64,000 nucleotides of DNA, from NCBI GenBank assembly GCA_039630575.1, contig JBCNUW010000004.1, positions 56,149 to 120,148 on the forward strand. Reading direction: 5' to 3'. Source of the stretch: Candidatus Hydrothermales bacterium. Its GTDB lineage: Bacteria > Hydrothermota > Hydrothermia > Hydrothermales > JAJRUZ01. Below, piece after piece: positions 1 to 64,000 of the stretch (within the stretch, counting starts at the first letter, position 1; each line of letters begins with the position of its first letter). A program made the position numbers and the translations under genes. The notes under the pieces were generated by a model that worked only from the letters and a program-made list of their open reading frames with translations, did not search any database and was not told the origin of the DNA.

Positions 1-2
1 CA

Positions 3-1769
3 TACTGGGTTATACAGAACAATGTTCTGAATACTTCACCCATATGGAATAAGGGAATAAAAGGAGAAAATCAGATAATAAATATAATGGATACAGGTGT
101 TGATACAGCTTCGTGTTTTTTCAGAAATAATAAAATAATTTGGAAAGAAAGCTATTCAGGTTTTTATACAGATGCCTGTAAAGATGGACATGGTACACAT
201 GTGGCTGGAACTATAGCTGGTTATGATGTCTCTAATACACTAAATCAGTTTAAGGGAATGGCTTATAATGCTAAACTAACAGTTCAGTTTACAGGTGATA
301 ACTTTTTTACATGCTGGGTAGGTGCTCTTTATATTCCAGATGATCTTTACAATGCTTTTTTAAATGCCTATAATGTGGGCGCAAGAATTTTTTCAAATTC
401 TTGGGGAGGTTTAGACACTACAGTTTATACGACTTTAGATCAACAAGTAGATAAGTTTATGTACGATAATAATCACGCTGTTTGCGTGTTTGCAGCTGGA
501 AATTCAGGTGGAAGTGTAGATCAATGGACAGGAGCTGTTCTTGACTCAGTTCATTATAGAACTATTGGTACACCAGGTGCAGCAAAAAATGTAGTTACAG
601 TGGGAGCAACACCACCTCCTCCAAAACACGATATATCTGCCTTTTACTCAAGCAAGGGGCCTACCTTTGATGGAAGAATCAAGCCTGACGTAATGGCTCC
701 AGGCGGAGACTGTGGAACCAGTGCTTTAAATCAAGATCCAAATCTTTATATAAGGTCAGCCGATAATGATACCCTATCGTATCCTACATGTGATACAGCA
801 AGCTATCCCTTTATGGGAACAAGCATGGCTACACCAGCCGTAGCAGGAGGTATAGCTCTTATTAGGCAGTATTTCACTGAGGGATGGTATCCTTCAGGGA
901 TTAAGGATCCAAACAATGCCTTTATCCCCTCAGGTGCCCTTCTAAAGGCTATGATAATTTCCTCTGCAGAACAAATGAATGGAACAGATCCCTATGGTAT
1001 AGATTCAAGAGAGGTTCATCCAATACCTGATTCTTCACAGGGTTGGGGAAGGATCAAACTTGAAAACTCACTTTATTTCCAAGGTGATATTGATCGTCTA
1101 TATTTAGATGATAACCTTTCTGGACTTTCAACTGGCTCTTCAAAATCCTATATAGTAACTTCAAATGGAGGAAAATTAAAAGTAGTGTTAGTTTGGACTG
1201 ATTATCCTGCTAATGCTGGTTCAGGGGTCGCACTTGTTAACGATCTAAATCTAATCGTTCAGGGTCCATCCGGAACATATTATGGAAACAGATTCTATAA
1301 CGGTGAGTCACAAGTAGGTGGACAGAAAGATAATAGAAATCCAGTTGAGGTATTTTATTTATCTAACGCACCTCAAGGAAACTATGTCGTACAGGTTGAG
1401 GGAGGAAATGTACCTCATGGACCACAGAAATACGCTATTGTTATTACTGGAAGATTTTCGAGTGTCTTTATAGAAGAAAAAGTATCAGATAAAACTATAA
1501 GTATTAAGGAAACCTATTTAAGAAAACCAATTTATTTACATTCGTCCAATTCTTATCTGATAAGATTTGGATTAAAAGAAAACACTAAAGTAAAATTATC
1601 AATATTTGATATATCAGGAAAAAAAGTAACTGTAATTAAAGAGGGGATTATGGAAAAGGGAGAATATATCCTCTACTGGAATAAAGAGGAAGTAAAAAGT
1701 GGTACATACTTTTTATATTTAGAAACAGGAAAAATAAAATTGAGGGAAAAATTTTTAAAACTAAATTGA
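3..1769 (+). CDS. S8 subtilisin-like serine protease (KP-43-like) with T9SS-type C-terminal domain; 5' end lies outside the window
   Basis: Catalytic motifs DTG, DGHGTH and GTSMATP; frame is open upstream of 87 to the window edge; C-terminus IFDISGKKV...SGTYFL resembles a Por/T9SS CTD. Confidence 0.9.
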   Translation, partial: YWVIQNNVLNTSPIWNKGIKGENQIINIMDTGVDTASCFFRNNKIIWKESYSGFYTDACKDGHGTHVAGTIAGYDVSNTLNQFKGMAYNAKLTVQFTGDNFFTCWVGALYIPDDLYNAFLNAYNVGARIFSNSWGGLDTTVYTTLDQQVDKFMYDNNHAVCVFAAGNSGGSVDQWTGAVLDSVHYRTIGTPGAAKNVVTVGATPPPPKHDISAFYSSKGPTFDGRIKPDVMAPGGDCGTSALNQDPNLYIRSADNDTLSYPTCDTASYPFMGTSMATPAVAGGIALIRQYFTEGWYPSGIKDPNNAFIPSGALLKAMIISSAEQMNGTDPYGIDSREVHPIPDSSQGWGRIKLENSLYFQGDIDRLYLDDNLSGLSTGSSKSYIVTSNGGKLKVVLVWTDYPANAGSGVALVNDLNLIVQGPSGTYYGNRFYNGESQVGGQKDNRNPVEVFYLSNAPQGNYVVQVEGGNVPHGPQKYAIVITGRFSSVFIEEKVSDKTISIKETYLRKPIYLHSSNSYLIRFGLKENTKVKLSIFDISGKKVTVIKEGIMEKGEYILYWNKEEVKSGTYFLYLETGKIKLREKFLKLN

Positions 1770-1782
1770 ATAGGGGGAAAAA

Positions 1783-2535
1783 ATGGCAGGGCATTCTAGA
1801 TGGGCACAAATTAAACATAAAAAAGCAAAAGCTGATATTCAAAAAGGTAAAATTTTTAACAAGCTCATAAGAGAAATACAGATTGCAGCAAAAATAGGAG
1901 GTGGGGATCCAGAACATAATTCAAGACTAAGACTTGCAATCGAAAAAGCTAGAGATCATAATATGCCTTGGGATAATATAGAAAAGGCTATAAAAAGAGG
2001 AACAGGTGAAATTGAAGGGCTTAAATATGAAGAAGTTTTTTATGAAGGCTATGGTCCGGCAGGAGTTGCTATTTTCATCAAAGCAACAACTGATAACAAA
2101 AATAGAACTACTTCTGAAATAAGACACCTCTTTACAAAATACGGTGGAAATCTCGGAACAACAGGAAGTGTAAGATGGCAATTTGAGGAAAAGGGGGTCA
2201 TCCACATAAAAAAAGATATTATAGATGAGGAAAAACTAATAGAAATTGCCCTTGAAGCCGGTGCTGAGGATATAAAATCGGAGGGGGAATACTTCGATAT
2301 CTACACCTTACCTTCAAAATTCTTAAACGTTAAAACTGAACTACAAAAAAGAGGGATAGAAGCAGAAGGTTCTGTCAATATGATCCCAAAGAATCAAGTT
2401 AAAGTTCAAGGTAAAGAGGCAGAAAAATTAATTGCACTACTAAACTCCCTTGAAGAGCATGAAGATGTTCAAGAAGTTGTGGCTAATTTTGAAATGAGTG
2501 AGGAAGAATTCTCAAAGCTTGTTGGAACAGTATAA
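1783..2535 (+). CDS. yebC: YebC/PmpR family protein
   Basis: MAGHSRWAQIKHKK N-terminus; YEGYGP; TDNKNRT; upstream of ruvC. Confidence 0.95.
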   Translation: MAGHSRWAQIKHKKAKADIQKGKIFNKLIREIQIAAKIGGGDPEHNSRLRLAIEKARDHNMPWDNIEKAIKRGTGEIEGLKYEEVFYEGYGPAGVAIFIKATTDNKNRTTSEIRHLFTKYGGNLGTTGSVRWQFEEKGVIHIKKDIIDEEKLIEIALEAGAEDIKSEGEYFDIYTLPSKFLNVKTELQKRGIEAEGSVNMIPKNQVKVQGKEAEKLIALLNSLEEHEDVQEVVANFEMSEEEFSKLVGTV

Positions 2536-2998
2536 AAAAAATAAAAAAATTTTCTTTGTTGGAATTGATCCAGGAATAAAATACAGTGGAATAGCTACTA
2601 TTGATATAAACAAAAAAATTCTAAATCACTCAAAGATAGATTCAAAAAATTTATTAAAATTTGCTAATGAGGTCGAAAAGATTTTAAAAAAGTATAAGCC
2701 CTTAATGACAGCAGTTGAAAATGTTTTTACGAAAAAAAGCCCAAGAGAAGCCTTTAAACTTTGTGAAAACCGTGGTGTTGTCATTTTTTTACTTGAAAAA
2801 AATAAACTTAATTATATTAACGTCTACACACAAGAATGGAAAAAAGCCCTAACTGGTTATGGAAAAGCAAAGAGTTATCAAGTTAAATTTATGCTAAAAA
2901 AATTTCTTAAAGGTAGTTTAAAAGATAAAATATCGGAGCATGAGTTAGATGCTCTCTCTCTTGCTTACTTCGCACTTACAAGATGTTCTATAGAATAA
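2498..2998 (+). CDS. ruvC: Holliday junction resolvase RuvC (start uncertain)
   Basis: GIDPG, VENVF, KKALTGYGKA and DAL motifs; yebC-ruvC-ruvA synteny. Confidence 0.88.
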   Translation: MRKNSQSLLEQYKKNKKIFFVGIDPGIKYSGIATIDINKKILNHSKIDSKNLLKFANEVEKILKKYKPLMTAVENVFTKKSPREAFKLCENRGVVIFLLEKNKLNYINVYTQEWKKALTGYGKAKSYQVKFMLKKFLKGSLKDKISEHELDALSLAYFALTRCSIE

Positions 2999-3540
2999 AA
3001 GGGAAACTAACACTAAAAAGAAATTTCTTTTGTGCAATAGAGAATAACGGTGTTGAATTTGCAATCACGGTTCCATTAAAAGCTATGGAAAAATTACCTG
3101 AGGAAGGTAGTGAAGCAACTTTGTTTATTACATCTATTATTTCGGAGGAAAAAGTTGACCTTTATGGGTTTACAGATGAAAAAGAAAAGGATATTTTTGA
3201 AAAACTCATTTCAATACCAGGTATAGGACCGAAGGTTGCTCTTCAAATCCTTTCCTATTACACCGCTCATGAGTTTCTTGAAGTTTTAAAAAGAAAAGGG
3301 GAAAAAGAAATTTCAAAAATTAAAGGAGTTGGGAAAAAAAGAGCAAATCTAATATTACTTGAATTTAAAGATTATTTTTATGAAAAAGAAGTTGAAGGAA
3401 TTGACATAGAAAAAGTTATATCTGCACTTTGTAAGCTTGGGCTCCAAAGAAATAAAGCAAAGGAATTAGCTATAAGAAAAATAAAAGAAAAAAAATTTGA
3501 AAAAATTGAAGACTTAATTCAAGAGATTTTGAAAGAATAA
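2983..3540 (+). CDS. ruvA: Holliday junction branch migration protein RuvA
   Basis: LYGF, IPGIGPKVAL and IKGVGKKRA HhH motifs. Confidence 0.92.
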   Translation: MFYRIKGKLTLKRNFFCAIENNGVEFAITVPLKAMEKLPEEGSEATLFITSIISEEKVDLYGFTDEKEKDIFEKLISIPGIGPKVALQILSYYTAHEFLEVLKRKGEKEISKIKGVGKKRANLILLEFKDYFYEKEVEGIDIEKVISALCKLGLQRNKAKELAIRKIKEKKFEKIEDLIQEILKE

Positions 3541-3557
3541 AAATTGTATAAAAATAA

Positions 3558-3586
3558 AAGGGGGGACTTTGTACAAATCCCCCCTT
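3558..3586. terminator. Probable bidirectional intrinsic terminator between ruvA and the porin gene
   Basis: AAGGGGGGA-CTTTGTACAAA-TCCCCCCTT hairpin, with an A-run before and a T-rich run after, between convergent genes. Confidence 0.8.
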
Positions 3587-3604
3587 ATGTTTAATTACTC
3601 AAAA

Positions 3605-4612
3605 TTACTTAAAATTATAGTGAAAAGTTAAACTCATATACATGTCAGATTTAGGTTTTATGTTATCTTCCTTGTCGTAGAAAACATACTTAACATTTGG
3701 AATAACACTTACATCTTTGTGAGGTTTCATAGCAAAGGCAACAAGCACAAAGTTTGATGGAGCTTCAGGGCTAAAAGGTGTATAACTTATTTTTTTACCC
3801 TCAGGATTTTTCTCAAAGGTTTTATCATATCTTAAAAGAAAATTAAAAGACTCACTGATGTTAAGCACAAAATAAGAGGAAGCTATCATGAAATTTGTAG
3901 TTTTATCGTGATCTTTAAGCTGTGTTTGATTAACGTACTGCAATCCTAATCTAAACTTTTTGTTTTTGAGTCCAGCAAATCCCTGAATTGTATATTTCTG
4001 GTTGTGTCCTAGAGCATCAAACCAATCTCCATAGACTTCGAAAAGAAAATTTGTTAGATGAAAAGATAAGGACAAGTAAAGAGCCTTCTGCTTGTTGTTT
4101 TCAGATCTGATACCCTCGCCGTTACCAAATGTAAAATGATATTTTATTTTTTTATTCTCTCCAAAACCTCCTTTCAGGCTAAAACCTATATCTCTCGAGG
4201 TTCCGATTCTCTGCAAATCAACTGGAGTTTTTTCTACACTTCGGAAACCGTAATGATCCTCTATAACTTCCCAAGTAGGCGTAGGGGTAAGACCAAACTG
4301 AAATTCAAAAGCTTCTAATTTCCATTTTAAATAGGCATCCTTTATGTAATCTGTAAGATTTTCCCTTTTCTTATAATCACCTGGACTATTCATTTCAAAT
4401 CTCAGTCTTGAAGAGAAATTCTCATTTATTTCGTGATCATAGGTGAAATAAATTCTTCTAAACCAGAAACCGTTCATACCTTTAATTGAATCGTTGTGAT
4501 GCTGTGCCACATAGAAGAAATCAAAGTAGCTGTAACCTGATATTTTTCCTTGAGACATCAAATTTAAAGGGATAAAAGATACCACAAAAAGGGTATAAAA
4601 TAATCTTTTCAT
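3605..4612 (-). CDS. Outer-membrane beta-barrel, probable phosphate-selective porin
   Basis: Signal peptide; FWFRRIYFTY and IKDAYLKW beta-strand pattern; aromatic C-terminus; follows pstS, with SD AGGAGGTG. Confidence 0.7.
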   Translation of the reverse strand: MKRLFYTLFVVSFIPLNLMSQGKISGYSYFDFFYVAQHHNDSIKGMNGFWFRRIYFTYDHEINENFSSRLRFEMNSPGDYKKRENLTDYIKDAYLKWKLEAFEFQFGLTPTPTWEVIEDHYGFRSVEKTPVDLQRIGTSRDIGFSLKGGFGENKKIKYHFTFGNGEGIRSENNKQKALYLSLSFHLTNFLFEVYGDWFDALGHNQKYTIQGFAGLKNKKFRLGLQYVNQTQLKDHDKTTNFMIASSYFVLNISESFNFLLRYDKTFEKNPEGKKISYTPFSPEAPSNFVLVAFAMKPHKDVSVIPNVKYVFYDKEDNIKPKSDMYMSLTFHYNFK

Positions 4613-4632
4613 CTTTCACCTCCTTTTTATGC

Positions 4633-5610
4633 TTAGTTTTTTTCGAGCATTTCTTCAACATTAACTCCAACTTTAGATCCTTTTCCACCAAAAATGGAAC
4701 CTTTTTTTACTTTCTTAATTCTATCTAGTGCTAATTTATATGCTTTATCTGAAAGAGGAATATAACCAACCTCTTTTACGATCTTTTTTGCGTTCTTAAG
4801 ATAAAATTCGAGAAACTTTTTGACTTCCTCTTTTTTTAAAGAATTCACGTTTACATATATAAAAAGAGGTCTTGAGAGGGGAAAGTATTTACCCGTCATG
4901 ATATTTTCAATTGTGGGGGCAATTGGACCTCTTCCATCTTCAGGATCTATCTTAACTGCTTTAAGCTTATCTTTATTTTCTTCATAGTATGCAAAGCCAA
5001 AATATCCAAGAGCTAAAGGGTCACTGCTAACTCCTTGGACTAAAACATTGTCATCTTCAGATGCTACAAAATCACCCCTTGAAGAACCTTCTTTACCAAC
5101 AATTGCTTCTGTAAAATAATCGTAAGTTCCTGAATCTACACCAGGTCCATAAAGGTTTATATCTTTATCTGGAAAATCATTTCTAACCTGCGACCACTTT
5201 TTGACTTTATCTTGAGCTTCTGGTTCCCACAATTTTTTAAGCTCGCTTACCTTAAGTTCATTACACCATGTGTTAGAAGGATGAACAACAACGGTCAAAC
5301 CATCATAGGCTATAGGAATTTCAATAAACTCTATTTGATTTTTTTGGGCATTTTCAATTTCAACCTCTTTTATAGGTCTTGAGGCGTTGTTAATATCAAT
5401 TTCATTCCTTAAAAATTTTTTGAAACCTCCACCTGTTCCAGAAATTCCAACAACTACTTTAATATCTTTGTGTACTTTTTGAAACTCCTCAGCAACAGCC
5501 TCTGTTATAGGAAAAACAGTACTGGAGCCATCTATGTAGATCATCTTTTCAGAAAGCAGAATTCCTTTTATAAGAGCCAATAAAGTGGCTCCTTTTAAAA
5601 ATTTACTCAT
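4633..5610 (-). CDS. pstS: Phosphate ABC transporter substrate-binding protein PstS
   Basis: [22 protein letters not shown] and YFPLSRPLF motifs. Confidence 0.93.
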
Positions 5611-5636
5611 TTATACCTCCTTGATTAACTTTTTAA

Positions 5637-5647
5637 GGAATTGAACC
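5637..5647 (-). promoter_or_regulatory. T-loop-like leader motif GGTTCAATTCC, 26 nt upstream of pstS
   Basis: Minus strand reads AAGG-TTCAATT-CCTT; one of 7 copies. Confidence 0.6.
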
Positions 5648-5675
5648 TTTTATTTTTTAATTTTTAATCTCTATG

Positions 5676-5715
5676 AATTAAAAATTCTTTAAGGTAGAGT
5701 TAAAAAATTGTTAAA
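5676..5715 (-). promoter_or_regulatory. Pho-box-like array of four direct repeats with 11-nt period
   Basis: Minus strand TTTAACA/TTTAACT/CTTAAAG/TTTAATT spaced exactly 11 nt, upstream of pstS. Confidence 0.6.
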
Positions 5716-5723
5716 TATAAATT

Positions 5724-8700
5724 TTATTCAACTAAACTCTCAACGCTTTTTTCTCCGAAAAGCTCGTTTATTTCATTAAAAAAATCTTCATTAAATGGAA
5801 CCTTATACAAAAGAGATTTATATAGCCTTTTTTTATCTCCTAAATTTAAAGAGAAATATAAATCGAATTTCCCCCTATATTTATTTATTGTTTCTTTTAA
5901 TTTCTTTATTTTATCTTCATTTAAATCTGAGTGATTTAATTTCACCACGATTCCCTTTAACTTTCTTAAAATTGCTTCCTTAATTGGTAAAATTTCTTTA
6001 ACTATTACTCTTGAAGAACCTTGTAAAACCTCACCCTCTAAGTAAAAGGGCTCTAATTTCTTTATAAACTTTTCAACTTTACTTTTTAAATCTTCAAATA
6101 AAATGACTTCAAAGGAACCTTCAAAATCTTCAAAATGTAAAATATAATAATTTTTTCTGTCACTGCTAACCTTTGTTTCAATTTTATTTAAAGCCCCACA
6201 CATTCTTACATTTTTAAACTCAACATCCTCCTCTAAAAGATCCATCGATGTATGAGTTGAAAGAACTTGTACAAAATCTAAATAGGGATCTAAGGGATGG
6301 TTTTTAAAATATAAATTAAGAACCTCCCTCTCCCACTCCATAACTTTAATAGGGTCTCTTTCTTTTAAGTTATCACTTTTCGCGAATTTAAAAAGAGAGG
6401 GTGCTTCCTTTGTTTGGAATCTATTTTCAAAGAGATTCATTAATTTTTCTCTGTCAGGCTCAAACACATCAAAGGCTCCAGCCTTTATTAAAGCTTCGAT
6501 CACTTTTCTTGTAACCTTTTTTGAACTTGCCCTTTTAACAAAATCATCAAAAGATAAAAAAGCTCTTTGATTTCTTAATTGAATAATATGCTCACAAGCT
6601 TGAATACCAACATTTTTGATTCCTAAAAGTCCATACCTTATTTTATTTTCATCTTCAACTTTAAAAAGCTTATCGGATTTCAAAATACAAACAGGTAAGA
6701 TCTCTACACCATCTTTTTTTGCTAATTGAACAAAATATGAGAGTTTTTCAATCTTGTTTATCTCACCATTTAAAAGTGCTGTGTAGAACTCTGTTTTAAA
6801 ATTTGCCTTCAAGTAAGCAGTAATATACGAGAGAAGAGCATAACCAGTGGAGTGAGATTTATTAAAAGCATACCTTGCGAAAGAATAGATTTTATAAGCC
6901 ATATCTCTTGCCATTTCTTCCTGAATACCTCTTTCAACCATACCATCAACAAACTCTTTCATAATACTCTCACTCATAAGCTCTTCCTTTTTCTTTCCCA
7001 TTGCCTTTCTCAATATATCTGCCTTTGCAAAGGAAAAACCAGCTAACTCATGGGCTATGAGCATAACCTGTTCCTGATAAACAACAAGTCCAAAGGTCTC
7101 CTTTAAAATTTTCTCGAGTTTATCATGAGGATAACTAATAGGAACAAGACCTTTTTTCCTCTTTACATACTCCTCTGTTGTTCCTGCCCCAAGAGGCCCA
7201 GGTCTGTATAAAGAAAGTATGGCAATAAGATCCTTAAAATCGTCAGGTTTTAATCTCTTTAGTAGCTCCCTCATTCCCCTTGATTCAAGCTGAAAAACTC
7301 CCTGTGTTTTACCTTTTGATAGAATCTCAAAAGTTTTTTTATCATCAAGGGGTAAGTTGTAAGGATCTATGATAATATTTTTTTCGCTTAACATTTTTAA
7401 CGTTTCCTCGATAACAGTTAAGGTTTTAAGTCCTAAGATATCTATTTTTAAAAGTCCAACAGATTCAAGAGAATTCATCTCATACTGGGAGCATACTGTT
7501 CCTTTAGAATCAGAGTAAAGTGGAACATAATCTGTAATTTCTGAAGGAGCAACAACCACACCAGCAGCATGAACTGAAGCATGTCTTGCGAGTCCCTCAG
7601 CTTTTTTTGCATATTCAAAAATTTTTCTATAATCTTCATTTTCATCTATCAATTTTTTAAAAACTGGATTCTCCGAATATGTTTCTGATAAAGTACTTTC
7701 AGTACACTCCCTAGCGAGTCTATCAACATATGAGTAATCGTAACCTAAGACTCTTCCCATATCCCTTATGGATTGTCTTGCTTTCATTCTTCCAAAGGTA
7801 ATTATCTGAGAAACATTCTGTTCACCATATTTTCTTTTTATATAGGATATAACCTCATCTCTCTTTTCGTCTCCAAAATCAATATCCACATCTGGTGGAG
7901 AAATTCTTTCTGGATTTAAAAATCTCTCAAAAAGCAAATCATATTTAATAGGATCTATATTTGTAACTCCTAGTGAATATAAAACAAGCGACGAAACAGC
8001 TGACCCTCTTCCCGGTCCCACTGGAATTCCCTTACTCTTCGCAAAATCTACAATATCTTTTATAATCAAAAAATACCCTCCAAAATTAAGCTTTTTAATT
8101 ATTTCAAGCTCCCTTTCCAATCTATCAATATACTTTTTCTTTACCTCACCTTTAAACTTTTCATTTAAACCCTTATAACTAAGATACTTTAGATATTCAA
8201 AAGTATCATCAAAATCATGTGGAATTTGAATTTTTGGAAGATAAAAACCTTTATCCAATTTAAGTTCTAAATCTATGGTCTCAGCAATTCTAACTGTATT
8301 TAATAATGCTTTTTCATCGTAACTAAATATTTCTCTCATCTCCTTTTCAGTTTTAAAGTAAACCTCCTTAGTTTTAAATTTAAACCTATCCTCTTCCTTC
8401 AAAGTCTTTCCAGTTTGAAGAGCTAAAATTGCTTCATGAAAGTTATGCTCATCTTTTTCAACATAATGAACATCATTTGTTGCCACATATAAAAGATCAT
8501 ATTTTTTTGCTAAACTGTAAAGAAATTCATTTACTATTATATTTTCTTCAAGATTTAGATCCATAAGTTCAATCACACAATTTTCTCTTCCAAATATATC
8601 TAAGTAAGTTTTTAAAAGTTTCTCCGCTTCATCTTTTCTATCCTGTAAAATCAGATGTGGAATCTCACCTTTAATACAACCTGTCATAAATATAAGACCC

Positions 8701-9089
8701 TCCGAATAAGTTTTAAGGAGTTCTCTATCTATCCTTGGTTTATAATAAAACCCTTCTAAATAACCCAAAGAAGAAAGTTTCATTAAATTTTTATAACCCC
8801 TATAATCTCTTACAAGTAAGGTTACATGGTTATAAGGATCGTATCCAATCGAAGCTACCTTTTCTTTCCTTGATCGTGCTATATAGAGTTCAGCTCCAAT
8901 TATTGGTTTTATATTTCTTTCTTTTGCTTTTTTATAAAACTCTATTACTCCGAACAGGGCTCCATGATCAGTAATGGCACAGGCAAACATATTATTCTCT
9001 AAACACTTATCTAAAAGCCGATCTATAGGAGAAATACCATCTAAAAGGGAATATTCGGTATGAACATGGAGATGAACAAAATTACTCAT
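5724..9089 (-). CDS. dnaE: DNA polymerase III alpha subunit
   Basis: PHP motif HLHVHTEYSLLDG, GPGRGS, PDVDIDF, FNKSH. Confidence 0.97.
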   Translation of the reverse strand: MSNFVHLHVHTEYSLLDGISPIDRLLDKCLENNMFACAITDHGALFGVIEFYKKAKERNIKPIIGAELYIARSRKEKVASIGYDPYNHVTLLVRDYRGYKNLMKLSSLGYLEGFYYKPRIDRELLKTYSEGLIFMTGCIKGEIPHLILQDRKDEAEKLLKTYLDIFGRENCVIELMDLNLEENIIVNEFLYSLAKKYDLLYVATNDVHYVEKDEHNFHEAILALQTGKTLKEEDRFKFKTKEVYFKTEKEMREIFSYDEKALLNTVRIAETIDLELKLDKGFYLPKIQIPHDFDDTFEYLKYLSYKGLNEKFKGEVKKKYIDRLERELEIIKKLNFGGYFLIIKDIVDFAKSKGIPVGPGRGSAVSSLVLYSLGVTNIDPIKYDLLFERFLNPERISPPDVDIDFGDEKRDEVISYIKRKYGEQNVSQIITFGRMKARQSIRDMGRVLGYDYSYVDRLARECTESTLSETYSENPVFKKLIDENEDYRKIFEYAKKAEGLARHASVHAAGVVVAPSEITDYVPLYSDSKGTVCSQYEMNSLESVGLLKIDILGLKTLTVIEETLKMLSEKNIIIDPYNLPLDDKKTFEILSKGKTQGVFQLESRGMRELLKRLKPDDFKDLIAILSLYRPGPLGAGTTEEYVKRKKGLVPISYPHDKLEKILKETFGLVVYQEQVMLIAHELAGFSFAKADILRKAMGKKKEELMSESIMKEFVDGMVERGIQEEMARDMAYKIYSFARYAFNKSHSTGYALLSYITAYLKANFKTEFYTALLNGEINKIEKLSYFVQLAKKDGVEILPVCILKSDKLFKVEDENKIRYGLLGIKNVGIQACEHIIQLRNQRAFLSFDDFVKRASSKKVTRKVIEALIKAGAFDVFEPDREKLMNLFENRFQTKEAPSLFKFAKSDNLKERDPIKVMEWEREVLNLYFKNHPLDPYLDFVQVLSTHTSMDLLEEDVEFKNVRMCGALNKIETKVSSDRKNYYILHFEDFEGSFEVILFEDLKSKVEKFIKKLEPFYLEGEVLQGSSRVIVKEILPIKEAILRKLKGIVVKLNHSDLNEDKIKKLKETINKYRGKFDLYFSLNLGDKKRLYKSLLYKVPFNEDFFNEINELFGEKSVESLVE

Positions 9090-9705
9090 TTCTTTTTATT
9101 ATCACTCTCCTTCCTTCTATTTTTAATCGTCCTTCGGCATAGAGTTTAATAGCCTCAGAGTAAATTTTATGCTCTTCCTTGAGTATTCTTTCAGCAAGTG
9201 ACTCAGGGGTATCATCGTCAAAAACTGGAACACACCTTTGAAGAATTATAGGTCCTCCATCAACAGTTTCATCTACAAAGTGAACAGTACAGCCCGATAC
9301 CTTAACGCCATACTCTACTGCTTGCCTTTGTGCTTCAAGACCTTTAAAGGAAGGTAATAGAGAGGGATGGATATTCATTATTCTGTTTCTAAACTCTCTT
9401 AAAAGGGCTCCTTTTAAAATTCTCATAAATCCAGCAAGTACAACAAGTTCAACACTTTCTTCCTTTAAAACTCTTGCATATTCTTCCTCCCTTTCTGGTT
9501 CTAAAGTATGTTTTCTTTTACCAGGGTCAAGATACAAAGCTTTGACTCCATACTTTTCTGCTATTTTAAGTACTGGTGCATTAATATTATCAGATATCAC
9601 AATTTTCATTTCGCAGGGAAGTAAACCCTCTTTTATATTCTTTAAAATTGCCTCTACATTTGAGCCCCTTCCGGAGGCAAGAGCTCCTATTTTTAAGGTC
9701 TTCAT
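9082..9705 (-). CDS. purN: Phosphoribosylglycinamide formyltransferase
   Basis: SGRGSN, LAGFMRIL, NIHPSLLP, SGCTVHFVD. Confidence 0.97.
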   Translation of the reverse strand: MKTLKIGALASGRGSNVEAILKNIKEGLLPCEMKIVISDNINAPVLKIAEKYGVKALYLDPGKRKHTLEPEREEEYARVLKEESVELVVLAGFMRILKGALLREFRNRIMNIHPSLLPSFKGLEAQRQAVEYGVKVSGCTVHFVDETVDGGPIILQRCVPVFDDDTPESLAERILKEEHKIYSEAIKLYAEGRLKIEGRRVIIKRNE

Positions 9706-10652
9706 TTTAATTCAAAGAGAACTCCTAAATCAGGCTCTGTATAAATGAAAGCTAAATTTTTTAGGACTCGAACAATAGCCAAATAAGGTAAATCACTTAT
9801 TTCCTTAGACTTTTTATACTTTGGAAGCCTTAAATCAAAATCACTTTCCTTTAAAAAGTCCGCATCAAGATGCTGAATACAAAAACTTTTAAATAAATTA
9901 GGTACTTCTTCTTTGTTATTATTAATATAATCAAGTGCTAAATCCCATACTTCCCTAAATCTCTCCATTGCCTTTCTGTTGTAAGCTAAGGTAACCTTAG
10001 AGCATAAAACACTTCCGATTACAAAATTTTCTCCAAAAAAATCTTTAAATACGTCCTCTATTAAAATATTTGCTTTGTTTTTAACAAAATATTCTTTAAT
10101 AGGGTAATATATGAGCACAGCACCCTCACTCACTTGAGGCATAACTGTTGTGTATTCAAGAAAATTATTTAAGTTAAAGGCATAATTCTCAACAAGTTTT
10201 CTACCGACCACTCTTCCTTCCATCCTTTGAGAAGGTGCGTAAAATGGAAAATTTTTTATATCGTCTATCTTTTTTAACTTTCCGAAACCAAAAATTGAAG
10301 CATAAGAGAAATCCTCATCAACAGTAACATCGGCAATTATTCTATAATTATCAATTTCTTCCCTTTCTCTTATGAATAAATCAACAGAGGGAAAACCAAC
10401 AACTATATCAACTTTTCCCCTTTTTAAATTATCAAGAAGCTCATAAGAGTAAGATTTAATTACTTCTGGTTCTAACTTAAGTTTTTCAAAAATTTTCTTC
10501 TCAAGCGCAACAAAAAGTGGAAAACTTGCAACCGATGGGAAATAGGCAATCTTTACCTTAACTGTTTTGCCTCTTTGTATCAAAGGGTATTGAATTATAT
10601 AAACAAGAACAAGAAACAATATAAAATTTAAAAGGTAAAATATTTTTTTCAT
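9702..10652 (-). CDS. ABC-type substrate-binding protein (SsuA/NMT1-like), N-terminally membrane-anchored
   Basis: N-terminal TM; VKIAYFP...FPLFVALEKKIF and LKRGKVD resemble SsuA/TauA-type SBPs. Confidence 0.6.
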   Translation of the reverse strand: MKKIFYLLNFILFLVLVYIIQYPLIQRGKTVKVKIAYFPSVASFPLFVALEKKIFEKLKLEPEVIKSYSYELLDNLKRGKVDIVVGFPSVDLFIREREEIDNYRIIADVTVDEDFSYASIFGFGKLKKIDDIKNFPFYAPSQRMEGRVVGRKLVENYAFNLNNFLEYTTVMPQVSEGAVLIYYPIKEYFVKNKANILIEDVFKDFFGENFVIGSVLCSKVTLAYNRKAMERFREVWDLALDYINNNKEEVPNLFKSFCIQHLDADFLKESDFDLRLPKYKKSKEISDLPYLAIVRVLKNLAFIYTEPDLGVLFELK

Positions 10653-10670
10653 TTTCTTTTAATTTTTAAA

Positions 10671-10681
10671 GGCTTTGAACC
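10671..10681 (-). promoter_or_regulatory. T-loop-like leader motif GGTTCAAAGCC, 18 nt upstream of the SBP-purN-dnaE operon
   Basis: AAGGG-TTCAAAG-CCTTT, just downstream of a TAAAAT -10 (10690-10695). Confidence 0.55.
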
Positions 10682-10747
10682 CTTTTATGATTTTAAATCA
10701 ATTTGAAGTTTATTATCAAATCCTTTATAATTTAAACTTTATAAATA

Positions 10748-11437
10748 ATGAAGAGAGAATTTTGTGTAATTGGAATTGGAAGATTTGGAAGACTACTCAT
10801 AGAGTATCTTACCAAACTGGGAGCTAAAGTTGTTGCTGTCGATAAGAATGAAGAAAAGGTTCTTTCTGTTCAAGAATTTGTTTTTGAATCATACGTAATG
10901 GATACAACTAATGAAAAAGCACTTAAAACGCTTGATATTAAAGATTTTGATGCTATACTCGTCACAATTACAAGTAATATTGAGTCTAGCATACTAACCT
11001 GTGTAATTCTAAAAGAGATGGGAGCAAGGAGGATAATAGCAAGGGTAAGAGACGAGTTACATTTTAAAATCCTCGATAAACTTGGTATTTCAAATATAAT
11101 TTTTCCTGAAAAGGCGATGGCTGAAAAAATTGCAAAAAACCTAGTCTCTCCAGGTCTTCTTGAAATAATTGAAGTATCCGATAAATATGTGCTTGAAGAA
11201 AGAGCTTCTTTACCTATATTTTCAAACAAAAAATTATCAGAATTAGAATTCCGATCAAAATTCGGTGTAAACATAATCGCGATAAAAAGGAAAATTCCGG
11301 AAGTCAATGAAAGGGGGAAAACTATTATAAAAGATGAAATAATAATCGGCCCTGGTGGAGACGAAGAGATAAAAGACGGAGATATACTTTTTGTTTTAGG
11401 TGAAAAGGAAAAAGTTGAAAACCTTTTTTCAAAATGA
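10748..11437 (+). CDS. ktrA: TrkA/KtrA family potassium uptake regulatory subunit
   Basis: GIGRFG RCK_N Rossmann motif; IIFPEK; RCK_C GVNIIAIKR. Confidence 0.88.
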   Translation: MKREFCVIGIGRFGRLLIEYLTKLGAKVVAVDKNEEKVLSVQEFVFESYVMDTTNEKALKTLDIKDFDAILVTITSNIESSILTCVILKEMGARRIIARVRDELHFKILDKLGISNIIFPEKAMAEKIAKNLVSPGLLEIIEVSDKYVLEERASLPIFSNKKLSELEFRSKFGVNIIAIKRKIPEVNERGKTIIKDEIIIGPGGDEEIKDGDILFVLGEKEKVENLFSK

Positions 11438-11682
11438 AAGAAGATTTACTCGATCAAGCTAAACTTTTGATTCTTTCACAAAATTATAGAAAAGCTAAGG
11501 AAATTCTTGAAAAACTTTATAAGAATAATCCATCTGACACCGAGATAATGTATCACCTTGCTCTTGTTAAGGAAATTCTCTATGAAAGGGAAGAAGCAAT
11601 AATTCTTTACAAAAAAATATTAGAAGTAATTCCTGATCATAAAGAAGCAAAAGAAAGACTTCAAAAGATCATGGAAGAATAG
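11434..11682 (+). CDS. Small TPR protein
   Basis: Two TPR-like helical repeats (AKEILEKL..NP, AIILYKKILE..PDH). Confidence 0.75.
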   Translation: MKEDLLDQAKLLILSQNYRKAKEILEKLYKNNPSDTEIMYHLALVKEILYEREEAIILYKKILEVIPDHKEAKERLQKIMEE

Positions 11683-14250
11683 ATGAATTTACTTAATTTA
11701 CTGAGTCAAGCAAAGAGTATAAACGATTTAATCGGAAATTTAAAAATTTATTTAGAGGAAACCCTTTCATCTGAGGTAAATCTTATAGATACAGAAAAAA
11801 TTAAGGATATACTTAATGTAGCAGATCTAAAGAAAATATTGATAGATAAAGAAAAAGTTATTAAAAATGAAAAAGTCTATATTCCACTTAAAGATGAGGA
11901 AAAAATTTATACAATCATTTCTTTCCAAAAAAAAGAGAGTGAAAAAATTGAGGAAATTGAAAATATATTAACTCTCACAAGTGTTTTTCTTAAAAATTAT
12001 AGGCTCTTTGAAGATGCAAAAAATGAAATTTTTAAGTTAAATTTTCTCTTTAACTTCCATAGATCCCTTGAATCACAAATAAAGGAAAATATAGAAAACT
12101 CCCTTAAAGAACTTTCATATCTTTTAAACTTAAAGGGACTTTACTTTAAATCAAAAAATCTTTTAATCAAAATAGGATCTTTAGACAAATTAGATGATGA
12201 AAAATTATATAAAACTTTACCTAGTTTTGAAACTAAGGGAGAATATTTAGAGTTTGATGAATTAAAACTCTTTTGTTTTTTAAAGGAAAAAACAATTTTA
12301 CTTGCTGAAAAGGAATATCTATTTGAGGATGAGAGGGAGTTTTTAATTTCTATTTTAGAACTAACAGAAGAATGGTATGAAGAAAAACTCCCCGTATCTT
12401 ATGAGCTGTTAGATAAGGTAATACACTTAGAACTCAACGATTCTTTAAAATTCCTTAAAAACTTTCTTAATGAAAAGTTTAATCTGAAAGAATGTGAAAT
12501 TTATATAAAAGAAGATGAAAAGTATAAGTCTATAGCAGAAAGAATTAACTTTGAGGAAAGGGAAGATTTAAATTTTTATAAATTAAAAGGTAGACAAGGT
12601 GAATATTTAATCTCCTTTACTGGAGAAAAAAAAGAAATTCCCTTAAACTTACTTTCAATTATTTTAGACCTTTTAACAATTAAAAGGAAAAATGAGGAAT
12701 TAGATAAGCTTAAAAGAGTGTTAATAAGAATTATGGAAGTTATTACCCATATTGAAAACATAGATGAAATTCTTTATCACGTTTGCTTTATTATAAAAGA
12801 AGAATTAGATATAGTTTATGCTGGATTTCTTTTAAGGGAAGAAGAAGATTATCTTAGAATGAAGGTTGGTATTGGTTATGAGGATTATGAGAAACTTTTA
12901 AAAAGAAAGTTAAAAATTGGACTTGAAGGTTTATCAGGATTTGCAGCACATACAAAAGAGATTGTATACTCACCTGATGTTTCAAAGGATGCAAGGTATA
13001 TTCCAGCCTCTCCTATTGTGAAATCAGAGGTTGCATTACCAATGATTGTTGATAATAAAGTGATAGGTGTGATGATTATATCATCACCAAAAATAGATGG
13101 CTTTTCAAAAGAAGACATAGAGACATTTGAAAAAATATCAAAATTTGCTTCTTACTTTCTTAAATATAGGAAAATCATTGATGAACTTAAAAAAAATTTA
13201 TCTTCATTAAAGGAAGAGGAAGAGTTTATAGATGTGATTCTTAAAAACATCCCTATAGGAATAATCTATGCTGAAAGAGATCTCTATATAAAAAGAGTTA
13301 ATTATGCAGCTATTTATACTTTAAAACTAAAAGAAGAGGAAATAAAGGGAACAATTTTATGTAAGATTTTTGAAGAACATGAACCTGGAGATCCTAATTG
13401 CATATTTAAAAAAAGTTTAGAGGAAAGGATACCTTTAGTAAAGAGAAATGTTGAAGTAAAAAAAGGTGAAGAAGTTTTACCTCTTTCTCTTTCCTCAACT
13501 TTTATATATGAAAAAGAAAAAATAAAGGGACTCATACTCATGATTGAGGATATAAAGGAGGTAGTTGCTTTAGAAGAACAGCTTAGAAGGTCAGAAAGAC
13601 TTTCAGCAATTGGTAGAATAGCAGCACATATGGCTCATGAAATTAAAAATCCTCTTGCAAGTATCTCTGTTGGAATAGAATACATTTACTCAAGTTTAGA
13701 AGAAGATGATCCTAAGAAAAAGCACCTTGGGGTAATATTGAAAGAAATATCAAGGCTTGATAGGTTAATAAAAAACCTTCTTTCTTTTGCAAGAAGACCC
13801 CCCTTAAAGAGAAAAAGAGTAAATTTAAGAGACATGATAGAGGAACTTGCGATATTTTTCGGTCAGGAATTAAAAGAAAAGAAAATAGAGCTAGATTTAA
13901 GCTTACCAGAATATGATACTATTGCTTTTGTTGATGAAGATCAGATGAAAGAGGTAATGGAAAACTTAATTAGAAACGCAATTGAGGCAATGCCAGACGG
14001 GGGGAAATTAGCTATATCTTTAGGAGAAAAGAAAGGAGGAACAATTTTTATTACTGTTGAGGATACAGGAGTTGGAGTAGAGCCTTCTGAATTAGCTCAC
14101 ATTTTTGAGCCCTTTTATACTACTAAAAAGGGTGGTTCAGGACTAGGACTTTCAATTGTACATAGAATATTGGAGGACCATGGAGCCAAGATAAACGTAG
14201 AAAGCGAAAAGGGGAAAGGTACGAAATTTTTAATTGATTTACCAAAATAA
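11683..14250 (+). CDS. Cytoplasmic GAF/PAS sensor histidine kinase
   Basis: H-box AHEIKNPL, N-box NLIRNAIEA, DTGVG, FEPFYTTK and GSGLGL; GAF SEVALPM. Confidence 0.93.
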   Translation: MNLLNLLSQAKSINDLIGNLKIYLEETLSSEVNLIDTEKIKDILNVADLKKILIDKEKVIKNEKVYIPLKDEEKIYTIISFQKKESEKIEEIENILTLTSVFLKNYRLFEDAKNEIFKLNFLFNFHRSLESQIKENIENSLKELSYLLNLKGLYFKSKNLLIKIGSLDKLDDEKLYKTLPSFETKGEYLEFDELKLFCFLKEKTILLAEKEYLFEDEREFLISILELTEEWYEEKLPVSYELLDKVIHLELNDSLKFLKNFLNEKFNLKECEIYIKEDEKYKSIAERINFEEREDLNFYKLKGRQGEYLISFTGEKKEIPLNLLSIILDLLTIKRKNEELDKLKRVLIRIMEVITHIENIDEILYHVCFIIKEELDIVYAGFLLREEEDYLRMKVGIGYEDYEKLLKRKLKIGLEGLSGFAAHTKEIVYSPDVSKDARYIPASPIVKSEVALPMIVDNKVIGVMIISSPKIDGFSKEDIETFEKISKFASYFLKYRKIIDELKKNLSSLKEEEEFIDVILKNIPIGIIYAERDLYIKRVNYAAIYTLKLKEEEIKGTILCKIFEEHEPGDPNCIFKKSLEERIPLVKRNVEVKKGEEVLPLSLSSTFIYEKEKIKGLILMIEDIKEVVALEEQLRRSERLSAIGRIAAHMAHEIKNPLASISVGIEYIYSSLEEDDPKKKHLGVILKEISRLDRLIKNLLSFARRPPLKRKRVNLRDMIEELAIFFGQELKEKKIELDLSLPEYDTIAFVDEDQMKEVMENLIRNAIEAMPDGGKLAISLGEKKGGTIFITVEDTGVGVEPSELAHIFEPFYTTKKGGSGLGLSIVHRILEDHGAKINVESEKGKGTKFLIDLPK

Positions 14251-14276
14251 AGAGCTTAAAATATAAGTATTAAATT

Positions 14277-15764
14277 ATGAAAGAAGAAAAATGGAGAATA
14301 CTTGTAGTAGATGATGAAGAGACTTTAGCAAATTTCATTGTAAAGAATATTACTCAGGATAACTTGGATTATGAGGTGAGGGTAGCAAACAGCGGAAATG
14401 ATGCCTTGAAAATAATTGAGGGTTTTTTACCTCATTTAATTCTTCAGGATATAAAACTGCCTGACATTACGGGAATTGAAATTTTAAAAGCTGCTAAGGC
14501 TTTAGATCCTGATGTTCAAGTTATAATGATGACAGCTTACGCTTCTCTTGAGACTTCTATTGAAGCTTTAAAGGCTGGTGCCTACGATTATCTTATAAAA
14601 CCCTTTAAAGTTGAGACACTTAAAAATACTATAAAAAACGCTCTTGGTAAAAGAAAATTGCAAGAGGAAAATAAAAAACTTTTAAGTGAACTTGCAAGAT
14701 TAAATAAAGAGTTAACGATAGCAAATGAGAGGTTAAAAATTGCAAAAGCTGATGTAGATAGAAAACTTGAGGAAAAAATTAAAAAACTTTCAAAAATTCT
14801 TTCTTGGAGTGACAAACTTCAATCGGAAATTAATTTTGAGAAACTTTTATCCCTAATTTTAAAAGGGGTAATGGAGGTAGCAGAAAAACAGGATTGTGCG
14901 ATTCTTATTAAAGAAAACGGCAGTTTTGAAGTGAATGAAGTATACGGTTTTGATAATGTTATTAAAAAAGAAGATAAGTTAAGCCTGGAAAATGAAAAGG
15001 AAAGTTATATTATTAAATATAAGGAGGGTGAAATTAGAGAAATTATAGTTATCCCGATGGAGACAAAGGAGGAGTTAATAGGTGTTTTGATTGTTGGAAA
15101 TAGAACTACGGAGAACTTAGAAGAAATAAAAGAGGAACTTTTAATATTTGCGAAACAAGCAGCTTCTTCACTTCAAAATGCTCTTTTATTTAAAAAACTT
15201 GAGAGGAGCTATATAGAGTCACTTATGGCACTTGTAAGAGCAACAGAGGCAAAGGATCCATCTTTAAGGGGACACTCACAAAGAGTCTCGGATCTTGCTG
15301 TTAGACTCTCAAAGAAATTTAATCTCTCAGAAGAGGAAATTAAAAACATAAGGTATGCTGCTTTACTTCACGATGTGGGTAAGATTGGTATAAAGGAATA
15401 TTTACTTGATAAGCCTGGAACACTCTCACGAGAGGAAATGGAGTTAATGAAAGAGCATATAAATATAGGTATTGAAATTTTAAAACCTGTTGCCTTTTTA
15501 AAACAAGTTTTACCATTAATAAAATATCATCATGAAAACTGGGATGGTTCTGGATACCCCGAGCAGCTAAAAGGAGAGGAAATTCCGTTAGGTTCTCAAA
15601 TTATATCCATATGTGATGCCTACGATGCAATTACTCATGAAAGAAGTTACGCTGATAAATTGAGTAAAAAGGAGGCAATGGAACTTTTAAAAAATTTAAA
15701 GGGAAATAAATTTAATCCAATAGTTGTAGATAAATTTATAGAGTTATTGGAGGAAACTTTATGA
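14277..15764 (+). CDS. Response regulator with GAF and HD-GYP cyclic-dinucleotide phosphodiesterase domain
   Basis: REC domain (VVDDE, DIKLP, KPF); LHDVGKIG; HHENWDGSGYP. Confidence 0.93.
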   Translation: MKEEKWRILVVDDEETLANFIVKNITQDNLDYEVRVANSGNDALKIIEGFLPHLILQDIKLPDITGIEILKAAKALDPDVQVIMMTAYASLETSIEALKAGAYDYLIKPFKVETLKNTIKNALGKRKLQEENKKLLSELARLNKELTIANERLKIAKADVDRKLEEKIKKLSKILSWSDKLQSEINFEKLLSLILKGVMEVAEKQDCAILIKENGSFEVNEVYGFDNVIKKEDKLSLENEKESYIIKYKEGEIREIIVIPMETKEELIGVLIVGNRTTENLEEIKEELLIFAKQAASSLQNALLFKKLERSYIESLMALVRATEAKDPSLRGHSQRVSDLAVRLSKKFNLSEEEIKNIRYAALLHDVGKIGIKEYLLDKPGTLSREEMELMKEHINIGIEILKPVAFLKQVLPLIKYHHENWDGSGYPEQLKGEEIPLGSQIISICDAYDAITHERSYADKLSKKEAMELLKNLKGNKFNPIVVDKFIELLEETL

Positions 15765-16129
15765 AAAGAATAAAAATTTTAGTTGTTGAGGATGAAGGAC
15801 CTTTGTCCTTTTTTGTAACCCAGAGTTTAAAAGAGGAACATGACGTTATTCTAGCAAGAACAGGAGAGGAGGCTCTAGAAAAATTCGCTCCAGGAGAGTT
15901 TGATCTAATAATAACTGACATAAAATTGCCAGGAATGTCAGGGCTTGAATTACTTTCAAAAATCCAATTACAGGATCCTAATATAAAATCTATTGTAGTA
16001 ACAGCCTATGATTCATTCGAAACAAGGGAAAAGGTTAAAAACTTAAATGCAGATTTTTTCCTTCCAAAACCATTTACAGTCCAAACTTTAAGAGAAGCTA
16101 TAAAAAAATTATTCAAAGAAGAAAATTGA
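15761..16129 (+). CDS. Single-domain (CheY-like) response regulator
   Basis: VVEDE, DIKLPGMSG, KPF. Confidence 0.92.
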   Translation: MKRIKILVVEDEGPLSFFVTQSLKEEHDVILARTGEEALEKFAPGEFDLIITDIKLPGMSGLELLSKIQLQDPNIKSIVVTAYDSFETREKVKNLNADFFLPKPFTVQTLREAIKKLFKEEN

Positions 16130-16154
16130 AAAAAAATAATTTAGAAATTATAAT
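16126..16154 (+). promoter_or_regulatory. Sigma70-type promoter of the tRNA(CAT)-folP unit
   Basis: TTGAAA-17 nt-TATAAT, ending 8 nt before the tRNA. Confidence 0.75.
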
Positions 16155-16162
16155 TAAAAATA

Positions 16163-16235
<73 letters not shown>

Positions 16236-16248
16236 TTCCAATTTCTCT

Positions 16249-17091
16249 TTGATCTTTTCCTTTAAAGAAGGTTTTATTAACCTTGATAAACCAAAAATTA
16301 TGGGAATTTTGAATGTGACTCCAGATTCCTTTTTTGATGGTGGAAAATTTTTAGATGTTGATAAAGCTGTGGAATGGGGAAAGTATTTATCAAAGAATGG
16401 TGCTGACATCTTGGATATTGGGGGTGAATCTACAAGGCCATTTTCAGAAGAAGTGCCAATTGAAATTGAACTAAAAAGAGTAATACCTGTTATTGAAAAA
16501 TTAAGAAAAGAAATAGACGTACCAATTTCAATTGATACAAGAAAATCAAAAGTAGCTTTAGAAGCCTTAAAAAAGGGTGCTAACATAGTAAATGATATAT
16601 CAGGACTAAGAGATGATAAAGAAATGGTAGAGGTTGTTAAGAAATTTGATGCAGGTATTGTAATAATGCATATTAGGGGAACACCTAAGGATATGCAAAT
16701 TGATCCCCATTATAAAGACACAGTTAAAGAAATAAAGGAAGAGCTAAAAGAAAAAATAAACTATGCCTTAGAGAAAGGTATTAAAAGAGAAAAAATAGTT
16801 ATTGATCCTGGAATAGGTTTTGGTAAAAGAGTAGTTGATAATCTTTTAATTTTAAAAAAAATTGAAGAGTTTAAAGAACTTAACTTTCCTATATTAGTTG
16901 GTCATTCAAGAAAATCCTTTATAGGTAAAGTTTTAAACTTAGATAAACCTGAAGATAGGGGAATTCCAACACTTGCTATTTCAGCCTATTTATTTTTAAA
17001 AAATATAAATATTTTAAGAGTTCATGATGTGAAAGAAACAAAGGAAGTTTTCATAATTTTAGATGCCCTTTTAAATCCTGATGGGCATTAA
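16249..17091 (+). CDS. folP: Dihydropteroate synthase
   Basis: MGILNVTPDSFFDGG, DIGGESTRP, DPGIGFGK, SRKSF, RVHDV. Confidence 0.96.
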   Translation: MIFSFKEGFINLDKPKIMGILNVTPDSFFDGGKFLDVDKAVEWGKYLSKNGADILDIGGESTRPFSEEVPIEIELKRVIPVIEKLRKEIDVPISIDTRKSKVALEALKKGANIVNDISGLRDDKEMVEVVKKFDAGIVIMHIRGTPKDMQIDPHYKDTVKEIKEELKEKINYALEKGIKREKIVIDPGIGFGKRVVDNLLILKKIEEFKELNFPILVGHSRKSFIGKVLNLDKPEDRGIPTLAISAYLFLKNINILRVHDVKETKEVFIILDALLNPDGH

Positions 17092-18159
17092 AAGATAAAG
17101 ATAGTTAGAAGTACTTTCACCCCTTAAAATACAGGCACTTTCACTCCCTGTAATCCCTATAAAAACAACGTCTTCATCAATATGTCTTAAGATTTCAAGT
17201 AAATAGTTGCAGTTAAATCCTATTTCTATCCTTTCACCTTCATAGAACCCCTTTAATTTCTCATAGCCTTCTCCTATTTCACCAGAAACAGCTTTTACTG
17301 TAAGTGAGTCAGGCGAAAGTGAAAATTGAATAGGATTGTTTGGTGGTGATGTAAAGATGTGAAGTCTTCTTAAAGTTTCCATCAAATCCTGTTTTGAAAT
17401 TTTTAAATTGTTTGGTACATCAACAGGGATAACTGCTCTATAATCTGGAAACTTATCGTCAACGAGGTTAACTATTTCGTATCCATTGCTGAAATTAAAT
17501 TGAATTTTTGTATCTGAGAAAAGTATCTTTATTTGCTCTTTTTTGTAATTTTTTAAGAAGTCAAAACTTTTTGGGTCAACTAAAAAATTTCCCTCTAATC
17601 CATTATTCTCTATTTCTATATCATAAACTCCAAGTCTATGAGAATCAGAAGACACAATAGAAAGCCTTTTTCCTTTTACATCAAGTAAAATGTTATTTAA
17701 AAACTGTCTTGAATCATTCTTTGCTACACAGAATGAAACTTTTTCCACACCCTCTAAAATAATATCTGATGAGATAGTTATTTCATTTTTTCCTGTAACC
17801 TCCTCAACTAAAGGAAATTCCTCTGCTGGTTGAATAAAAAAACTGTACTGTCCTTGTGAAGTGTAAATTATAAGCTCTCTTTCTTCTTTTTTTTCTATTA
17901 AAATTTTTTCATTCTTAAGCCTTGAAGTTATTTCCTTTAACTCCTTTCCCCTTACACATAATGCTCCTTCTTCCTCAACCTCTACTGATCCCTTAACTTT
18001 TAAAGAAAAGTTCAGGTTTGTTGAAAAAAGACTAAGTTCATCTCCTTTTGCTTCTAATTTAATATTTTCTAGAATTGGTAAAGCTGCTCTAGACGGAACT
18101 GCATGGTATACACTTTCAATCATTTTCAAAAATTCATCCTTTGTTATTCTAAATTTCAT
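17071..18159 (-). CDS. dnaN: DNA polymerase III beta sliding clamp
   Basis: PILENI, SDSHRL, FPDYRAVIP, IGFN, LLMPIR; downstream of dnaA. Confidence 0.96.
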   Translation of the reverse strand: MKFRITKDEFLKMIESVYHAVPSRAALPILENIKLEAKGDELSLFSTNLNFSLKVKGSVEVEEEGALCVRGKELKEITSRLKNEKILIEKKEERELIIYTSQGQYSFFIQPAEEFPLVEEVTGKNEITISSDIILEGVEKVSFCVAKNDSRQFLNNILLDVKGKRLSIVSSDSHRLGVYDIEIENNGLEGNFLVDPKSFDFLKNYKKEQIKILFSDTKIQFNFSNGYEIVNLVDDKFPDYRAVIPVDVPNNLKISKQDLMETLRRLHIFTSPPNNPIQFSLSPDSLTVKAVSGEIGEGYEKLKGFYEGERIEIGFNCNYLLEILRHIDEDVVFIGITGSESACILRGESTSNYLYLLMPIRI

Positions 18160-18178
18160 AAATTAAAAGTTCATTATA

Positions 18179-18189
18179 GGATTTGAACC
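18179..18189 (-). promoter_or_regulatory. T-loop-like leader motif GGTTCAAATCC, 19 nt upstream of dnaN
   Basis: AGG-TTCAAAT-CCT; no SD before the ATG. Confidence 0.6.
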
Positions 18190-18194
18190 TCATT

Positions 18195-18323
18195 TTAATA
18201 AAAAATATATAAAATAATTATAATGTTAAAGATGTGGAAATTTAAAACAGCAAGTAATTTAAGTCAAAAGCTTCTTGTGGAAAGTTTGTGGAAAGAGCAT
18301 ATCCTTGTTTATCCACATAAAAT
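18195..18323. other. Probable oriC part downstream of dnaA: AT-rich tract plus DnaA boxes
   Basis: TGTGGAAA boxes starting at 18233, 18276 and 18287; perfect TTATCCACA at 18309-18317; pure A/T tract at about 18195-18224. Confidence 0.75.
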
Positions 18324-19646
18324 TCACATTCTTTTTAACATTTTCTCTATATCAAAAATTTCATTTTTTAATTTCTCATCTTTGTTTAATAAACTCTCAA
18401 CTTTTTCTATTGCATGGAGGACAGTGGTATGGTCCTTCCCAAAAAATCTTGCAATTTCCACTATGGGCATGTTGAACACATTTTTCATAATAAACATACT
18501 TATCTGTCTTGCCTGAACAAGTTCTTTCTTTTGTTTTTTACTCATTATTTCAGTCTTTGGTAAGTTATAATATTCAGAGACAGTCATTAGAACATCTTGA
18601 GGATCATTGGCTAAAGCTTTTGAGAATATATCACTCAAAAACTTATGTGCCAAGGTTAAGTTGATCTTTATGTTTTTTGATGATTGAATTGCATAAAGTT
18701 TAACTATACAGCTTTCGAGTAGCCTAACATTTTTTTTAACATTCTTTGCAATCAACTCAAGAACATCATCTGAAACTTCTAAACCCCTCTCTTGTGCCTT
18801 TAATTTTAAAATAGCTAGCCTTGTTTCATATTCGGGTGGTTTTATGTCAGTTACAAGACCCCATGAGAACCTGTCTACCAATCTTTCAGCAATGTTGTCG
18901 AGTTCCCATGGTGCACGGTCTGCTGTAAATACTACTTGTTTTTTTTCATTATAAAAGGAATTAAAGATGTGAAATAGAGCTTCCTGAGAAAAATCAGCTC
19001 CAGCCAAAAAATGGATATCGTCAATTAATAGAATTTCAAAGGTTCTAATCTTATTTCTAAATTCATTCATTTTTCTTCTTTGAATAGCATCTACAATTTT
19101 AGAAATAAGGTCTTCAGATGTAATTAATAAAATTTTTGCATTTCTCTTTCTTTTTAAAACATCGTTTCCAATGGCATGGAGTAAATGAGTTTTACCAAGT
19201 CCTACCCCCCCATATATAAAAAAGGGATTATACTCACTACCTGGAGCATGGGCAACAGCTCTTGCTGCTGTATAAGCCATTTCATTATTTTTACCAGTTA
19301 CAAAATTTTCAAAAGTATACTTTGAATTTAAACCATACCCTGAAACTTCATTACTTAATTCCTTTACCTCCATTACAGTATCTTTTTCCTCATCTTTTTT
19401 TTCATCTTTCTTTACTTCATATACAAGTTTAACCATAGGATAGCCAAGCTCCATAAGTACTCTTTTTAGCTTCACATCAAATACCTTCTGCATTATACTT
19501 AACACATAACTATTGTCACAGATTATTCTCATCACATGATCAGGCTCAAGATCTCCTGCCTTTACCTTTTCAAAAAATTTATACTCATTATCAGATAATT
19601 CTGTTTTTAACTTTTCCTTCATAAGATCCCATAATTTCATCCTCAT
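18324..19646 (-). CDS. dnaA: Chromosomal replication initiator DnaA (start moved to the ATG at 19646, behind AGGAGG)
   Basis: YTFENFV, YNPFFIYGGVGLGKTHL, DDIHFL, DHTTVLHA. Confidence 0.97.
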   Translation of the reverse strand: MRMKLWDLMKEKLKTELSDNEYKFFEKVKAGDLEPDHVMRIICDNSYVLSIMQKVFDVKLKRVLMELGYPMVKLVYEVKKDEKKDEEKDTVMEVKELSNEVSGYGLNSKYTFENFVTGKNNEMAYTAARAVAHAPGSEYNPFFIYGGVGLGKTHLLHAIGNDVLKRKRNAKILLITSEDLISKIVDAIQRRKMNEFRNKIRTFEILLIDDIHFLAGADFSQEALFHIFNSFYNEKKQVVFTADRAPWELDNIAERLVDRFSWGLVTDIKPPEYETRLAILKLKAQERGLEVSDDVLELIAKNVKKNVRLLESCIVKLYAIQSSKNIKINLTLAHKFLSDIFSKALANDPQDVLMTVSEYYNLPKTEIMSKKQKKELVQARQISMFIMKNVFNMPIVEIARFFGKDHTTVLHAIEKVESLLNKDEKLKNEIFDIEKMLKRM

Positions 19647-19669
19647 TTTAATTCCCTCCTTGGTATTTA

Positions 19670-19760
19670 ATTTTTCCACAAAGATTTCCACAAATTTTTT
19701 TATAAAAATTTGTCTCTATATGAGAAAAATACTTAAATTTGTGAAAAAATTTCCACAGGC
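19670..19760. other. DnaA-box cluster upstream of dnaA
   Basis: TTTTCCACA (about 19671), ATTTCCACA (about 19684 and 19749), TGTGAAAAA (about 19740). Confidence 0.7.
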
Positions 19761-19921
19761 AGTTAAAATAATACTTTTCAAAATTTTCCTCTAAATCAAG
19801 TTTGTTTGAAATTTTTGAAATTAATTCTTCTATCTTTTTGTTTTGTTCCATAGTAGTTAATTAATAAAGTCTAAGTACATTCTTTGTCAAATAAAATTAC
19901 CGGTTTCTTATAATTTTAAAA

Positions 19922-21076
19922 ATGAAAGAAAAAAACTTTCTATATGGTAAAGATGATGAACTTTTGTTCCTTTTTAATAAGGTTACTGAGATTGAGGATC
20001 AAAGAATAAAGGAGTTTGAGAGATTTGTTAAAAGTTTGCCGTTATATTCACCTGAAGAACTATTTAAGCTTCTGGAAAAAGAGGGTTATAGAGGGCAAAT
20101 AGAAGCAAGAAAAATGGTCTGTGTAGCAATTTATAGGCATCTTAAGAGAATAAAGATGATTTACGAAAATAGAATTACCCCAGAGCTCCTGCCAGAGAAA
20201 GTAAATTATATATTTATAGGTCCTACAGGTTCTGGTAAAACCTATATAGTAGAGCTCCTTTTCGGTAAAATCTTGAGAATTCCTTATGTGATAATTGATA
20301 TAACAAAATACAGTGAAACAGGATATGTAGGCGAGAATGTGATAAATATTCCTTACAAATTGATTGAGGCAGCAAGAGGTAATAAATATTTAGCTCAAAT
20401 TGGTGCGGTAATAATTGATGAGTTCGATAAAATTGCAGGATCTCCTAGTAATTTAAGATTTGCTGGAGCAGGGACACAAAAGGATGTCTCTGGTTATGGA
20501 GTCCAAAGGGAGCTTCTAAAACTTCTTGAGCATAAAATATTTGAATATGGTGAGGATCATAATGTAGAAGGAAGGATAAATACAAGAGAAATACTTTTTA
20601 TTGCCCTTGGATCCTTTACTGGCTTTATAAGAGAAATAGAAAGAGATAATATAGGATTTTTAAAGGAAATTGACGAAAATGAAAACATAATAGCATACAA
20701 ATTAAAGGGACAAGAGGAGGATCTTAACAATTTTTTAAAATACGGTTTTTTGCCAGAACTTATTGCAAGATTCCAGAGAATAATACCTTTTGAAGCCCTT
20801 GATAAGAATACTCTTAAAGATATACTTGATCTTAAATTAGAAAAATTAATAAATGAATTCAAATTAGAAGGATTTGATCTTGTTCTTACTGAAAAGGTAA
20901 AAGATCTAATGGTTCAAAAAGCCCTTAAAAAGGGAACAGGAGCAAGAGGAATAGAAAGTGAGCTTTTAAAAGAGCTTGAAAAAGTTGCCTTTAAGATATT
21001 CGGTAAAAATAAAAAGGGTAAAGTTATAATTAATAGTAATAAAGATAAGATAGAGTCTAAAATAATTTTTAAATAG
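19922..21076 (+). CDS. ClpX-like AAA+ ATPase lacking the N-terminal zinc-binding domain
   Basis: GPTGSGKT, TGYVGE pore loop, IDEFDKI, DVSGYGVQRELLK, IGF loop, GARG. Confidence 0.8.
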   Translation: MKEKNFLYGKDDELLFLFNKVTEIEDQRIKEFERFVKSLPLYSPEELFKLLEKEGYRGQIEARKMVCVAIYRHLKRIKMIYENRITPELLPEKVNYIFIGPTGSGKTYIVELLFGKILRIPYVIIDITKYSETGYVGENVINIPYKLIEAARGNKYLAQIGAVIIDEFDKIAGSPSNLRFAGAGTQKDVSGYGVQRELLKLLEHKIFEYGEDHNVEGRINTREILFIALGSFTGFIREIERDNIGFLKEIDENENIIAYKLKGQEEDLNNFLKYGFLPELIARFQRIIPFEALDKNTLKDILDLKLEKLINEFKLEGFDLVLTEKVKDLMVQKALKKGTGARGIESELLKELEKVAFKIFGKNKKGKVIINSNKDKIESKIIFK

Positions 21077-22001
21077 GACTTTTATACAGAAAAGAAAACT
21101 TTTTTTGGGAAATCTTTGCCTCTATGTCTCCCCTTTTTAATCTTGAGACTTCACCATCAAGTTGTATTAAGGAGTCTTCCTTTAATGATAGTTTTAGATC
21201 TTTTGTTTTAAAGTACAAACATTCTGGTAGAGAAAGGTGTGTTCCTTTGATTACATGATGTAGTTTTTTTAAAACTTCAGTCTTTTTCATATTTTTGATT
21301 ATGCAAACAGAAATCTCTTCTTTAAAAGGAGATGCATCAGGAAATAGGTGAAAGCCTCCACCAAGATATTTACCTAATCCAAGTCCTAAAAGAATGTACT
21401 TTCCCATCAGATAATTATTATCGTCTTTTATTTCCATTTCATATGATATGTTACCTTTCAGTTCGATTAAAAGGGAAAGTAGGTATCTTAGTAAACCTCT
21501 TAAGTTTTTAATTCTAAGTGCTCTCTCTGCGATTTTGGCATCAAATCCAATACCAGCTGCATTGGTAAAAAGTAGTTTTCCCTCTTTTGTTATTATTTCT
21601 CCAGTAAAGCTCTCCATAACGATCCCTTCTTTAAAAACTTCGTAAAAGAAATTTAGATCTTTCTTTTTTCCAAAAATAGTCTTAAGAAAATCGTTACCAG
21701 ACCCAGAAGGAAAAAGACAGAAGGGTATTTTGAAATCAAAAGGTAAGTTATTAACAATGTGAAAAAGAGTTCCGTCACCTCCCAGAACAATAATTTTATG
21801 AACCCCTTTTTCCTTTAATCTTAAAAGATTTTCTTTTATATTAATCTTTTTTTCCAGTTTCTCAACATAATATTTTAATTTATCTATCCTAAGTCTTTCT
21901 TTTAGCCACTTTAATACCTCAAAAGATCTTCCAGAACCTGAATAGGGATTGAAAATTACACCTACTTTAATCCCTTTTCTCTTCTTTTTGTGATTTTTCA
22001 A
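21069..22001 (-). CDS. Diacylglycerol kinase family (YegS/BmrU) lipid kinase
   Basis: [31 protein letters not shown]. Confidence 0.9.
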
Positions 22002-22980
22002 AAATTTCTTTCTTTAGCTCTTTTTCTATTTCACTAAAGAGAGTTTGATTTTCTTCAAATAATTTTCTCACGTTATCTTTTCCTTGTCCCAACTGTTTTC
22101 CTTTGTAGGCATACCATGCTCCTGATCTTTGAATTATACCTTTTTCAACTGCAAGATCAATTAGTTCACTCTCCTTTGAAATTCCTTTACCGTAAAGTAT
22201 ATCAAAAGTTGCCTCTTTAAAAGGTGGAGCAAGTTTATTTTTTACTACTTTCACTTTAACTCTGTTTCCTATTACTTCATCATCTACCTTTATTGTTTCA
22301 ACTTTTTTTATTTCAAGTCTTAAAGAAGCATGAAACTTTAAAGCCAACCCTCCTGGTGTAGTTTCTGGATTACCATACAACACTCCGATTCTGTGTCTTA
22401 TCTGATTTATAAAAATTGCGCAAGTTTTTGATTTATTTAATACACCCGCCAGTTTTCTCATAGCTTGGGACATGAGTCTTGCCTGTAAACCCACATGGGA
22501 TTCTCCCATTTCTCCCATTATTTCAGCTTTAGGTACAAGGGCTGCCACTGAATCAACGACTATTAAGTCAACTGCTCCTGATCGTACCAAAGTTTCAGCT
22601 ATCTCCAAAGCCTGCTCACCTGTATCTGGTTGAGAAATCCACAGTTCCGATAGATTCACTCCAAGTTTTTCAGCGTATACTGGATCAAGTGCATGTTCTG
22701 CATCTATAAAAGCTGCAATTCCGTCTTCTTTTTGAACTTCTGCTATCGCATGAAGTGCAAGGGTAGTTTTTCCTGATGCTTCAGGACCATATATTTCTAC
22801 TATTCTTCCTCTAGGATATCCACCTATTCCTATAGCAAGATCAAGAGAAATTGAACCTGTAGGTATTACAGGGACTTTTATAAGTTCCCTTTCACCAAGT
22901 CTCATTATAGCACCTTTACCGTGAATTTTCTCTATCTGTTTTATTGCTAAATCCATTGCTTTTTTCCTTTCATCTTTCAT
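21967..22980 (-). CDS. recA: Recombinase RecA (start moved to the ATG at 22980)
   Basis: [30 protein letters not shown]; no intein. Confidence 0.98.
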
Positions 22981-22982
22981 TT

Positions 22983-24224
22983 TTAACCCTCGAACTTTTT
23001 GAATAAAAGAGAGCAATTATGTCCTCCAAAACCAAAAGAATTTGAAAGTGCGTATCTTATCTTTACTTCTCTTGCTCCATCTTTTACATAGTCAAGGTCA
23101 CACTCAGGATCAGGATATTCAAGGTTTATTGTAGGGTGAACTTTTTGATGATATATAGCAAGAACGGTAACTCCAGCTTCTAAGGCTCCTGCTCCTCCAA
23201 GTAAGTGTCCCACCATACTTTTTGTTGAATTTACAGGTATCTTATAGGCTCTCTCCCCCAGAAGTCTCTTTATTGCTAAAGTTTCAGCTACATCCCCTCT
23301 GGGTGTTGCTGTTCCATGGGAATTTATATAGTCTATTTCTTTCGGATCCAAAGAAGCACTATCACAGGCCATTTTCATTGACCTGTAAGCTCCATCTCCA
23401 TCAACACAAGGAGCAGTTATGTGGTATGCATCAGCAGTTGCTCCATATCCGACGAGTTCAGCATAAATCCTTGCTCCTCTTTTCATAGCACTTTCTTTTT
23501 CTTCGAGTATAAGTACAGCACATCCTTCACCCATAACAAATCCGTCTCTTAACTTATCAAAAGGTCTTGAAGCCTTTTCCGGCTCATCGTTTCTTGTTGA
23601 TAATGCTTTCATGTTACCAAAACCCGCAAGTGCAATCGGAGTTAAAGGTGCTTCTGAACCTCCAACTACTATAGCCTTAGCATGTCCGTTTTTAATAAGT
23701 AGCATAGCTTCACCAATAGCATGGGCACTAGAAGCACAGGCAGAAACAACTGAAAAATTAGGACCTTTAAATCCATATTTAATCGAAATAACACCAGATG
23801 CTATATCTGGTATCATCATAGGTACAAGAAAGGGAGACACCCATTTAACACCCTTCTCATACATTTTTCTAATCTCTTCCTCTAATGTAATTATTCCACC
23901 TATTCCAGATGAGATTATGACTCCCACATCTTCCCCTTTGTAAGGAATACCGTTAGCCCATCCTGCATCCTGTAAGGCTTCCTCAGTCACATAAAGAGAG
24001 TATACCGTAAAAAGATCCTGTTTTTTTATCTCCTTACTAGATAATCTTTCTTCTGGATTAAAATTTTTTATTTCAGCTGCAATTTTTGATGGTAAATTTG
24101 AAGTATCAAATCTTTCTATCCTCGAGACCCCACTTTTACCCTTCAATAAATTCTCAAAATTTTCATCTTTATTTTTACCCAGTGATGTAAGTATTCCAAT
24201 TCCAGTTACAACTACTTCCTTCAT
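22983..24224 (-). CDS. fabF: Beta-ketoacyl-ACP synthase II
   Basis: [30 protein letters not shown]. Confidence 0.96.
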
Positions 24225-24457
24225 GTTTTTAGTTTATTTTGAATATACTCAACTGCATCTTTTACTGTTCTGATTTTTTCAGCATCTTCATCAGGAACTT
24301 CAATTCCAAATTTTTCCTCTATCTTCATAACAAGCTCAACTACATCTAAAGAGTCAGCACCTAAATCCTCTTGAAATCTAGCTTCCATTGTAACTTGTTC
24401 TGGAGTTACATTCAATTCTTCTACAATTATGTCTCTCAGAGTTGCAAAAACATCCAT
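24221..24457 (-). CDS. acpP: Acyl carrier protein
   Basis: [14 protein letters not shown] motif; SD AGGAGG. Confidence 0.97.
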
Positions 24458-24480
24458 TAAAATTCCTCCTTTTTATTACT

Positions 24481-24491
24481 GGAATTGAACC
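24481..24491 (-). promoter_or_regulatory. T-loop-like leader motif GGTTCAATTCC, 23 nt upstream of acpP
   Basis: TGG-TTCAATT-CCA downstream of a TTGCTT-18 nt-TAAAAT promoter. Confidence 0.6.
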
Positions 24492-24550
24492 ATTTGAAAA
24501 TAAATTTTAATTTTATTAAAATATAAAAAGCAAGTTAAAGAAAAAATCAA

Positions 24551-24634
24551 GCCGGGGTGACGGAACCGGTAGACGTAGGGGACTTAAAATCCCCTGGGGG
24601 AGACCCCGTGCGGGTTCGAGTCCCGCCCCCGGCA
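24551..24634 (+). tRNA. tRNA-Leu(TAA); CCA not encoded
   Basis: GCCGGGG/CCCCGGC acceptor stem, GGGGA-CTTAAAA-TCCCC anticodon arm, long variable arm, GGTTCGAGTCC; promoter TTGAAA(24494)-17 nt-TAAAAT(24517). Confidence 0.95.
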
Positions 24635-24644
24635 GGCTATACAG

Positions 24645-24911
24645 ATGGCTTCTCGTAAAATTTTCACAATAAGAAATGTCATTGCCGTTATCCTTGCAGG
24701 AGCTCTAGGTGATATTTTAGGTGTTATTCTCAAAAACTTTATACCAAAATCTCCTGCAAGGGATGTAATACTTTACAGTTCAAAGGTTGGTTTAGAAGAA
24801 CTAAAAATTAATCTCATTATAATAGATTTTAAATTTGGATTTATTCTCTCAATTAACATATTATCTTTTGTTCTTATTTTTCTTATGATATATCTTTTAC
24901 AAAAAATTTGA
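24645..24911 (+). CDS. Small membrane protein (DUF4321-like)
   Basis: Two hydrophobic segments; INLIIIDFKFGF..INILS pattern. Confidence 0.65.
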   Translation: MASRKIFTIRNVIAVILAGALGDILGVILKNFIPKSPARDVILYSSKVGLEELKINLIIIDFKFGFILSINILSFVLIFLMIYLLQKI

Positions 24912-26041
24912 GAGATACATCCTTTATATTACTTGGAGCAGGAAAGGGAGAAAGGATCGGAAAACCAAAAATTTTCCTAAGAATTGAAGGAAAACCGCTT
25001 TATCTATATTTAATAGAAAAGCTTGAAAATATTAAGTTTATTGGAGAGACAATTTTGGCTTGTCCACCAAAATTTAAGTCAGAAATTAAAAATGAAATTA
25101 AAAACAGAAAATTTAAGTTTAATGTAAAAATAATTGAGGGTGGAAAGACAAGATGTGAAAGTATGGAAAAAGCAGTTAAAAAGGCTAAGTTCGAATACGT
25201 TTTTATTCATGATCTTGCAAGACCATTTTTCTCTACCTCTTTAATATTAAATATGAAAAAAAAACTTAAAAAAGCTGAAATTGTTGTTCCATATTTTTCA
25301 CCATATGATACTTGTGTTTATGAGGGTGAAAAAATACAAAGAGAGAAAGTAAAGTTAATTCACACACCACAGGCAACAAAAAAGAGTTTAATATTAAAAG
25401 CTCTTAAAAAAACCAAAAGAAGGAATTATTCTGATGAAAGTACTTTACTTAAAGATGTTTTAAATATTAATCCCCTTTATATAGAAGACTCTTTTTTAAA
25501 TTTTAAGATCACATATAACAAGGATCTTTTTGATATAAATTATTTTTTAAATCACTTTTCTTTTAGGATAGGTTTTGGTTTTGATATTCACAGAATTGTA
25601 AAAGGTAAAAAGAGCCTCTTTGTAGGTGGAATAGCTATAAAAAGGGGTATTTACGCGGTTGGGCATTCAGATGGTGACGCCGTTATACACTCTCTATGCG
25701 ACGCCTTACTGGGAATTACTGGAAGGGGAGATATAGGTGATTTTTTTCCAGATACTGAAAATAGATGGAAAGGCAAAAGATCTGTTATTTTTTTAAAAAA
25801 AATTTTTAAAATTTTTAAAGGTGATGGTTTTGAAATTTCAAATATCGATATAACTATCTTACTTGATACACCCAAACTTGGTGAGAAGAAGAGAAAAATA
25901 AAGGAAAAAATAGCTAAAGTTTTGAGAATTAAACCAGAGGTTATAAGTATAAAAGCGAAAACAACTGAGGGATTATTTAAAGATTTTATCTTTGCTTATA
26001 CTATTTTAACAGCAAAATCCTCATGCAAAATCCAAACTTAA
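24908..26041 (+). CDS. ispDF: Bifunctional IspD/IspF (MEP pathway)
   Basis: GAGKGER, HDLARPF and TPQ (IspD); GFDIH, HSDGD and KAKTTEG (IspF). Confidence 0.92.
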   Translation: MRDTSFILLGAGKGERIGKPKIFLRIEGKPLYLYLIEKLENIKFIGETILACPPKFKSEIKNEIKNRKFKFNVKIIEGGKTRCESMEKAVKKAKFEYVFIHDLARPFFSTSLILNMKKKLKKAEIVVPYFSPYDTCVYEGEKIQREKVKLIHTPQATKKSLILKALKKTKRRNYSDESTLLKDVLNINPLYIEDSFLNFKITYNKDLFDINYFLNHFSFRIGFGFDIHRIVKGKKSLFVGGIAIKRGIYAVGHSDGDAVIHSLCDALLGITGRGDIGDFFPDTENRWKGKRSVIFLKKIFKIFKGDGFEISNIDITILLDTPKLGEKKRKIKEKIAKVLRIKPEVISIKAKTTEGLFKDFIFAYTILTAKSSCKIQT

Positions 26042-27367
26042 AATACCTTGTGATGAAGTATAATACATTTTTTCTTCTACTTTAAAGTAAACTGTTATAC
26101 CTAAAAGACCAATTTTCTCTAAAATACTTTTAAATTCTCCAAATTCATCTTCCTTTAAAAAAATATCTGGTTCAGGTATAAAGTTTATAATATTCTTTGA
26201 TAGAGTCTTTAAGTTTTTTAAAAGGGGTTCTATATTTTGTTCTTTTATGCTAAATCCGCAAGCAAAAGGATGCCCTCCAAATTCCTCAAACAGATATGAT
26301 GTTTCCCTCAATAATTTAAGAACTGAAAGTGGTGGTTTAGATCTTGCTTCTCCCACCCACATATTCCCTTTTTTTGTAATACATATTGAGGGGAAACCAC
26401 TTTCTTTTAAAAATCTTGAAGCTATCCAACCTGCGTATCTTGGATTTATATTCTTTGATTTTATAAGGGTTATGTTCGTTTCACTCTGCCAAAAGTTTTT
26501 TGAATTAAATAGGGACTCTTCAAAATTTTTTTGCTCTTCAATGTATTTAGATATTATTTCCTTCATTATTTCCCTTTTTATTCTCTCGTCTTCTTCTCTT
26601 AAAAGTTCTGTAATAAGATGTGTTCCATCTTTTGCAGAAACAAAAGGAATTATTTTTGAAATTCCTCTAAATTCCAGAGGTTTTGTGTTGACTTCACTGA
26701 AAATTTTATAAATTTCAGTTTCCGGAAAAACTATTTGAGATTTTTTTAAAACAAAACCATTTACTGAATAAGGTGGTACTTTATCTGAAAGAACTGATAG
26801 ACCTGAGAGATAGGTAAAATCAAAGAACTTTTTTTCTTTCCAGAGTTTTTCACCAAATTTTAAGAAAAGTATTACAAATACAAGCACAGCGTTGGACAAA
26901 AATGGAAATCCATTTCCTAAAAAGGGATGTATCAAATTTTCTTCCTCAAAATTCCCTTCAGAGTGATGATCTATTATAAAACTGTCGTATCCTAGTTCCC
27001 TTAAAAGCTTTATTTCATTTCTGTTTGAAAGACCACAGTCCACTGTTATTAAGAAATCAAAATTTTCATTTATAAATCTCTCAATCACACTGTTAGAAAC
27101 ACCGTAAGACTCATTCTCTCTTGATGGAAGGTAAGTTTTAAACTCTATTCCAAGCTCTCTTAGAAGAACCTCAATACCATATAAGGAAGCTATTCCATCT
27201 AGGTCTTCATGACCTATCACATATATCTTTTCTCCAAACTCTTTTTTTTCTTCTAAAATTTCATAAAATTTAGTTATATTCTCATAATGTAAAGGATTAG
27301 GTTCAGTTTCAGGGAGTAAAAGTTCTGGCTTTTCTATTAATCTTTTTATTATATCTTTTCCTTCCAT
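26021..27367 (-). CDS. Divergent RecJ-like DHH/DHHA1 phosphoesterase
   Basis: DLDG, YG, TVDCG, DHH, SD and GGHPFACG motifs. Confidence 0.8.
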   Translation of the reverse strand: MEGKDIIKRLIEKPELLLPETEPNPLHYENITKFYEILEEKKEFGEKIYVIGHEDLDGIASLYGIEVLLRELGIEFKTYLPSRENESYGVSNSVIERFINENFDFLITVDCGLSNRNEIKLLRELGYDSFIIDHHSEGNFEEENLIHPFLGNGFPFLSNAVLVFVILFLKFGEKLWKEKKFFDFTYLSGLSVLSDKVPPYSVNGFVLKKSQIVFPETEIYKIFSEVNTKPLEFRGISKIIPFVSAKDGTHLITELLREEDERIKREIMKEIISKYIEEQKNFEESLFNSKNFWQSETNITLIKSKNINPRYAGWIASRFLKESGFPSICITKKGNMWVGEARSKPPLSVLKLLRETSYLFEEFGGHPFACGFSIKEQNIEPLLKNLKTLSKNIINFIPEPDIFLKEDEFGEFKSILEKIGLLGITVYFKVEEKMYYTSSQGILSLDFA

Positions 27368-28314
27368 TTTTTTAGCATATTTAAAACTGTGTTTTCCCAA
27401 GTAAAATTCTTAACTCTCTCATAAGCCTTATTTACTTTTATTTCGATATTCTCCTTTTTTTCTTCCAAAAATTTTATTATACCCTCTTTTATATCCTCTT
27501 TATCAAATCCTTTTAAGTAAAAAAGGTTTTCTCCAGCATATTCTTTAAAAACACTTAAAGGTGAAGCAATAACAGGTTTTTTTAAAGAGATTGCCTCAAG
27601 AATAGGTAAACCAAAACCTTCACAAAAGCTCGGAAATACCAAGGCTATACATTTTTCATATAAATAAAATATCTCGCTTTGATCAAAAATTTTTCTAAAC
27701 CATAAAGTAGTTTTATTATCTATTTCTTGTTCAACCTCTTCATAACCAAACCCTTCTTTACCTGCTAATAGGAGATAATAATTTTTTAAATTCAATTCTT
27801 TGAAGGCTCTTATTAGGTTTACTAAATTTTTTCTTTTTTGAACAACTCCTACAAAGAGAAAGAAATTTTCCTTAATATTTTCAACTTTCTTCTGATTTTT
27901 CACTATTTTTACCCCTGGATAAATCACTTCTATTTTCTCCTCAAAACCGTAAAATTTTATAATATTTTCTCTTGTAAATTTAGATGGAACAAATACAATA
28001 TCTGATCTATCAAGAGCCTTTTTAACCTTTTTTCTTGAAATTTCAATTGCTTTTGGTGGAAAAAGCTCAGGATTTGTTTCAAAACATATATCGTGAATTA
28101 TCGTAGTTAAGAGTTTAAATTTTTTAAAATATGGGATCCTACCATCAGGTCCTAAGTAAATATCACCTTTTTCAAAAAGTAGCCTTAAAAAGGGTTTTTT
28201 AATTTCAATTACTTTTTCGCCTCTCTTTTTTAATTCATTAACTAAGTTTATTGTAAAGATTTGTATGCCTGAAAGTGTATATTTTAATGGTGTTGTATCC
28301 ACGAATATTTTCAT
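27349..28314 (-). CDS. Glycosyltransferase family 4
   Basis: IIHD, RKNL, FPSFCEGFGLPILEA. Confidence 0.92.
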   Translation of the reverse strand: MKIFVDTTPLKYTLSGIQIFTINLVNELKKRGEKVIEIKKPFLRLLFEKGDIYLGPDGRIPYFKKFKLLTTIIHDICFETNPELFPPKAIEISRKKVKKALDRSDIVFVPSKFTRENIIKFYGFEEKIEVIYPGVKIVKNQKKVENIKENFFLFVGVVQKRKNLVNLIRAFKELNLKNYYLLLAGKEGFGYEEVEQEIDNKTTLWFRKIFDQSEIFYLYEKCIALVFPSFCEGFGLPILEAISLKKPVIASPLSVFKEYAGENLFYLKGFDKEDIKEGIIKFLEEKKENIEIKVNKAYERVKNFTWENTVLNMLKKWKEKI

Positions 28315-28318
28315 GTGC

Positions 28319-29371
28319 TTAATATGGAAATTTATTTAATTTTTTTCTAATTCTTTCTTCCAATTCAAGTGATAAATTTTTAAATAACTTATTTAGATTT
28401 AAAATTTTTAATAAATAATAAAATTTCCTATACTTTTTGAAATTCCTATTAAAGGTTAAATAAAAAAAGTCAAAGTAACTTTTTTTCTTTATGTCTTCTT
28501 CTTTTTTTATCTTAAAAAGAAAATTATTAACTCTTTCAAGATAGTTATGTTTATTTATGACTACATTTTTAGCTTTTTCCTTCATTTCTTCTCTTTTTTC
28601 ATCTCTTTCAAGGAAATATTCAATTTTTTTATAAATTTCATCTTTATTTTTATAAATAACAACCTCATTTTCATTATATATCTCGTTTATATGCTTTATA
28701 AAAGGAGAAAATAAAAGGGAGCCACAGGCAGGAACTTCAAAGGTTCTCATGTTAATATCTTTTCTTACAGGTAGGTTAAAGCCAATTTTCCCTTTACTTT
28801 GAATTTTTGCCATCTCTTCAAGGTATATTTTTTCCTTGACAAGGATCTTAATTCCCTTTAAATTATTCTCCATTTCTTTAAAAAATTTTTCTCTTTCTTT
28901 GTTTAGATGCCCTATAAAAACTATGTCGTATTCTTTTATTTTAAACCACTCTTTATGAATTTCTGGGTCACAGGCAAGGGGAAGCCAATTAGGATTTATA
29001 CCATATTTTTTAAACCAAGGAATAAGTGATTTTTGGGCAACGAAGACATAATCAAATAATTTGGCAAAATTCTTATGCCACCTATAGTTTAAATGGCTAT
29101 CAATAAGCCAAACTGCCTTTTTAACTTTTACATCTAAAAGATCTTCAATGAAAAAACCCTTACCAGGGTCTGTTTCTACATATAAAAAAAGATCAGGTTC
29201 AAATATTTCTTTAAAAATTTTTTTAAGATTTAATATATGTGAACTTAGAAAATAATCTGTCCCTTCATCATAAGAAACAAAAACTGTATCTGGTTCTTTT
29301 CTTTTAAGATATTTATAAAAATAAGAAACAGTTGCAAAAGGTTTATACCCGGAAAATAGAATTATCTTCAT
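28319..29371 (-). CDS. Glycosyltransferase (CgeB/DUF3880-like GT-B)
   Basis: WLPLACDPEIH, INMRTFEVPACG, HNYLER. Confidence 0.85.
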   Translation of the reverse strand: MKIILFSGYKPFATVSYFYKYLKRKEPDTVFVSYDEGTDYFLSSHILNLKKIFKEIFEPDLFLYVETDPGKGFFIEDLLDVKVKKAVWLIDSHLNYRWHKNFAKLFDYVFVAQKSLIPWFKKYGINPNWLPLACDPEIHKEWFKIKEYDIVFIGHLNKEREKFFKEMENNLKGIKILVKEKIYLEEMAKIQSKGKIGFNLPVRKDINMRTFEVPACGSLLFSPFIKHINEIYNENEVVIYKNKDEIYKKIEYFLERDEKREEMKEKAKNVVINKHNYLERVNNFLFKIKKEEDIKKKSYFDFFYLTFNRNFKKYRKFYYLLKILNLNKLFKNLSLELEERIRKKLNKFPY

Positions 29372-30491
29372 CTATAGCAATTGAAAGACCTATAAAGAAA
29401 AAAAGGGGTAAAAGAATTTCGTCGGCAAAAATATTTATTTCAAAAAGCCCATACGTCAAAAAGGCAAAAAGATTTAAAAAGTTTAAAAAAGAAAAAATAT
29501 TTCTCTTTGAGTTTCTGTAAAGAATAAGTAGAAGATAAAGGTATAGGGAATAAAGGAAAATAAAGCCAAAAATGCCGAAATAAAAAAGAACTTGTAGATA
29601 ACTTACATGAAAATGATTCATATGCTTTAAAAGATTGAGTTTTTCCTTATTAAAATTTTCTTTTTCAAGTTGTGAGACTATCTTTTCTGTATGGACTCTT
29701 CCATATCCGAAAAACACTCTCTTAAAGAAAAAATCTGGAAAAGCCCTAATAAGTTCTAATCTTTTTTTTAAACTTTCCTCTCTTAATGCCGCTTCTCTTA
29801 AATTTAATGGATTTTTTAAAAGAAATGAAATTGAAAAAATTAAAAATACTATGGCTAAAGGTAAAATTAGTTTTCTTTTGAATTTATAGATCAGAATTAT
29901 TAAGGTTAAAAAGGTTACAATCAGTGCTCCTCTTGAATCAGTTAAAATTAAACCCAGAAGAAGTATTAAAAAGCTTAAAAAAAATATTAATTTTTGGGCT
30001 TTCTTTTTTTTAATAAAAAAAAGTCCCATTGAGAAAACTGTTGGTATCATAAGAAATCCAGAATAGGTAAGAGGGTGAAGAAAAAAACCATGGGCTCTTC
30101 CTTCATTTGCAGTCCCCTTTAAAATGTTGAAAATTGAATATAAAACTGAGATTAAGGAAAAGATTAAAAAAATTTTTAAAATTTTTTCTAACTTAATTTT
30201 TTCATTAAAAATAAAAGCTGTAAGAAGTATTCCAAAATAAAAAAAGTATTCCCTAATCCTTTTGATTGCATCAAAGGGATCATACGATAAAAATGCTGAT
30301 ACTGTATAGGATAATAAAAAAAGAAAGAAGATTAAATAAAAAGTTTTAAATCTTCTTGAAAAGACTACAAATTCCTTAAATTTTATGATCGGAACTATTA
30401 TAAAAGACACAAATAAAATGGATGACAAAGTAATTGAAATTGGGAATGAAATTGGAGCTAAAATATAGATAATTTGTGAGAATATTTTCAT
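29343..30491 (-). CDS. O-antigen ligase family membrane protein
   Basis: Polytopic; RAHGFFLHP, LTDSRG, HFHVSYLQ..GIFG. Confidence 0.8.
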   Translation of the reverse strand: MKIFSQIIYILAPISFPISITLSSILFVSFIIVPIIKFKEFVVFSRRFKTFYLIFFLFLLSYTVSAFLSYDPFDAIKRIREYFFYFGILLTAFIFNEKIKLEKILKIFLIFSLISVLYSIFNILKGTANEGRAHGFFLHPLTYSGFLMIPTVFSMGLFFIKKKKAQKLIFFLSFLILLLGLILTDSRGALIVTFLTLIILIYKFKRKLILPLAIVFLIFSISFLLKNPLNLREAALREESLKKRLELIRAFPDFFFKRVFFGYGRVHTEKIVSQLEKENFNKEKLNLLKHMNHFHVSYLQVLFYFGIFGFIFLYSLYLYLLLILYRNSKRNIFSFLNFLNLFAFLTYGLFEINIFADEILLPLFFFIGLSIAIDEDNSIFRV

Positions 30492-30497
30492 TTAGAA

Positions 30498-30515
30498 ATT
30501 ATAAAAGCTTAAAAT
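30498..30515. promoter_or_regulatory. Back-to-back -10 elements for two leaderless genes
   Basis: TATAAT (minus, 30498-30503) and TAAAAT (plus, 30510-30515), each 6 nt from an ATG. Confidence 0.65.
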
Positions 30516-30521
30516 AATTAA

Positions 30522-31106
30522 ATGCATATAAAAATTATTTATATTATTTTATCCTATTTTTTAGGAGCAATACCATTTGGATATTTATTTGTTAAAACTT
30601 TAAGGGGTATTGACATAAGAAAGTTTGGAAGCGGAAACATAGGTGCTACAAATGTTTTTAGGTATGACAAAAAATTAGGTGCTTTAACCTTAATTTTTGA
30701 TACTGCTAAGTCTTTTCTTCCAACATTCTTTGCTATAAAATTTTTTTCTTTTAATTTCGCAATTTTCGTTGCTTTCTCCTCTATTTTGGGGCATATTACT
30801 TCTCCTTTTCTTAATTTCAGAGGAGGAAAAGGCATTGCTACAGCCTTTGGAGCCTATCTTGCTCTTGCTCCCTTTGCTGTTTTTATAGCTTTCCTTTTCT
30901 TCGTTACCTTTCTTTTACTTTTTAGAATTGTTTCTCTTAGTTCACTTGTTGCCTCATTAGCATGCCTTATAGTTATAGTATTTATTGAGGACTACCCTAT
31001 TTACTTTGATTTTTTGTCTTTAATAGTAGTTTTCATTATTTATCTTGCACATCTTTCAAATATAAAAAGACTTTTGAAAGGAACTGAAAGAAAGATCAAC
31101 TTATAG
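30522..31106 (+). CDS. plsY: Glycerol-3-phosphate acyltransferase PlsY
   Basis: YFLGAIPFG, GSGNIGATN, FRGGKGIAT, HLSNIKRL. Confidence 0.95.
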   Translation: MHIKIIYIILSYFLGAIPFGYLFVKTLRGIDIRKFGSGNIGATNVFRYDKKLGALTLIFDTAKSFLPTFFAIKFFSFNFAIFVAFSSILGHITSPFLNFRGGKGIATAFGAYLALAPFAVFIAFLFFVTFLLLFRIVSLSSLVASLACLIVIVFIEDYPIYFDFLSLIVVFIIYLAHLSNIKRLLKGTERKINL

Positions 31107-31964
31107 GTGGATTTCAGCAATTTTATTATTGGAATTAGTGATTATAATGATGGGTTTGAGGCAGTGAGGGATTTTAAACCTTTTTCTATTTTTTTGACAA
31201 GTTCCTTTAGAAACAAAGATTTGAGGGAGATAAAGGAGTTCATAAGAGATTTAAAAAAATTTTCAGGTTATGATTTGAAGTTTTCTACAGACCAGGAGGG
31301 TGGTTATGCCTCTTGGATTTTAGATGGGTATCCATCTCCGATGAGATGGGCGCAGAAAAGTTTTAAGGAGTTTGAAAGATCCTGTAAAGAAATGGCAAGA
31401 AAGCTCAAAAATATCGGTATTGATATAAATTTTGCTCCCTGTGTTGATATTTGCTATGACAATGAAAACGAAGTAATTTGCAAAAAAGAAAGAAGTTTTA
31501 GCAATAGTTTAAAAACTGTTGTGGACTATTCGTATAGATTTTATAAGATTATGAAAGAAAATGGAATAGAGTGTTGTGCCAAACATTTTGTTAATCAGGC
31601 AAGAGCAAAGGATGATCCCCATAAGGATTTACCTATATCTGATTTTAGTCTTAAAGATATTATAAAAGATTTTTTACCCTATAAAGTATTAATAAAAGAA
31701 GGTCTTTTTTATATAATGGTTGGTTATATAAAATATAAAAAAATTTCAGAGGAACCTGTTATTTTTTCTAGTTATTTCATAAAAGAATTATTAAGGAAAA
31801 GGCTTTCTTTTAGGGGAAAGGTGATAACTGATGACTTATTGATGGGTGGAATAAAAAAGTTTTATCCACTAAGCGAAAGTATTAAACTTTCCATAAAAGC
31901 TGGTTGTGATCTTATTTTAATTTCTGATTTTAAATTTTTGAAAAAATTTTTAAAAAAATCATAA
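31107..31964 (+). CDS. Glycoside hydrolase family 3 N-terminal domain (NagZ-like)
   Basis: DQEGG, NFAPCVD, KHF, DPH, ITDDL. Confidence 0.8.
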   Translation: MDFSNFIIGISDYNDGFEAVRDFKPFSIFLTSSFRNKDLREIKEFIRDLKKFSGYDLKFSTDQEGGYASWILDGYPSPMRWAQKSFKEFERSCKEMARKLKNIGIDINFAPCVDICYDNENEVICKKERSFSNSLKTVVDYSYRFYKIMKENGIECCAKHFVNQARAKDDPHKDLPISDFSLKDIIKDFLPYKVLIKEGLFYIMVGYIKYKKISEEPVIFSSYFIKELLRKRLSFRGKVITDDLLMGGIKKFYPLSESIKLSIKAGCDLILISDFKFLKKFLKKS

Positions 31965-31981
31965 AATTTTAAATCTACAAG

Positions 31982-32671
31982 ATGAAAGGATTATTCTTAG
32001 TTACTCCAGCAATTTTGTTTTCTCTTGGGATTTCACCATGTGATTTTCCTTTAGCGAGAAATCTCTCCAGGGGAGAGTATAAATTTGATGTAAGGTTTTA
32101 TGGTAGTGGTGGTATTTTATTTTCTTTTGATGCCGCAATACTTGATAAATTTTTGATTGGTCTAAGATACGGAGGAACGGGGATTGTTGGTTCCGAAGGT
32201 GTTAAATTTAATCCTGCTCCTGGTGTTAATGTTTCATATTTAATGTTAGATGAATCAAGATATGTACCATCGATGATGGTAGGAATAGAGACTCAGGGTT
32301 TTGATCATTACATTGAAAGTAGTGAGAGATATTTTATAAAGTCAAGAGGTTTATATTTATGTGTAAGTAAAGAGTTCCCTTTTTTATCTGGTTTAATTTT
32401 AAATGGAGGAATAAACAGGACCTTTGAAACAAAGGATGAAAAAAACGGTCTTGATTTATTCTCTTCTTTAATTTTTAATTTTTCAAAGGAATTTGGTATT
32501 TTTTTTGAGTATGCTCTCGGATATAATGACCCTTTACATAAAGAAGGTATTTTTAATTCTGGTATCTCTTTTAATTTTATAGATCAGTTTTTCTTTTCTT
32601 TTTCTTTTAGGGATTTGTTATCAGACTCTTATACTAGAACTTTTCAAGTAGGATATAGGGGTTATCTATGA
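31982..32671 (+). CDS. Outer-membrane beta-barrel protein (YjbH-like)
   Basis: Signal peptide, alternating beta-strand pattern, aromatic C-terminus. Confidence 0.55.
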   Translation: MKGLFLVTPAILFSLGISPCDFPLARNLSRGEYKFDVRFYGSGGILFSFDAAILDKFLIGLRYGGTGIVGSEGVKFNPAPGVNVSYLMLDESRYVPSMMVGIETQGFDHYIESSERYFIKSRGLYLCVSKEFPFLSGLILNGGINRTFETKDEKNGLDLFSSLIFNFSKEFGIFFEYALGYNDPLHKEGIFNSGISFNFIDQFFFSFSFRDLLSDSYTRTFQVGYRGYL

Positions 32672-33603
32672 AAAAGCTTAGAGTTGGAACTATAGGAGTT
32701 GGGTATCTTGGTTCAATTCATGTGAAACTCTTAAAGGAGATTGAAGAAGCTGAGGTTGTTTGTGTTTATGACTTAAGGGAGGACAGAGCAAAGGAGGTAG
32801 CGAAGGAGTTTGATCTATATCAAGCTAATTCTCCAAATGAACTTTTAGAGATGGTTGATGCTGTAACATGTGCGGTTCCTACACTCTCGCATTATGAAGT
32901 TGGACTTATGGTTTTAAAAAACAATAAGCATCTTTTTATGGAAAAACCAATAACAACAAAAATTAGTGAAGCAAAAAGACTTGTGAAAGAAGCAGAAAAA
33001 AGGGGACTTGTTTTACAGGTTGGTTTTGTAGAAAGGCTAAATCCTGGTATTTTGAGTATAAAGGATATTATTTCAAATCCGATGTTTATTGAGGCAGAAA
33101 GACTTACCACTTTTGTTGGTAGAGGTACAGATGTAGATGTTATTCTTGATCTTATGGTTCACGACATAGATCTTATTCTGTTGTTTAAAAATTCAGAAAT
33201 AAAAAAATTAGAGGCTGTGGGTGTTCCTGTTATAACTGATAAAATAGATATTGCAAATGTTAGGGTTGAATTTAAGGACGGAGGTGTTTGTAATTTAACT
33301 GCTTCAAGAATATCAAGAGAGCCTTTTAGAAAGATTCGTTTTTTTCAAAGGGATACTTATATTTCTGTTGATTTGAAGGAGAAATCAGCGCAGGTTTATA
33401 TAAAGAAGGATTCGCAAATTTTGCCCTATCCAGTTAAAAGTTTTAATATTAATCCATTAAAGGAAGAGCTTAAAAATTTCATTAGAGCCTGTTTGTATGG
33501 CGAAAAAGTTCTTGTAGATGGGAGAGAAGCTATAAAGAGTTTAGCTATTGCCCTAAGGATAAAAAGGATCATAGAGAATAATCTAAAAAGGATAAAATTT
33601 TGA
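32668..33603 (+). CDS. Gfo/Idh/MocA oxidoreductase, probable UDP-GlcNAc 3-dehydrogenase GnnA
   Basis: GVGYLG, EKPI, GFVERLNP, DVILDLMVHDID, TASRIS; lies near lpxB. Confidence 0.75.
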   Translation: MKKLRVGTIGVGYLGSIHVKLLKEIEEAEVVCVYDLREDRAKEVAKEFDLYQANSPNELLEMVDAVTCAVPTLSHYEVGLMVLKNNKHLFMEKPITTKISEAKRLVKEAEKRGLVLQVGFVERLNPGILSIKDIISNPMFIEAERLTTFVGRGTDVDVILDLMVHDIDLILLFKNSEIKKLEAVGVPVITDKIDIANVRVEFKDGGVCNLTASRISREPFRKIRFFQRDTYISVDLKEKSAQVYIKKDSQILPYPVKSFNINPLKEELKNFIRACLYGEKVLVDGREAIKSLAIALRIKRIIENNLKRIKF

Positions 33604-34166
33604 GTAGTTTCGGTGAGTTTTTATACAGAAACAGAGATAAAACATCTGTTCCCTTCTTTATAATTATGTTATTTTTCTCAGATCCCAATTTTAAAAATTT
33701 TTTATTATTTCCGCTACTACTTTTAGGCGAGTTTTTAAGGATTTACAGTTTGATGTATGTGGGTGAGTTAACGCGTGCAAAAGAAATTAAAGCAAATTTT
33801 CTTGTTACAGGTGGTCCTTATTCTTTTGTTAGAAATCCTATTTATTTAGGTAATTTTTTTATAGGTCTTTTTTTTGTTTTTTTTTATAATCCTCCGATTA
33901 TTTTTTATTTTTTATTTTTTATTTTATTTTTTGCCCAATATTATTTTATAATACTAGAGGAGGAGAAGTTCTTAGAAAGGCAATTTGGAGAAGAATATAG
34001 GGAATATAAGAGAAAAACTTTTAGATTTATACCTAAATTTTCGCCGTTTGAGAAAAGAACAAAAAGAGTATACGGTTTTAAAGAGGTAATAAAATTTGAG
34101 AAGTCAACTTTGGTACTTATCTTTTTTCTAATAATTTTGGGCTTTTTACTAAATTTTTTAAAATGA
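33600..34166 (+). CDS. Isoprenylcysteine-carboxyl-methyltransferase family membrane protein (LmtA-like)
   Basis: LVTGGPYSFVRNPIYLG, EEEKFL..FGEEY..Y, RFIP. Confidence 0.85.
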   Translation: MSSFGEFLYRNRDKTSVPFFIIMLFFSDPNFKNFLLFPLLLLGEFLRIYSLMYVGELTRAKEIKANFLVTGGPYSFVRNPIYLGNFFIGLFFVFFYNPPIIFYFLFFILFFAQYYFIILEEEKFLERQFGEEYREYKRKTFRFIPKFSPFEKRTKRVYGFKEVIKFEKSTLVLIFFLIILGFLLNFLK

Positions 34167-35239
34167 AAATTCTTTTCGTAGCAGGTGAGCTTTCCGGTGA
34201 TAGGAATGCTTCTTTTCTTATAAATAAGTTGAGGGAAAAAAGCAAGGATTTAGAAATTTATGCTTATGCTGGAAAGGAGAGTGAAAAACAGGGAGCAATT
34301 TTGATTGAAGATATAACTCACAGGGCAGTTGTTGGTTTTACCGAGGCTTTTGGTACTGTTTTTTATTTTAAAAATTTACTCAAAGAAATTTATAATTTTG
34401 TAAGGAAAAAAAACATAAAAAAGGTCGTTCTTGTTGATTTTCCTGGTTTTAACTTAAATCTTGCAAGAATTTTAAAGAGGATAGACAGAGAAATTTTTTA
34501 TTTTATACCACCTCAAGTTTGGGCATGGGGGTCTTGGAGGATTAAGGAACTTAGGAAATACACCGATAAGGTTCTCTCCACATTTCCCTTTGAGGCAGAG
34601 TTTTTAAGAAAAAAGAAAGTTAATGCTTTTTTTGTTGGTAATCCAATAGTTGAGCGGATCAGATGGAATGAAAATAAGGAAAAGATTATTATTTTCCTAC
34701 CTGGTTCAAGAAAAAAGGAAATAAAAAGGCATGTTAAGGATATGATTAGAATAAGAGATTATATAGAAAGGGATTTTAAAGATTATAGATTTTTAATTTC
34801 ACTTTTATATAGTGATAGTGAGATCCTTTCTAAGGTTGAAGGTAAGTTTGAGATCATTGAGGGAGAGGCAGCACCATATATAGAGAAAGCAAGGTATGCA
34901 ATTACAGTGAGTGGAACAGCGGCACTTGAATGTGCTCTTGCAGGGACTCCTATGGTTGTTATATATAAAGTTTCAGAATTTACATATGTTTTAGGAAGGA
35001 TGTTAACTAAAATTCCTTATGTCTCACTTGTAAATATAATTTTAAAAAAAAGAGTTATTCCTGAGTATGTCCAACATATAAATTTAAAGGAAATTAGAGA
35101 ATTTTTAGTTACACTTAACTCAAAAAAAGAAAAATTAGAAGAAATCATTAGCTCCCTAAAATATTTGCGGCAAATACTTAAAAGTGAGAAAATTTTTAAT
35201 CCTGTTTATTTAATACTAAATAAATTGAATAAAAATTAG
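34163..35239 (+). CDS. lpxB: Lipid A disaccharide synthase
   Basis: AGELSGD, DFPGFN, PPQVWAW, FPFE, LPGSR, SGT. Confidence 0.95.
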   Translation: MKILFVAGELSGDRNASFLINKLREKSKDLEIYAYAGKESEKQGAILIEDITHRAVVGFTEAFGTVFYFKNLLKEIYNFVRKKNIKKVVLVDFPGFNLNLARILKRIDREIFYFIPPQVWAWGSWRIKELRKYTDKVLSTFPFEAEFLRKKKVNAFFVGNPIVERIRWNENKEKIIIFLPGSRKKEIKRHVKDMIRIRDYIERDFKDYRFLISLLYSDSEILSKVEGKFEIIEGEAAPYIEKARYAITVSGTAALECALAGTPMVVIYKVSEFTYVLGRMLTKIPYVSLVNIILKKRVIPEYVQHINLKEIREFLVTLNSKKEKLEEIISSLKYLRQILKSEKIFNPVYLILNKLNKN

Positions 35240-35297
35240 ATTTTTAAATAATTTTAATTATAATTTTTATGAAAATGGCCTCTACCAATAAAAATAC

Positions 35298-35326
35298 TTG
35301 ACAAAGTTTCTTTTTGATGTTATAAT
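35298..35326 (+). promoter_or_regulatory. Consensus sigma70 promoter of hup
   Basis: TTGACA-17 nt-TATAAT with extended -10 TG; SD AGGAGG at 35360-35365. Confidence 0.9.
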
Positions 35327-35335
35327 AATTTATAA

Positions 35336-35673
35336 ACCCGGGGGACGGAAAATCTAAAAAGGAGGTAAAAAATGAATAAAGCAGAACTTATCGATTATGT
35401 TGCAAATAATGCAAAAATATCAAAAAAGGCTGCTGCAGCAGCCGTTGATGCATTTGTAGATGCTGTTAAACAAACCTTAAAAAAAGGATCAGAGTTAAGA
35501 CTTGTTGGATTTGGAACCTTTGGAGTAAAGAAAAGAAAAGCAAGAAAGGGCAGGAATCCAAAAACAGGAGCTGAAATAAATATACCTGCCCAGAAAGTTC
35601 CATTTTTTAGACCTTCTTCTGATCTCAAAAATATTTTGAAAAAATAAAATTATCAAAAAGAGTTCCCCCGGGT
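35336..35673 (+). repeat. 10-bp perfect GC-rich inverted repeat enclosing hup
   Basis: ACCCGGGGGA (35336-35345) is the exact reverse complement of TCCCCCGGGT (35664-35673). Confidence 0.85.
35372..35647 (+). CDS. hup: HU histone-like DNA-binding protein
   Basis: MNKAELI, LVGFGTF, ARKGRNPKTG, PFFRP. Confidence 0.97.
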   Translation: MNKAELIDYVANNAKISKKAAAAAVDAFVDAVKQTLKKGSELRLVGFGTFGVKKRKARKGRNPKTGAEINIPAQKVPFFRPSSDLKNILKK

Positions 35674-35987
35674 CTAAATTTTTCTATTACTTCTTAATTT
35701 TTCTATTTCCATACCTGATTTCTTTACTTCTACCTGATATATTAAAAGGATTAAAAATCATATCAATTTTAATTTCCTTAATCATGCTTTTCTATTCTAT
35801 TTCACTTTTAAAAGATTTTCCCCTCTATAAAAGATATAAAGAGTTGATAGAGGATGATTTTAGTATTTATATTTTGAGAATTTCTACCTTTTCACTCTCA
35901 GCCGTTTTAGTTAATCTAAGTTTTACTAATTTATTTTTTATTTTGTTTTTCTTTATAGCATCCTTTATCTTTTTAAAAGATGAATAA
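35649..35987 (+). CDS. Hypothetical membrane protein, about 4 TM; start uncertain (ATT/ATC at 35649/35652, CTG at 35715 or ATG at 35784)
   Basis: Frame is open from 35640 and hydrophobic throughout; 3' end overlaps the der start. Confidence 0.5.
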   Translation: MIKKSSPGSKFFYYFLIFLFPYLISLLLPDILKGLKIISILISLIMLFYSISLLKDFPLYKRYKELIEDDFSIYILRISTFSLSAVLVNLSFTNLFFILFFFIASFIFLKDE

Positions 35988-37239
35988 TTTACCATTTTTT
36001 GTGATCGTTGGTAAGGTTAATGTAGGTAAAAGCACACTCTTTAATTCAATAGTCGGGAAGAATATTGCGGTTACACACAGTATTCCTGGTGTCACAAGAG
36101 ATGTTTTAAGAAAGAAAGTTTTCTTTGATGATTTTGCCTTTGAAATTTGTGATACTGGTGGTCTTTTTAATTCTCTTGATCCTTTAAGTGAGGAGGTAGA
36201 AAAAAAAATTTTAGAAGTATTAGATGAGGCAGATGCTTTTTTATTTGTTGTAGATGCAAAGGAAGGTTTGACCGAGAAAGACAAATTGATTATGGATATG
36301 TTAAGAAAAAAGGGAAAACCTATTTACTTAATTATTAATAAAATTGATGTAAAGGAAAAAAAAGAGGAAGAATTTGATGAATTAGCTATTAATAATGAGA
36401 GAATTTTTAAAATATCAGCTTCTCACAAAATTGGAATCTCTGCGTTAATAGAAAGATTATCGAGAGATTTTCCCTTTAAGGGAGAAAAAATTTCAAGAAT
36501 TCCTGTGGTAATAATAGGAAGACCTAATGTTGGAAAGTCTTCTATTTTAAATTCTCTAATAGGTAAAGATCATGCTTTAGTATCACCTATTCCTGGAACT
36601 ACAAGAGACCCTGTTGAGTTTGAAATTAACGAATTTATTTTCATAGACACTGCAGGAATAAAAAGTAAATTTAATAGTGATCTTGAGTACTTTTCCTATG
36701 TTAAAACTTCTCACTCTGTAGATTATGCTTTAATTGTTTTGTTTGTTATGGATGTAAGAGAGCCCTTTACGAGAATTGAGAGAAAAATTTTGTCGCTAAT
36801 TGAGGAAAAGGGTAAGGGTATTATTATTATATTAAACAAAATAGATTTATTATCAAAAAAGGAAATAAGTGATATTTATAGTGAAAAAAGAGCGCTTTAT
36901 CCTTACTTTTCCTATATTCCTCATATTTTTACATCAGCTACCTTGAAATATGGAATAGATTCTATCCCTTCAAAAATTAAAGATGTCTGGAAAGAGATGA
37001 ACAGAGAAATAAAAAGAAGTGAACTTAAAAAGTTTTTATTAAAGGCGATAAAGGAAAACTCACCACCCTGTTATATTAAGGATATAAGAGAAATAAGTAG
37101 AATTCCTCGTATTTACGCAGTTTTTTCGACTGATCTTTTAAGTAATGATTACATTAGGTATCTAAAGAATAAATTTAGGAAAGAGTTTAGATTTATGGGT
37201 GTTCCTTTTAAGGTATTTAATAAAGTTTATAAGTATTAA
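35980..37239 (+). CDS. der: Ribosome biogenesis GTPase Der (EngA)
   Basis: Two G domains: GKVNVGKS/DTGG/NKID and GRPNVGKS/DTAG/NKID. Confidence 0.92.
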   Translation: MNNLPFFVIVGKVNVGKSTLFNSIVGKNIAVTHSIPGVTRDVLRKKVFFDDFAFEICDTGGLFNSLDPLSEEVEKKILEVLDEADAFLFVVDAKEGLTEKDKLIMDMLRKKGKPIYLIINKIDVKEKKEEEFDELAINNERIFKISASHKIGISALIERLSRDFPFKGEKISRIPVVIIGRPNVGKSSILNSLIGKDHALVSPIPGTTRDPVEFEINEFIFIDTAGIKSKFNSDLEYFSYVKTSHSVDYALIVLFVMDVREPFTRIERKILSLIEEKGKGIIIILNKIDLLSKKEISDIYSEKRALYPYFSYIPHIFTSATLKYGIDSIPSKIKDVWKEMNREIKRSELKKFLLKAIKENSPPCYIKDIREISRIPRIYAVFSTDLLSNDYIRYLKNKFRKEFRFMGVPFKVFNKVYKY

Positions 37240-37240
37240 T

Positions 37241-37966
37241 TTAGAATAAAACCTGACAGTTTTCACAGAAATAGGTTTTTCTTTTTGTTTTTCCCGTCAA
37301 TTTTAATTTAACCTTTTCTTTACAAATCTTACAATATTTTTTTCCGTAGATTAGAAGATAATTTTTTAGTGATTTTTTTGATTTTCTTATATTATAAAAA
37401 AGTCTAGAAAAGGAGATGGTTTCTTTAATCAAATTTTCTATATATTCCTCTTCTATTTTTTTACCTACACTTAATGGATGAACTTTAGCTCTGAAGAGTG
37501 CTTCATTTTTAATTATGTTTCCAACACCAGCAAAAATTCTTTGATCTAAGAGGAGGTCGCAAATGAACTCCTTTGAATTAATTATCTTTTTTTTCGTCTT
37601 AAGAATGTCAAATTGTTTTTTCATTATATCAGTACTCGGATCGAAAATGAAATCTTCCTTGTTTAAAATTCTAATTGATGTGTTGTAAAAATTTATAAAA
37701 GTATCATTAAATTTTATTGATAGTCTCTCTTTCTTTTCCTTTTCTATTTTATTAATCCTTATCGAGCCGTACATCAAGAAATGGATTATAAGGTAAAAAA
37801 AATCAAATTCAAATATTAAATATTTGCCATGGCTTTTTATATCTATAATTTTTTTTCCTAAAATTATTTCCTTATTTTCACGAGTATTTCCTTTGACCTC
37901 TAATGGAGTTTTTCCCTTTAGAAATTTTAATCTTTTTGCTATGAGGAAGACACAAGGTCCCTCCAT
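37241..37966 (-). CDS. Fpg/Nei family DNA glycosylase (Nei-like)
   Basis: GKYL, HFLMYG, LLDQ..AGVGNI..NEALF H2TH motif, C-terminal CxxC...CxxCQ zinc finger. Confidence 0.9.
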   Translation of the reverse strand: MEGPCVFLIAKRLKFLKGKTPLEVKGNTRENKEIILGKKIIDIKSHGKYLIFEFDFFYLIIHFLMYGSIRINKIEKEKKERLSIKFNDTFINFYNTSIRILNKEDFIFDPSTDIMKKQFDILKTKKKIINSKEFICDLLLDQRIFAGVGNIIKNEALFRAKVHPLSVGKKIEEEYIENLIKETISFSRLFYNIRKSKKSLKNYLLIYGKKYCKICKEKVKLKLTGKTKRKTYFCENCQVLF

Positions 37967-37995
37967 AAAGTTATACTGCTACTTTTAAAAAAAGC

Positions 37996-38868
37996 TTAAT
38001 TTCTATTTATATAAAAAATTGAAAAAGCTGATGAAAAAGAGGTATATGCAACAAGTCCTAAGTTAAGAATTAACTTTGATATTATATTTATTGAATTGTG
38101 CTTTTTAAAAAATTTAAAAATAGATTTTCTTAGATAATGTTCAGATTTTAGACCCAAGTATTTCCTTGAGCCTCCATGAAAATGAATAATTTTTATATCT
38201 GGAGCATATAAAACTTTATAACCTCTTTTTCTAATTCTCAAGCATAGATCAATATCCTCAGCAAATAAAAAAAATTCTTCATCAAAGCCTCCTACATCTT
38301 CAAAAGTTTCCCTTTTTATAGCTACAAAGGCACCTAAAACAGCTTCTACTTCACGTGGTTTTGTTTCTTTTTCAAGATCAAGGTAGAGAAATTCTCTCGT
38401 TATTGGATTATTTTTTAAAATGAAAGATCCGATTGATTTCCTTCCGAATAAAAGATATTTAAATCTTGGGTATCTTCTGCAGCTTGGTTGATAAGTTCCA
38501 TCAGGATATTCTAATTTTGATCCAAGAATTCCAAGGTTTTGTTCTCTTTCAAAATACCCTTTTATCTTCTCAAATGTCCCTTGTGGGATAATTACATCAG
38601 CGTTAGAAAAAACAAGTATTTTACCCTTAGAAATTTTTGCCCCATAATTACATCCACCCCCATAACCGAGATTTTTCGTATTTTTAACATATTTAAATTC
38701 AGGAAAAATTTTCTTTGCCTTTTCTATAGAATTGTCAGTGGAGTTGTTATCAATCACTATAACTTCAAACTCTTTTTCTTTGTTAAAAGTATTTAATTTT
38801 ATCGATCTTAAGGTGTAGGTAAGGTAATCTCCACTATTAAAATTAACTATAATTATAGAGAAATTCAC
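37996..38868 (-). CDS. Glycosyltransferase family 2 (WbbL-like)
   Basis: IIVNFN, DNNSTD, NLGYG, GFDEEFFLFAEDIDLC. Confidence 0.9.
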   Translation of the reverse strand: MNFSIIIVNFNSGDYLTYTLRSIKLNTFNKEKEFEVIVIDNNSTDNSIEKAKKIFPEFKYVKNTKNLGYGGGCNYGAKISKGKILVFSNADVIIPQGTFEKIKGYFEREQNLGILGSKLEYPDGTYQPSCRRYPRFKYLLFGRKSIGSFILKNNPITREFLYLDLEKETKPREVEAVLGAFVAIKRETFEDVGGFDEEFFLFAEDIDLCLRIRKRGYKVLYAPDIKIIHFHGGSRKYLGLKSEHYLRKSIFKFFKKHNSINIISKLILNLGLVAYTSFSSAFSIFYINRN

Positions 38869-39239
38869 TTTTCCTCTTTATGCTTTGTATCTTTAATTAG
38901 TTTTTCGTCCATTAAGCATTTACCATTAAATGTTACACCATCCTCTACAATTAGACCCTTACAGTAGACTTCTCCTTCAAATCTTGCATTTTTTTCAAAG
39001 TGAGCCTTTCCATCAACTATCAATTTACCAATAAAAGTTCCACCAACTTTTGCATTTTTAGCCCTTACATCCTGAGCTTTGACTTTTCCGCTTGCTCCTA
39101 TGATTAATATATCCTTTGTTTCAATGTTTCCCTCAAATTCTCCATCAATTCTTACTCCACCTTTTGCCTTTATTTCTCCTTTTAATTGAGTTGATTCACC
39201 TATATGAGTATCCAGCTGTGGATGAGGTTCCTTGTTCAT
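38865..39239 (-). CDS. Bactofilin (polymer-forming cytoskeletal protein)
   Basis: IG....KGEI...GGVRIDG.FEGNI repeats; GVTFNGKC. Confidence 0.92.
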   Translation of the reverse strand: MNKEPHPQLDTHIGESTQLKGEIKAKGGVRIDGEFEGNIETKDILIIGASGKVKAQDVRAKNAKVGGTFIGKLIVDGKAHFEKNARFEGEVYCKGLIVEDGVTFNGKCLMDEKLIKDTKHKEEK

Positions 39240-39252
39240 TTTTTAAAATTTT

Positions 39253-40638
39253 TTAAGGAATTGAACCTAAATTTATCTCTGTAAATTTTGAAAGTTCCTC
39301 TAAAATGATATTTTTTATTTCCTCCATTTTTTCAGGTGTTTTTCCCTCAAATCTAAGAACAAGGACGGGTTGAGTATTAGAGGCTCTCACAAGACCAAAG
39401 CCATCCGTAAAATTTATTCTTACACCATCTATGTCAAGAATTTTAAATTTCTTCGAAAATTTTTTCTTCAGTTTCTCAACAACTTTAAACTTATGTTCGT
39501 CTGGGCATTCAACTCTTATTTCAGGTGTTGAATAATAAAAAGGTATTTCATCAACAAGTTCATGAACCTTTTTCTTAAATGTGTCAACTACTTCTAGGAA
39601 TCTTAGGGAAGCATAAATAGCATCATCAAATCCATAGAATCTATCACTGAAGAAAAGATGCCCTGACATTTCTCCTGCAATTGGTGCACCCTCTTCTTTA
39701 AGTTTAGCCTTTATTAGAGAATGCCCTGTTTTCCACATTATGGGTTCACCTCCAATTGACCTTATGTATTCGTAAACTCCCTGCGAGCATTTTACGTCAA
39801 AAATAATCTTACTTCCTTTTTTTTCTTCTAAAACTTTTTTCGATAAAATTGCAAGTATTTTATCTCCATAAATAATTCTAAACTTGTCATCTATTACTCC
39901 TAGCCTATCCCCGTCGCCATCAAAACCAAATCCGCAGGTAAAGTTTTTTTCTTCCTTCATTAAGCCTTTAAGATCTTCCATATATTTTTCAACAGTTGGA
40001 TCTGGCAAATGATTGGGAAAGTTACCGTTAGGTTCCATATAAATTCCAGAAAACTTTATTTTTAGTTCATTGTACAATCCCTCAATAACAGGTCCACAGG
40101 TACCGTTGCCTGGATCAACTGCAACTTTATAACTTTCAGGATCCCATATCCTAACCCTCTCTTTAACTTCCTTTATATATTCAAATACTAAATCTCCCCT
40201 TATCCATCTTTTTCCGTGACCCTCTACATATTCGCCCCTTTCAATTATTTCTCTAATTTTCTGAATTTCCTTTCCATGGATAGTTTCTTTTCCACACATT
40301 ATTTTAATTCCGTTAAACTCTTTCGGGTTATGACTGCCTGTAATCTGAATTCCACCATCAAGACCAAAATGAAAAACCGAGAAATATAAAATAGGGGTGG
40401 GAACCATTCCAATGTCAATTACATTTACCCCTGACTTTAAAAAAGCATCGAGAATAACATCATGTATCCTTGGGGATGATAACCTTGCATCCCTACCCAA
40501 GGATATGGTTTTCCCACCCCTTTTAATTATGTAGCTTGCTATTGCTTTACCTATATGCCATACACTTTCGTCCTTTAAATCCTCATCAGCTATTCCCCTT
40601 ATGTCGTATTCACGGAATATGTAAGGATTTATGATCAT
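39253..40638 (-). CDS. Phosphomannomutase/phosphoglucomutase
   Basis: FREYDIRG, TGSHNP, DGDGDR, GEMSGH, RASNTQP. Confidence 0.95.
   Translation of the reverse strand: MIINPYIFREYDIRGIADEDLKDESVWHIGKAIASYIIKRGGKTISLGRDARLSSPRIHDVILDAFLKSGVNVIDIGMVPTPILYFSVFHFGLDGGIQITGSHNPKEFNGIKIMCGKETIHGKEIQKIREIIERGEYVEGHGKRWIRGDLVFEYIKEVKERVRIWDPESYKVAVDPGNGTCGPVIEGLYNELKIKFSGIYMEPNGNFPNHLPDPTVEKYMEDLKGLMKEEKNFTCGFGFDGDGDRLGVIDDKFRIIYGDKILAILSKKVLEEKKGSKIIFDVKCSQGVYEYIRSIGGEPIMWKTGHSLIKAKLKEEGAPIAGEMSGHLFFSDRFYGFDDAIYASLRFLEVVDTFKKKVHELVDEIPFYYSTPEIRVECPDEHKFKVVEKLKKKFSKKFKILDIDGVRINFTDGFGLVRASNTQPVLVLRFEGKTPEKMEEIKNIILEELSKFTEINLGSIP
39257..39267 (-). promoter_or_regulatory. T-loop-like motif GGTTCAATTCC, 17 nt upstream of the bactofilin gene and inside the last codons of PMM/PGM
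   Basis: AGG-TTCAATT-CCT; encodes the terminal GSIP of the upstream protein. Confidence 0.6.
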
Positions 40639-43472
40639 TCTGAAATAACTATTTTCTCTGTTACTTTTCTTTTATCCGTATCTATTTTTATAAAGTAAAT
40701 ACCCTTTGGTAATTCATTAGGAATTCTTATATACATGTCACCTGATAGTTTTCCATTCTTTAAAATTCCTATCTTTCTTCCACTTAATCCATAAAGAGAC
40801 ACAAACCCCGTTTCTTCACCTTTGATAGATAAAAATATCTCATTTTTCCCTATTGTTTTCTTTAGAACAAGTTTATTTTTGTTTTCCCTTTCATTTACAC
40901 TGAGTTCTGAGAAAGGTGAAGGTTGGACTGTAGTGAATTTAATTGCATAATTAGAGTCTGGTGAATGGAACCCAGGTCTTGGAGCATCAGCATACCAAGC
41001 TGTTATACCAGTATGCTCATAGGGTGATTCTATTCCTATAACACATCCAACATTCCATGGAACATAATATTCCTCCTGTAAACGAGGTTTTCTTTTATAT
41101 TGAAATACGATTTCACCGTCTCCAGTTGGAGTCGGATAATAGGCAGGATCATAAAGAATAACCTGGAACCTTTCATAGGCATTTGATGGACCACCTGCAT
41201 AGGTAGAATGTCTGACATCATAGTAAGTCACAACAAATCTATGGTTTGCAGCATCGTAGAAAGAATAGGTATAACCGTAATTTCCATTTACAGTTTGATC
41301 ATAATCAGCCCATAAAGGTGAAATCATCGGATAGGCATCCCTATAAGGAAGAGGCATATTCTCTATCGGTGAAAAGGAACTTAAAGCTGCAACTATTAAA
41401 TGCCCATTGTTTCCGATGACTATGTAAGAAATAGGCATATTATAGTATTTGAAAGTAAAGGGAAGGTTTACTACTGCTGCTGAATCATCTGTTAAGTTGT
41501 GGGAAGTGGCATTAGCAGGTGTAGGTATCCAGCTAAAGGTAGGTCTATAAGGATCTGTATCCTTTGATTCATAAGCATAGTACCCATAAAGATCTGGACC
41601 ATAGACTTCTGTTGGAGAGTATGGATTTAAAATGCAAACAGAGAATCTTTTTGCATAATAATTGTTGGAATTACCGTAAAATTCAACAAAGAAAATTGCT
41701 CTTGCTTCTCTTGGTACATCGTTTGAAACATTGAATATAAATGGACCAACAAGAGCTGTAGAACCACCAGATATATTACCTACATTAGTATTTGCATTTA
41801 CTATTGTTAAATATCTTGAAGGAGAGGTAAGATGAGCCGTAACACCAGTTATTGTACCTGTTCCTGTGTTCTTAACCCTTAAATAGTAGTTCACAGTTTC
41901 ACCTGGTTTTATAATTCCGTCATTTCCATCATAAATTGAGTCTTTAAGAATAACAAGGTTAAATTGAGGAAGAGGAAGACTGTTAATTGCAAGAGGTAAG
42001 TTCAGTCTACCGGCTCCGTATACATTATCCTTTCCAGCTGGTCCCATGTCAGTTGCTGTTGTTTCAATTATTGAGTCCGCCATTCTTGGGGTCATTTCTG
42101 GATTTTTTGAAAAAAGTAAAGATAAAACACCTGAAATATGAGGTGTGGCCATGCTTGTTCCACTCATAAGTCTATAACCGTCGTTTGTTTCTCCCGCTAA
42201 ACTCTGAACAAGGTCTCCAGGAGCAAGAATATCAGGATCAATAAGTCCAGTTGGAAGAGGAAAATCATTCCATGGTGGCACGTTACCCCAGTATGAAGGT
42301 CCAACTGAAGAAAATCCAGCAGTATCTCCATCTAAGGTCAGTGCCCCAACTGTAATCACAGCTGAAAGTGACCCAACATTACCAGTTGCTATCTGTGTGG
42401 GATGCAACCAAGGTGGAGGACTTGATCCAGGATTTGGGATATTCTCGGTAGGGCTATCATTTGCATTGTTTCCTGCAGCACAAGACATAACAGCTCCCGC
42501 TAATCTTACCATCTTTGATGCATATCTCCATCTTGATCTATCGAGAGTCCATTCGTTCATCCATCCGATAGAAAAGCTCATTACATCACAACCCATTTCT
42601 AATCCATATTCCATTGCAAGCCATACCCATCCCTCAGCAGCCCATCCAGCTGAATTTAAAACCTTAAGTGGTAAAATAGTTGCCTCTGGTGCAACTCCTG
42701 TAAGCATTCCACTTGTTCCATCTCCTGCAACTGTTCCTGCTACGTGGGATCCATGAAAAACAGGATTTCCCCACATATCCCTATAATCATCCATGGGATC
42801 ATTATCCCAGTTTGCAAAATCCCAACCTATATAATCATCCACATATCCGTTTCCGTCATCATCTACACCTGGCAATCCAGCATACTCAACCTCGTTTTTA
42901 AAGATCCTATCTTTTATGTCATTATGATTGTAATTTACTCCTGTATCAAAGATTCCAACTACTACTCCGTTTCCCTTGTAACCTAAACTCCAAGCATGTT
43001 TTGCATTTATATATTTAACTCCCCATGCAGTATCAGGAGCAGCAGGAATAGAGTTTATCCTAATCTTTTTACCAGGCTTTGTATCCTTTAGTATTGCTTT
43101 AACAGGTTCATCAATTTCAATACCCTCTAAATCACTCCTTGTAAGAAGCTCTCTTATAGTTTTTAAATCAAGTTTTACATAAATTGCATTGACTATCCAT
43201 ATAGGTCTTATGTCTTTGATATTTTTTCCTCTCAAGAAATTCAAAATTTCTTTTTGAGAAACTGCTGCATTCTCCTTTAGTTTTTGAATTACTATCTTTC
43301 TTTTCAGTTCCTTTGATTTAGATTCAGTAAGTTTTTCAAGTTCTTTTTCATCTAAAGTATTTTTAACATATATAAGCACAGGATATACCCCTTCTTTTCC
43401 CTCAGATAGGACCTTCTTCAGCTTAGGTCCTACCTCAACAGATATTATAAAACTCAAAATTAGACCTAACAT
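40635..43472 (-). CDS. Secreted S8 serine protease with prodomain, extra beta-domains and T9SS-type CTD
   Basis: DTG, HGSHVAG, GTSMATPH; C-terminal YGLSGRKI...LPKGIYFIK. Confidence 0.9.
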   Translation of the reverse strand: MLGLILSFIISVEVGPKLKKVLSEGKEGVYPVLIYVKNTLDEKELEKLTESKSKELKRKIVIQKLKENAAVSQKEILNFLRGKNIKDIRPIWIVNAIYVKLDLKTIRELLTRSDLEGIEIDEPVKAILKDTKPGKKIRINSIPAAPDTAWGVKYINAKHAWSLGYKGNGVVVGIFDTGVNYNHNDIKDRIFKNEVEYAGLPGVDDDGNGYVDDYIGWDFANWDNDPMDDYRDMWGNPVFHGSHVAGTVAGDGTSGMLTGVAPEATILPLKVLNSAGWAAEGWVWLAMEYGLEMGCDVMSFSIGWMNEWTLDRSRWRYASKMVRLAGAVMSCAAGNNANDSPTENIPNPGSSPPPWLHPTQIATGNVGSLSAVITVGALTLDGDTAGFSSVGPSYWGNVPPWNDFPLPTGLIDPDILAPGDLVQSLAGETNDGYRLMSGTSMATPHISGVLSLLFSKNPEMTPRMADSIIETTATDMGPAGKDNVYGAGRLNLPLAINSLPLPQFNLVILKDSIYDGNDGIIKPGETVNYYLRVKNTGTGTITGVTAHLTSPSRYLTIVNANTNVGNISGGSTALVGPFIFNVSNDVPREARAIFFVEFYGNSNNYYAKRFSVCILNPYSPTEVYGPDLYGYYAYESKDTDPYRPTFSWIPTPANATSHNLTDDSAAVVNLPFTFKYYNMPISYIVIGNNGHLIVAALSSFSPIENMPLPYRDAYPMISPLWADYDQTVNGNYGYTYSFYDAANHRFVVTYYDVRHSTYAGGPSNAYERFQVILYDPAYYPTPTGDGEIVFQYKRKPRLQEEYYVPWNVGCVIGIESPYEHTGITAWYADAPRPGFHSPDSNYAIKFTTVQPSPFSELSVNERENKNKLVLKKTIGKNEIFLSIKGEETGFVSLYGLSGRKIGILKNGKLSGDMYIRIPNELPKGIYFIKIDTDKRKVTEKIVISE

Positions 43473-43484
43473 TTTTACCTCCTT

Positions 43485-45137
43485 TTATTTTAAAATTATA
43501 ACTTTTTCTCTTAAAGGTTTATTCTCTATTTTACCCTTTATAAGGTAAATCCCTGAGGGAAGTTTGTGTATGTATTCTTGTCCTTCTTTAAAATCCTCTT
43601 TTTTAATAATCTTAATTCTCCTCCCTTCTTTACTGTAAATGCCTAAGGAGATGTCTTTGTAGTTTTTACCAATAAACTTAATTTTTAGATCCTTTGAAAG
43701 TGAGTTAATTTTATGATCTTTTAATTTTTCAAAATTATCTTCCAAAATATCTGTTCCGTAACCTATCCTCACATAATCAATGACGATGTTTGAAACACCA
43801 TCATCTGAGATTCCCTGCCACTTTATGTAAACAGTTTGATTGGAGTAAGCTGAAAGGGCTAAGGCAAATGTTCTTTCAAAATTTCCGAACATCTTATCGA
43901 TTAAACTCCAAGTTATCCTATCTGTTGAAGCAAAAATTTTTAGAGTATCGTTATTGTTTGTTGTTCCCTTGTTCCATGCCCAGAAAAACAGTCTAGGTGT
44001 TCCATAAACAGGATTAAGTTTTACACCTGGGCTTATCAACTCTCCCTTAAGTCCACTGTATGTGTTAAATGATGGGAAGCTTGCATACCTTGTACCATGA
44101 AAGGCATTTGAGGGCTCAACGATATTGTCACCATAATAAGGTCCCCATCTCCAAGAAACCTGGCCAGATTGTGACCATAAAAAGGGAGGAAAGGCATTTT
44201 CAAAACTTTCAGATAAAGATTCAGGAGGTGCAAAAGCATAAAATTGTGAAGTTAAAGAGTTGTCTTGTGGATATTGATCTTGTGTAAACACCAAAGTAGC
44301 TCTTGTTTTATACCAACCTATATAAGTTGGATTAAAACCTTTATCAAAATTTAAAGTGTCACTTCCTCCAGATGCAAGAAAATTATTAAGAAGAGTATCA
44401 GAGTAAATGCGAGTTGTAAACAGTGAGTCGTATATATCAAATATGGCATTATAGGTTGCACTTTGTAGACCAGTATTCCGAACCCAAACTTTTGGGTAAT
44501 GGGTCATATCCCTATCAACAGTTCCTGTTGGATATAATATTTCTTCTACTTTCACATTGTATTGAAGTAAAAGACGACCCATAACAGTAACGTTATCTAC
44601 TCCTACTGCCCAGTTCCATCTAGCAACAGATTCAACATACTGGAACATAATTTTTACAGAATCTTTTGGTAAGTATGAGGAAAGATCTATAGTATCAACA
44701 CCATTTGCATCACCTGGTAAATTTGCAACTTGAATCCAAGATCCCCAGGATCCACCAGAGAAGAATCGAACCTTTACATAATAGAATTCTTGCCCAGGAC
44801 TATACATATTAAATCCCCAAGAAAATATGAGTATTAGCCTGTCCATCTGGTATACGAAAAGTGAAGGAGTAATAAGTTGTTCATCCGTTATAGGAGCACC
44901 AGATCCTGCATCATCGTCTGTATAATATGCATATCTTGTACCATAATTTGGCGGAGGGTAACTACCTAAATCTGTTGAAGTTCCAACAGTCCACGTAAAA
45001 CCATCTCCATTTCCGTTATAAACACTCCAACCCGATGGTATTACCCCTGCCTCAAAATTTTCATTAAGCAGGGTAACCCATTGGGCTTTTAAGGGAATCG
45101 ACATCATAAAGAGAAAAGATAAGATTTTAAACCTCAT
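43485..45137 (-). CDS. Secreted adhesin-like protein (cleaved-adhesin/MAM-like and Ig-like domains) with T9SS-type CTD; start moved to the ATG at 45137
   Basis: Signal peptide MRFKILSFL...LKA; ENFE..IPSGW repeats; LITP; IDYV; C-terminal YSKEGRR...LPSGIYLI. Confidence 0.8.
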   Translation of the reverse strand: MRFKILSFLFMMSIPLKAQWVTLLNENFEAGVIPSGWSVYNGNGDGFTWTVGTSTDLGSYPPPNYGTRYAYYTDDDAGSGAPITDEQLITPSLFVYQMDRLILIFSWGFNMYSPGQEFYYVKVRFFSGGSWGSWIQVANLPGDANGVDTIDLSSYLPKDSVKIMFQYVESVARWNWAVGVDNVTVMGRLLLQYNVKVEEILYPTGTVDRDMTHYPKVWVRNTGLQSATYNAIFDIYDSLFTTRIYSDTLLNNFLASGGSDTLNFDKGFNPTYIGWYKTRATLVFTQDQYPQDNSLTSQFYAFAPPESLSESFENAFPPFLWSQSGQVSWRWGPYYGDNIVEPSNAFHGTRYASFPSFNTYSGLKGELISPGVKLNPVYGTPRLFFWAWNKGTTNNNDTLKIFASTDRITWSLIDKMFGNFERTFALALSAYSNQTVYIKWQGISDDGVSNIVIDYVRIGYGTDILEDNFEKLKDHKINSLSKDLKIKFIGKNYKDISLGIYSKEGRRIKIIKKEDFKEGQEYIHKLPSGIYLIKGKIENKPLREKVIILK

Positions 45138-45155
45138 AATTTTAAATATAAATAT

Positions 45156-45166
45156 GGAATTGAACC
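45156..45166 (-). promoter_or_regulatory. T-loop-like leader motif GGTTCAATTCC, 18 nt upstream of the adhesin gene
   Basis: Follows TATAAT (45178-45183); no SD. Confidence 0.6.
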
Positions 45167-45190
45167 TTAAACTGGAAATTATAATAAAAA

Positions 45191-47128
45191 ATGAAAAAAA
45201 TATCAAGTATAAATTATAGTTTTTATTTCTTTACTTTTTTAATAATAATTTTTTTGAGAAACTTTTTGGAGAGTTTTCTTGAGGAGCCACATTTTTTATT
45301 TTTCTCAGAAGATTTCTATACTTCTTCTATTATAAACATTCACTTTTTTTTCTTTTATTTTAGCCTTTTGCTTATTTTTCTTTACCTTATTCTTTTTATA
45401 ACTAAAATAAAAAAGGAGGAAGTTTTAAAAGTTCTTATTAATTCTTTTGCCGTTGTACTGATTGCCCCAATTTTTGATTTTTTTGTCTCTGGTTTTAAAG
45501 GATATGATCTTTCCTATCCACTTGATCCTTCTGTTTCTTTAAAAGATTATCTTTTAAGTGCAATTAATCCTTTTAAAAAATTTCCCGGCTCTTCTCCAGG
45601 AATGAGGGTTGAAGTTATTTTAGCTTTTTTTATTTTAATTTATTATGTTAAAAAGTTTACAGGGAAAATTTTAAAGGGGCTTCTTTTATATATTTTAATT
45701 TTTCTCTCAATTTTAACTCTTGGATTTTTACCCCTTTTTATAATAAAAATTTATCCAGATTTTTTCAAAGGTGGTATTTTACCAATTGATTCACAAAAGT
45801 ACGGAACAATTTTTGGCTTTATCTCTTTCCTTTTTCTTTTGCCCTTTTTGATCAAAGAACTTAATTTTATAAAAACCTTAAAAGAGGATTTTTCTCTTTT
45901 TTCTATTTTTTTACCATTAATTGGACTTCTAACAGGTTATAAATTTTTTCTAAGGGATTTTGGAACCGTTCATCCCTTTGATTATTTACTCTTTCTTTTT
46001 TTGTTTCTCTTTTCTTTTCTATTTTATCTGTCAAAAAAGATTATAGCTTTTGAGAGAAAGGATTTAAACTTTATGATCGTAATTTTAGCCTTTTACTCAG
46101 CACTTTTCTCCTTTTCACACTTATTTTTATTTTTACTTCTATATCTTTTTTATTTTTTTACTAAAATTTATAAAAAAGAATTTATAAGTTTTTTATTTTT
46201 TATATTCGAAAAAATACTTCTTTTTTTGTTTGGTTATCTTTTCTTCTCAAAAGAAAGCATTTTTTTTCTTATAGATAAAAGGGTTTTTATTTTTCTTTTT
46301 CTCTTTTTTATATTTTATTTTATTTTTAAGTTCAAATTTTTTAAAAAAAATTTTGTTTTTGAAATTTTTTCTTTTGCTATATTTGTTCTTCTTTTGTATT
46401 TCTTTTTAAATTTTTTCTTTAAACTCAAAGTTGAAGATATAGTTTCTTATAGAATAAATTATCTACTTCACCTTGGAAAGATTGAGATGGCAGATACTTT
46501 ATTTAAAAGTTTTGATGTCAATAAAAAAGACTTAGAGCCTCTATTTTTCTATTATACAAAAAGGTTTAGTGACTTTGAAGTTATGTTTGAAAGACTTTTT
46601 TTAAAAAAGGAAATGACAAAATGGGCAGAAGTAGTTTCTGATTGGGAAAGTTATTTTGATTTAGTTGAAAATAAAAAGTTTCTTTTTCCAGGTTTATATT
46701 TTCTCTTTAAATTTTTAAAACAAAGGGATATAAGATTTATTTTTTTGGCTTATAGGTACGGATTTGATTCCTATCCTGTTTATAACTATTTGATTGATTA
46801 TTTTGTTGAAAAAAGTGACTTTAAAAGCGCCTTTTATATCATTGAAAAAGCAATAACTCAAAACTATTCACCATTTTTTGAAATGAAGAAATATTATCTT
46901 TATTTTAAACTTGGTAATTTAAAAGAGGCAGAGAAAGGTCTTTTAAGTCTAAAACAAAGGGGATTTGTAAATGAAATTTTATACAACAATTTAGGAGTTA
47001 TTTACATGAATTTGGGTAAATTTAATGAGGCTTTACTTTGTTTTGAGAAGGCAATTGAGATTAACCCTTTTTATAAAAGCGCCCATGAAAATCTAAAAAT
47101 TCTTAAAAAGATGATTTTAAATAGATAG
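45191..47128 (+). CDS. Polytopic membrane protein with C-terminal TPR repeats
   Basis: About 12 hydrophobic segments; YNNLGVIY...A..CFEKAIEINP. Confidence 0.75.
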   Translation: MKKISSINYSFYFFTFLIIIFLRNFLESFLEEPHFLFFSEDFYTSSIINIHFFFFYFSLLLIFLYLILFITKIKKEEVLKVLINSFAVVLIAPIFDFFVSGFKGYDLSYPLDPSVSLKDYLLSAINPFKKFPGSSPGMRVEVILAFFILIYYVKKFTGKILKGLLLYILIFLSILTLGFLPLFIIKIYPDFFKGGILPIDSQKYGTIFGFISFLFLLPFLIKELNFIKTLKEDFSLFSIFLPLIGLLTGYKFFLRDFGTVHPFDYLLFLFLFLFSFLFYLSKKIIAFERKDLNFMIVILAFYSALFSFSHLFLFLLLYLFYFFTKIYKKEFISFLFFIFEKILLFLFGYLFFSKESIFFLIDKRVFIFLFLFFIFYFIFKFKFFKKNFVFEIFSFAIFVLLLYFFLNFFFKLKVEDIVSYRINYLLHLGKIEMADTLFKSFDVNKKDLEPLFFYYTKRFSDFEVMFERLFLKKEMTKWAEVVSDWESYFDLVENKKFLFPGLYFLFKFLKQRDIRFIFLAYRYGFDSYPVYNYLIDYFVEKSDFKSAFYIIEKAITQNYSPFFEMKKYYLYFKLGNLKEAEKGLLSLKQRGFVNEILYNNLGVIYMNLGKFNEALLCFEKAIEINPFYKSAHENLKILKKMILNR

Positions 47129-47151
47129 AGAAAATATAATTAATTTTAATT

Positions 47152-48450
47152 ATGGCTAAGGTAGCTATTATAGGTAGTGGTGCAAGAGAACATGCTATTT
47201 CATACTCCTTGGTAAGAAAAAAACACGAAACTTTCGTTATCCCAGGAAACAGTGGTATGAAAGAAGGTATGAAAGTCCTTTTAGACTTTAAAATTGATTT
47301 TGGGAAGATAAAAAATTTTCTAAAAGAAGAAAAAATAGATTATGTTATTGTAGGTCCTGAAGAACCCCTTGTAAATGGAATTAAGGATTCCCTTAAGGAT
47401 GTTGCCTTTGTTTATGGTCCCTCAAAAAAAGAATCAATTCTTGAAGGAAGTAAAGCCTATGCAAAGGAATTCATGTCAGAGTATGGCATTAAAACAGCAA
47501 GTTTTGAAATTTTTGATGAACCTAAGAAGGCACGGGAATATGTGGATAAGAAAGGAGTACCTATAGTAGTAAAGGCAAGTGGTCTTGCCTTAGGTAAAGG
47601 AAGTTTTGTTTGCTGGACAAAAATGGAAGCCTATGAAGCAATAAAAAAAATAATGGAAGATAAGATTTTCGGAGAATCTGGTAATGTTTGTGTGATTGAA
47701 GAATTCCTTAAAGGAGTCGAAATTTCCCTTATTGTATCAGTTGCAGGTGATGAATATCTTTCTTTTATAACTTCTCAAGATCATAAACAGGTTTTTGACG
47801 ATGACAAAGGACCAAATACTGGTGGAATGGGTGCCTATGGACCTTGTCCATTTGTAAGTCATTCTTTATTGAAAGATATAGATGAAAAAATCGTTAGAAG
47901 AACAATAAAAGGTATGGTAAAAAGAGGGTTTGAATACCAGGGTTTTTTGTACTTTGGACTTATGCTAAAAGATGATGGTCCCTATGTTCTTGAATATAAT
48001 GTGAGGATGGGAGATCCTGAAGGTCAAGTTCTTTTATATTTGCTTGAAACAGATCTCCTTGAAATAGTTGAACATACCAAAAATTTTAATCTTTTAAAAA
48101 TCTCAAAACTTAAATTTAAAGAAGGATATGCCTGCTATGTTGTTATTGCATCGAAAGGCTATCCAGATAGATATGAAAAGGGTAAATTGATAAGAGGGTA
48201 TGAGAAAATAAAATCTGAAGATATGAAAGTTTTCTTTGCCGGAGTTAAAGAAGTAGATGGGAACCTATATACAGATGGGGGTAGGGTTATGGGTGTTTTA
48301 GGATATGGTAAGACTTTAGAAGAAGCAATTTCAAAAGCCTACGAGGGGGTTAAGTTTATAGAATTTGAAGGTATGCATTATAGGAGGGATATTGGTAAAA
48401 AGGGTTTAATTCTAAAAAGGGGTTCTATTCCCGATCTCAGCAATAAATAA
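47152..48450 (+). CDS. purD: Phosphoribosylamine-glycine ligase
   Basis: GSGAREHA, GPEEPL, QDHK, GPNTGGMG, EYNVRMGDPE, GGRV. Confidence 0.97.
   Translation: MAKVAIIGSGAREHAISYSLVRKKHETFVIPGNSGMKEGMKVLLDFKIDFGKIKNFLKEEKIDYVIVGPEEPLVNGIKDSLKDVAFVYGPSKKESILEGSKAYAKEFMSEYGIKTASFEIFDEPKKAREYVDKKGVPIVVKASGLALGKGSFVCWTKMEAYEAIKKIMEDKIFGESGNVCVIEEFLKGVEISLIVSVAGDEYLSFITSQDHKQVFDDDKGPNTGGMGAYGPCPFVSHSLLKDIDEKIVRRTIKGMVKRGFEYQGFLYFGLMLKDDGPYVLEYNVRMGDPEGQVLLYLLETDLLEIVEHTKNFNLLKISKLKFKEGYACYVVIASKGYPDRYEKGKLIRGYEKIKSEDMKVFFAGVKEVDGNLYTDGGRVMGVLGYGKTLEEAISKAYEGVKFIEFEGMHYRRDIGKKGLILKRGSIPDLSNK
48421..48431 (+). promoter_or_regulatory. T-loop-like motif GGTTCTATTCC, 28 nt upstream of the ferritin gene and inside the purD 3' end
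   Basis: GGG-TTCTATT-CCC; encodes GSIP near the PurD C-terminus. Confidence 0.5.
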
Positions 48451-48459
48451 TAAAAAATC

Positions 48460-48969
48460 ATGGAAAAAAAGATTTTAAAGGCTTTAAACGATCAGATGAA
48501 CAGAGAATTTTTTTCTGCTTATCTTTATCTTTCAATGGCCACATGGTTTGAGAGAGAAAATTTAAGAGGTTTTGCAAGATGGATGAAAGTTCAGGCTTGG
48601 GAAGAAATTGGTCATGCTATGAGATTTTACAAATTTATTACAGATAGGGGCGAAAAACCAGAACTTGATAAAATAGAAAAACCTAAATCTGATTGGGGCT
48701 CACCAAAAGAAGCTTTTGAAGATGCTTACAATCATGAAAAGTTTATAACAAGAAATATCCATGAAATCTATAAGCTGGCTGAAGAGCTTAATGACTATCC
48801 TACAAAAACTTTCCTTAACTGGTTTATAGATGAACAGGTTGAAGAAGAGAATCAGACTCTTACAGTATTAGATATTCTCAACAAGATCAAGGATTCCGTT
48901 ACTTCTCTTTATTTTATTGATCATAAACTGTCAGAAAGGGAATTTGAAAAATTTGAGATAGAAATTTGA
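48460..48969 (+). CDS. ftnA: Non-heme ferritin
   Basis: LNDQMNRE..SAYLYLSM, EEIGHA, HE..IT, WFIDEQVEEE. Confidence 0.95.
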   Translation: MEKKILKALNDQMNREFFSAYLYLSMATWFERENLRGFARWMKVQAWEEIGHAMRFYKFITDRGEKPELDKIEKPKSDWGSPKEAFEDAYNHEKFITRNIHEIYKLAEELNDYPTKTFLNWFIDEQVEEENQTLTVLDILNKIKDSVTSLYFIDHKLSEREFEKFEIEI

Positions 48970-50636
48970 TGAGGAGGAAAAGATGGTTTATAAGATCTGA
49001 TAAAATTCCTAAAAGAGAAGATCTCCTTGATTTTTTACTTGAGATAAGAGAAGTAGATGATAAGCTCGCTTTTTTGAATCCTCAGCTGTCTTATATTTAC
49101 TCCTTTTATAAATTAAGGGGAGTAAAGGAAGGTGTTGAAAGACTGATAAGGGCAATTAATAGGAAAGAAAAGGTAGGACTTTATATAGATTATGACGTAG
49201 ATGGAATTACAGGGGGTGCTATTTTGTATAGAAATTTAAAAAAGTTTGGAGTAGATGTAGAGGTAAAAATTCCAAATAGGTTACATGAGGGATATGGAGT
49301 TCAAGTAAGTGGACTTAAAGAGTTGATGGAAAAAGGCGTGACTTTAGTCATAACAGTTGATTCAGGAATAAGGTCCTTTGAGGCAGCTGAATGGGCTTTT
49401 AAAAATAATCTTGATTTGATAATAACCGACCATCACTTTCCATCAAAGGAGTTACCTAAAGCTCTTGCCATAATAAATCCACACTTTGATTATCCATTTA
49501 GGTTTCTTTCTGGTGTTGGTGTTGTTTTCAAATTTTTGATGGCTTTGTATGAGAAAATTGGGAGGGATCTGAAGGAACTAGTTTGGGATCTTGATCTTGT
49601 TGCTCTTGGTACTGTTGCTGATATTGTTCCGCTTGTTTCTGAAAATAGGGTTTTAAGTTATCTTGGAATGAAAGTTCTTGAGAAATCAAAGAAAATGGGT
49701 ATAAGGGTTTTAAAAAAAATTTCAGGTAGAGAGGAAAATCTTAGAACTTGGGATATCCTCTTTATAATTGCACCGAGATTAAATGCTGCTGGTAGAATAC
49801 AAGATGCAAGTTTATCTTTTAATCTTTTGGTTTCTAAAAAGACCGAAGAGGCTTTAGAATTGGTGAAAAAACTTGAGAGAATGAATAGGATGAGAATAGT
49901 GGAACAGGAGAGAGTATTAAGTGATGCCTTTGAAATGATTGAGAAGGAGGGAAAGGAAAAGAATTTATTTATAACGGTCAAAGGTAAGGATTTTCATCCA
50001 GGCGTAATAGGAATTGTTGCTTCTAAAATAGTTGATAGGTTTCATAGGCCATCTATAGTTTTCACAGAGGAAGGAGATATTTTAAGGGGTTCAGCAAGGT
50101 CAATTAAGAATATAAATCTTATGGAAATATTTGATAAATTAAACGATCATATACTTGAGTATGGTGGTCACAGATTTGCTGCTGGAATAAAGATTTTAAA
50201 GAGGGACTTTGAAGTTTTTGAGGAAAAGATCAATTTGTTTGCAAGTGTTAATTTTAAAGAGGAGGATTTTGAACCTGAAATAACTGTTGATTGTAAATTT
50301 CCAATTGAGGAGTGGGACAATTTCCTTTATTCACAGGTGATCGAAAAAATGGAACCTTTTGGAGAGGGAAATCCAAAACCTATATTTCTTGATGAGGATT
50401 TAACTTGTGTGGGAAACATAAAATTAAGGAAAAATGAACATCTTGATTTTTATATAAGTAAAAAGGGTAAATTTTTTAGAGCCTTTGTTCCTGATAGATT
50501 TGATCTTTATGATAAGATAGTATCTGGAAAAACAAAGATTTTAGCTGTTTACACTCCTGAATTTGACTACTATTCAAAAAAGAAAGCTCTATCTTTTAGA
50601 ATTTTAGATCTTGATATTATTAATGAAAGACCTTAA
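48966..50636 (+). CDS. recJ: Single-stranded-DNA exonuclease RecJ
   Basis: DYDVDG, EGYG, TDHH, LGTVAD, PRLNAAGR, GSARS, GGH, PFGEGNP. Confidence 0.95.
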   Translation: MMRRKRWFIRSDKIPKREDLLDFLLEIREVDDKLAFLNPQLSYIYSFYKLRGVKEGVERLIRAINRKEKVGLYIDYDVDGITGGAILYRNLKKFGVDVEVKIPNRLHEGYGVQVSGLKELMEKGVTLVITVDSGIRSFEAAEWAFKNNLDLIITDHHFPSKELPKALAIINPHFDYPFRFLSGVGVVFKFLMALYEKIGRDLKELVWDLDLVALGTVADIVPLVSENRVLSYLGMKVLEKSKKMGIRVLKKISGREENLRTWDILFIIAPRLNAAGRIQDASLSFNLLVSKKTEEALELVKKLERMNRMRIVEQERVLSDAFEMIEKEGKEKNLFITVKGKDFHPGVIGIVASKIVDRFHRPSIVFTEEGDILRGSARSIKNINLMEIFDKLNDHILEYGGHRFAAGIKILKRDFEVFEEKINLFASVNFKEEDFEPEITVDCKFPIEEWDNFLYSQVIEKMEPFGEGNPKPIFLDEDLTCVGNIKLRKNEHLDFYISKKGKFFRAFVPDRFDLYDKIVSGKTKILAVYTPEFDYYSKKKALSFRILDLDIINERP

Positions 50637-51435
50637 TAACAAAAATTTTCTCATAACTGGAGCATCCTCAGGTCTTGGAAAAGAACTTGCCTTTAAAATT
50701 GCAAGTGAAGGTGGAAATCTTTTGATTGGTTCAAGGAGAGAGGAAATTCTTAATAAAATAAAGAATGAAATTGTGAGAGATTTTAAGGTTAAAGTCATAT
50801 GTTCTTTTTTAGATGTTACGGATGAAAATTCGGTTAAAGAATTTGCTAAAATTGCTGTTAAGGAATTTGAAAGTATTGATTGTCTCATAAATAATGCTGG
50901 AATGGGACTTTACGCAAGAACTCAAGATGTTGAAAAAGATGATTTTTATAAACTTTTTGATGTAAATGTAAAAGGTATTTTTCTGATGACTAAAGAAATT
51001 TTACCCCTTATGATAAAAAATGGAAAAGGAGTCATAGTAAATGTTTCTTCTCTTGCTGGTTATGTGGGATCACCCCTTATGAGTGTTTATTCTGCTACAA
51101 AATTTGCAATTCGAGGTTTTACTGACTCTTTAAGAAGAGAATTAAGAACATACAAAATAAATGTTATTGGTGTGTATCCAGGTCCCTTTGAATCTGATTT
51201 TTTTAAAAACGCTATAAAAAAAATAGAAAAAATTAATATAAGAAAAAACAAATTGATGTGGTCTGATTCAAAAGAGGTTGCTCAAAAAATCATAGAAGGA
51301 ATTAAAAAGGGTAAAAAAAATATTTATGTTAAAAAATTATGGAAAATTATAATAAAACTTCACGACATTTATCCAACACTTTTTGATTTACCACTATCAT
51401 CAAGTAAGTATTATAGTACTTTTGAGTTAGATTAA
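50623..51435 (+). CDS. Short-chain dehydrogenase/reductase
   Basis: TGASSGLG, NNAG, YSATK. Confidence 0.93.
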   Translation: MKDLNNKNFLITGASSGLGKELAFKIASEGGNLLIGSRREEILNKIKNEIVRDFKVKVICSFLDVTDENSVKEFAKIAVKEFESIDCLINNAGMGLYARTQDVEKDDFYKLFDVNVKGIFLMTKEILPLMIKNGKGVIVNVSSLAGYVGSPLMSVYSATKFAIRGFTDSLRRELRTYKINVIGVYPGPFESDFFKNAIKKIEKINIRKNKLMWSDSKEVAQKIIEGIKKGKKNIYVKKLWKIIIKLHDIYPTLFDLPLSSSKYYSTFELD

Positions 51436-52907
51436 TAGTCCTTTAAAAATAGAACTGTACCGTCAGTAAAAGTTTTTCTTATAGGAAACTCTCTTTCCAG
51501 ATAACATTTGATATCATTAAAACTATATTTCATATAAAAGAGTCGGTCTATACCTTGAAATATTATAATTCCCTTTACTTTCACTAATTTAAAAAGAAAT
51601 TCATAATCTCTTGCATATGTCAAGGGGAAAAGGCATGTTTTGTTTGTATAAAAACCTATAAGAGCATCAGCGTTTGAAATAAAAAAACCTTTTTGATCAC
51701 TTACCTTTTCAATTTCTTTTAGAACTTCTCTGCTTTTAAAAAAATTATTATTTCTTCTTATAGCCTCTTTTATAACATTTTTATTTTCATGAACAGTTAA
51801 AAGAAAAACAAAAGTTAAAAAGACTTTCAAAAATTGAGGATGTTCTGTTAAAAAAATGATAGAAAAAGGGATAATAAAAACAGATAAATAAAGTATAAAT
51901 CGATGCTCCGGATTTAAAACTCCAAAGACTAAACTGAAAATTATAAGTGAAAGTATAAAAAAAACTTTTAAGTTTTTAAGAAAATTTTTATTATTTTTAA
52001 ATAGAAAAATTATTGAAAAGGGAAAAAGATAAAAGGGAGAGACAGTGCTGAGAGTTTTTAGATAAAAAAATAGAGAATCAATTTTTGTTTCAATAAATTT
52101 GTAAAAATTTATCTGATAAGAACTCAGATAGGGAATGTTTGCTATTTCATAATCACCTAATGTATAAAAAGCTAAGTTAAAAATCGGATTTCCTGTTAAT
52201 TTATAAGTTCTGTATAACCATGGCAAAAGGGGTATTAAAAGGAAGAAAAGATATACTGTTATAAGTTTCAAATTTTTTTTACTGTAAAGGTAAAAAATAA
52301 CAGGTAAAAGAAAAAGTAAAATTATGTAATATCTTGTTAAGGCTAAAAGAGAGAGAAAAAAACTTGAAAATAAAATAAAAAGTTTATTCTCTTTAAAAAG
52401 AAAAATTAAGAACAAAATGAAAAGTGAAACAGCAAGTGGTTCAGAAAGCCCCTTTAAGGTAAGGTCTAAATATATAGGATTTAACATAAAAAAGATCAAA
52501 CTTAAAAATTTAACATTTTTATTAACCTTTAAATTTTCAATAAAAATTAAAAATAAAAAGCCAGATATAATGTAAAAACTGAAACTTACTATAAGAATTG
52601 TTTTATCACTTATTCCAAAAATTTTAAAAAAAAGAGAAAGTACAATAGGGTAAAGGGGCATTCTCAAAACAGATGGAACAGGTGTTTCTCTTGAGAATTC
52701 AAAGGCTAATTGAATAGGATATAAGTTATTTACAAAAAAACCTTTTTTTTCAATTATATTTTTTGCAATATTACCATATTCATAACTGTCACTTGTTAGA
52801 TGAAATACAGAATGTGGAAATTTCTTTAAGAAAAAAATTCCTAAAAGAAAAAGTAAAATTAAAAAAAATACTTGTTCTTTATTTTTTGAAAAAATTGTCG
52901 TAAGCAT
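51432..52907 (-). CDS. GT-C membrane glycosyltransferase (ArnT/PMT, GT39/83-like); start uncertain
   Basis: DSYEY..IAKNI, RMPLYP, LSEPL, PW..R....GNP; many TMs. Confidence 0.75.
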   Translation of the reverse strand: MLTTIFSKNKEQVFFLILLFLLGIFFLKKFPHSVFHLTSDSYEYGNIAKNIIEKKGFFVNNLYPIQLAFEFSRETPVPSVLRMPLYPIVLSLFFKIFGISDKTILIVSFSFYIISGFLFLIFIENLKVNKNVKFLSLIFFMLNPIYLDLTLKGLSEPLAVSLFILFLIFLFKENKLFILFSSFFLSLLALTRYYIILLFLLPVIFYLYSKKNLKLITVYLFFLLIPLLPWLYRTYKLTGNPIFNLAFYTLGDYEIANIPYLSSYQINFYKFIETKIDSLFFYLKTLSTVSPFYLFPFSIIFLFKNNKNFLKNLKVFFILSLIIFSLVFGVLNPEHRFILYLSVFIIPFSIIFLTEHPQFLKVFLTFVFLLTVHENKNVIKEAIRRNNNFFKSREVLKEIEKVSDQKGFFISNADALIGFYTNKTCLFPLTYARDYEFLFKLVKVKGIIIFQGIDRLFYMKYSFNDIKCYLEREFPIRKTFTDGTVLFLKDY

Positions 52908-53805
52908 AAAGGGAAGCTCCGTACATTCCTGCTTCGTCAGAGAGTTCTGCCTTTTCAATTCTTACATCTAAAAGGTAAGGAGGGACTCTTTTTGTATATT
53001 CCTCTAAAATGAAAGTATAGAAAACATCAAAGGCATGGGAAATTCCACCACCAATTATAAATTTTTGAGGTGAAAAAACTTTTGCAAAATCAGATAAGGC
53101 AATACCAAGAGAATTCCCTAAATTTTTAAAACACTCTATTGCAAGATGATCTTTTCTTTTTGCAAATTCATAAACCTCTGAAGGTTCAACCTTTAATGGA
53201 TTTTTTGTTAAAAAGTGTTCTATTCCCTCTTTTTTCTTCATATACAAAAAATTCCTTATCCCATTCTTTGATGCATAGGCTTCAAGACAACCTCTGTTAC
53301 CACAGGAGCAAACAGGTCCATCCGGATCAACAGTTATATGGCCAAACTCTGCACCAAGATTTTTGTATCCCCTAAAAAGCTTCTTCTCTATAAAAACAGC
53401 ACCTCCAACACCCGTTCCAAGCGTTAAAAAAATGAAACACTCAAGTCCCTTTGCTTTTCCTAATTTCCATTCACCATAAGCATTCATGTGACAATCGTTA
53501 TCAAAAAAAACTTTCTTTACTTTTAATCTTTCTGTTATTAATTCATCTAAGTTTTTTCCAAATAGAAAGGGAAGATTAGGTGCAAATCTTAAATTATTTT
53601 TATCATCAATAACTCCTGGTATGCCGAATGCTACAGCTTTTAAATTTTTTTTACTATTTAAATGATCGATAATTTCTTTTAAAAAGTCCTCTTCAGGATT
53701 AATTTCAAATATCTTTTCTTCAAAAAATTTTTTTCCATCGTAAAAACAGAGTTTTACTCTTGTCCCTCCAATATCAACCCCTGCAAAAATACTTTTTGAT
53801 AACAT
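52879..53805 (-). CDS. ROK family sugar kinase (glucokinase-like)
   Basis: DIGGT, DNDC, LGTGVGG, EFGH, CSCGNRGCLE. Confidence 0.93.
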   Translation of the reverse strand: MLSKSIFAGVDIGGTRVKLCFYDGKKFFEEKIFEINPEEDFLKEIIDHLNSKKNLKAVAFGIPGVIDDKNNLRFAPNLPFLFGKNLDELITERLKVKKVFFDNDCHMNAYGEWKLGKAKGLECFIFLTLGTGVGGAVFIEKKLFRGYKNLGAEFGHITVDPDGPVCSCGNRGCLEAYASKNGIRNFLYMKKKEGIEHFLTKNPLKVEPSEVYEFAKRKDHLAIECFKNLGNSLGIALSDFAKVFSPQKFIIGGGISHAFDVFYTFILEEYTKRVPPYLLDVRIEKAELSDEAGMYGASLYAYDNFFKK

Positions 53806-53842
53806 CTTTCATTATAAATTAAAATTTAAAATAAATTCACAG

Positions 53843-54721
53843 ATGGAAAAAATAATTTTTGATCTCCATCAAGATCTTCTGCCTTTTATTCTTGATAAAA
53901 AATTAAATGCTAAAGATTTTTTTAAAATAAATGTGGTTTCAGTTTTTACTTTAATTAAGTGGAAAAGTGAATTTATTGAAAACTATGACATAAATTTTGT
54001 TCTAAGGGCAATAGAGACCTATAGAGAATTTGCAGAAAAGAATAACTTTTTAATTGTTGAAAAAGCTTCAGATTTAAAAAGTGTTATGGACTCAAAAAGA
54101 AAAGGATTTATAATCGACTTAGAATGTTGCTCTGTTATTACTGATAAGTACATACTAAAGGCACTTTTCAATTTAGGTGTAAGAGTTTTCACATTAACAT
54201 GGAACTATTCAAATCAAATTGCCTCTTCATGTGGTGATATCAGGGAAAACGGTTTAACTAAATTTGGAAAAGAAATAGTAAATGAAATTGCAGAGATTGG
54301 AGGAATAGTAGACCTTGCTCATTCTGGAAGAAAAACCTTTTACGATGTTTACAAGATGAAAGTTCCTTTTTTTGTTTCTCATACAGGTATTTTAAAAAAT
54401 CCAAAAAATAAAAGAAACATCTCCTTTATAGAGATGGATTTAATAAAAAATAGAAAAAGTATTGCAGGAATAGCTCTTGGTTCTCTTTTCTTTGAAAGAA
54501 AGATCAATAAGGAAGAAGTAATTAAAAAGATAAAAGCACTTTTAAGGAAATACCCTGAGAATATTTCACTAGGTTCTGACCTTTTCGGATTATCGGAAAG
54601 GAACATAATTGAGGGTTTTACTTCTTATGAACAGATAAGGGAATCTTTAAAAGATTTACCAGATTCTTTTTTATATTTAAATGCCTATAATTTTTTTATC
54701 AAACATCTTCCTGAAAAATGA
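53843..54721 (+). CDS. Membrane dipeptidase (M19) family protein
   Basis: DLHQD, LTWNYSN, GLT.FG, VDLAH, SHTG, RN, GSD. Confidence 0.85.
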   Translation: MEKIIFDLHQDLLPFILDKKLNAKDFFKINVVSVFTLIKWKSEFIENYDINFVLRAIETYREFAEKNNFLIVEKASDLKSVMDSKRKGFIIDLECCSVITDKYILKALFNLGVRVFTLTWNYSNQIASSCGDIRENGLTKFGKEIVNEIAEIGGIVDLAHSGRKTFYDVYKMKVPFFVSHTGILKNPKNKRNISFIEMDLIKNRKSIAGIALGSLFFERKINKEEVIKKIKALLRKYPENISLGSDLFGLSERNIIEGFTSYEQIRESLKDLPDSFLYLNAYNFFIKHLPEK

Positions 54722-55677
54722 TTACTGATACATTAATTTTAACTTTTTGCTTTATGGGTGATGTTTTACCAGGAGATTTTTTAAAAAATAGAGTTCCACC
54801 TGATTCTGGATTTTATCTTTTTAAAGATGTTTATAACTTTTTAGAATATAGTGATCTTTCCTTTGCGAATTTTGAAGGAACTTTTAATTTAGATGTAAAA
54901 GAGAGGAGAAAGGATTATAAGTTTTTAGTTCCTCTTTCTGTGATTCCTGGTTTAAAAAAAAGCAAAATTAAGGCTTTTTCAATTGCAAATAATCATATAT
55001 ACGATGGAGGGGAAAGTTCAGCTAAAAAAACTTATGAAATTTTAAAAAAAGAAGGATTTTTAGTTTCAGGTTTAAAGGGATCTTTTGATACCATAACTAT
55101 AAAAGGAATAAAAGTAGGATTTGTTGCCTTTTCAGTATATGATTACACTAATAGCATCTTTAACAAAGACGATTTAAGTTTAATAGGAGATATTTCAAAG
55201 AATGTTAACATCTTGGTTGTTTCATTCCATGCAGGTACGGAGGGAGATTCTGCGATTCATGTAAAAGATAAATTTGAATACTTTTATGGTGAAAAAAGGG
55301 GTAACGTAAAGGAATTTGCAAGATTCGCAATAGACAATGGTGCTGATGTTGTTTATGGGCATGGTCCACATGTTATAAGGGGTTTAGAGATTTATAAAGA
55401 CAGAATCGTAAGTTATTCTCTTGGTAACTTTGCTGCATATGGTGGATTTAATCTTAAATATCCAAGAAATATATCTTTTATTCTGAAGGTAAAGTTAAAT
55501 GGAAATGGTGAATTTTTAGAAGGGGAAATAATTCCCATAATACTTCAGGCTCCAGGGATTCCAAAGTATGATCATAGCAAAGAAGCCGTTTTTCTTTTAA
55601 AAAGATTAATTGAGGAGGATAAATTGGAAGGTGTTAAAATAGAGGGTGAAAAAATTTTAAGAGTTAATTATAAATGA
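54718..55677 (+). CDS. CapA family metallophosphoesterase-fold protein
   Basis: GDV, NFEG, ANNH, HAG, GHGPHV, YSLGNF. Confidence 0.9.
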   Translation: MITDTLILTFCFMGDVLPGDFLKNRVPPDSGFYLFKDVYNFLEYSDLSFANFEGTFNLDVKERRKDYKFLVPLSVIPGLKKSKIKAFSIANNHIYDGGESSAKKTYEILKKEGFLVSGLKGSFDTITIKGIKVGFVAFSVYDYTNSIFNKDDLSLIGDISKNVNILVVSFHAGTEGDSAIHVKDKFEYFYGEKRGNVKEFARFAIDNGADVVYGHGPHVIRGLEIYKDRIVSYSLGNFAAYGGFNLKYPRNISFILKVKLNGNGEFLEGEIIPIILQAPGIPKYDHSKEAVFLLKRLIEEDKLEGVKIEGEKILRVNYK

Positions 55678-56518
55678 GTCTATATTCTACCTTAAGTATT
55701 CCTAATTTTGTTAAGTTTTCAAAAAATAATTGGAAGACCCCTTTTCTTTTTAGAGGTGGTTTTATTTCCTTTGGTTTTTCCTTTATTCCAGCAAGTTTTC
55801 CTGCTAACATCAAGGCATCTTCATAGGTTCCGATTGTGTCAATAAGTCCTATCTTTTTTGCCTGTAAGCCTGTAAAAATTTTCCCTTCAGCCCATTCTTT
55901 TAAATTTAAAGTATCGAGTTTTCTCCTTGAGGAGACTTCTTTAAAAAATTGCCTGTAAATATCAGAAAGCAGATCTTCAATATATTTTTTCTCTTCCTCT
56001 GTTATTTCTCTGTAGGGTGAGCCAGCATCTTTAAACTTACCTTTTTTAAATACTCTAAACCTTATTCCTATTTTTTCAAGGAGCTCATAGAAAGTGGGAT
56101 ATTGAGCTATTACACCTACTGATCCTGTTATTGATCCTGGTGCAGCCATTATTATATCGGCTGAAATTGCTACATAGTATCCACCTGAGGCTCCTAATGT
56201 GGAAATATAGGCGACAACAGGGACTTTTTTTTCTTCCTTAAATTTTAAAACAGAATAATAAATTTCCTGTGATGCTACCACACCTCCACCTGGAGAGTCA
56301 ATATGTAAAAGCAAAGCCCTTAAATCTTTTCTTTTTTTAAGATACTCAAGATCCTTTCTGTAATCCTTTGAATCAGAAAGAATTCCTTTTACCTCTACAA
56401 TACCAACCCCTCCTTTCACATATAGAGACTCTATTTTCTTTGTTGCTAAAAGTATTACTATGTAAACACCTATTAAGGCGACTATAATTAAAGAGATTAA
56501 AATTATTTTTCTGTTCAT
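55664..56518 (-). CDS. sppA: Signal peptide peptidase SppA (36 kDa type)
   Basis: DSPGG, ASGGYY, GSVGV, KD.GSP.R. Confidence 0.93.
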   Translation of the reverse strand: MNRKIILISLIIVALIGVYIVILLATKKIESLYVKGGVGIVEVKGILSDSKDYRKDLEYLKKRKDLRALLLHIDSPGGGVVASQEIYYSVLKFKEEKKVPVVAYISTLGASGGYYVAISADIIMAAPGSITGSVGVIAQYPTFYELLEKIGIRFRVFKKGKFKDAGSPYREITEEEKKYIEDLLSDIYRQFFKEVSSRRKLDTLNLKEWAEGKIFTGLQAKKIGLIDTIGTYEDALMLAGKLAGIKEKPKEIKPPLKRKGVFQLFFENLTKLGILKVEYRLIYN

Positions 56519-56567
56519 ATTAAATATATTAAGGCAAAAACTTCAAATATTTCTTTATAATTAAAAT

Positions 56568-58220
56568 ATGATAATTTTAATTTTGTTTTTTCAACCAATC
56601 ATCTCAGAAGTTCTAAATGATGCTCCAGGTTCTGAAACTCAGAGTGGTAGAAGGAATGAATGGATAGAAATTTATAATCCGGGTCCTGATACAGTAGATC
56701 TTTCTCTTTTTGGATTAACCGATTTTGACGAAAATGACACAATTTTTGCTTGGACTGATTCCTCAATTTTGAAATTCCATCCCGGTGTTATTTTTGGGAA
56801 AACAAAATTACCTCCTTTTCATTTTGGTGTTATTTTAGATAAAAATTATACCGATACCCTAAATACTGAATATCCTCAACCTTACAAGATTTATCCTGGT
56901 ACATACATATTTACAATAAGGGATGTAGATTTGGGTAACAATGGACTTGGTCTTGCAAATACGGATCCCATTGCTATTTTCGTAATTACAAATCCAAATG
57001 TTTATGTTTCTACCTTTGGAATAAATGGAGTTCCCTTTACAGGCTCTCATGATGGAGTTTCAATTGAAAGGATTGTTTTAGAAAAAGCTGATTCTCTTTC
57101 AAACTGGGCAAAATCAACAGATAAGGATAAGTCTACTCCTGGAAGATATAACTCAGTTTCACCTGGTTTTGATCTTGTAATAGAAAGTGCCTATGTAAAA
57201 CCTTCTTTTATAAGAAGGAGTCAAAAATTTAATGTTTATTTTTTTATAAAAAACAAGGGGTCTCTTGACTATTCGGGTAACATTTTTGGTTTTTTAGAAA
57301 TTTCAAGTAAAGTACCTTTTCAATTTAACGGCACAATAAGATCTGAAGATTCAGTTTTACATAACGTAGAAATGTTTGAAAATTTTAAAGGTGTTTTAAA
57401 TCTTCATGCCAAGATTTCCCCACCTACAATGGAAAAGGATACTTTCAATAATCTTTCAAGTTTTAAAATAATAATAGATACACCTCTTCTTTATATAACT
57501 GAGATTTTTTATATGAGTACACCGGAATGGATTGAAATTAAAAATCCTTCAAATGATACTCTCTTTATAGATAATCTGATTCTTAAGGATTTAACAGAAA
57601 AAAATTTTTATATAAAAAATTTAAAAATACCAGGAGATACCTATGCAATTTTTACATCTGATACTTCTCAATTTTATCAGACTTTCGGTAGAATTCCCTT
57701 CACCTTTGAGTTGCCCAATTTTCCATCACTTAACAATGACGGTGATCTTGTCTTTATAACAAACTCTTTAAGACAAAGAATTGATTCAGTAAATTACTCT
57801 CCTGATTGGGGAGGCGATTACGGAATTTCACTTGAGAGGTATAATTTTGGTTACTCTTGGTTAAGGGAAAACTGGGGATCTTCACAGGATCCTTCTGGCT
57901 CAACACCTGGCAGAGGTCCCTACAAGATTGAAATGGGAGAGGAAAAGCTAAAGTTATCTACAAGGAGATTCACCCCGAATAATGATGGAAGAGATGAGGA
58001 AGTAGAGATTTGGATTGGTGAATCTAAAGAATTTTCCTCTCTTTATTTATACGATTCGGCAGGCTTTTTAAAACACATATTTTTTGAAGATCAAATTATA
58101 AATTTCCCAAGACTAATAAGACTTACTAAAAATAACATATCTCTTAAAAGAGGACTTTATATAGTTGTTTTAAAACAGGGAAAGAGAATTTATAAAAAGA
58201 CTTTTGTATATTTTGAATAA
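56568..58220 (+). CDS. Secreted lamin-tail-domain protein with gliding-motility/T9SS type-B-like CTD
   Basis: ISEV...EWIEIYN twice, SIER/SLER, STPG; C-terminal FTPNNDG...GLYIV. Confidence 0.8.
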   Translation: MIILILFFQPIISEVLNDAPGSETQSGRRNEWIEIYNPGPDTVDLSLFGLTDFDENDTIFAWTDSSILKFHPGVIFGKTKLPPFHFGVILDKNYTDTLNTEYPQPYKIYPGTYIFTIRDVDLGNNGLGLANTDPIAIFVITNPNVYVSTFGINGVPFTGSHDGVSIERIVLEKADSLSNWAKSTDKDKSTPGRYNSVSPGFDLVIESAYVKPSFIRRSQKFNVYFFIKNKGSLDYSGNIFGFLEISSKVPFQFNGTIRSEDSVLHNVEMFENFKGVLNLHAKISPPTMEKDTFNNLSSFKIIIDTPLLYITEIFYMSTPEWIEIKNPSNDTLFIDNLILKDLTEKNFYIKNLKIPGDTYAIFTSDTSQFYQTFGRIPFTFELPNFPSLNNDGDLVFITNSLRQRIDSVNYSPDWGGDYGISLERYNFGYSWLRENWGSSQDPSGSTPGRGPYKIEMGEEKLKLSTRRFTPNNDGRDEEVEIWIGESKEFSSLYLYDSAGFLKHIFFEDQIINFPRLIRLTKNNISLKRGLYIVVLKQGKRIYKKTFVYFE

Positions 58221-59493
58221 AGATTTTATTTATATAGAAGGTGGTATCCCATTAAAAGGAGAGGTAAAAGTACAGGGAGCTAAAAACTCTGCCTTACCCC
58301 TATTTGCATCAATGATTGTGATGGAAGGGAAAACAGAATTCTTAAATATTCCATATGTTGAAGACGTAAAAACTATGATTTCTTTACTTTCCTACTTAGG
58401 ACTTAAAGTTACCCTTGTTGAGGAAGATGATAAAGTTATAATTGAAAATAACGGCATAAGAAATTCCTCTATGCCTCTTTCCTTTATTCAGAAGATGAGG
58501 GCATCTATTTATGTTTTAGGGCCACTTCTTGTGACAGAGGGTAAGGCAAAGGTTGGAATTCCAGGTGGATGTGCTTTTGGTCCAAGACCAATAAATTTTC
58601 ATTTAAAGGGGCTTAAAAAAATTGGTGCTGAAATTGATATTGAGGGTGGATATATAATTGCAAGAGTAAAAAAATTTAGAGGAGCAAAAATAACCTTTCC
58701 AAAAGTAAGTGTTGGTGCAACAGCACACCTTGCTATGACAGCAGCAAAGATTGAAGAGGAGATAATTTTGGAAAATATTTCACTTGAACCGGAAGTTATT
58801 CATCTTTTTGAATTTCTAAGAAAAGCAGGTGCAAAAATAGAAGTTGAAAAAAGAAGAGCCTTTATATGGGGAAATAGAAATTTAAAAGCACCGGTTAGTT
58901 TTTTTAATATTCCCGATAGAATAGAAGCAGGCACCTATATGATGTTTGTTTCTGGAACAGGTGGAGAGTTAATTTTAAGACCCAATCCTTATAATTTTTT
59001 AGAAAGTGTAATAAAGAAACTAAAAAAAATGGGTATTTACATTGAAAATAAGGTAGATCATCTTTACTTAAGGAGCCAAAAGGATATAGATCTTAGACCT
59101 GTTAATGTTTCAACTGCACCATATCCAGGTTATCCTACTGATTGTCAACCTCAAATTGTCTCTCTTTTAACACAGGCAAGAGGCAAAAGTATAGTCAAGG
59201 AGAGAATTTATCCTGAGAGGTTTGGTTTTGTTGGTGAGCTAACAAAAATGGGAGCAAATATTGAGGTTGGTCATGGTTACGCAAAAGTTGAAGGTAAAAC
59301 GAATTTGAAAGGTGCTCCACTTTTTGCTCCGGATATAAGGGCTGGAGCAGCACTTATTTTAGGAGCACTTGTAGCAGATGGTAGGTCTCAAATTTATGGG
59401 CTTGAAAATATAAAAAGGGGATATGAAAATATTGTAGATAAATTGAAAAAACTTGGGGCAAAAATAGATTTAATCCATGGAAGAGGAAGTTAA
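58204..59493 (+). CDS. murA: UDP-N-acetylglucosamine 1-carboxyvinyltransferase
   Basis: GAKNSALP, MRAS, PGGCAFGPRP, DRIEAGT, PGYPTD, DIRAGA. Confidence 0.96.
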   Translation: MYILNKDFIYIEGGIPLKGEVKVQGAKNSALPLFASMIVMEGKTEFLNIPYVEDVKTMISLLSYLGLKVTLVEEDDKVIIENNGIRNSSMPLSFIQKMRASIYVLGPLLVTEGKAKVGIPGGCAFGPRPINFHLKGLKKIGAEIDIEGGYIIARVKKFRGAKITFPKVSVGATAHLAMTAAKIEEEIILENISLEPEVIHLFEFLRKAGAKIEVEKRRAFIWGNRNLKAPVSFFNIPDRIEAGTYMMFVSGTGGELILRPNPYNFLESVIKKLKKMGIYIENKVDHLYLRSQKDIDLRPVNVSTAPYPGYPTDCQPQIVSLLTQARGKSIVKERIYPERFGFVGELTKMGANIEVGHGYAKVEGKTNLKGAPLFAPDIRAGAALILGALVADGRSQIYGLENIKRGYENIVDKLKKLGAKIDLIHGRGS

Positions 59494-60202
59494 AAATTTA
59501 AGAGATTTTATTTTAAACACAAAATCACTTATGGTTCTGACAGGAGCAGGTATATCAAAAGATAGTGGTATTCCAACCTTTAGAGGTGAAGATGGATTAT
59601 GGAGAAACTATGATGCAACTAAGTTAGCTACTCCTGAAGCTTTTAAAGAAAATCCTAAACTTGTTTGGGAATGGTATAATTGGAGAAGAAGTATTATTTT
59701 AAAGGCTGTTCCAAACTATGCTCATTTTGCCATAAAGAGACTTGAAGATATGATAGAAGATTTTTTGCTTGTTACACAGAATGTTGATAATCTTCATAGG
59801 GATGCAGGTTCAAAAAAGTTGATTGAAATGCATGGAAATATATTTGAGACACTTTGCACAGGATGCGGATATTTAAAATTTGAAAAGTGTATTTTTAGAG
59901 AAGATGAATTACCACCTAGATGTGAAAGGTGTAATTCCTTGTTAAGACCGAATGTTGTATGGTTTACAGAACCTATTCCAAGAGATGTTCTTAAAAAGAT
60001 TTTTGAATCTATTGATACAAAAGAGGCGATACTTGTTGTTGGGACTTCACTTCTTGTTTATCCTGCAGCTTCTTTACCTTTTATTTTTAAAGAGAAAAAT
60101 AAAAAGGTTTTTGAAATAAATCCTGAGGATACAGATATATCCTATTTTGCTGATATTTCAATAAGAGGCAAAGCAAAGGAAGTTTTTGAAAAGATAATTT
60201 GA
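59477..60202 (+). CDS. cobB: NAD-dependent protein deacylase (sirtuin, class III-like)
   Basis: TGAGIS..SGIPTFRG, YNWRR, TQNVD, HG, zinc cysteines, GTS. Confidence 0.93.
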   Translation: MEEEVKNLRDFILNTKSLMVLTGAGISKDSGIPTFRGEDGLWRNYDATKLATPEAFKENPKLVWEWYNWRRSIILKAVPNYAHFAIKRLEDMIEDFLLVTQNVDNLHRDAGSKKLIEMHGNIFETLCTGCGYLKFEKCIFREDELPPRCERCNSLLRPNVVWFTEPIPRDVLKKIFESIDTKEAILVVGTSLLVYPAASLPFIFKEKNKKVFEINPEDTDISYFADISIRGKAKEVFEKII

Positions 60203-60203
60203 C

Positions 60204-61202
60204 ATGTCATGGAAAATAAACTTTTTTAAACCACCCCACTTCAGAATATCTCCCTTGCTTTTTGTTTTTATTCTTTCTTTTTCAATAACCTCTGTTACTT
60301 TTTATTTATTATACAAAAAGTTTGAAAAAAATTTTATTTTTTATTTTGCTGTCATTTTTGTTTTTTTGAGTTTATTATTTGAACTTTTTATAATTTTAGA
60401 TCACTTTTTTAAAAATAAAACAACAGATTGGGTTGATTTCTTTTTAAAAAATATAATTGAAATAAAAACTTCTGAAGATAACGAGAACTTTTTGATAAAG
60501 TTTGTTTTAAGAAAAAAAATTAAAAAGTTGAAGATTATGAGTGGAAATATCGTTATAGAAAGATATATGGAAGTATCAAAAGTTCCTGTAGTAGTTACAA
60601 AGTATAGAATCTATGAAGAAAAAAAATATGAATTTAAAGATGTTTCTGAGTTTGAAATAGGTATTAAAAAGGGTAAAACATTAGGTTATCTCGATTCAAA
60701 AGGTGGAGTTGTTGATGGTCCAGGTTTTATATTAAATTGCCCCTATATGAGAAGAGCCTTATTTTTATTTACTGATGATACTGTTATGGAGGAATTCAAA
60801 CTAAAGGAAGATGTGTTAAAGTTAAAGAATGAAATAAATGTTTATTCTAATTTATTGGAAGTAAAAGATGGAGAGGTTATATTTCATGTCTCAGTTTTTG
60901 ATAAGGGAAAAGCAAGAGTTATTAAATTAGAGATAGAATGGATTTACAAAAATGATCTAATTAATCCCCATATATTTAGAGAGACAATATCAAATTTAGA
61001 AGAAGTAGGAAGTTATGAAATAAAATATGATTTGAAAATTTTTAAAGATAAAAATATTTATGTTTTTAACGATTTTTACTTTCCAGAAAAAGTTAATTTT
61101 TTAAAATTAACAAAGAAAAGAAAGTGGAAAATATTTTTGAAGTTGAGTGCAGATTTACCTTTTTATGTCGATAAATCTGTCAAGACTGAATTTGTATTTT
61201 AA
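60204..61202 (+). CDS. Hypothetical protein with two N-terminal TM helices
   Basis: Long ORF in an operon; no motif recognised. Confidence 0.65.
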   Translation: MSWKINFFKPPHFRISPLLFVFILSFSITSVTFYLLYKKFEKNFIFYFAVIFVFLSLLFELFIILDHFFKNKTTDWVDFFLKNIIEIKTSEDNENFLIKFVLRKKIKKLKIMSGNIVIERYMEVSKVPVVVTKYRIYEEKKYEFKDVSEFEIGIKKGKTLGYLDSKGGVVDGPGFILNCPYMRRALFLFTDDTVMEEFKLKEDVLKLKNEINVYSNLLEVKDGEVIFHVSVFDKGKARVIKLEIEWIYKNDLINPHIFRETISNLEEVGSYEIKYDLKIFKDKNIYVFNDFYFPEKVNFLKLTKKRKWKIFLKLSADLPFYVDKSVKTEFVF

Positions 61203-61220
61203 AAGACTTTATAATTAAAT

Positions 61221-62420
61221 ATGGAAGAAGTAGTAAAGGAGATAATTTCAAAAAATAATAAGAAGATACTTTTATTTGTCATAGATGGTCTCTCTGGACT
61301 TCCCTTAAACGGGAAAACAGAGATGGAGGTTGCAAATAAACCGAATCTTGATGAACTTGCAAAAAGATCTACCTGTGGAAGAATTTTACCGTGTGAATGG
61401 GGAATAACACCCGGAAGTGGACCTGCTCATCTTTCTCTTTTTGGTTATGATCCATTTAGGTATCAGATAGGAAGAGGTGTTCTTGAAGCACTTGGTGTAG
61501 GAGCAGATCTTAAAAAGGGTGATATAGCTATAAGATGTAATTTTTGTAAGATCGATGAAAATGGCATTGTTGTTGATAGGAGAGCTGGAAGAATTGAAAC
61601 TGAAGAATCAAGAAAACTTGTTGAAAAATTAAAAGGAGAAATTAAAAAAATAGATGATGTAGAGATTATACTTTATCCGGGCAAGGAGCACAGATTTGTT
61701 TTAATTCTAAGAGGTGAAGAGCTTTCACCTGAGCTTAAAGACACTGATCCGTTAAAGGAGGGGAAGAAACCTTTTGACCTTGTTGCAAAAGATAAAAAAA
61801 CTGAAAAAACAAAAAAGGTAGTGGAAGACTTTTTAAAAAAAGCTGCTAAAGTTTTAAAAGATGAAAAGAAAGCAAATTATGTTCTTTTAAGGGGTTTTTC
61901 TTCTCTTCCAGAGTGGGAAACTTTCGAAGAAAAGTGGAAACTTAAAGCCTGTGGTATAGCTTACTACCCAATGTATAAAGGGCTTGCAAAGCTAGTTGGA
62001 ATGGATGTTGTTGAGAATGTTAATGATTTTGAAGAGGCTTGTAATTTGTTGCCAGAAGTTTTTAAAAATTACGATTTTATATATCTTCACTATAAAGAAA
62101 CAGACAAAAAGGGTGAAGATGGTGATTTTTATGGTAAAGTTAAAGAAATAGAAAATGTAGATAAGTATATCCCTTTTATAATTAAATCCGGTGCCGATGT
62201 GATAGCAATAACAGCCGATCACTCTACACCAGCTGTTTTAAAAAGTCATTCATGGCATCCGACACCTCTTCTTATTTATTCACCAATAATAGAACCTGAT
62301 AATTGTGAAAAGTTTGACGAGAGAGAAGTTTTAAAGGGATATCTCGGTATTATTAAGGGTAATAAACTTTTACCACTTTTACTTGCTTTATCGGGAAAAT
62401 TAGAAAAGTTTGGAGCATAG
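61221..62420 (+). CDS. apgM: 2,3-bisphosphoglycerate-independent phosphoglycerate mutase (archaeal type)
   Basis: DGL, TPGSGPAHL, GRGVLEA, DRRAGRI, TADHSTP, HSWHP. Confidence 0.92.
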   Translation: MEEVVKEIISKNNKKILLFVIDGLSGLPLNGKTEMEVANKPNLDELAKRSTCGRILPCEWGITPGSGPAHLSLFGYDPFRYQIGRGVLEALGVGADLKKGDIAIRCNFCKIDENGIVVDRRAGRIETEESRKLVEKLKGEIKKIDDVEIILYPGKEHRFVLILRGEELSPELKDTDPLKEGKKPFDLVAKDKKTEKTKKVVEDFLKKAAKVLKDEKKANYVLLRGFSSLPEWETFEEKWKLKACGIAYYPMYKGLAKLVGMDVVENVNDFEEACNLLPEVFKNYDFIYLHYKETDKKGEDGDFYGKVKEIENVDKYIPFIIKSGADVIAITADHSTPAVLKSHSWHPTPLLIYSPIIEPDNCEKFDEREVLKGYLGIIKGNKLLPLLLALSGKLEKFGA

Positions 62421-62458
62421 AACTTAATGGGTTAAGCTAAAATACAAAATTTTTAGAT

Positions 62459-63871
62459 ATGATAATTTCTGATTTTGAAAAGGCTATAAGAATAGAAAAT
62501 GGGAAGATAAAAGGGATTTACAAAAAGGGTGAAATAAAATCAGATTATATTTTTGAAGATGCAAAAATATTTCCCTCTTTTTGTGATTCTCATACCCATT
62601 TAATTCAAATGGGACTTTCGCAAGTGAGGTATTCTTTAGAAGAAAAAAAATCAAAAGAAGAAGTTTACGAGTTTTTAAGGGAAATTTTAAAGGAAAAAAA
62701 GGATTTAGTAATTGCATATGATTTTGATGAGAGTAACTGGAGGGAAAAAGAATTTCCAAAAAGAGAAGAAATTGATAAGATATCAAAAGAGGTACCAATT
62801 ATTCTCAGAAGAATATGCGGTCATTTTGCTGTTGGAAATTCAAAGGCTCTTGAAATTCTAAAATCAAAAAAGGCAAAAAATATAGATTTTGAAACAGGAA
62901 CGATGAAAGAAGATGTTCCTCTTTATTTAAACTATTATTTTCCACCATCAAGGGAGGAAATAAAAAGTGCTTTTGTAAGAGGTCAGGAAATTGCTCTTTT
63001 AAATGGAATAACAGAGGTTCATGAAATATTAGGACTTAAAAATTTTGAAAATATTTTAGATTTTAAAGAAAAGGATTTTTTAATCAGAATAAATTTATAT
63101 GTTGTTTTGAGAAATCTGGAAGAAATAAAAGAATTTGAGAGAATAAATGAAAAGTTTGAAGAAAGAAAATTTTTGAAATTGAAGGGAATAAAAATTTTTT
63201 CAGATGGTTCAATAGGTGCAAGGACTGCTTTCTTAAAGAGAAGTTATGAAGATTTAAAAGGAGAAAGGGGAAAACTTTTAGTTGATGAAAGCACTTTTGA
63301 AAATTTTATAAGATATTGTGAAAAAAATGGATTACAACTCCTTGTTCACGCAGTAGGAGATGCTGCGAATGAATTTGTTTTAAAAATATTTAACAAATTA
63401 ATTTCAGAAAACCCTTTGAGACATAGAATTGAACATTTTGAGATAGTTAATAAAAATATAATAAAAATGGCAAAAGATAGTAACATTTATATTTCGATGC
63501 AACCGAATTTTGTAAAAAAATGGCAAGAAAAAAATGGAATGTATTATAAAAGGCTGGGAGAAAAAAGATGGAAAAATATGAACCCTTTTAATACATTACT
63601 TTCTGAAGACCTAAAACTTTCTTTTGGTTCTGATTGTATGCCTATAGGACCTTTGTATGGAATAGAGGGAGCAGTTAATCACCCTATTCCCTCTGAAAGA
63701 ATTGATTTTGAAACCTCATTAAAACTTTATACAGAAAATCCAAGAGTCTTTTGTTTTGAAGAAAAAAATAGAGGAAGATTAAAAGAAGGATTTGATGCTG
63801 ACTTAATTATTTTAAATAAAAAAAATAATTTAGTTGCAGTTATTTTTAAAGATGAAATTATAAATTTATGA
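62459..63871 (+). CDS. YtcJ-like amidohydrolase (Amidohydro_3)
   Basis: DSHTH, KIFSDGSIGARTA, HAVGD, RHRIEH, GSD. Confidence 0.9.
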   Translation: MIISDFEKAIRIENGKIKGIYKKGEIKSDYIFEDAKIFPSFCDSHTHLIQMGLSQVRYSLEEKKSKEEVYEFLREILKEKKDLVIAYDFDESNWREKEFPKREEIDKISKEVPIILRRICGHFAVGNSKALEILKSKKAKNIDFETGTMKEDVPLYLNYYFPPSREEIKSAFVRGQEIALLNGITEVHEILGLKNFENILDFKEKDFLIRINLYVVLRNLEEIKEFERINEKFEERKFLKLKGIKIFSDGSIGARTAFLKRSYEDLKGERGKLLVDESTFENFIRYCEKNGLQLLVHAVGDAANEFVLKIFNKLISENPLRHRIEHFEIVNKNIIKMAKDSNIYISMQPNFVKKWQEKNGMYYKRLGEKRWKNMNPFNTLLSEDLKLSFGSDCMPIGPLYGIEGAVNHPIPSERIDFETSLKLYTENPRVFCFEEKNRGRLKEGFDADLIILNKKNNLVAVIFKDEIINL

Positions 63872-64000
63872 AAACAATAAAGCTTTTTATCCTATGGTTT
63901 TATATGAGTTAACCCGTGTTTGCCATCCTAATTTAAATATCGTTTAATATCAGTCATTTTTATTTTCCTCTTGTCCCTACCTAAAAATATTTTCCTTTTT

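What the first reader, a model, noticed from the sequence alone, without database searches (positions are those of the whole stretch)
5637..48431. A tRNA T-loop mimic (GG-TTCnAnn-CC) sits 17-28 nt upstream of start codons: candidate undescribed mRNA leader element
Seen in sequence: seven non-tRNA copies, all on the sense strand of the following gene and in a narrow window before its ATG. They are pstS (5637-5647, 26 nt), the SBP-purN-dnaE operon (10671-10681, 18), dnaN (18179-18189, 19), acpP (24481-24491, 23), bactofilin (39257-39267, 17), the adhesin (45156-45166, 18) and ferritin (48421-48431, 28). The loops are TTCAATT (four times), TTCAAAG, TTCAAAT and TTCTATT. The pair outside GG/CC covaries (A-T, G-T, A-T, T-A, A-T, G-C, with one A/A mismatch), which favours an RNA hairpin. 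Five of the seven genes have no SD, only an A/U-rich spacer. Established knowledge: this matches the tRNA T-arm G52-G53-U54-U55-C56-R57-A58-N-Y-C61-C62, and the U54/A58 positions are kept in all copies. T-loops are read by TruB, TrmFO/TrmA, TrmI, RNase P and the ribosomal L1 stalk. My rough estimate (assuming about 30% GC, 8 fixed bases) is under one chance hit per window. Inference: a lineage-specific signal for SD-independent initiation, 5'-end protection or processing, or mRNA modification. A DNA-level operator remains possible.
Basis: partly seen in the sequence, partly recalled or inferred. Interest (0 to 1): 0.92.

Follow-up and report, generated by a model that had tools for sequence, protein, structure and literature searches.

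The report
tRNA T-arm mimic replacing Shine-Dalgarno
One family of uncultured bacteria places a tiny hairpin that copies the T-arm of tRNA about 20 bases before the start codons of roughly a tenth of its genes, mostly abundant ones that carry an ordinary ribosome-binding site in sister bacteria, so it looks like an undescribed start signal for protein synthesis.

Summary
GGTTCNANNCC occurs 9 times in the window against 1.06 expected. Two copies are tRNAs; seven lie on the sense strand 17-28 nt before ATGs.

- **Genome-wide position:** 163 copies lie outside tRNAs against about 26 expected. Of these, 115 sit 13-40 nt upstream of a long ATG-ORF, with a peak at 17-23 nt.
- **RNA hairpin:** the pair outside GG/CC covaries: 78 of 115 paired against 56.8±3.8 in shuffles. 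In another genus it is 34 of 35.
- **Transcribed:** copies lie downstream of -10 boxes, in intercistronic gaps, and inside the last codons of upstream genes.
- **Lineage:** only the 6 genomes of one family, out of 272 in the phylum, are enriched.
- **Shine-Dalgarno (SD) replacement:** marked genes include EF-Tu, ribosomal proteins, IF3, EF-P, DnaN and AcpP. Their orthologues in the sister family have no motif and a strong SD instead: 18 of 22 and 11 of 12.

Best reading: an RNA-level, SD-independent start signal. The main rival is tRNA-style processing, because real tRNAs here are followed by ORFs 7-16 nt downstream. I found no paper describing it. This scan noted the same element before, elsewhere in this genome and in another genome.

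The parts
5637..5647 (-). T-arm-like hairpin GGTTCAATTCC (outer pair A-T) in the leader of the pstS-like PBP gene (4633-5610); spacer 5611-5636 holds AAGGAGG; ATG at 5610
10671..10681 (-). T-arm-like hairpin GGTTCAAAGCC (outer pair G-T) before the 316-aa ORF (9702-10652), followed by purN-like and dnaE; 18-nt A/U spacer, no SD
18179..18189 (-). T-arm-like hairpin GGTTCAAATCC (outer pair A-T) before dnaN (17071-18159); 19-nt spacer, no SD; present in 6 of 6 genomes of the family, and SD instead in 3 of 3 readable sister-family orthologues
24481..24491 (-). T-arm-like hairpin GGTTCAATTCC (outer pair T-A) before acpP (24221-24457); 23-nt spacer that also holds AAGGAGG
39257..39267 (-). T-arm-like hairpin GGTTCAATTCC (outer pair A-T) before the bactofilin gene (38865-39239); 17-nt spacer, no SD; the motif is encoded in the last codons (..GSIP*) of the upstream ORF 39253-40638
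45156..45166 (-). T-arm-like hairpin GGTTCAATTCC (outer A/A mismatch) before the adhesin/T9SS-tail gene (43485-45137); 18-nt spacer, no SD; TATAAT ends 11 nt upstream
48421..48431 (+). T-arm-like hairpin GGTTCTATTCC (outer pair G-C) before the ferritin gene (48460-48969); 28-nt spacer, no SD; lies inside the end of the upstream ORF 47152-48450 (..RGSIPDLSNK*)
16214..16224 (+). Comparator, not part of the element: genuine T-arm of tRNA-Met (16163-16235)
24613..24623 (+). Comparator: genuine T-arm of tRNA-Leu (24551-24634); an ORF (24645-24911, then ispDF 24908-26041) starts 21 nt after the T-arm CC, an example of the tRNA-led genes

Best explanation
The seven copies belong to a set of about 115-133 copies in this genome (7-9% of genes). 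Each is an 11-13-nt RNA hairpin in mRNA leaders that reproduces the conserved core of the tRNA T-arm: G52 G53 U54 U55 C56 N A58 N Y C61 C62, plus one covarying pair. It sits 17-23 nt before AUGs that lack a Shine-Dalgarno (SD) sequence, and 21-39 nt before those that keep one. The sequence between hairpin and AUG is an A/U-rich spacer. I read it as an SD-independent translation start signal acting as RNA. On this reading, a component that normally grips the tRNA T-arm or elbow holds the T-loop-shaped hairpin. That component could be the ribosome's own tRNA-elbow contacts or a T-arm-binding protein. Holding the hairpin keeps the initiating ribosome on the unstructured spacer, so the next AUG is used. 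Shown: the element exists, is positioned and oriented relative to start codons, is transcribed, and forms a base-paired stem. It is confined to one family, marks abundant genes, and stands where the sister family has strong SDs. Inferred: that it raises or directs initiation, and who binds it.
For: **Position and strand.** 115 of 163 non-tRNA copies lie 13-40 nt before an ATG-ORF. The 85 SD-less leaders cluster at 17-23 nt. In the opposite orientation only 13 of the 163 have an ATG-ORF start 13-40 nt away.

**RNA stem.**
- The third pair is formed in 78 of 115 copies against 56.8±3.8 in shuffles.
- In genus 2 it is formed in 34 of 35 against 20.5±2.0.
- In rplL orthologues it switches from A-T to G-C.
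- A1..T11 variants are the only enriched core-pair variants, 6 of 58.

**Transcribed.**
- A -10-like hexamer ends 4-22 nt upstream in 28 of 41 first genes.
- 53 of 115 copies lie within 40 nt after, or overlap, the stop of a co-directional ORF.
- The motif is coded as ..GSNP* or ..GSIP* at the ends of upstream genes.

**SD replacement.**
- The motif is present in tuf, dnaN, rplL and efp in 6 of 6 family genomes, and in infC in 5 of 5.
- The sister family has an SD and no motif in 4/4, 3/3, 4/4, 5/5 and 5/5 respectively.
- Wider test: orthologue candidates in partial sister genomes had the motif in 0 of 22 and 0 of 12, and were SD-like in 18 of 22 and 11 of 12.
- The 24 corresponding genes here are SD-like in only 3 cases.
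- SD is depleted when the motif is at its usual distance: 12 of 93 against 365 of 1327 other genes.

**Marked genes.** They include EF-Tu, S12, S15, S20, S21, L7/L12, L31, L32, L35, IF3, EF-P, RRF, HPF, CspA, HU and Hsp20.

**Precedent.** Authentic tRNAs placed in cis in a leader raised translation 2- to 6.3-fold in a purified system. The authors proposed direct contact with the ribosome (PMC9142559, sections 8-9 read).
Against: - No expression, 5'-end or binding data exist. No RNA run was listed for this genome.
- The stem is only 3 bp. Nearest-neighbour energy averages -2.1 kcal/mol at 37 C and +1.1 at 65 C, so it cannot stand alone at high temperature.
- A lone T-arm lacks the D-loop partner that forms the tRNA elbow recognised by the L1 stalk, RNase P and T-boxes (my knowledge).
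- 30 of 115 copies coexist with a good SD at a variable distance of 7-23 nt, so the hairpin is not simply an alternative to SD.
- About half of all crude genes here have neither SD, -10 at -12, nor the motif. SD-less initiation therefore does not need the hairpin.
- The preferred spacing differs between genera: 17-23 against 19-27 nt.
- No family-specific reader was found. TruB is single-copy in all 11 genomes of the order. The 16S 3' tail is canonical and identical in both families.
- Gene starts were called crudely (first ATG of ORFs of >=120 codons).
Confidence: 0.5

Rival explanations
1. Pseudo-tRNA punctuation. A tRNA-processing-type nuclease, or an adaptor for one, recognises the T-arm mimic and cuts the transcript near the hairpin. 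This leaves an mRNA with a very short A/U-rich leader. That mRNA is translated without SD from its 5' end, as are the many leaderless mRNAs of this lineage.
For: - Real tRNA genes in this order are followed 7-16 nt after their 3' end by ATG-ORFs with A/U-rich, mostly SD-less spacers. This holds for 17 of 45 tRNAs in this genome, 12 of 31 examined in G008 and 6 of 32 examined in G006.
- These tRNA genes encode no CCA. Their maturation must therefore sever the downstream mRNA close to its AUG (inference).
- The distance from the T-arm CC to the ATG is 20-28 nt in most tRNA-led genes (16 of 20), 17-23 nt for the hairpin here and 19-27 nt in G005.
- A leaderless class is evident: exact TATAAT starts at -14..-11 in 100 of 1460 crude genes.
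- 53 of 115 copies lie at cistron junctions.
Against: - There is no pairing beyond the third pair. Hence there is no acceptor-stem-like helix, which RNase P and RNase Z need (my knowledge).
- The best RNase Z candidate scores 130 bits against a cut-off of 293 and covers only the N-terminal half of the model.
- In leaders where the SD starts 7-10 nt after the hairpin, a cut about 11 nt downstream would destroy the SD.
- The 7-nt spread in spacing does not fit a ruler that produces exact 5'-AUG ends.
- Short tRNA-to-gene gaps could simply reflect compact operons.
Confidence: 0.22
2. Docking or modification site for T-loop enzymes (TruB for psi55, TrmFO/TrmA for m5U54, TrmI for m1A58). The site would tune translation or stability, or couple synthesis of the translation machinery to the tRNA pool.
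For: - The invariant positions (G53, U54, U55, C56, A58, C61) match the GUUCNANNC stem-loop code of TRUB1/Pus4 sites in eukaryotic mRNA. That code is cited in PMC13492117 (abstract and section 8 read). PMC5340967 was seen in a search listing only.
- Stems as short as 2-3 bp are reported as substrates there.
- This genome encodes one TruB, one GCD14/TrmI-family protein, one tRNA_U5-meth_tr protein and a 444-aa GIDA-family protein.
- Many marked genes are translation components.
Against: - These enzymes are not specific to the family. TruB is single-copy across the order, yet the sister family has no such leaders.
- This reading does not by itself explain the fixed distance to the AUG or the loss of SD.
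- The same paper reports that bacterial TruB binds short stem-loops weakly, with KD above 1 uM.
Confidence: 0.1
3. 5'-end stabiliser. A protein-bound hairpin near the mRNA 5' end, or at the end left by upstream cleavage, blocks 5'-dependent decay of abundant mRNAs.
For: - In first genes the -10-like box ends mostly 11-15 nt upstream. The hairpin would therefore start about 5 nt into the transcript.
- The 5' flank is A-rich.
- The hairpin coexists with SD at variable distance.
- The marked genes are abundant ones.
Against: - A 3-bp stem is too weak alone.
- Copies inside upstream ORFs are unwound by every translating ribosome.
- In dnaN the conserved TATAAT lies 20-27 nt upstream, so the hairpin is not at the 5' end there.
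- Systematic loss of SD is not explained.
Confidence: 0.08
4. DNA-level site: an operator, a promoter element or a remnant of tRNA genes.
For: The sequence is strictly conserved. In first genes it also keeps a loose distance from the -10 box.
Against: - The core is not palindromic.
- The element occurs in one orientation only.
- It lies downstream of -10 boxes and at cistron junctions that lack them: 19 of 53 have a -10-like box against 10 of 53 in the control window.
- The flanking pair covaries.
- The geometry does not fit a -35 or -10 element of leaderless promoters. Only 7 of 133 motif genes have a -10 at -14..-11, against 215 of 1327 others.
- No other part of a tRNA flanks the copies.
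Confidence: 0.04

Closest known systems
The tRNA T-arm (T-psi-C stem-loop)
   Same: Same conserved letters at 52-56, 58, 61 and 62, a 7-nt loop, and a pyrimidine preferred at position 60. 44 of the genome's own tRNAs carry the same pattern.
   Different: The stem has 3 bp instead of 5. There is no acceptor, D or anticodon arm. Position 57 is often U (17 of 115), whereas tRNA has a purine there. The hairpin sits in mRNA leaders.
Shine-Dalgarno ribosome-binding site
   Same: It sits upstream of the start codon at a preferred distance and occupies the place of the SD in orthologous leaders.
   Different: It has no complementarity to the 16S 3' tail, which is canonical GGATCACCTCCTTTCT here. It lies at -18 to -34, not -6 to -15. 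It is a hairpin, and it can coexist with an SD.
tRNA-like leaders that raise translation: the yjdF riboswitch and grafted cis-tRNAs (PMC9142559)
   Same: A tRNA-shaped element upstream of the ribosome-binding region increases translation, with proposed contact to the ribosome.
   Different: Those are whole tRNA-like folds with a D-loop/T-loop elbow, placed upstream of an SD, at a single locus or in synthetic constructs. Here a bare T-arm is dispersed over more than 100 genes without SD. The window has no Rfam match other than tRNA.
T-loop-like sites in eukaryotic mRNA modified by TRUB1/Pus4 (GUUCNANNC) and TRMT6/61A
   Same: The same sequence-plus-hairpin code, with short stems accepted.
   Different: Those sites are scattered, mostly in coding regions and 3' UTRs, and have no fixed relation to start codons (my knowledge). 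No modification has been shown here.
tRNA punctuation of polycistronic transcripts (mitochondria)
   Same: A tRNA-type element between cistrons, and downstream mRNAs that need no SD. Real tRNAs directly precede ORFs in this order.
   Different: Punctuation uses whole tRNAs cut by RNase P and RNase Z. Here there is only a T-arm without an acceptor helix, and cleavage has not been shown.
SD-independent, A-rich leaders of Bacteroidota (Kozak-like A at -3)
   Same: A/U-rich spacers, A at -3 in 59 of 85 leaders, and low SD usage.
   Different: No hairpin element is known there (my knowledge; not searched).

Membership tests
tRNA T-arm / T-loop motif | 7-nt loop with U54, U55, C56 and A58, closed by G53-C61 | tested here: met
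   Leader copies keep these letters almost without exception. The fraction of variants found in leader position is about 0 for T54, T55 and A58, and slightly above background for C56.
tRNA T-arm / T-loop motif | 5-bp stem | tested here: not met
   Only three pairs are supported. The fourth pair is formed in 58 of 115 against 56.2 expected.
tRNA T-arm / T-loop motif | T-loop three-dimensional fold (U54-A58 reverse Hoogsteen pair, stacking gap) | not testable with these tools
   Needs probing or a solved structure.
tRNA gene | Cloverleaf detected by ARAGORN or Rfam RF00005 | tested here: not met
   Only 16163-16235 and 24551-24634 in the window are tRNAs. The flanks of the copies are unconserved A/T-rich sequence.
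Shine-Dalgarno site | Complementarity to the 3' tail of 16S rRNA, 5-10 nt before the start | tested here: not met
   The tail is CACCUCCUUUCU in the three 16S genes found in genomes of the family (none in G000). The motif is not complementary to it and ends 17 or more nt before the ATG.
TruB/Pus4/TRUB1 substrate | GUUCNANNC in a stem-loop | tested here: met
   Sequence and stem match. The code is taken from PMC13492117.
TruB/Pus4/TRUB1 substrate | U55 converted to pseudouridine | not testable with these tools
   TruB is encoded. No modification data exist.
Sigma-70 promoter element of leaderless genes | -10 hexamer at -12..-7 from the ATG, with a -35 element 17 nt upstream | tested here: not met
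   A -10-like hexamer at -14..-11 occurs in 7 of 133 motif genes against 215 of 1327 others. There is no positional signal in the ATG-anchored matrix.
tRNA punctuation / RNase Z or RNase P substrate | Acceptor-stem helix coaxial with the T-arm | tested here: not met
   No pairing beyond the third pair.
tRNA punctuation / RNase Z or RNase P substrate | Endonucleolytic cut next to the element | not testable with these tools
   No RNA holder was listed.
RNase Z (TIGR02651) in this genome | Score above the curated cut-off over the full length | tested here: inconclusive
   A 245-aa protein scores 130 bits against 293 and covers model positions 2-148 of 302.
Rfam families (including yjdF and tRNA-like elements) | Match at the gathering score | tested here: not met
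   Only two tRNA matches in the window.

The most novel reading that the evidence does not exclude
The bare T-arm hairpin is a self-sufficient ribosome-recruitment signal. It would be read by the ribosome's own tRNA-elbow contacts (for example the L1 stalk or E-site side) or by a dedicated T-arm-binding initiation factor. That would make it a third kind of bacterial start signal beside Shine-Dalgarno and leaderless starts. It would have evolved within one family from genes that ride directly behind tRNA genes.
Probability: 0.3. Interest if true: 0.95.

Novelty: categorically new. Interest (0 to 1): 0.88.

Why it matters
If the hairpin directs initiation, bacteria have a way of selecting start codons that uses tRNA mimicry in place of pairing with 16S rRNA. 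It arose recently enough that sister genomes still show the SD state for the same genes. That gives a natural before-and-after system for studying how translation signals are replaced. It also bears on gene calling in uncultured lineages and on design of SD-free expression signals. If instead it is a processing mark, it would be a bacterial counterpart of mitochondrial tRNA punctuation reduced to a single arm. Either outcome can be tested with reporters, 5'-end mapping and modification mapping.

Tried and rejected
- **RNA evidence:** a search for sequencing runs with a 10-kb stretch holding rpsL and tuf listed no RNA holder.
- **Pairing with 16S rRNA:** only 7-8-nt matches that include G-U pairs, in the 16S 5' end or outside the gene, no more than chance would give.
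- **16S differences between families:** the 3' tail is identical. There are 62 family-specific columns. The largest cluster is an ordinary variable helix whose resemblance to the motif is not conserved among the three family genomes.
- **Family-specific TruB copy:** none. TruB is single-copy in 11 of 11 genomes.
- **Promoter readings:** the -35 or -10 of leaderless promoters does not fit the geometry. Sigma-54 spacing does not fit either (by eye, no call).
- **Mobile element or longer conserved RNA:** flanks carry under 0.4 bit per position.
- **Wider distribution:** Only records titled as WOR-3 MAGs showed several leader-type hits. This is inconclusive for other phyla.
- **Apparent copies in one sister-family genome (G010, 18 hits):** that bin holds a second infC (80% identical to ours, with the motif) and a second 16S, so I read the hits as mixed-in contigs of our family.
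- **Papers:** searches for the motif string, for GUUCNANNC, for T-loop / Shine-Dalgarno / mRNA leader / tRNA mimic, for WOR-3 plus Shine-Dalgarno, and for T-arm / start codon / ribosome binding site / hairpin / upstream found no description of such a leader.
- **RNase Z:** inconclusive.

Full report
**Observation.** GGTTCNANNCC occurs nine times in the window. Dinucleotide shuffles give a mean of 1.06 and a maximum of 4. Two hits are the T-arms of tRNA-Met and tRNA-Leu. They lie on the sense strand of the next gene, 26, 18, 19, 23, 17, 18 and 28 nt before its ATG, with the loops and outer pairs listed. Pfam confirms the gene names, apart from the 316-aa first ORF of the purN-dnaE group, which has no family. 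Two leaders (pstS-like, acpP) also hold AAGGAGG; five have no SD. A one-mismatch scan of the window added nothing convincing.

**Genome-wide picture.**
- The window lies in a 1.89-Mb, 30% GC assembly of 95 contigs. It holds 207 hits, 163 of them outside ARAGORN tRNAs. At least two of those 163 still look like tRNA or tmRNA ends. A first-order Markov model expects 25.8.
- On the motif strand, 120 of 163 have an ATG opening 50 or more codons within 80 nt, 81 of them at 17-23 nt. In the opposite orientation only 31 do, spread evenly.
- I kept 115 copies with a start 13-40 nt away. 45 others were set aside, and 3 near contig ends or N runs were dropped.
- Outside the 11 bases the flanks are A/T-rich and carry under 0.4 bit per position. 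The element is therefore compact and not part of a longer repeat.
- A profile search over 1460 crudely called genes found it before 133 of them, against 8 in shuffled upstream regions. Genes were called as the first ATG of non-overlapping ORFs of 120 or more codons.

**It is an RNA hairpin.**
- The pair just outside GG/CC is formed in 78 of 115 copies, against 56.8±3.8 in shuffles with a maximum of 71. G goes with C 26 times and A with T 36 times. The next pairs outward are at chance.
- In 400 kb of G005, the family's other genus, the same pair is formed in 34 of 35 copies against 20.5±2.0. At least three of those 35 are tRNAs.
- Among orthologues the rplL hairpin has A-T in two genomes and G-C in four.
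- The core letters are nearly invariant in leader copies. Only A1..T11 (6 of 58) and some C56 variants rise above background.
- The predicted stem is weak: a mean of -2.1 kcal/mol at 37 C and +1.1 at 65 C. It probably needs the T-loop fold or a partner.

**It is transcribed.**
- In 41 copies with no co-directional ORF ending within 200 nt upstream, a -10-like hexamer ends 4-22 nt before the hairpin in 28. The peak is at 11-15 nt. The control window further upstream gives 12.
- 53 of 115 copies lie within 40 nt after, or overlap, the stop of a co-directional ORF.
- The motif is even read as the last codons of upstream genes..EGSNP* in rplJ in the four family genomes checked, and ..GSIP* and ..RGSIPDLSNK* in the window.

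**Three kinds of start regions.**
- Upstream regions are enriched for AGGAGG (172 against 20.9 expected), TATAAT (246 against 59.9) and GGTTCA (71 against 17.9).
- GGAGG peaks at -11. TATAAT peaks sharply at -14..-11 (100 genes), which is the signature of leaderless mRNAs. The motif starts at -28..-34.
- Motif genes rarely have the leaderless -10: 7 of 133 against 215 of 1327.
- When the motif is at its usual distance, SD-like strings are rarer (12 of 93) than in other genes (365 of 1327). When it lies further away they are common (20 of 38).
- The 85 SD-less leaders have spacers of 17-23 nt and A at -3 in 59. The 30 leaders with SD have the hairpin 7-23 nt before the SD.

**Lineage.**
- With the pattern GGTTCWAWYCC-N15-25-ATG, the six genomes of family f1 (two genera) give 58-124 hits. 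The other 266 genomes of the phylum give 0-18.
- The 18 belong to G010, a 67%-complete bin that holds a second infC (80% identical to ours, with the motif) and a second 16S. I read those hits as admixture.
- Crude statistics on fetched DNA:

| Genome | SD-like | Leaderless-type -10 | Motif |
|---|---|---|---|
| G000 | 27% | 15% | 6.9% |
| G005 | 35% | 16% | 9.4% |
| G006 (sister family) | 40% | 9% | 0.3% |

- The phylum and order names (WOR-3, Hydrothermales) come from earlier notes of this scan and from record titles. I did not test them.

**What it replaces.**
- For tuf, dnaN, rplL and efp all six family genomes have the hairpin and no SD. For infC five of five do.
- The sister family has AAGGAGG-type SDs and no hairpin in 4/4, 3/3 (one masked), 4/4, 5/5 and 5/5.
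- Ferritin exists only in genus 1. Two genomes have the motif. Two have a C56-to-T variant plus an SD.
- I compared all 115 downstream proteins with the parts of the sister genomes I held:

| Genome | Orthologue candidates | With motif | SD-like | Others |
|---|---|---|---|---|
| G006 (sister family) | 22 | 0 | 18 | 2 AAGGGG-type, 1 AGGTGA, 1 leaderless-type |
| G008 (sister family) | 12 | 0 | 11 | 1 leaderless-type |
| G005 (same family) | 14 | 12 | 6 | 2 of the 6 are SD-like without the motif |

- The 24 corresponding genes here are SD-like in 3 cases. These SD rates are well above the sister genome's average of 40%.
- The marked genes are largely abundant ones: EF-Tu, S12, S15, S20, S21, L7/L12, L31, L32, L35, IF3, EF-P, RRF, HPF, CspA, HU, Hsp20 and KhpA. 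17 of the 18 proteins submitted got the expected family. Other names are my reading of N-termini.

**How it may work.**
- I commit to an RNA-level, SD-independent start signal. On this reading a T-arm reader holds the hairpin at the 5' edge of the ribosome-binding region.
- The 16S 3' tail is canonical and the same in both families, so the signal does not work by rRNA pairing.
- A published precedent is that whole tRNAs or a tRNA-like riboswitch placed in cis raise translation 2- to 6.3-fold in a purified system. The authors proposed contact with the ribosome, possibly at the E site (PMC9142559, sections 8 and 9).
- Against this: a bare 3-bp T-arm is not an elbow, some leaders keep their SD, and no reader was identified.

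**The main rival comes from something I noticed late.**
- Real tRNA genes in this order are followed 7-16 nt after their 3' end by long ATG-ORFs with A/U-rich, mostly SD-less spacers. This holds for 17 of 45 tRNAs here, 12 of 31 examined in G008 and 6 of 32 in G006.
- These tRNA genes encode no CCA, so their maturation must cut the mRNA free close to its AUG (inference).
- The sequence distance from the T-arm to the ATG is similar for most tRNA-led genes (20-28 nt in 16 of 20) and hairpin-led genes (17-23 nt here, 19-27 nt in G005).
- The hairpin may thus be a portable stand-in for a tRNA. It may act by recruiting a tRNA-type nuclease that leaves a short leader.
- Against this: there is no acceptor-like helix, the RNase Z candidate is uncertain, and some SDs start only 7-10 nt after the hairpin.
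- Further rivals are a docking or modification site for TruB, TrmFO/TrmA or TrmI, all encoded here; a 5' stabiliser; and a DNA site. The last is poorly supported.

**Comparison with known systems and novelty.**
- By sequence the element meets the definition of a T-loop and of the GUUCNANNC code of TRUB1/Pus4 sites (PMC13492117, abstract and section 8). It fails the 5-bp stem.
- It is not a tRNA, not an SD, not a promoter element, and not any Rfam family.
- Five literature searches found no description of such a leader. The library lacks most subscription journals.
- This scan has noted the element before, in another piece of this genome (e1-1172608) and in another genome (e1-6981224, read there as replacing SD). 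I saw the second note after my own orthologue comparisons.

**Limits.**
- Gene starts are crude and ATG-only.
- The genome is a 94.7%-complete bin without a 16S gene.
- Sister genomes were only partly fetched.
- There are no transcript data.
- Growth temperature is not known from my calls.

Noticed in passing
genome-wide; window example 24551-24645: Real tRNA genes are followed 7-16 nt after their 3' end by long ATG-ORFs with A/U-rich, mostly SD-less spacers. This holds for 17 of 45 tRNAs in G000, 12 of 31 examined in G008 and 6 of 32 examined in G006. In the window, tRNA-Leu is followed by ORF 24645-24911 and then ispDF. It may be the evolutionary source of the hairpin.
   Followed up: partly
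genome-wide (G000), also G005 and G006: A large leaderless class. Exact TATAAT starts at -14..-11 from the ATG in 100 of 1460 crude genes. A -10-like hexamer occurs there in 15-16% of genes in this family and 9% in the sister family.
   Followed up: partly
window 39253-39267 and 48421-48450; L079-L084 (rplJ ends): The motif is read as Gly-Ser-x-Pro at the C-termini of upstream proteins. L10 of this family ends ..EGSNP*, whereas the sister family's ends ..KNL*. The RNA element has therefore reshaped protein tails.
   Followed up: yes
window about 18190-18260 (between the ORF 18324-19691 and dnaN): A DnaA-box-like TTTCCACA (TTATCCACA/TTATCCACT in the sister family) and a TATAAT are conserved upstream of dnaN in both families.
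   Followed up: no
G010 (C31, C39 and others): This 67%-complete sister-family bin holds two infC genes and two 16S genes. One of each resembles our family, so it is probably a mixed bin.
   Followed up: partly
L293:1495-2232 (G000:C78): The best RNase Z candidate is a short 245-aa MBL-fold protein. It matches only the N-terminal half of the RNase Z models, at 130 bits against a cut-off of 293. How CCA-less tRNA precursors are trimmed here is open.
   Followed up: partly
L037 (G005:C32) about 17360-17440: A tRNA is followed within 30 nt by a T-arm hairpin and then a gene start 23 nt later. A real and a mimic T-arm stand in tandem before one ORF.
   Followed up: no
SD-less motif leaders, genome-wide: A at -3 in 59 of 85 leaders, and an A-rich second codon. 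This is a Kozak-like context as described for Bacteroidota (the comparison is from my knowledge).
   Followed up: no
L008, L009, L007 (tuf leaders of G001, G004, G003): An inverted repeat (TGGGG..CCCCA) brackets the TATAAT upstream of the tuf hairpin in genus 1. G005 has a different CCCCC..GGGG hairpin after its TATAAT. The role of these repeats is unknown.
   Followed up: no
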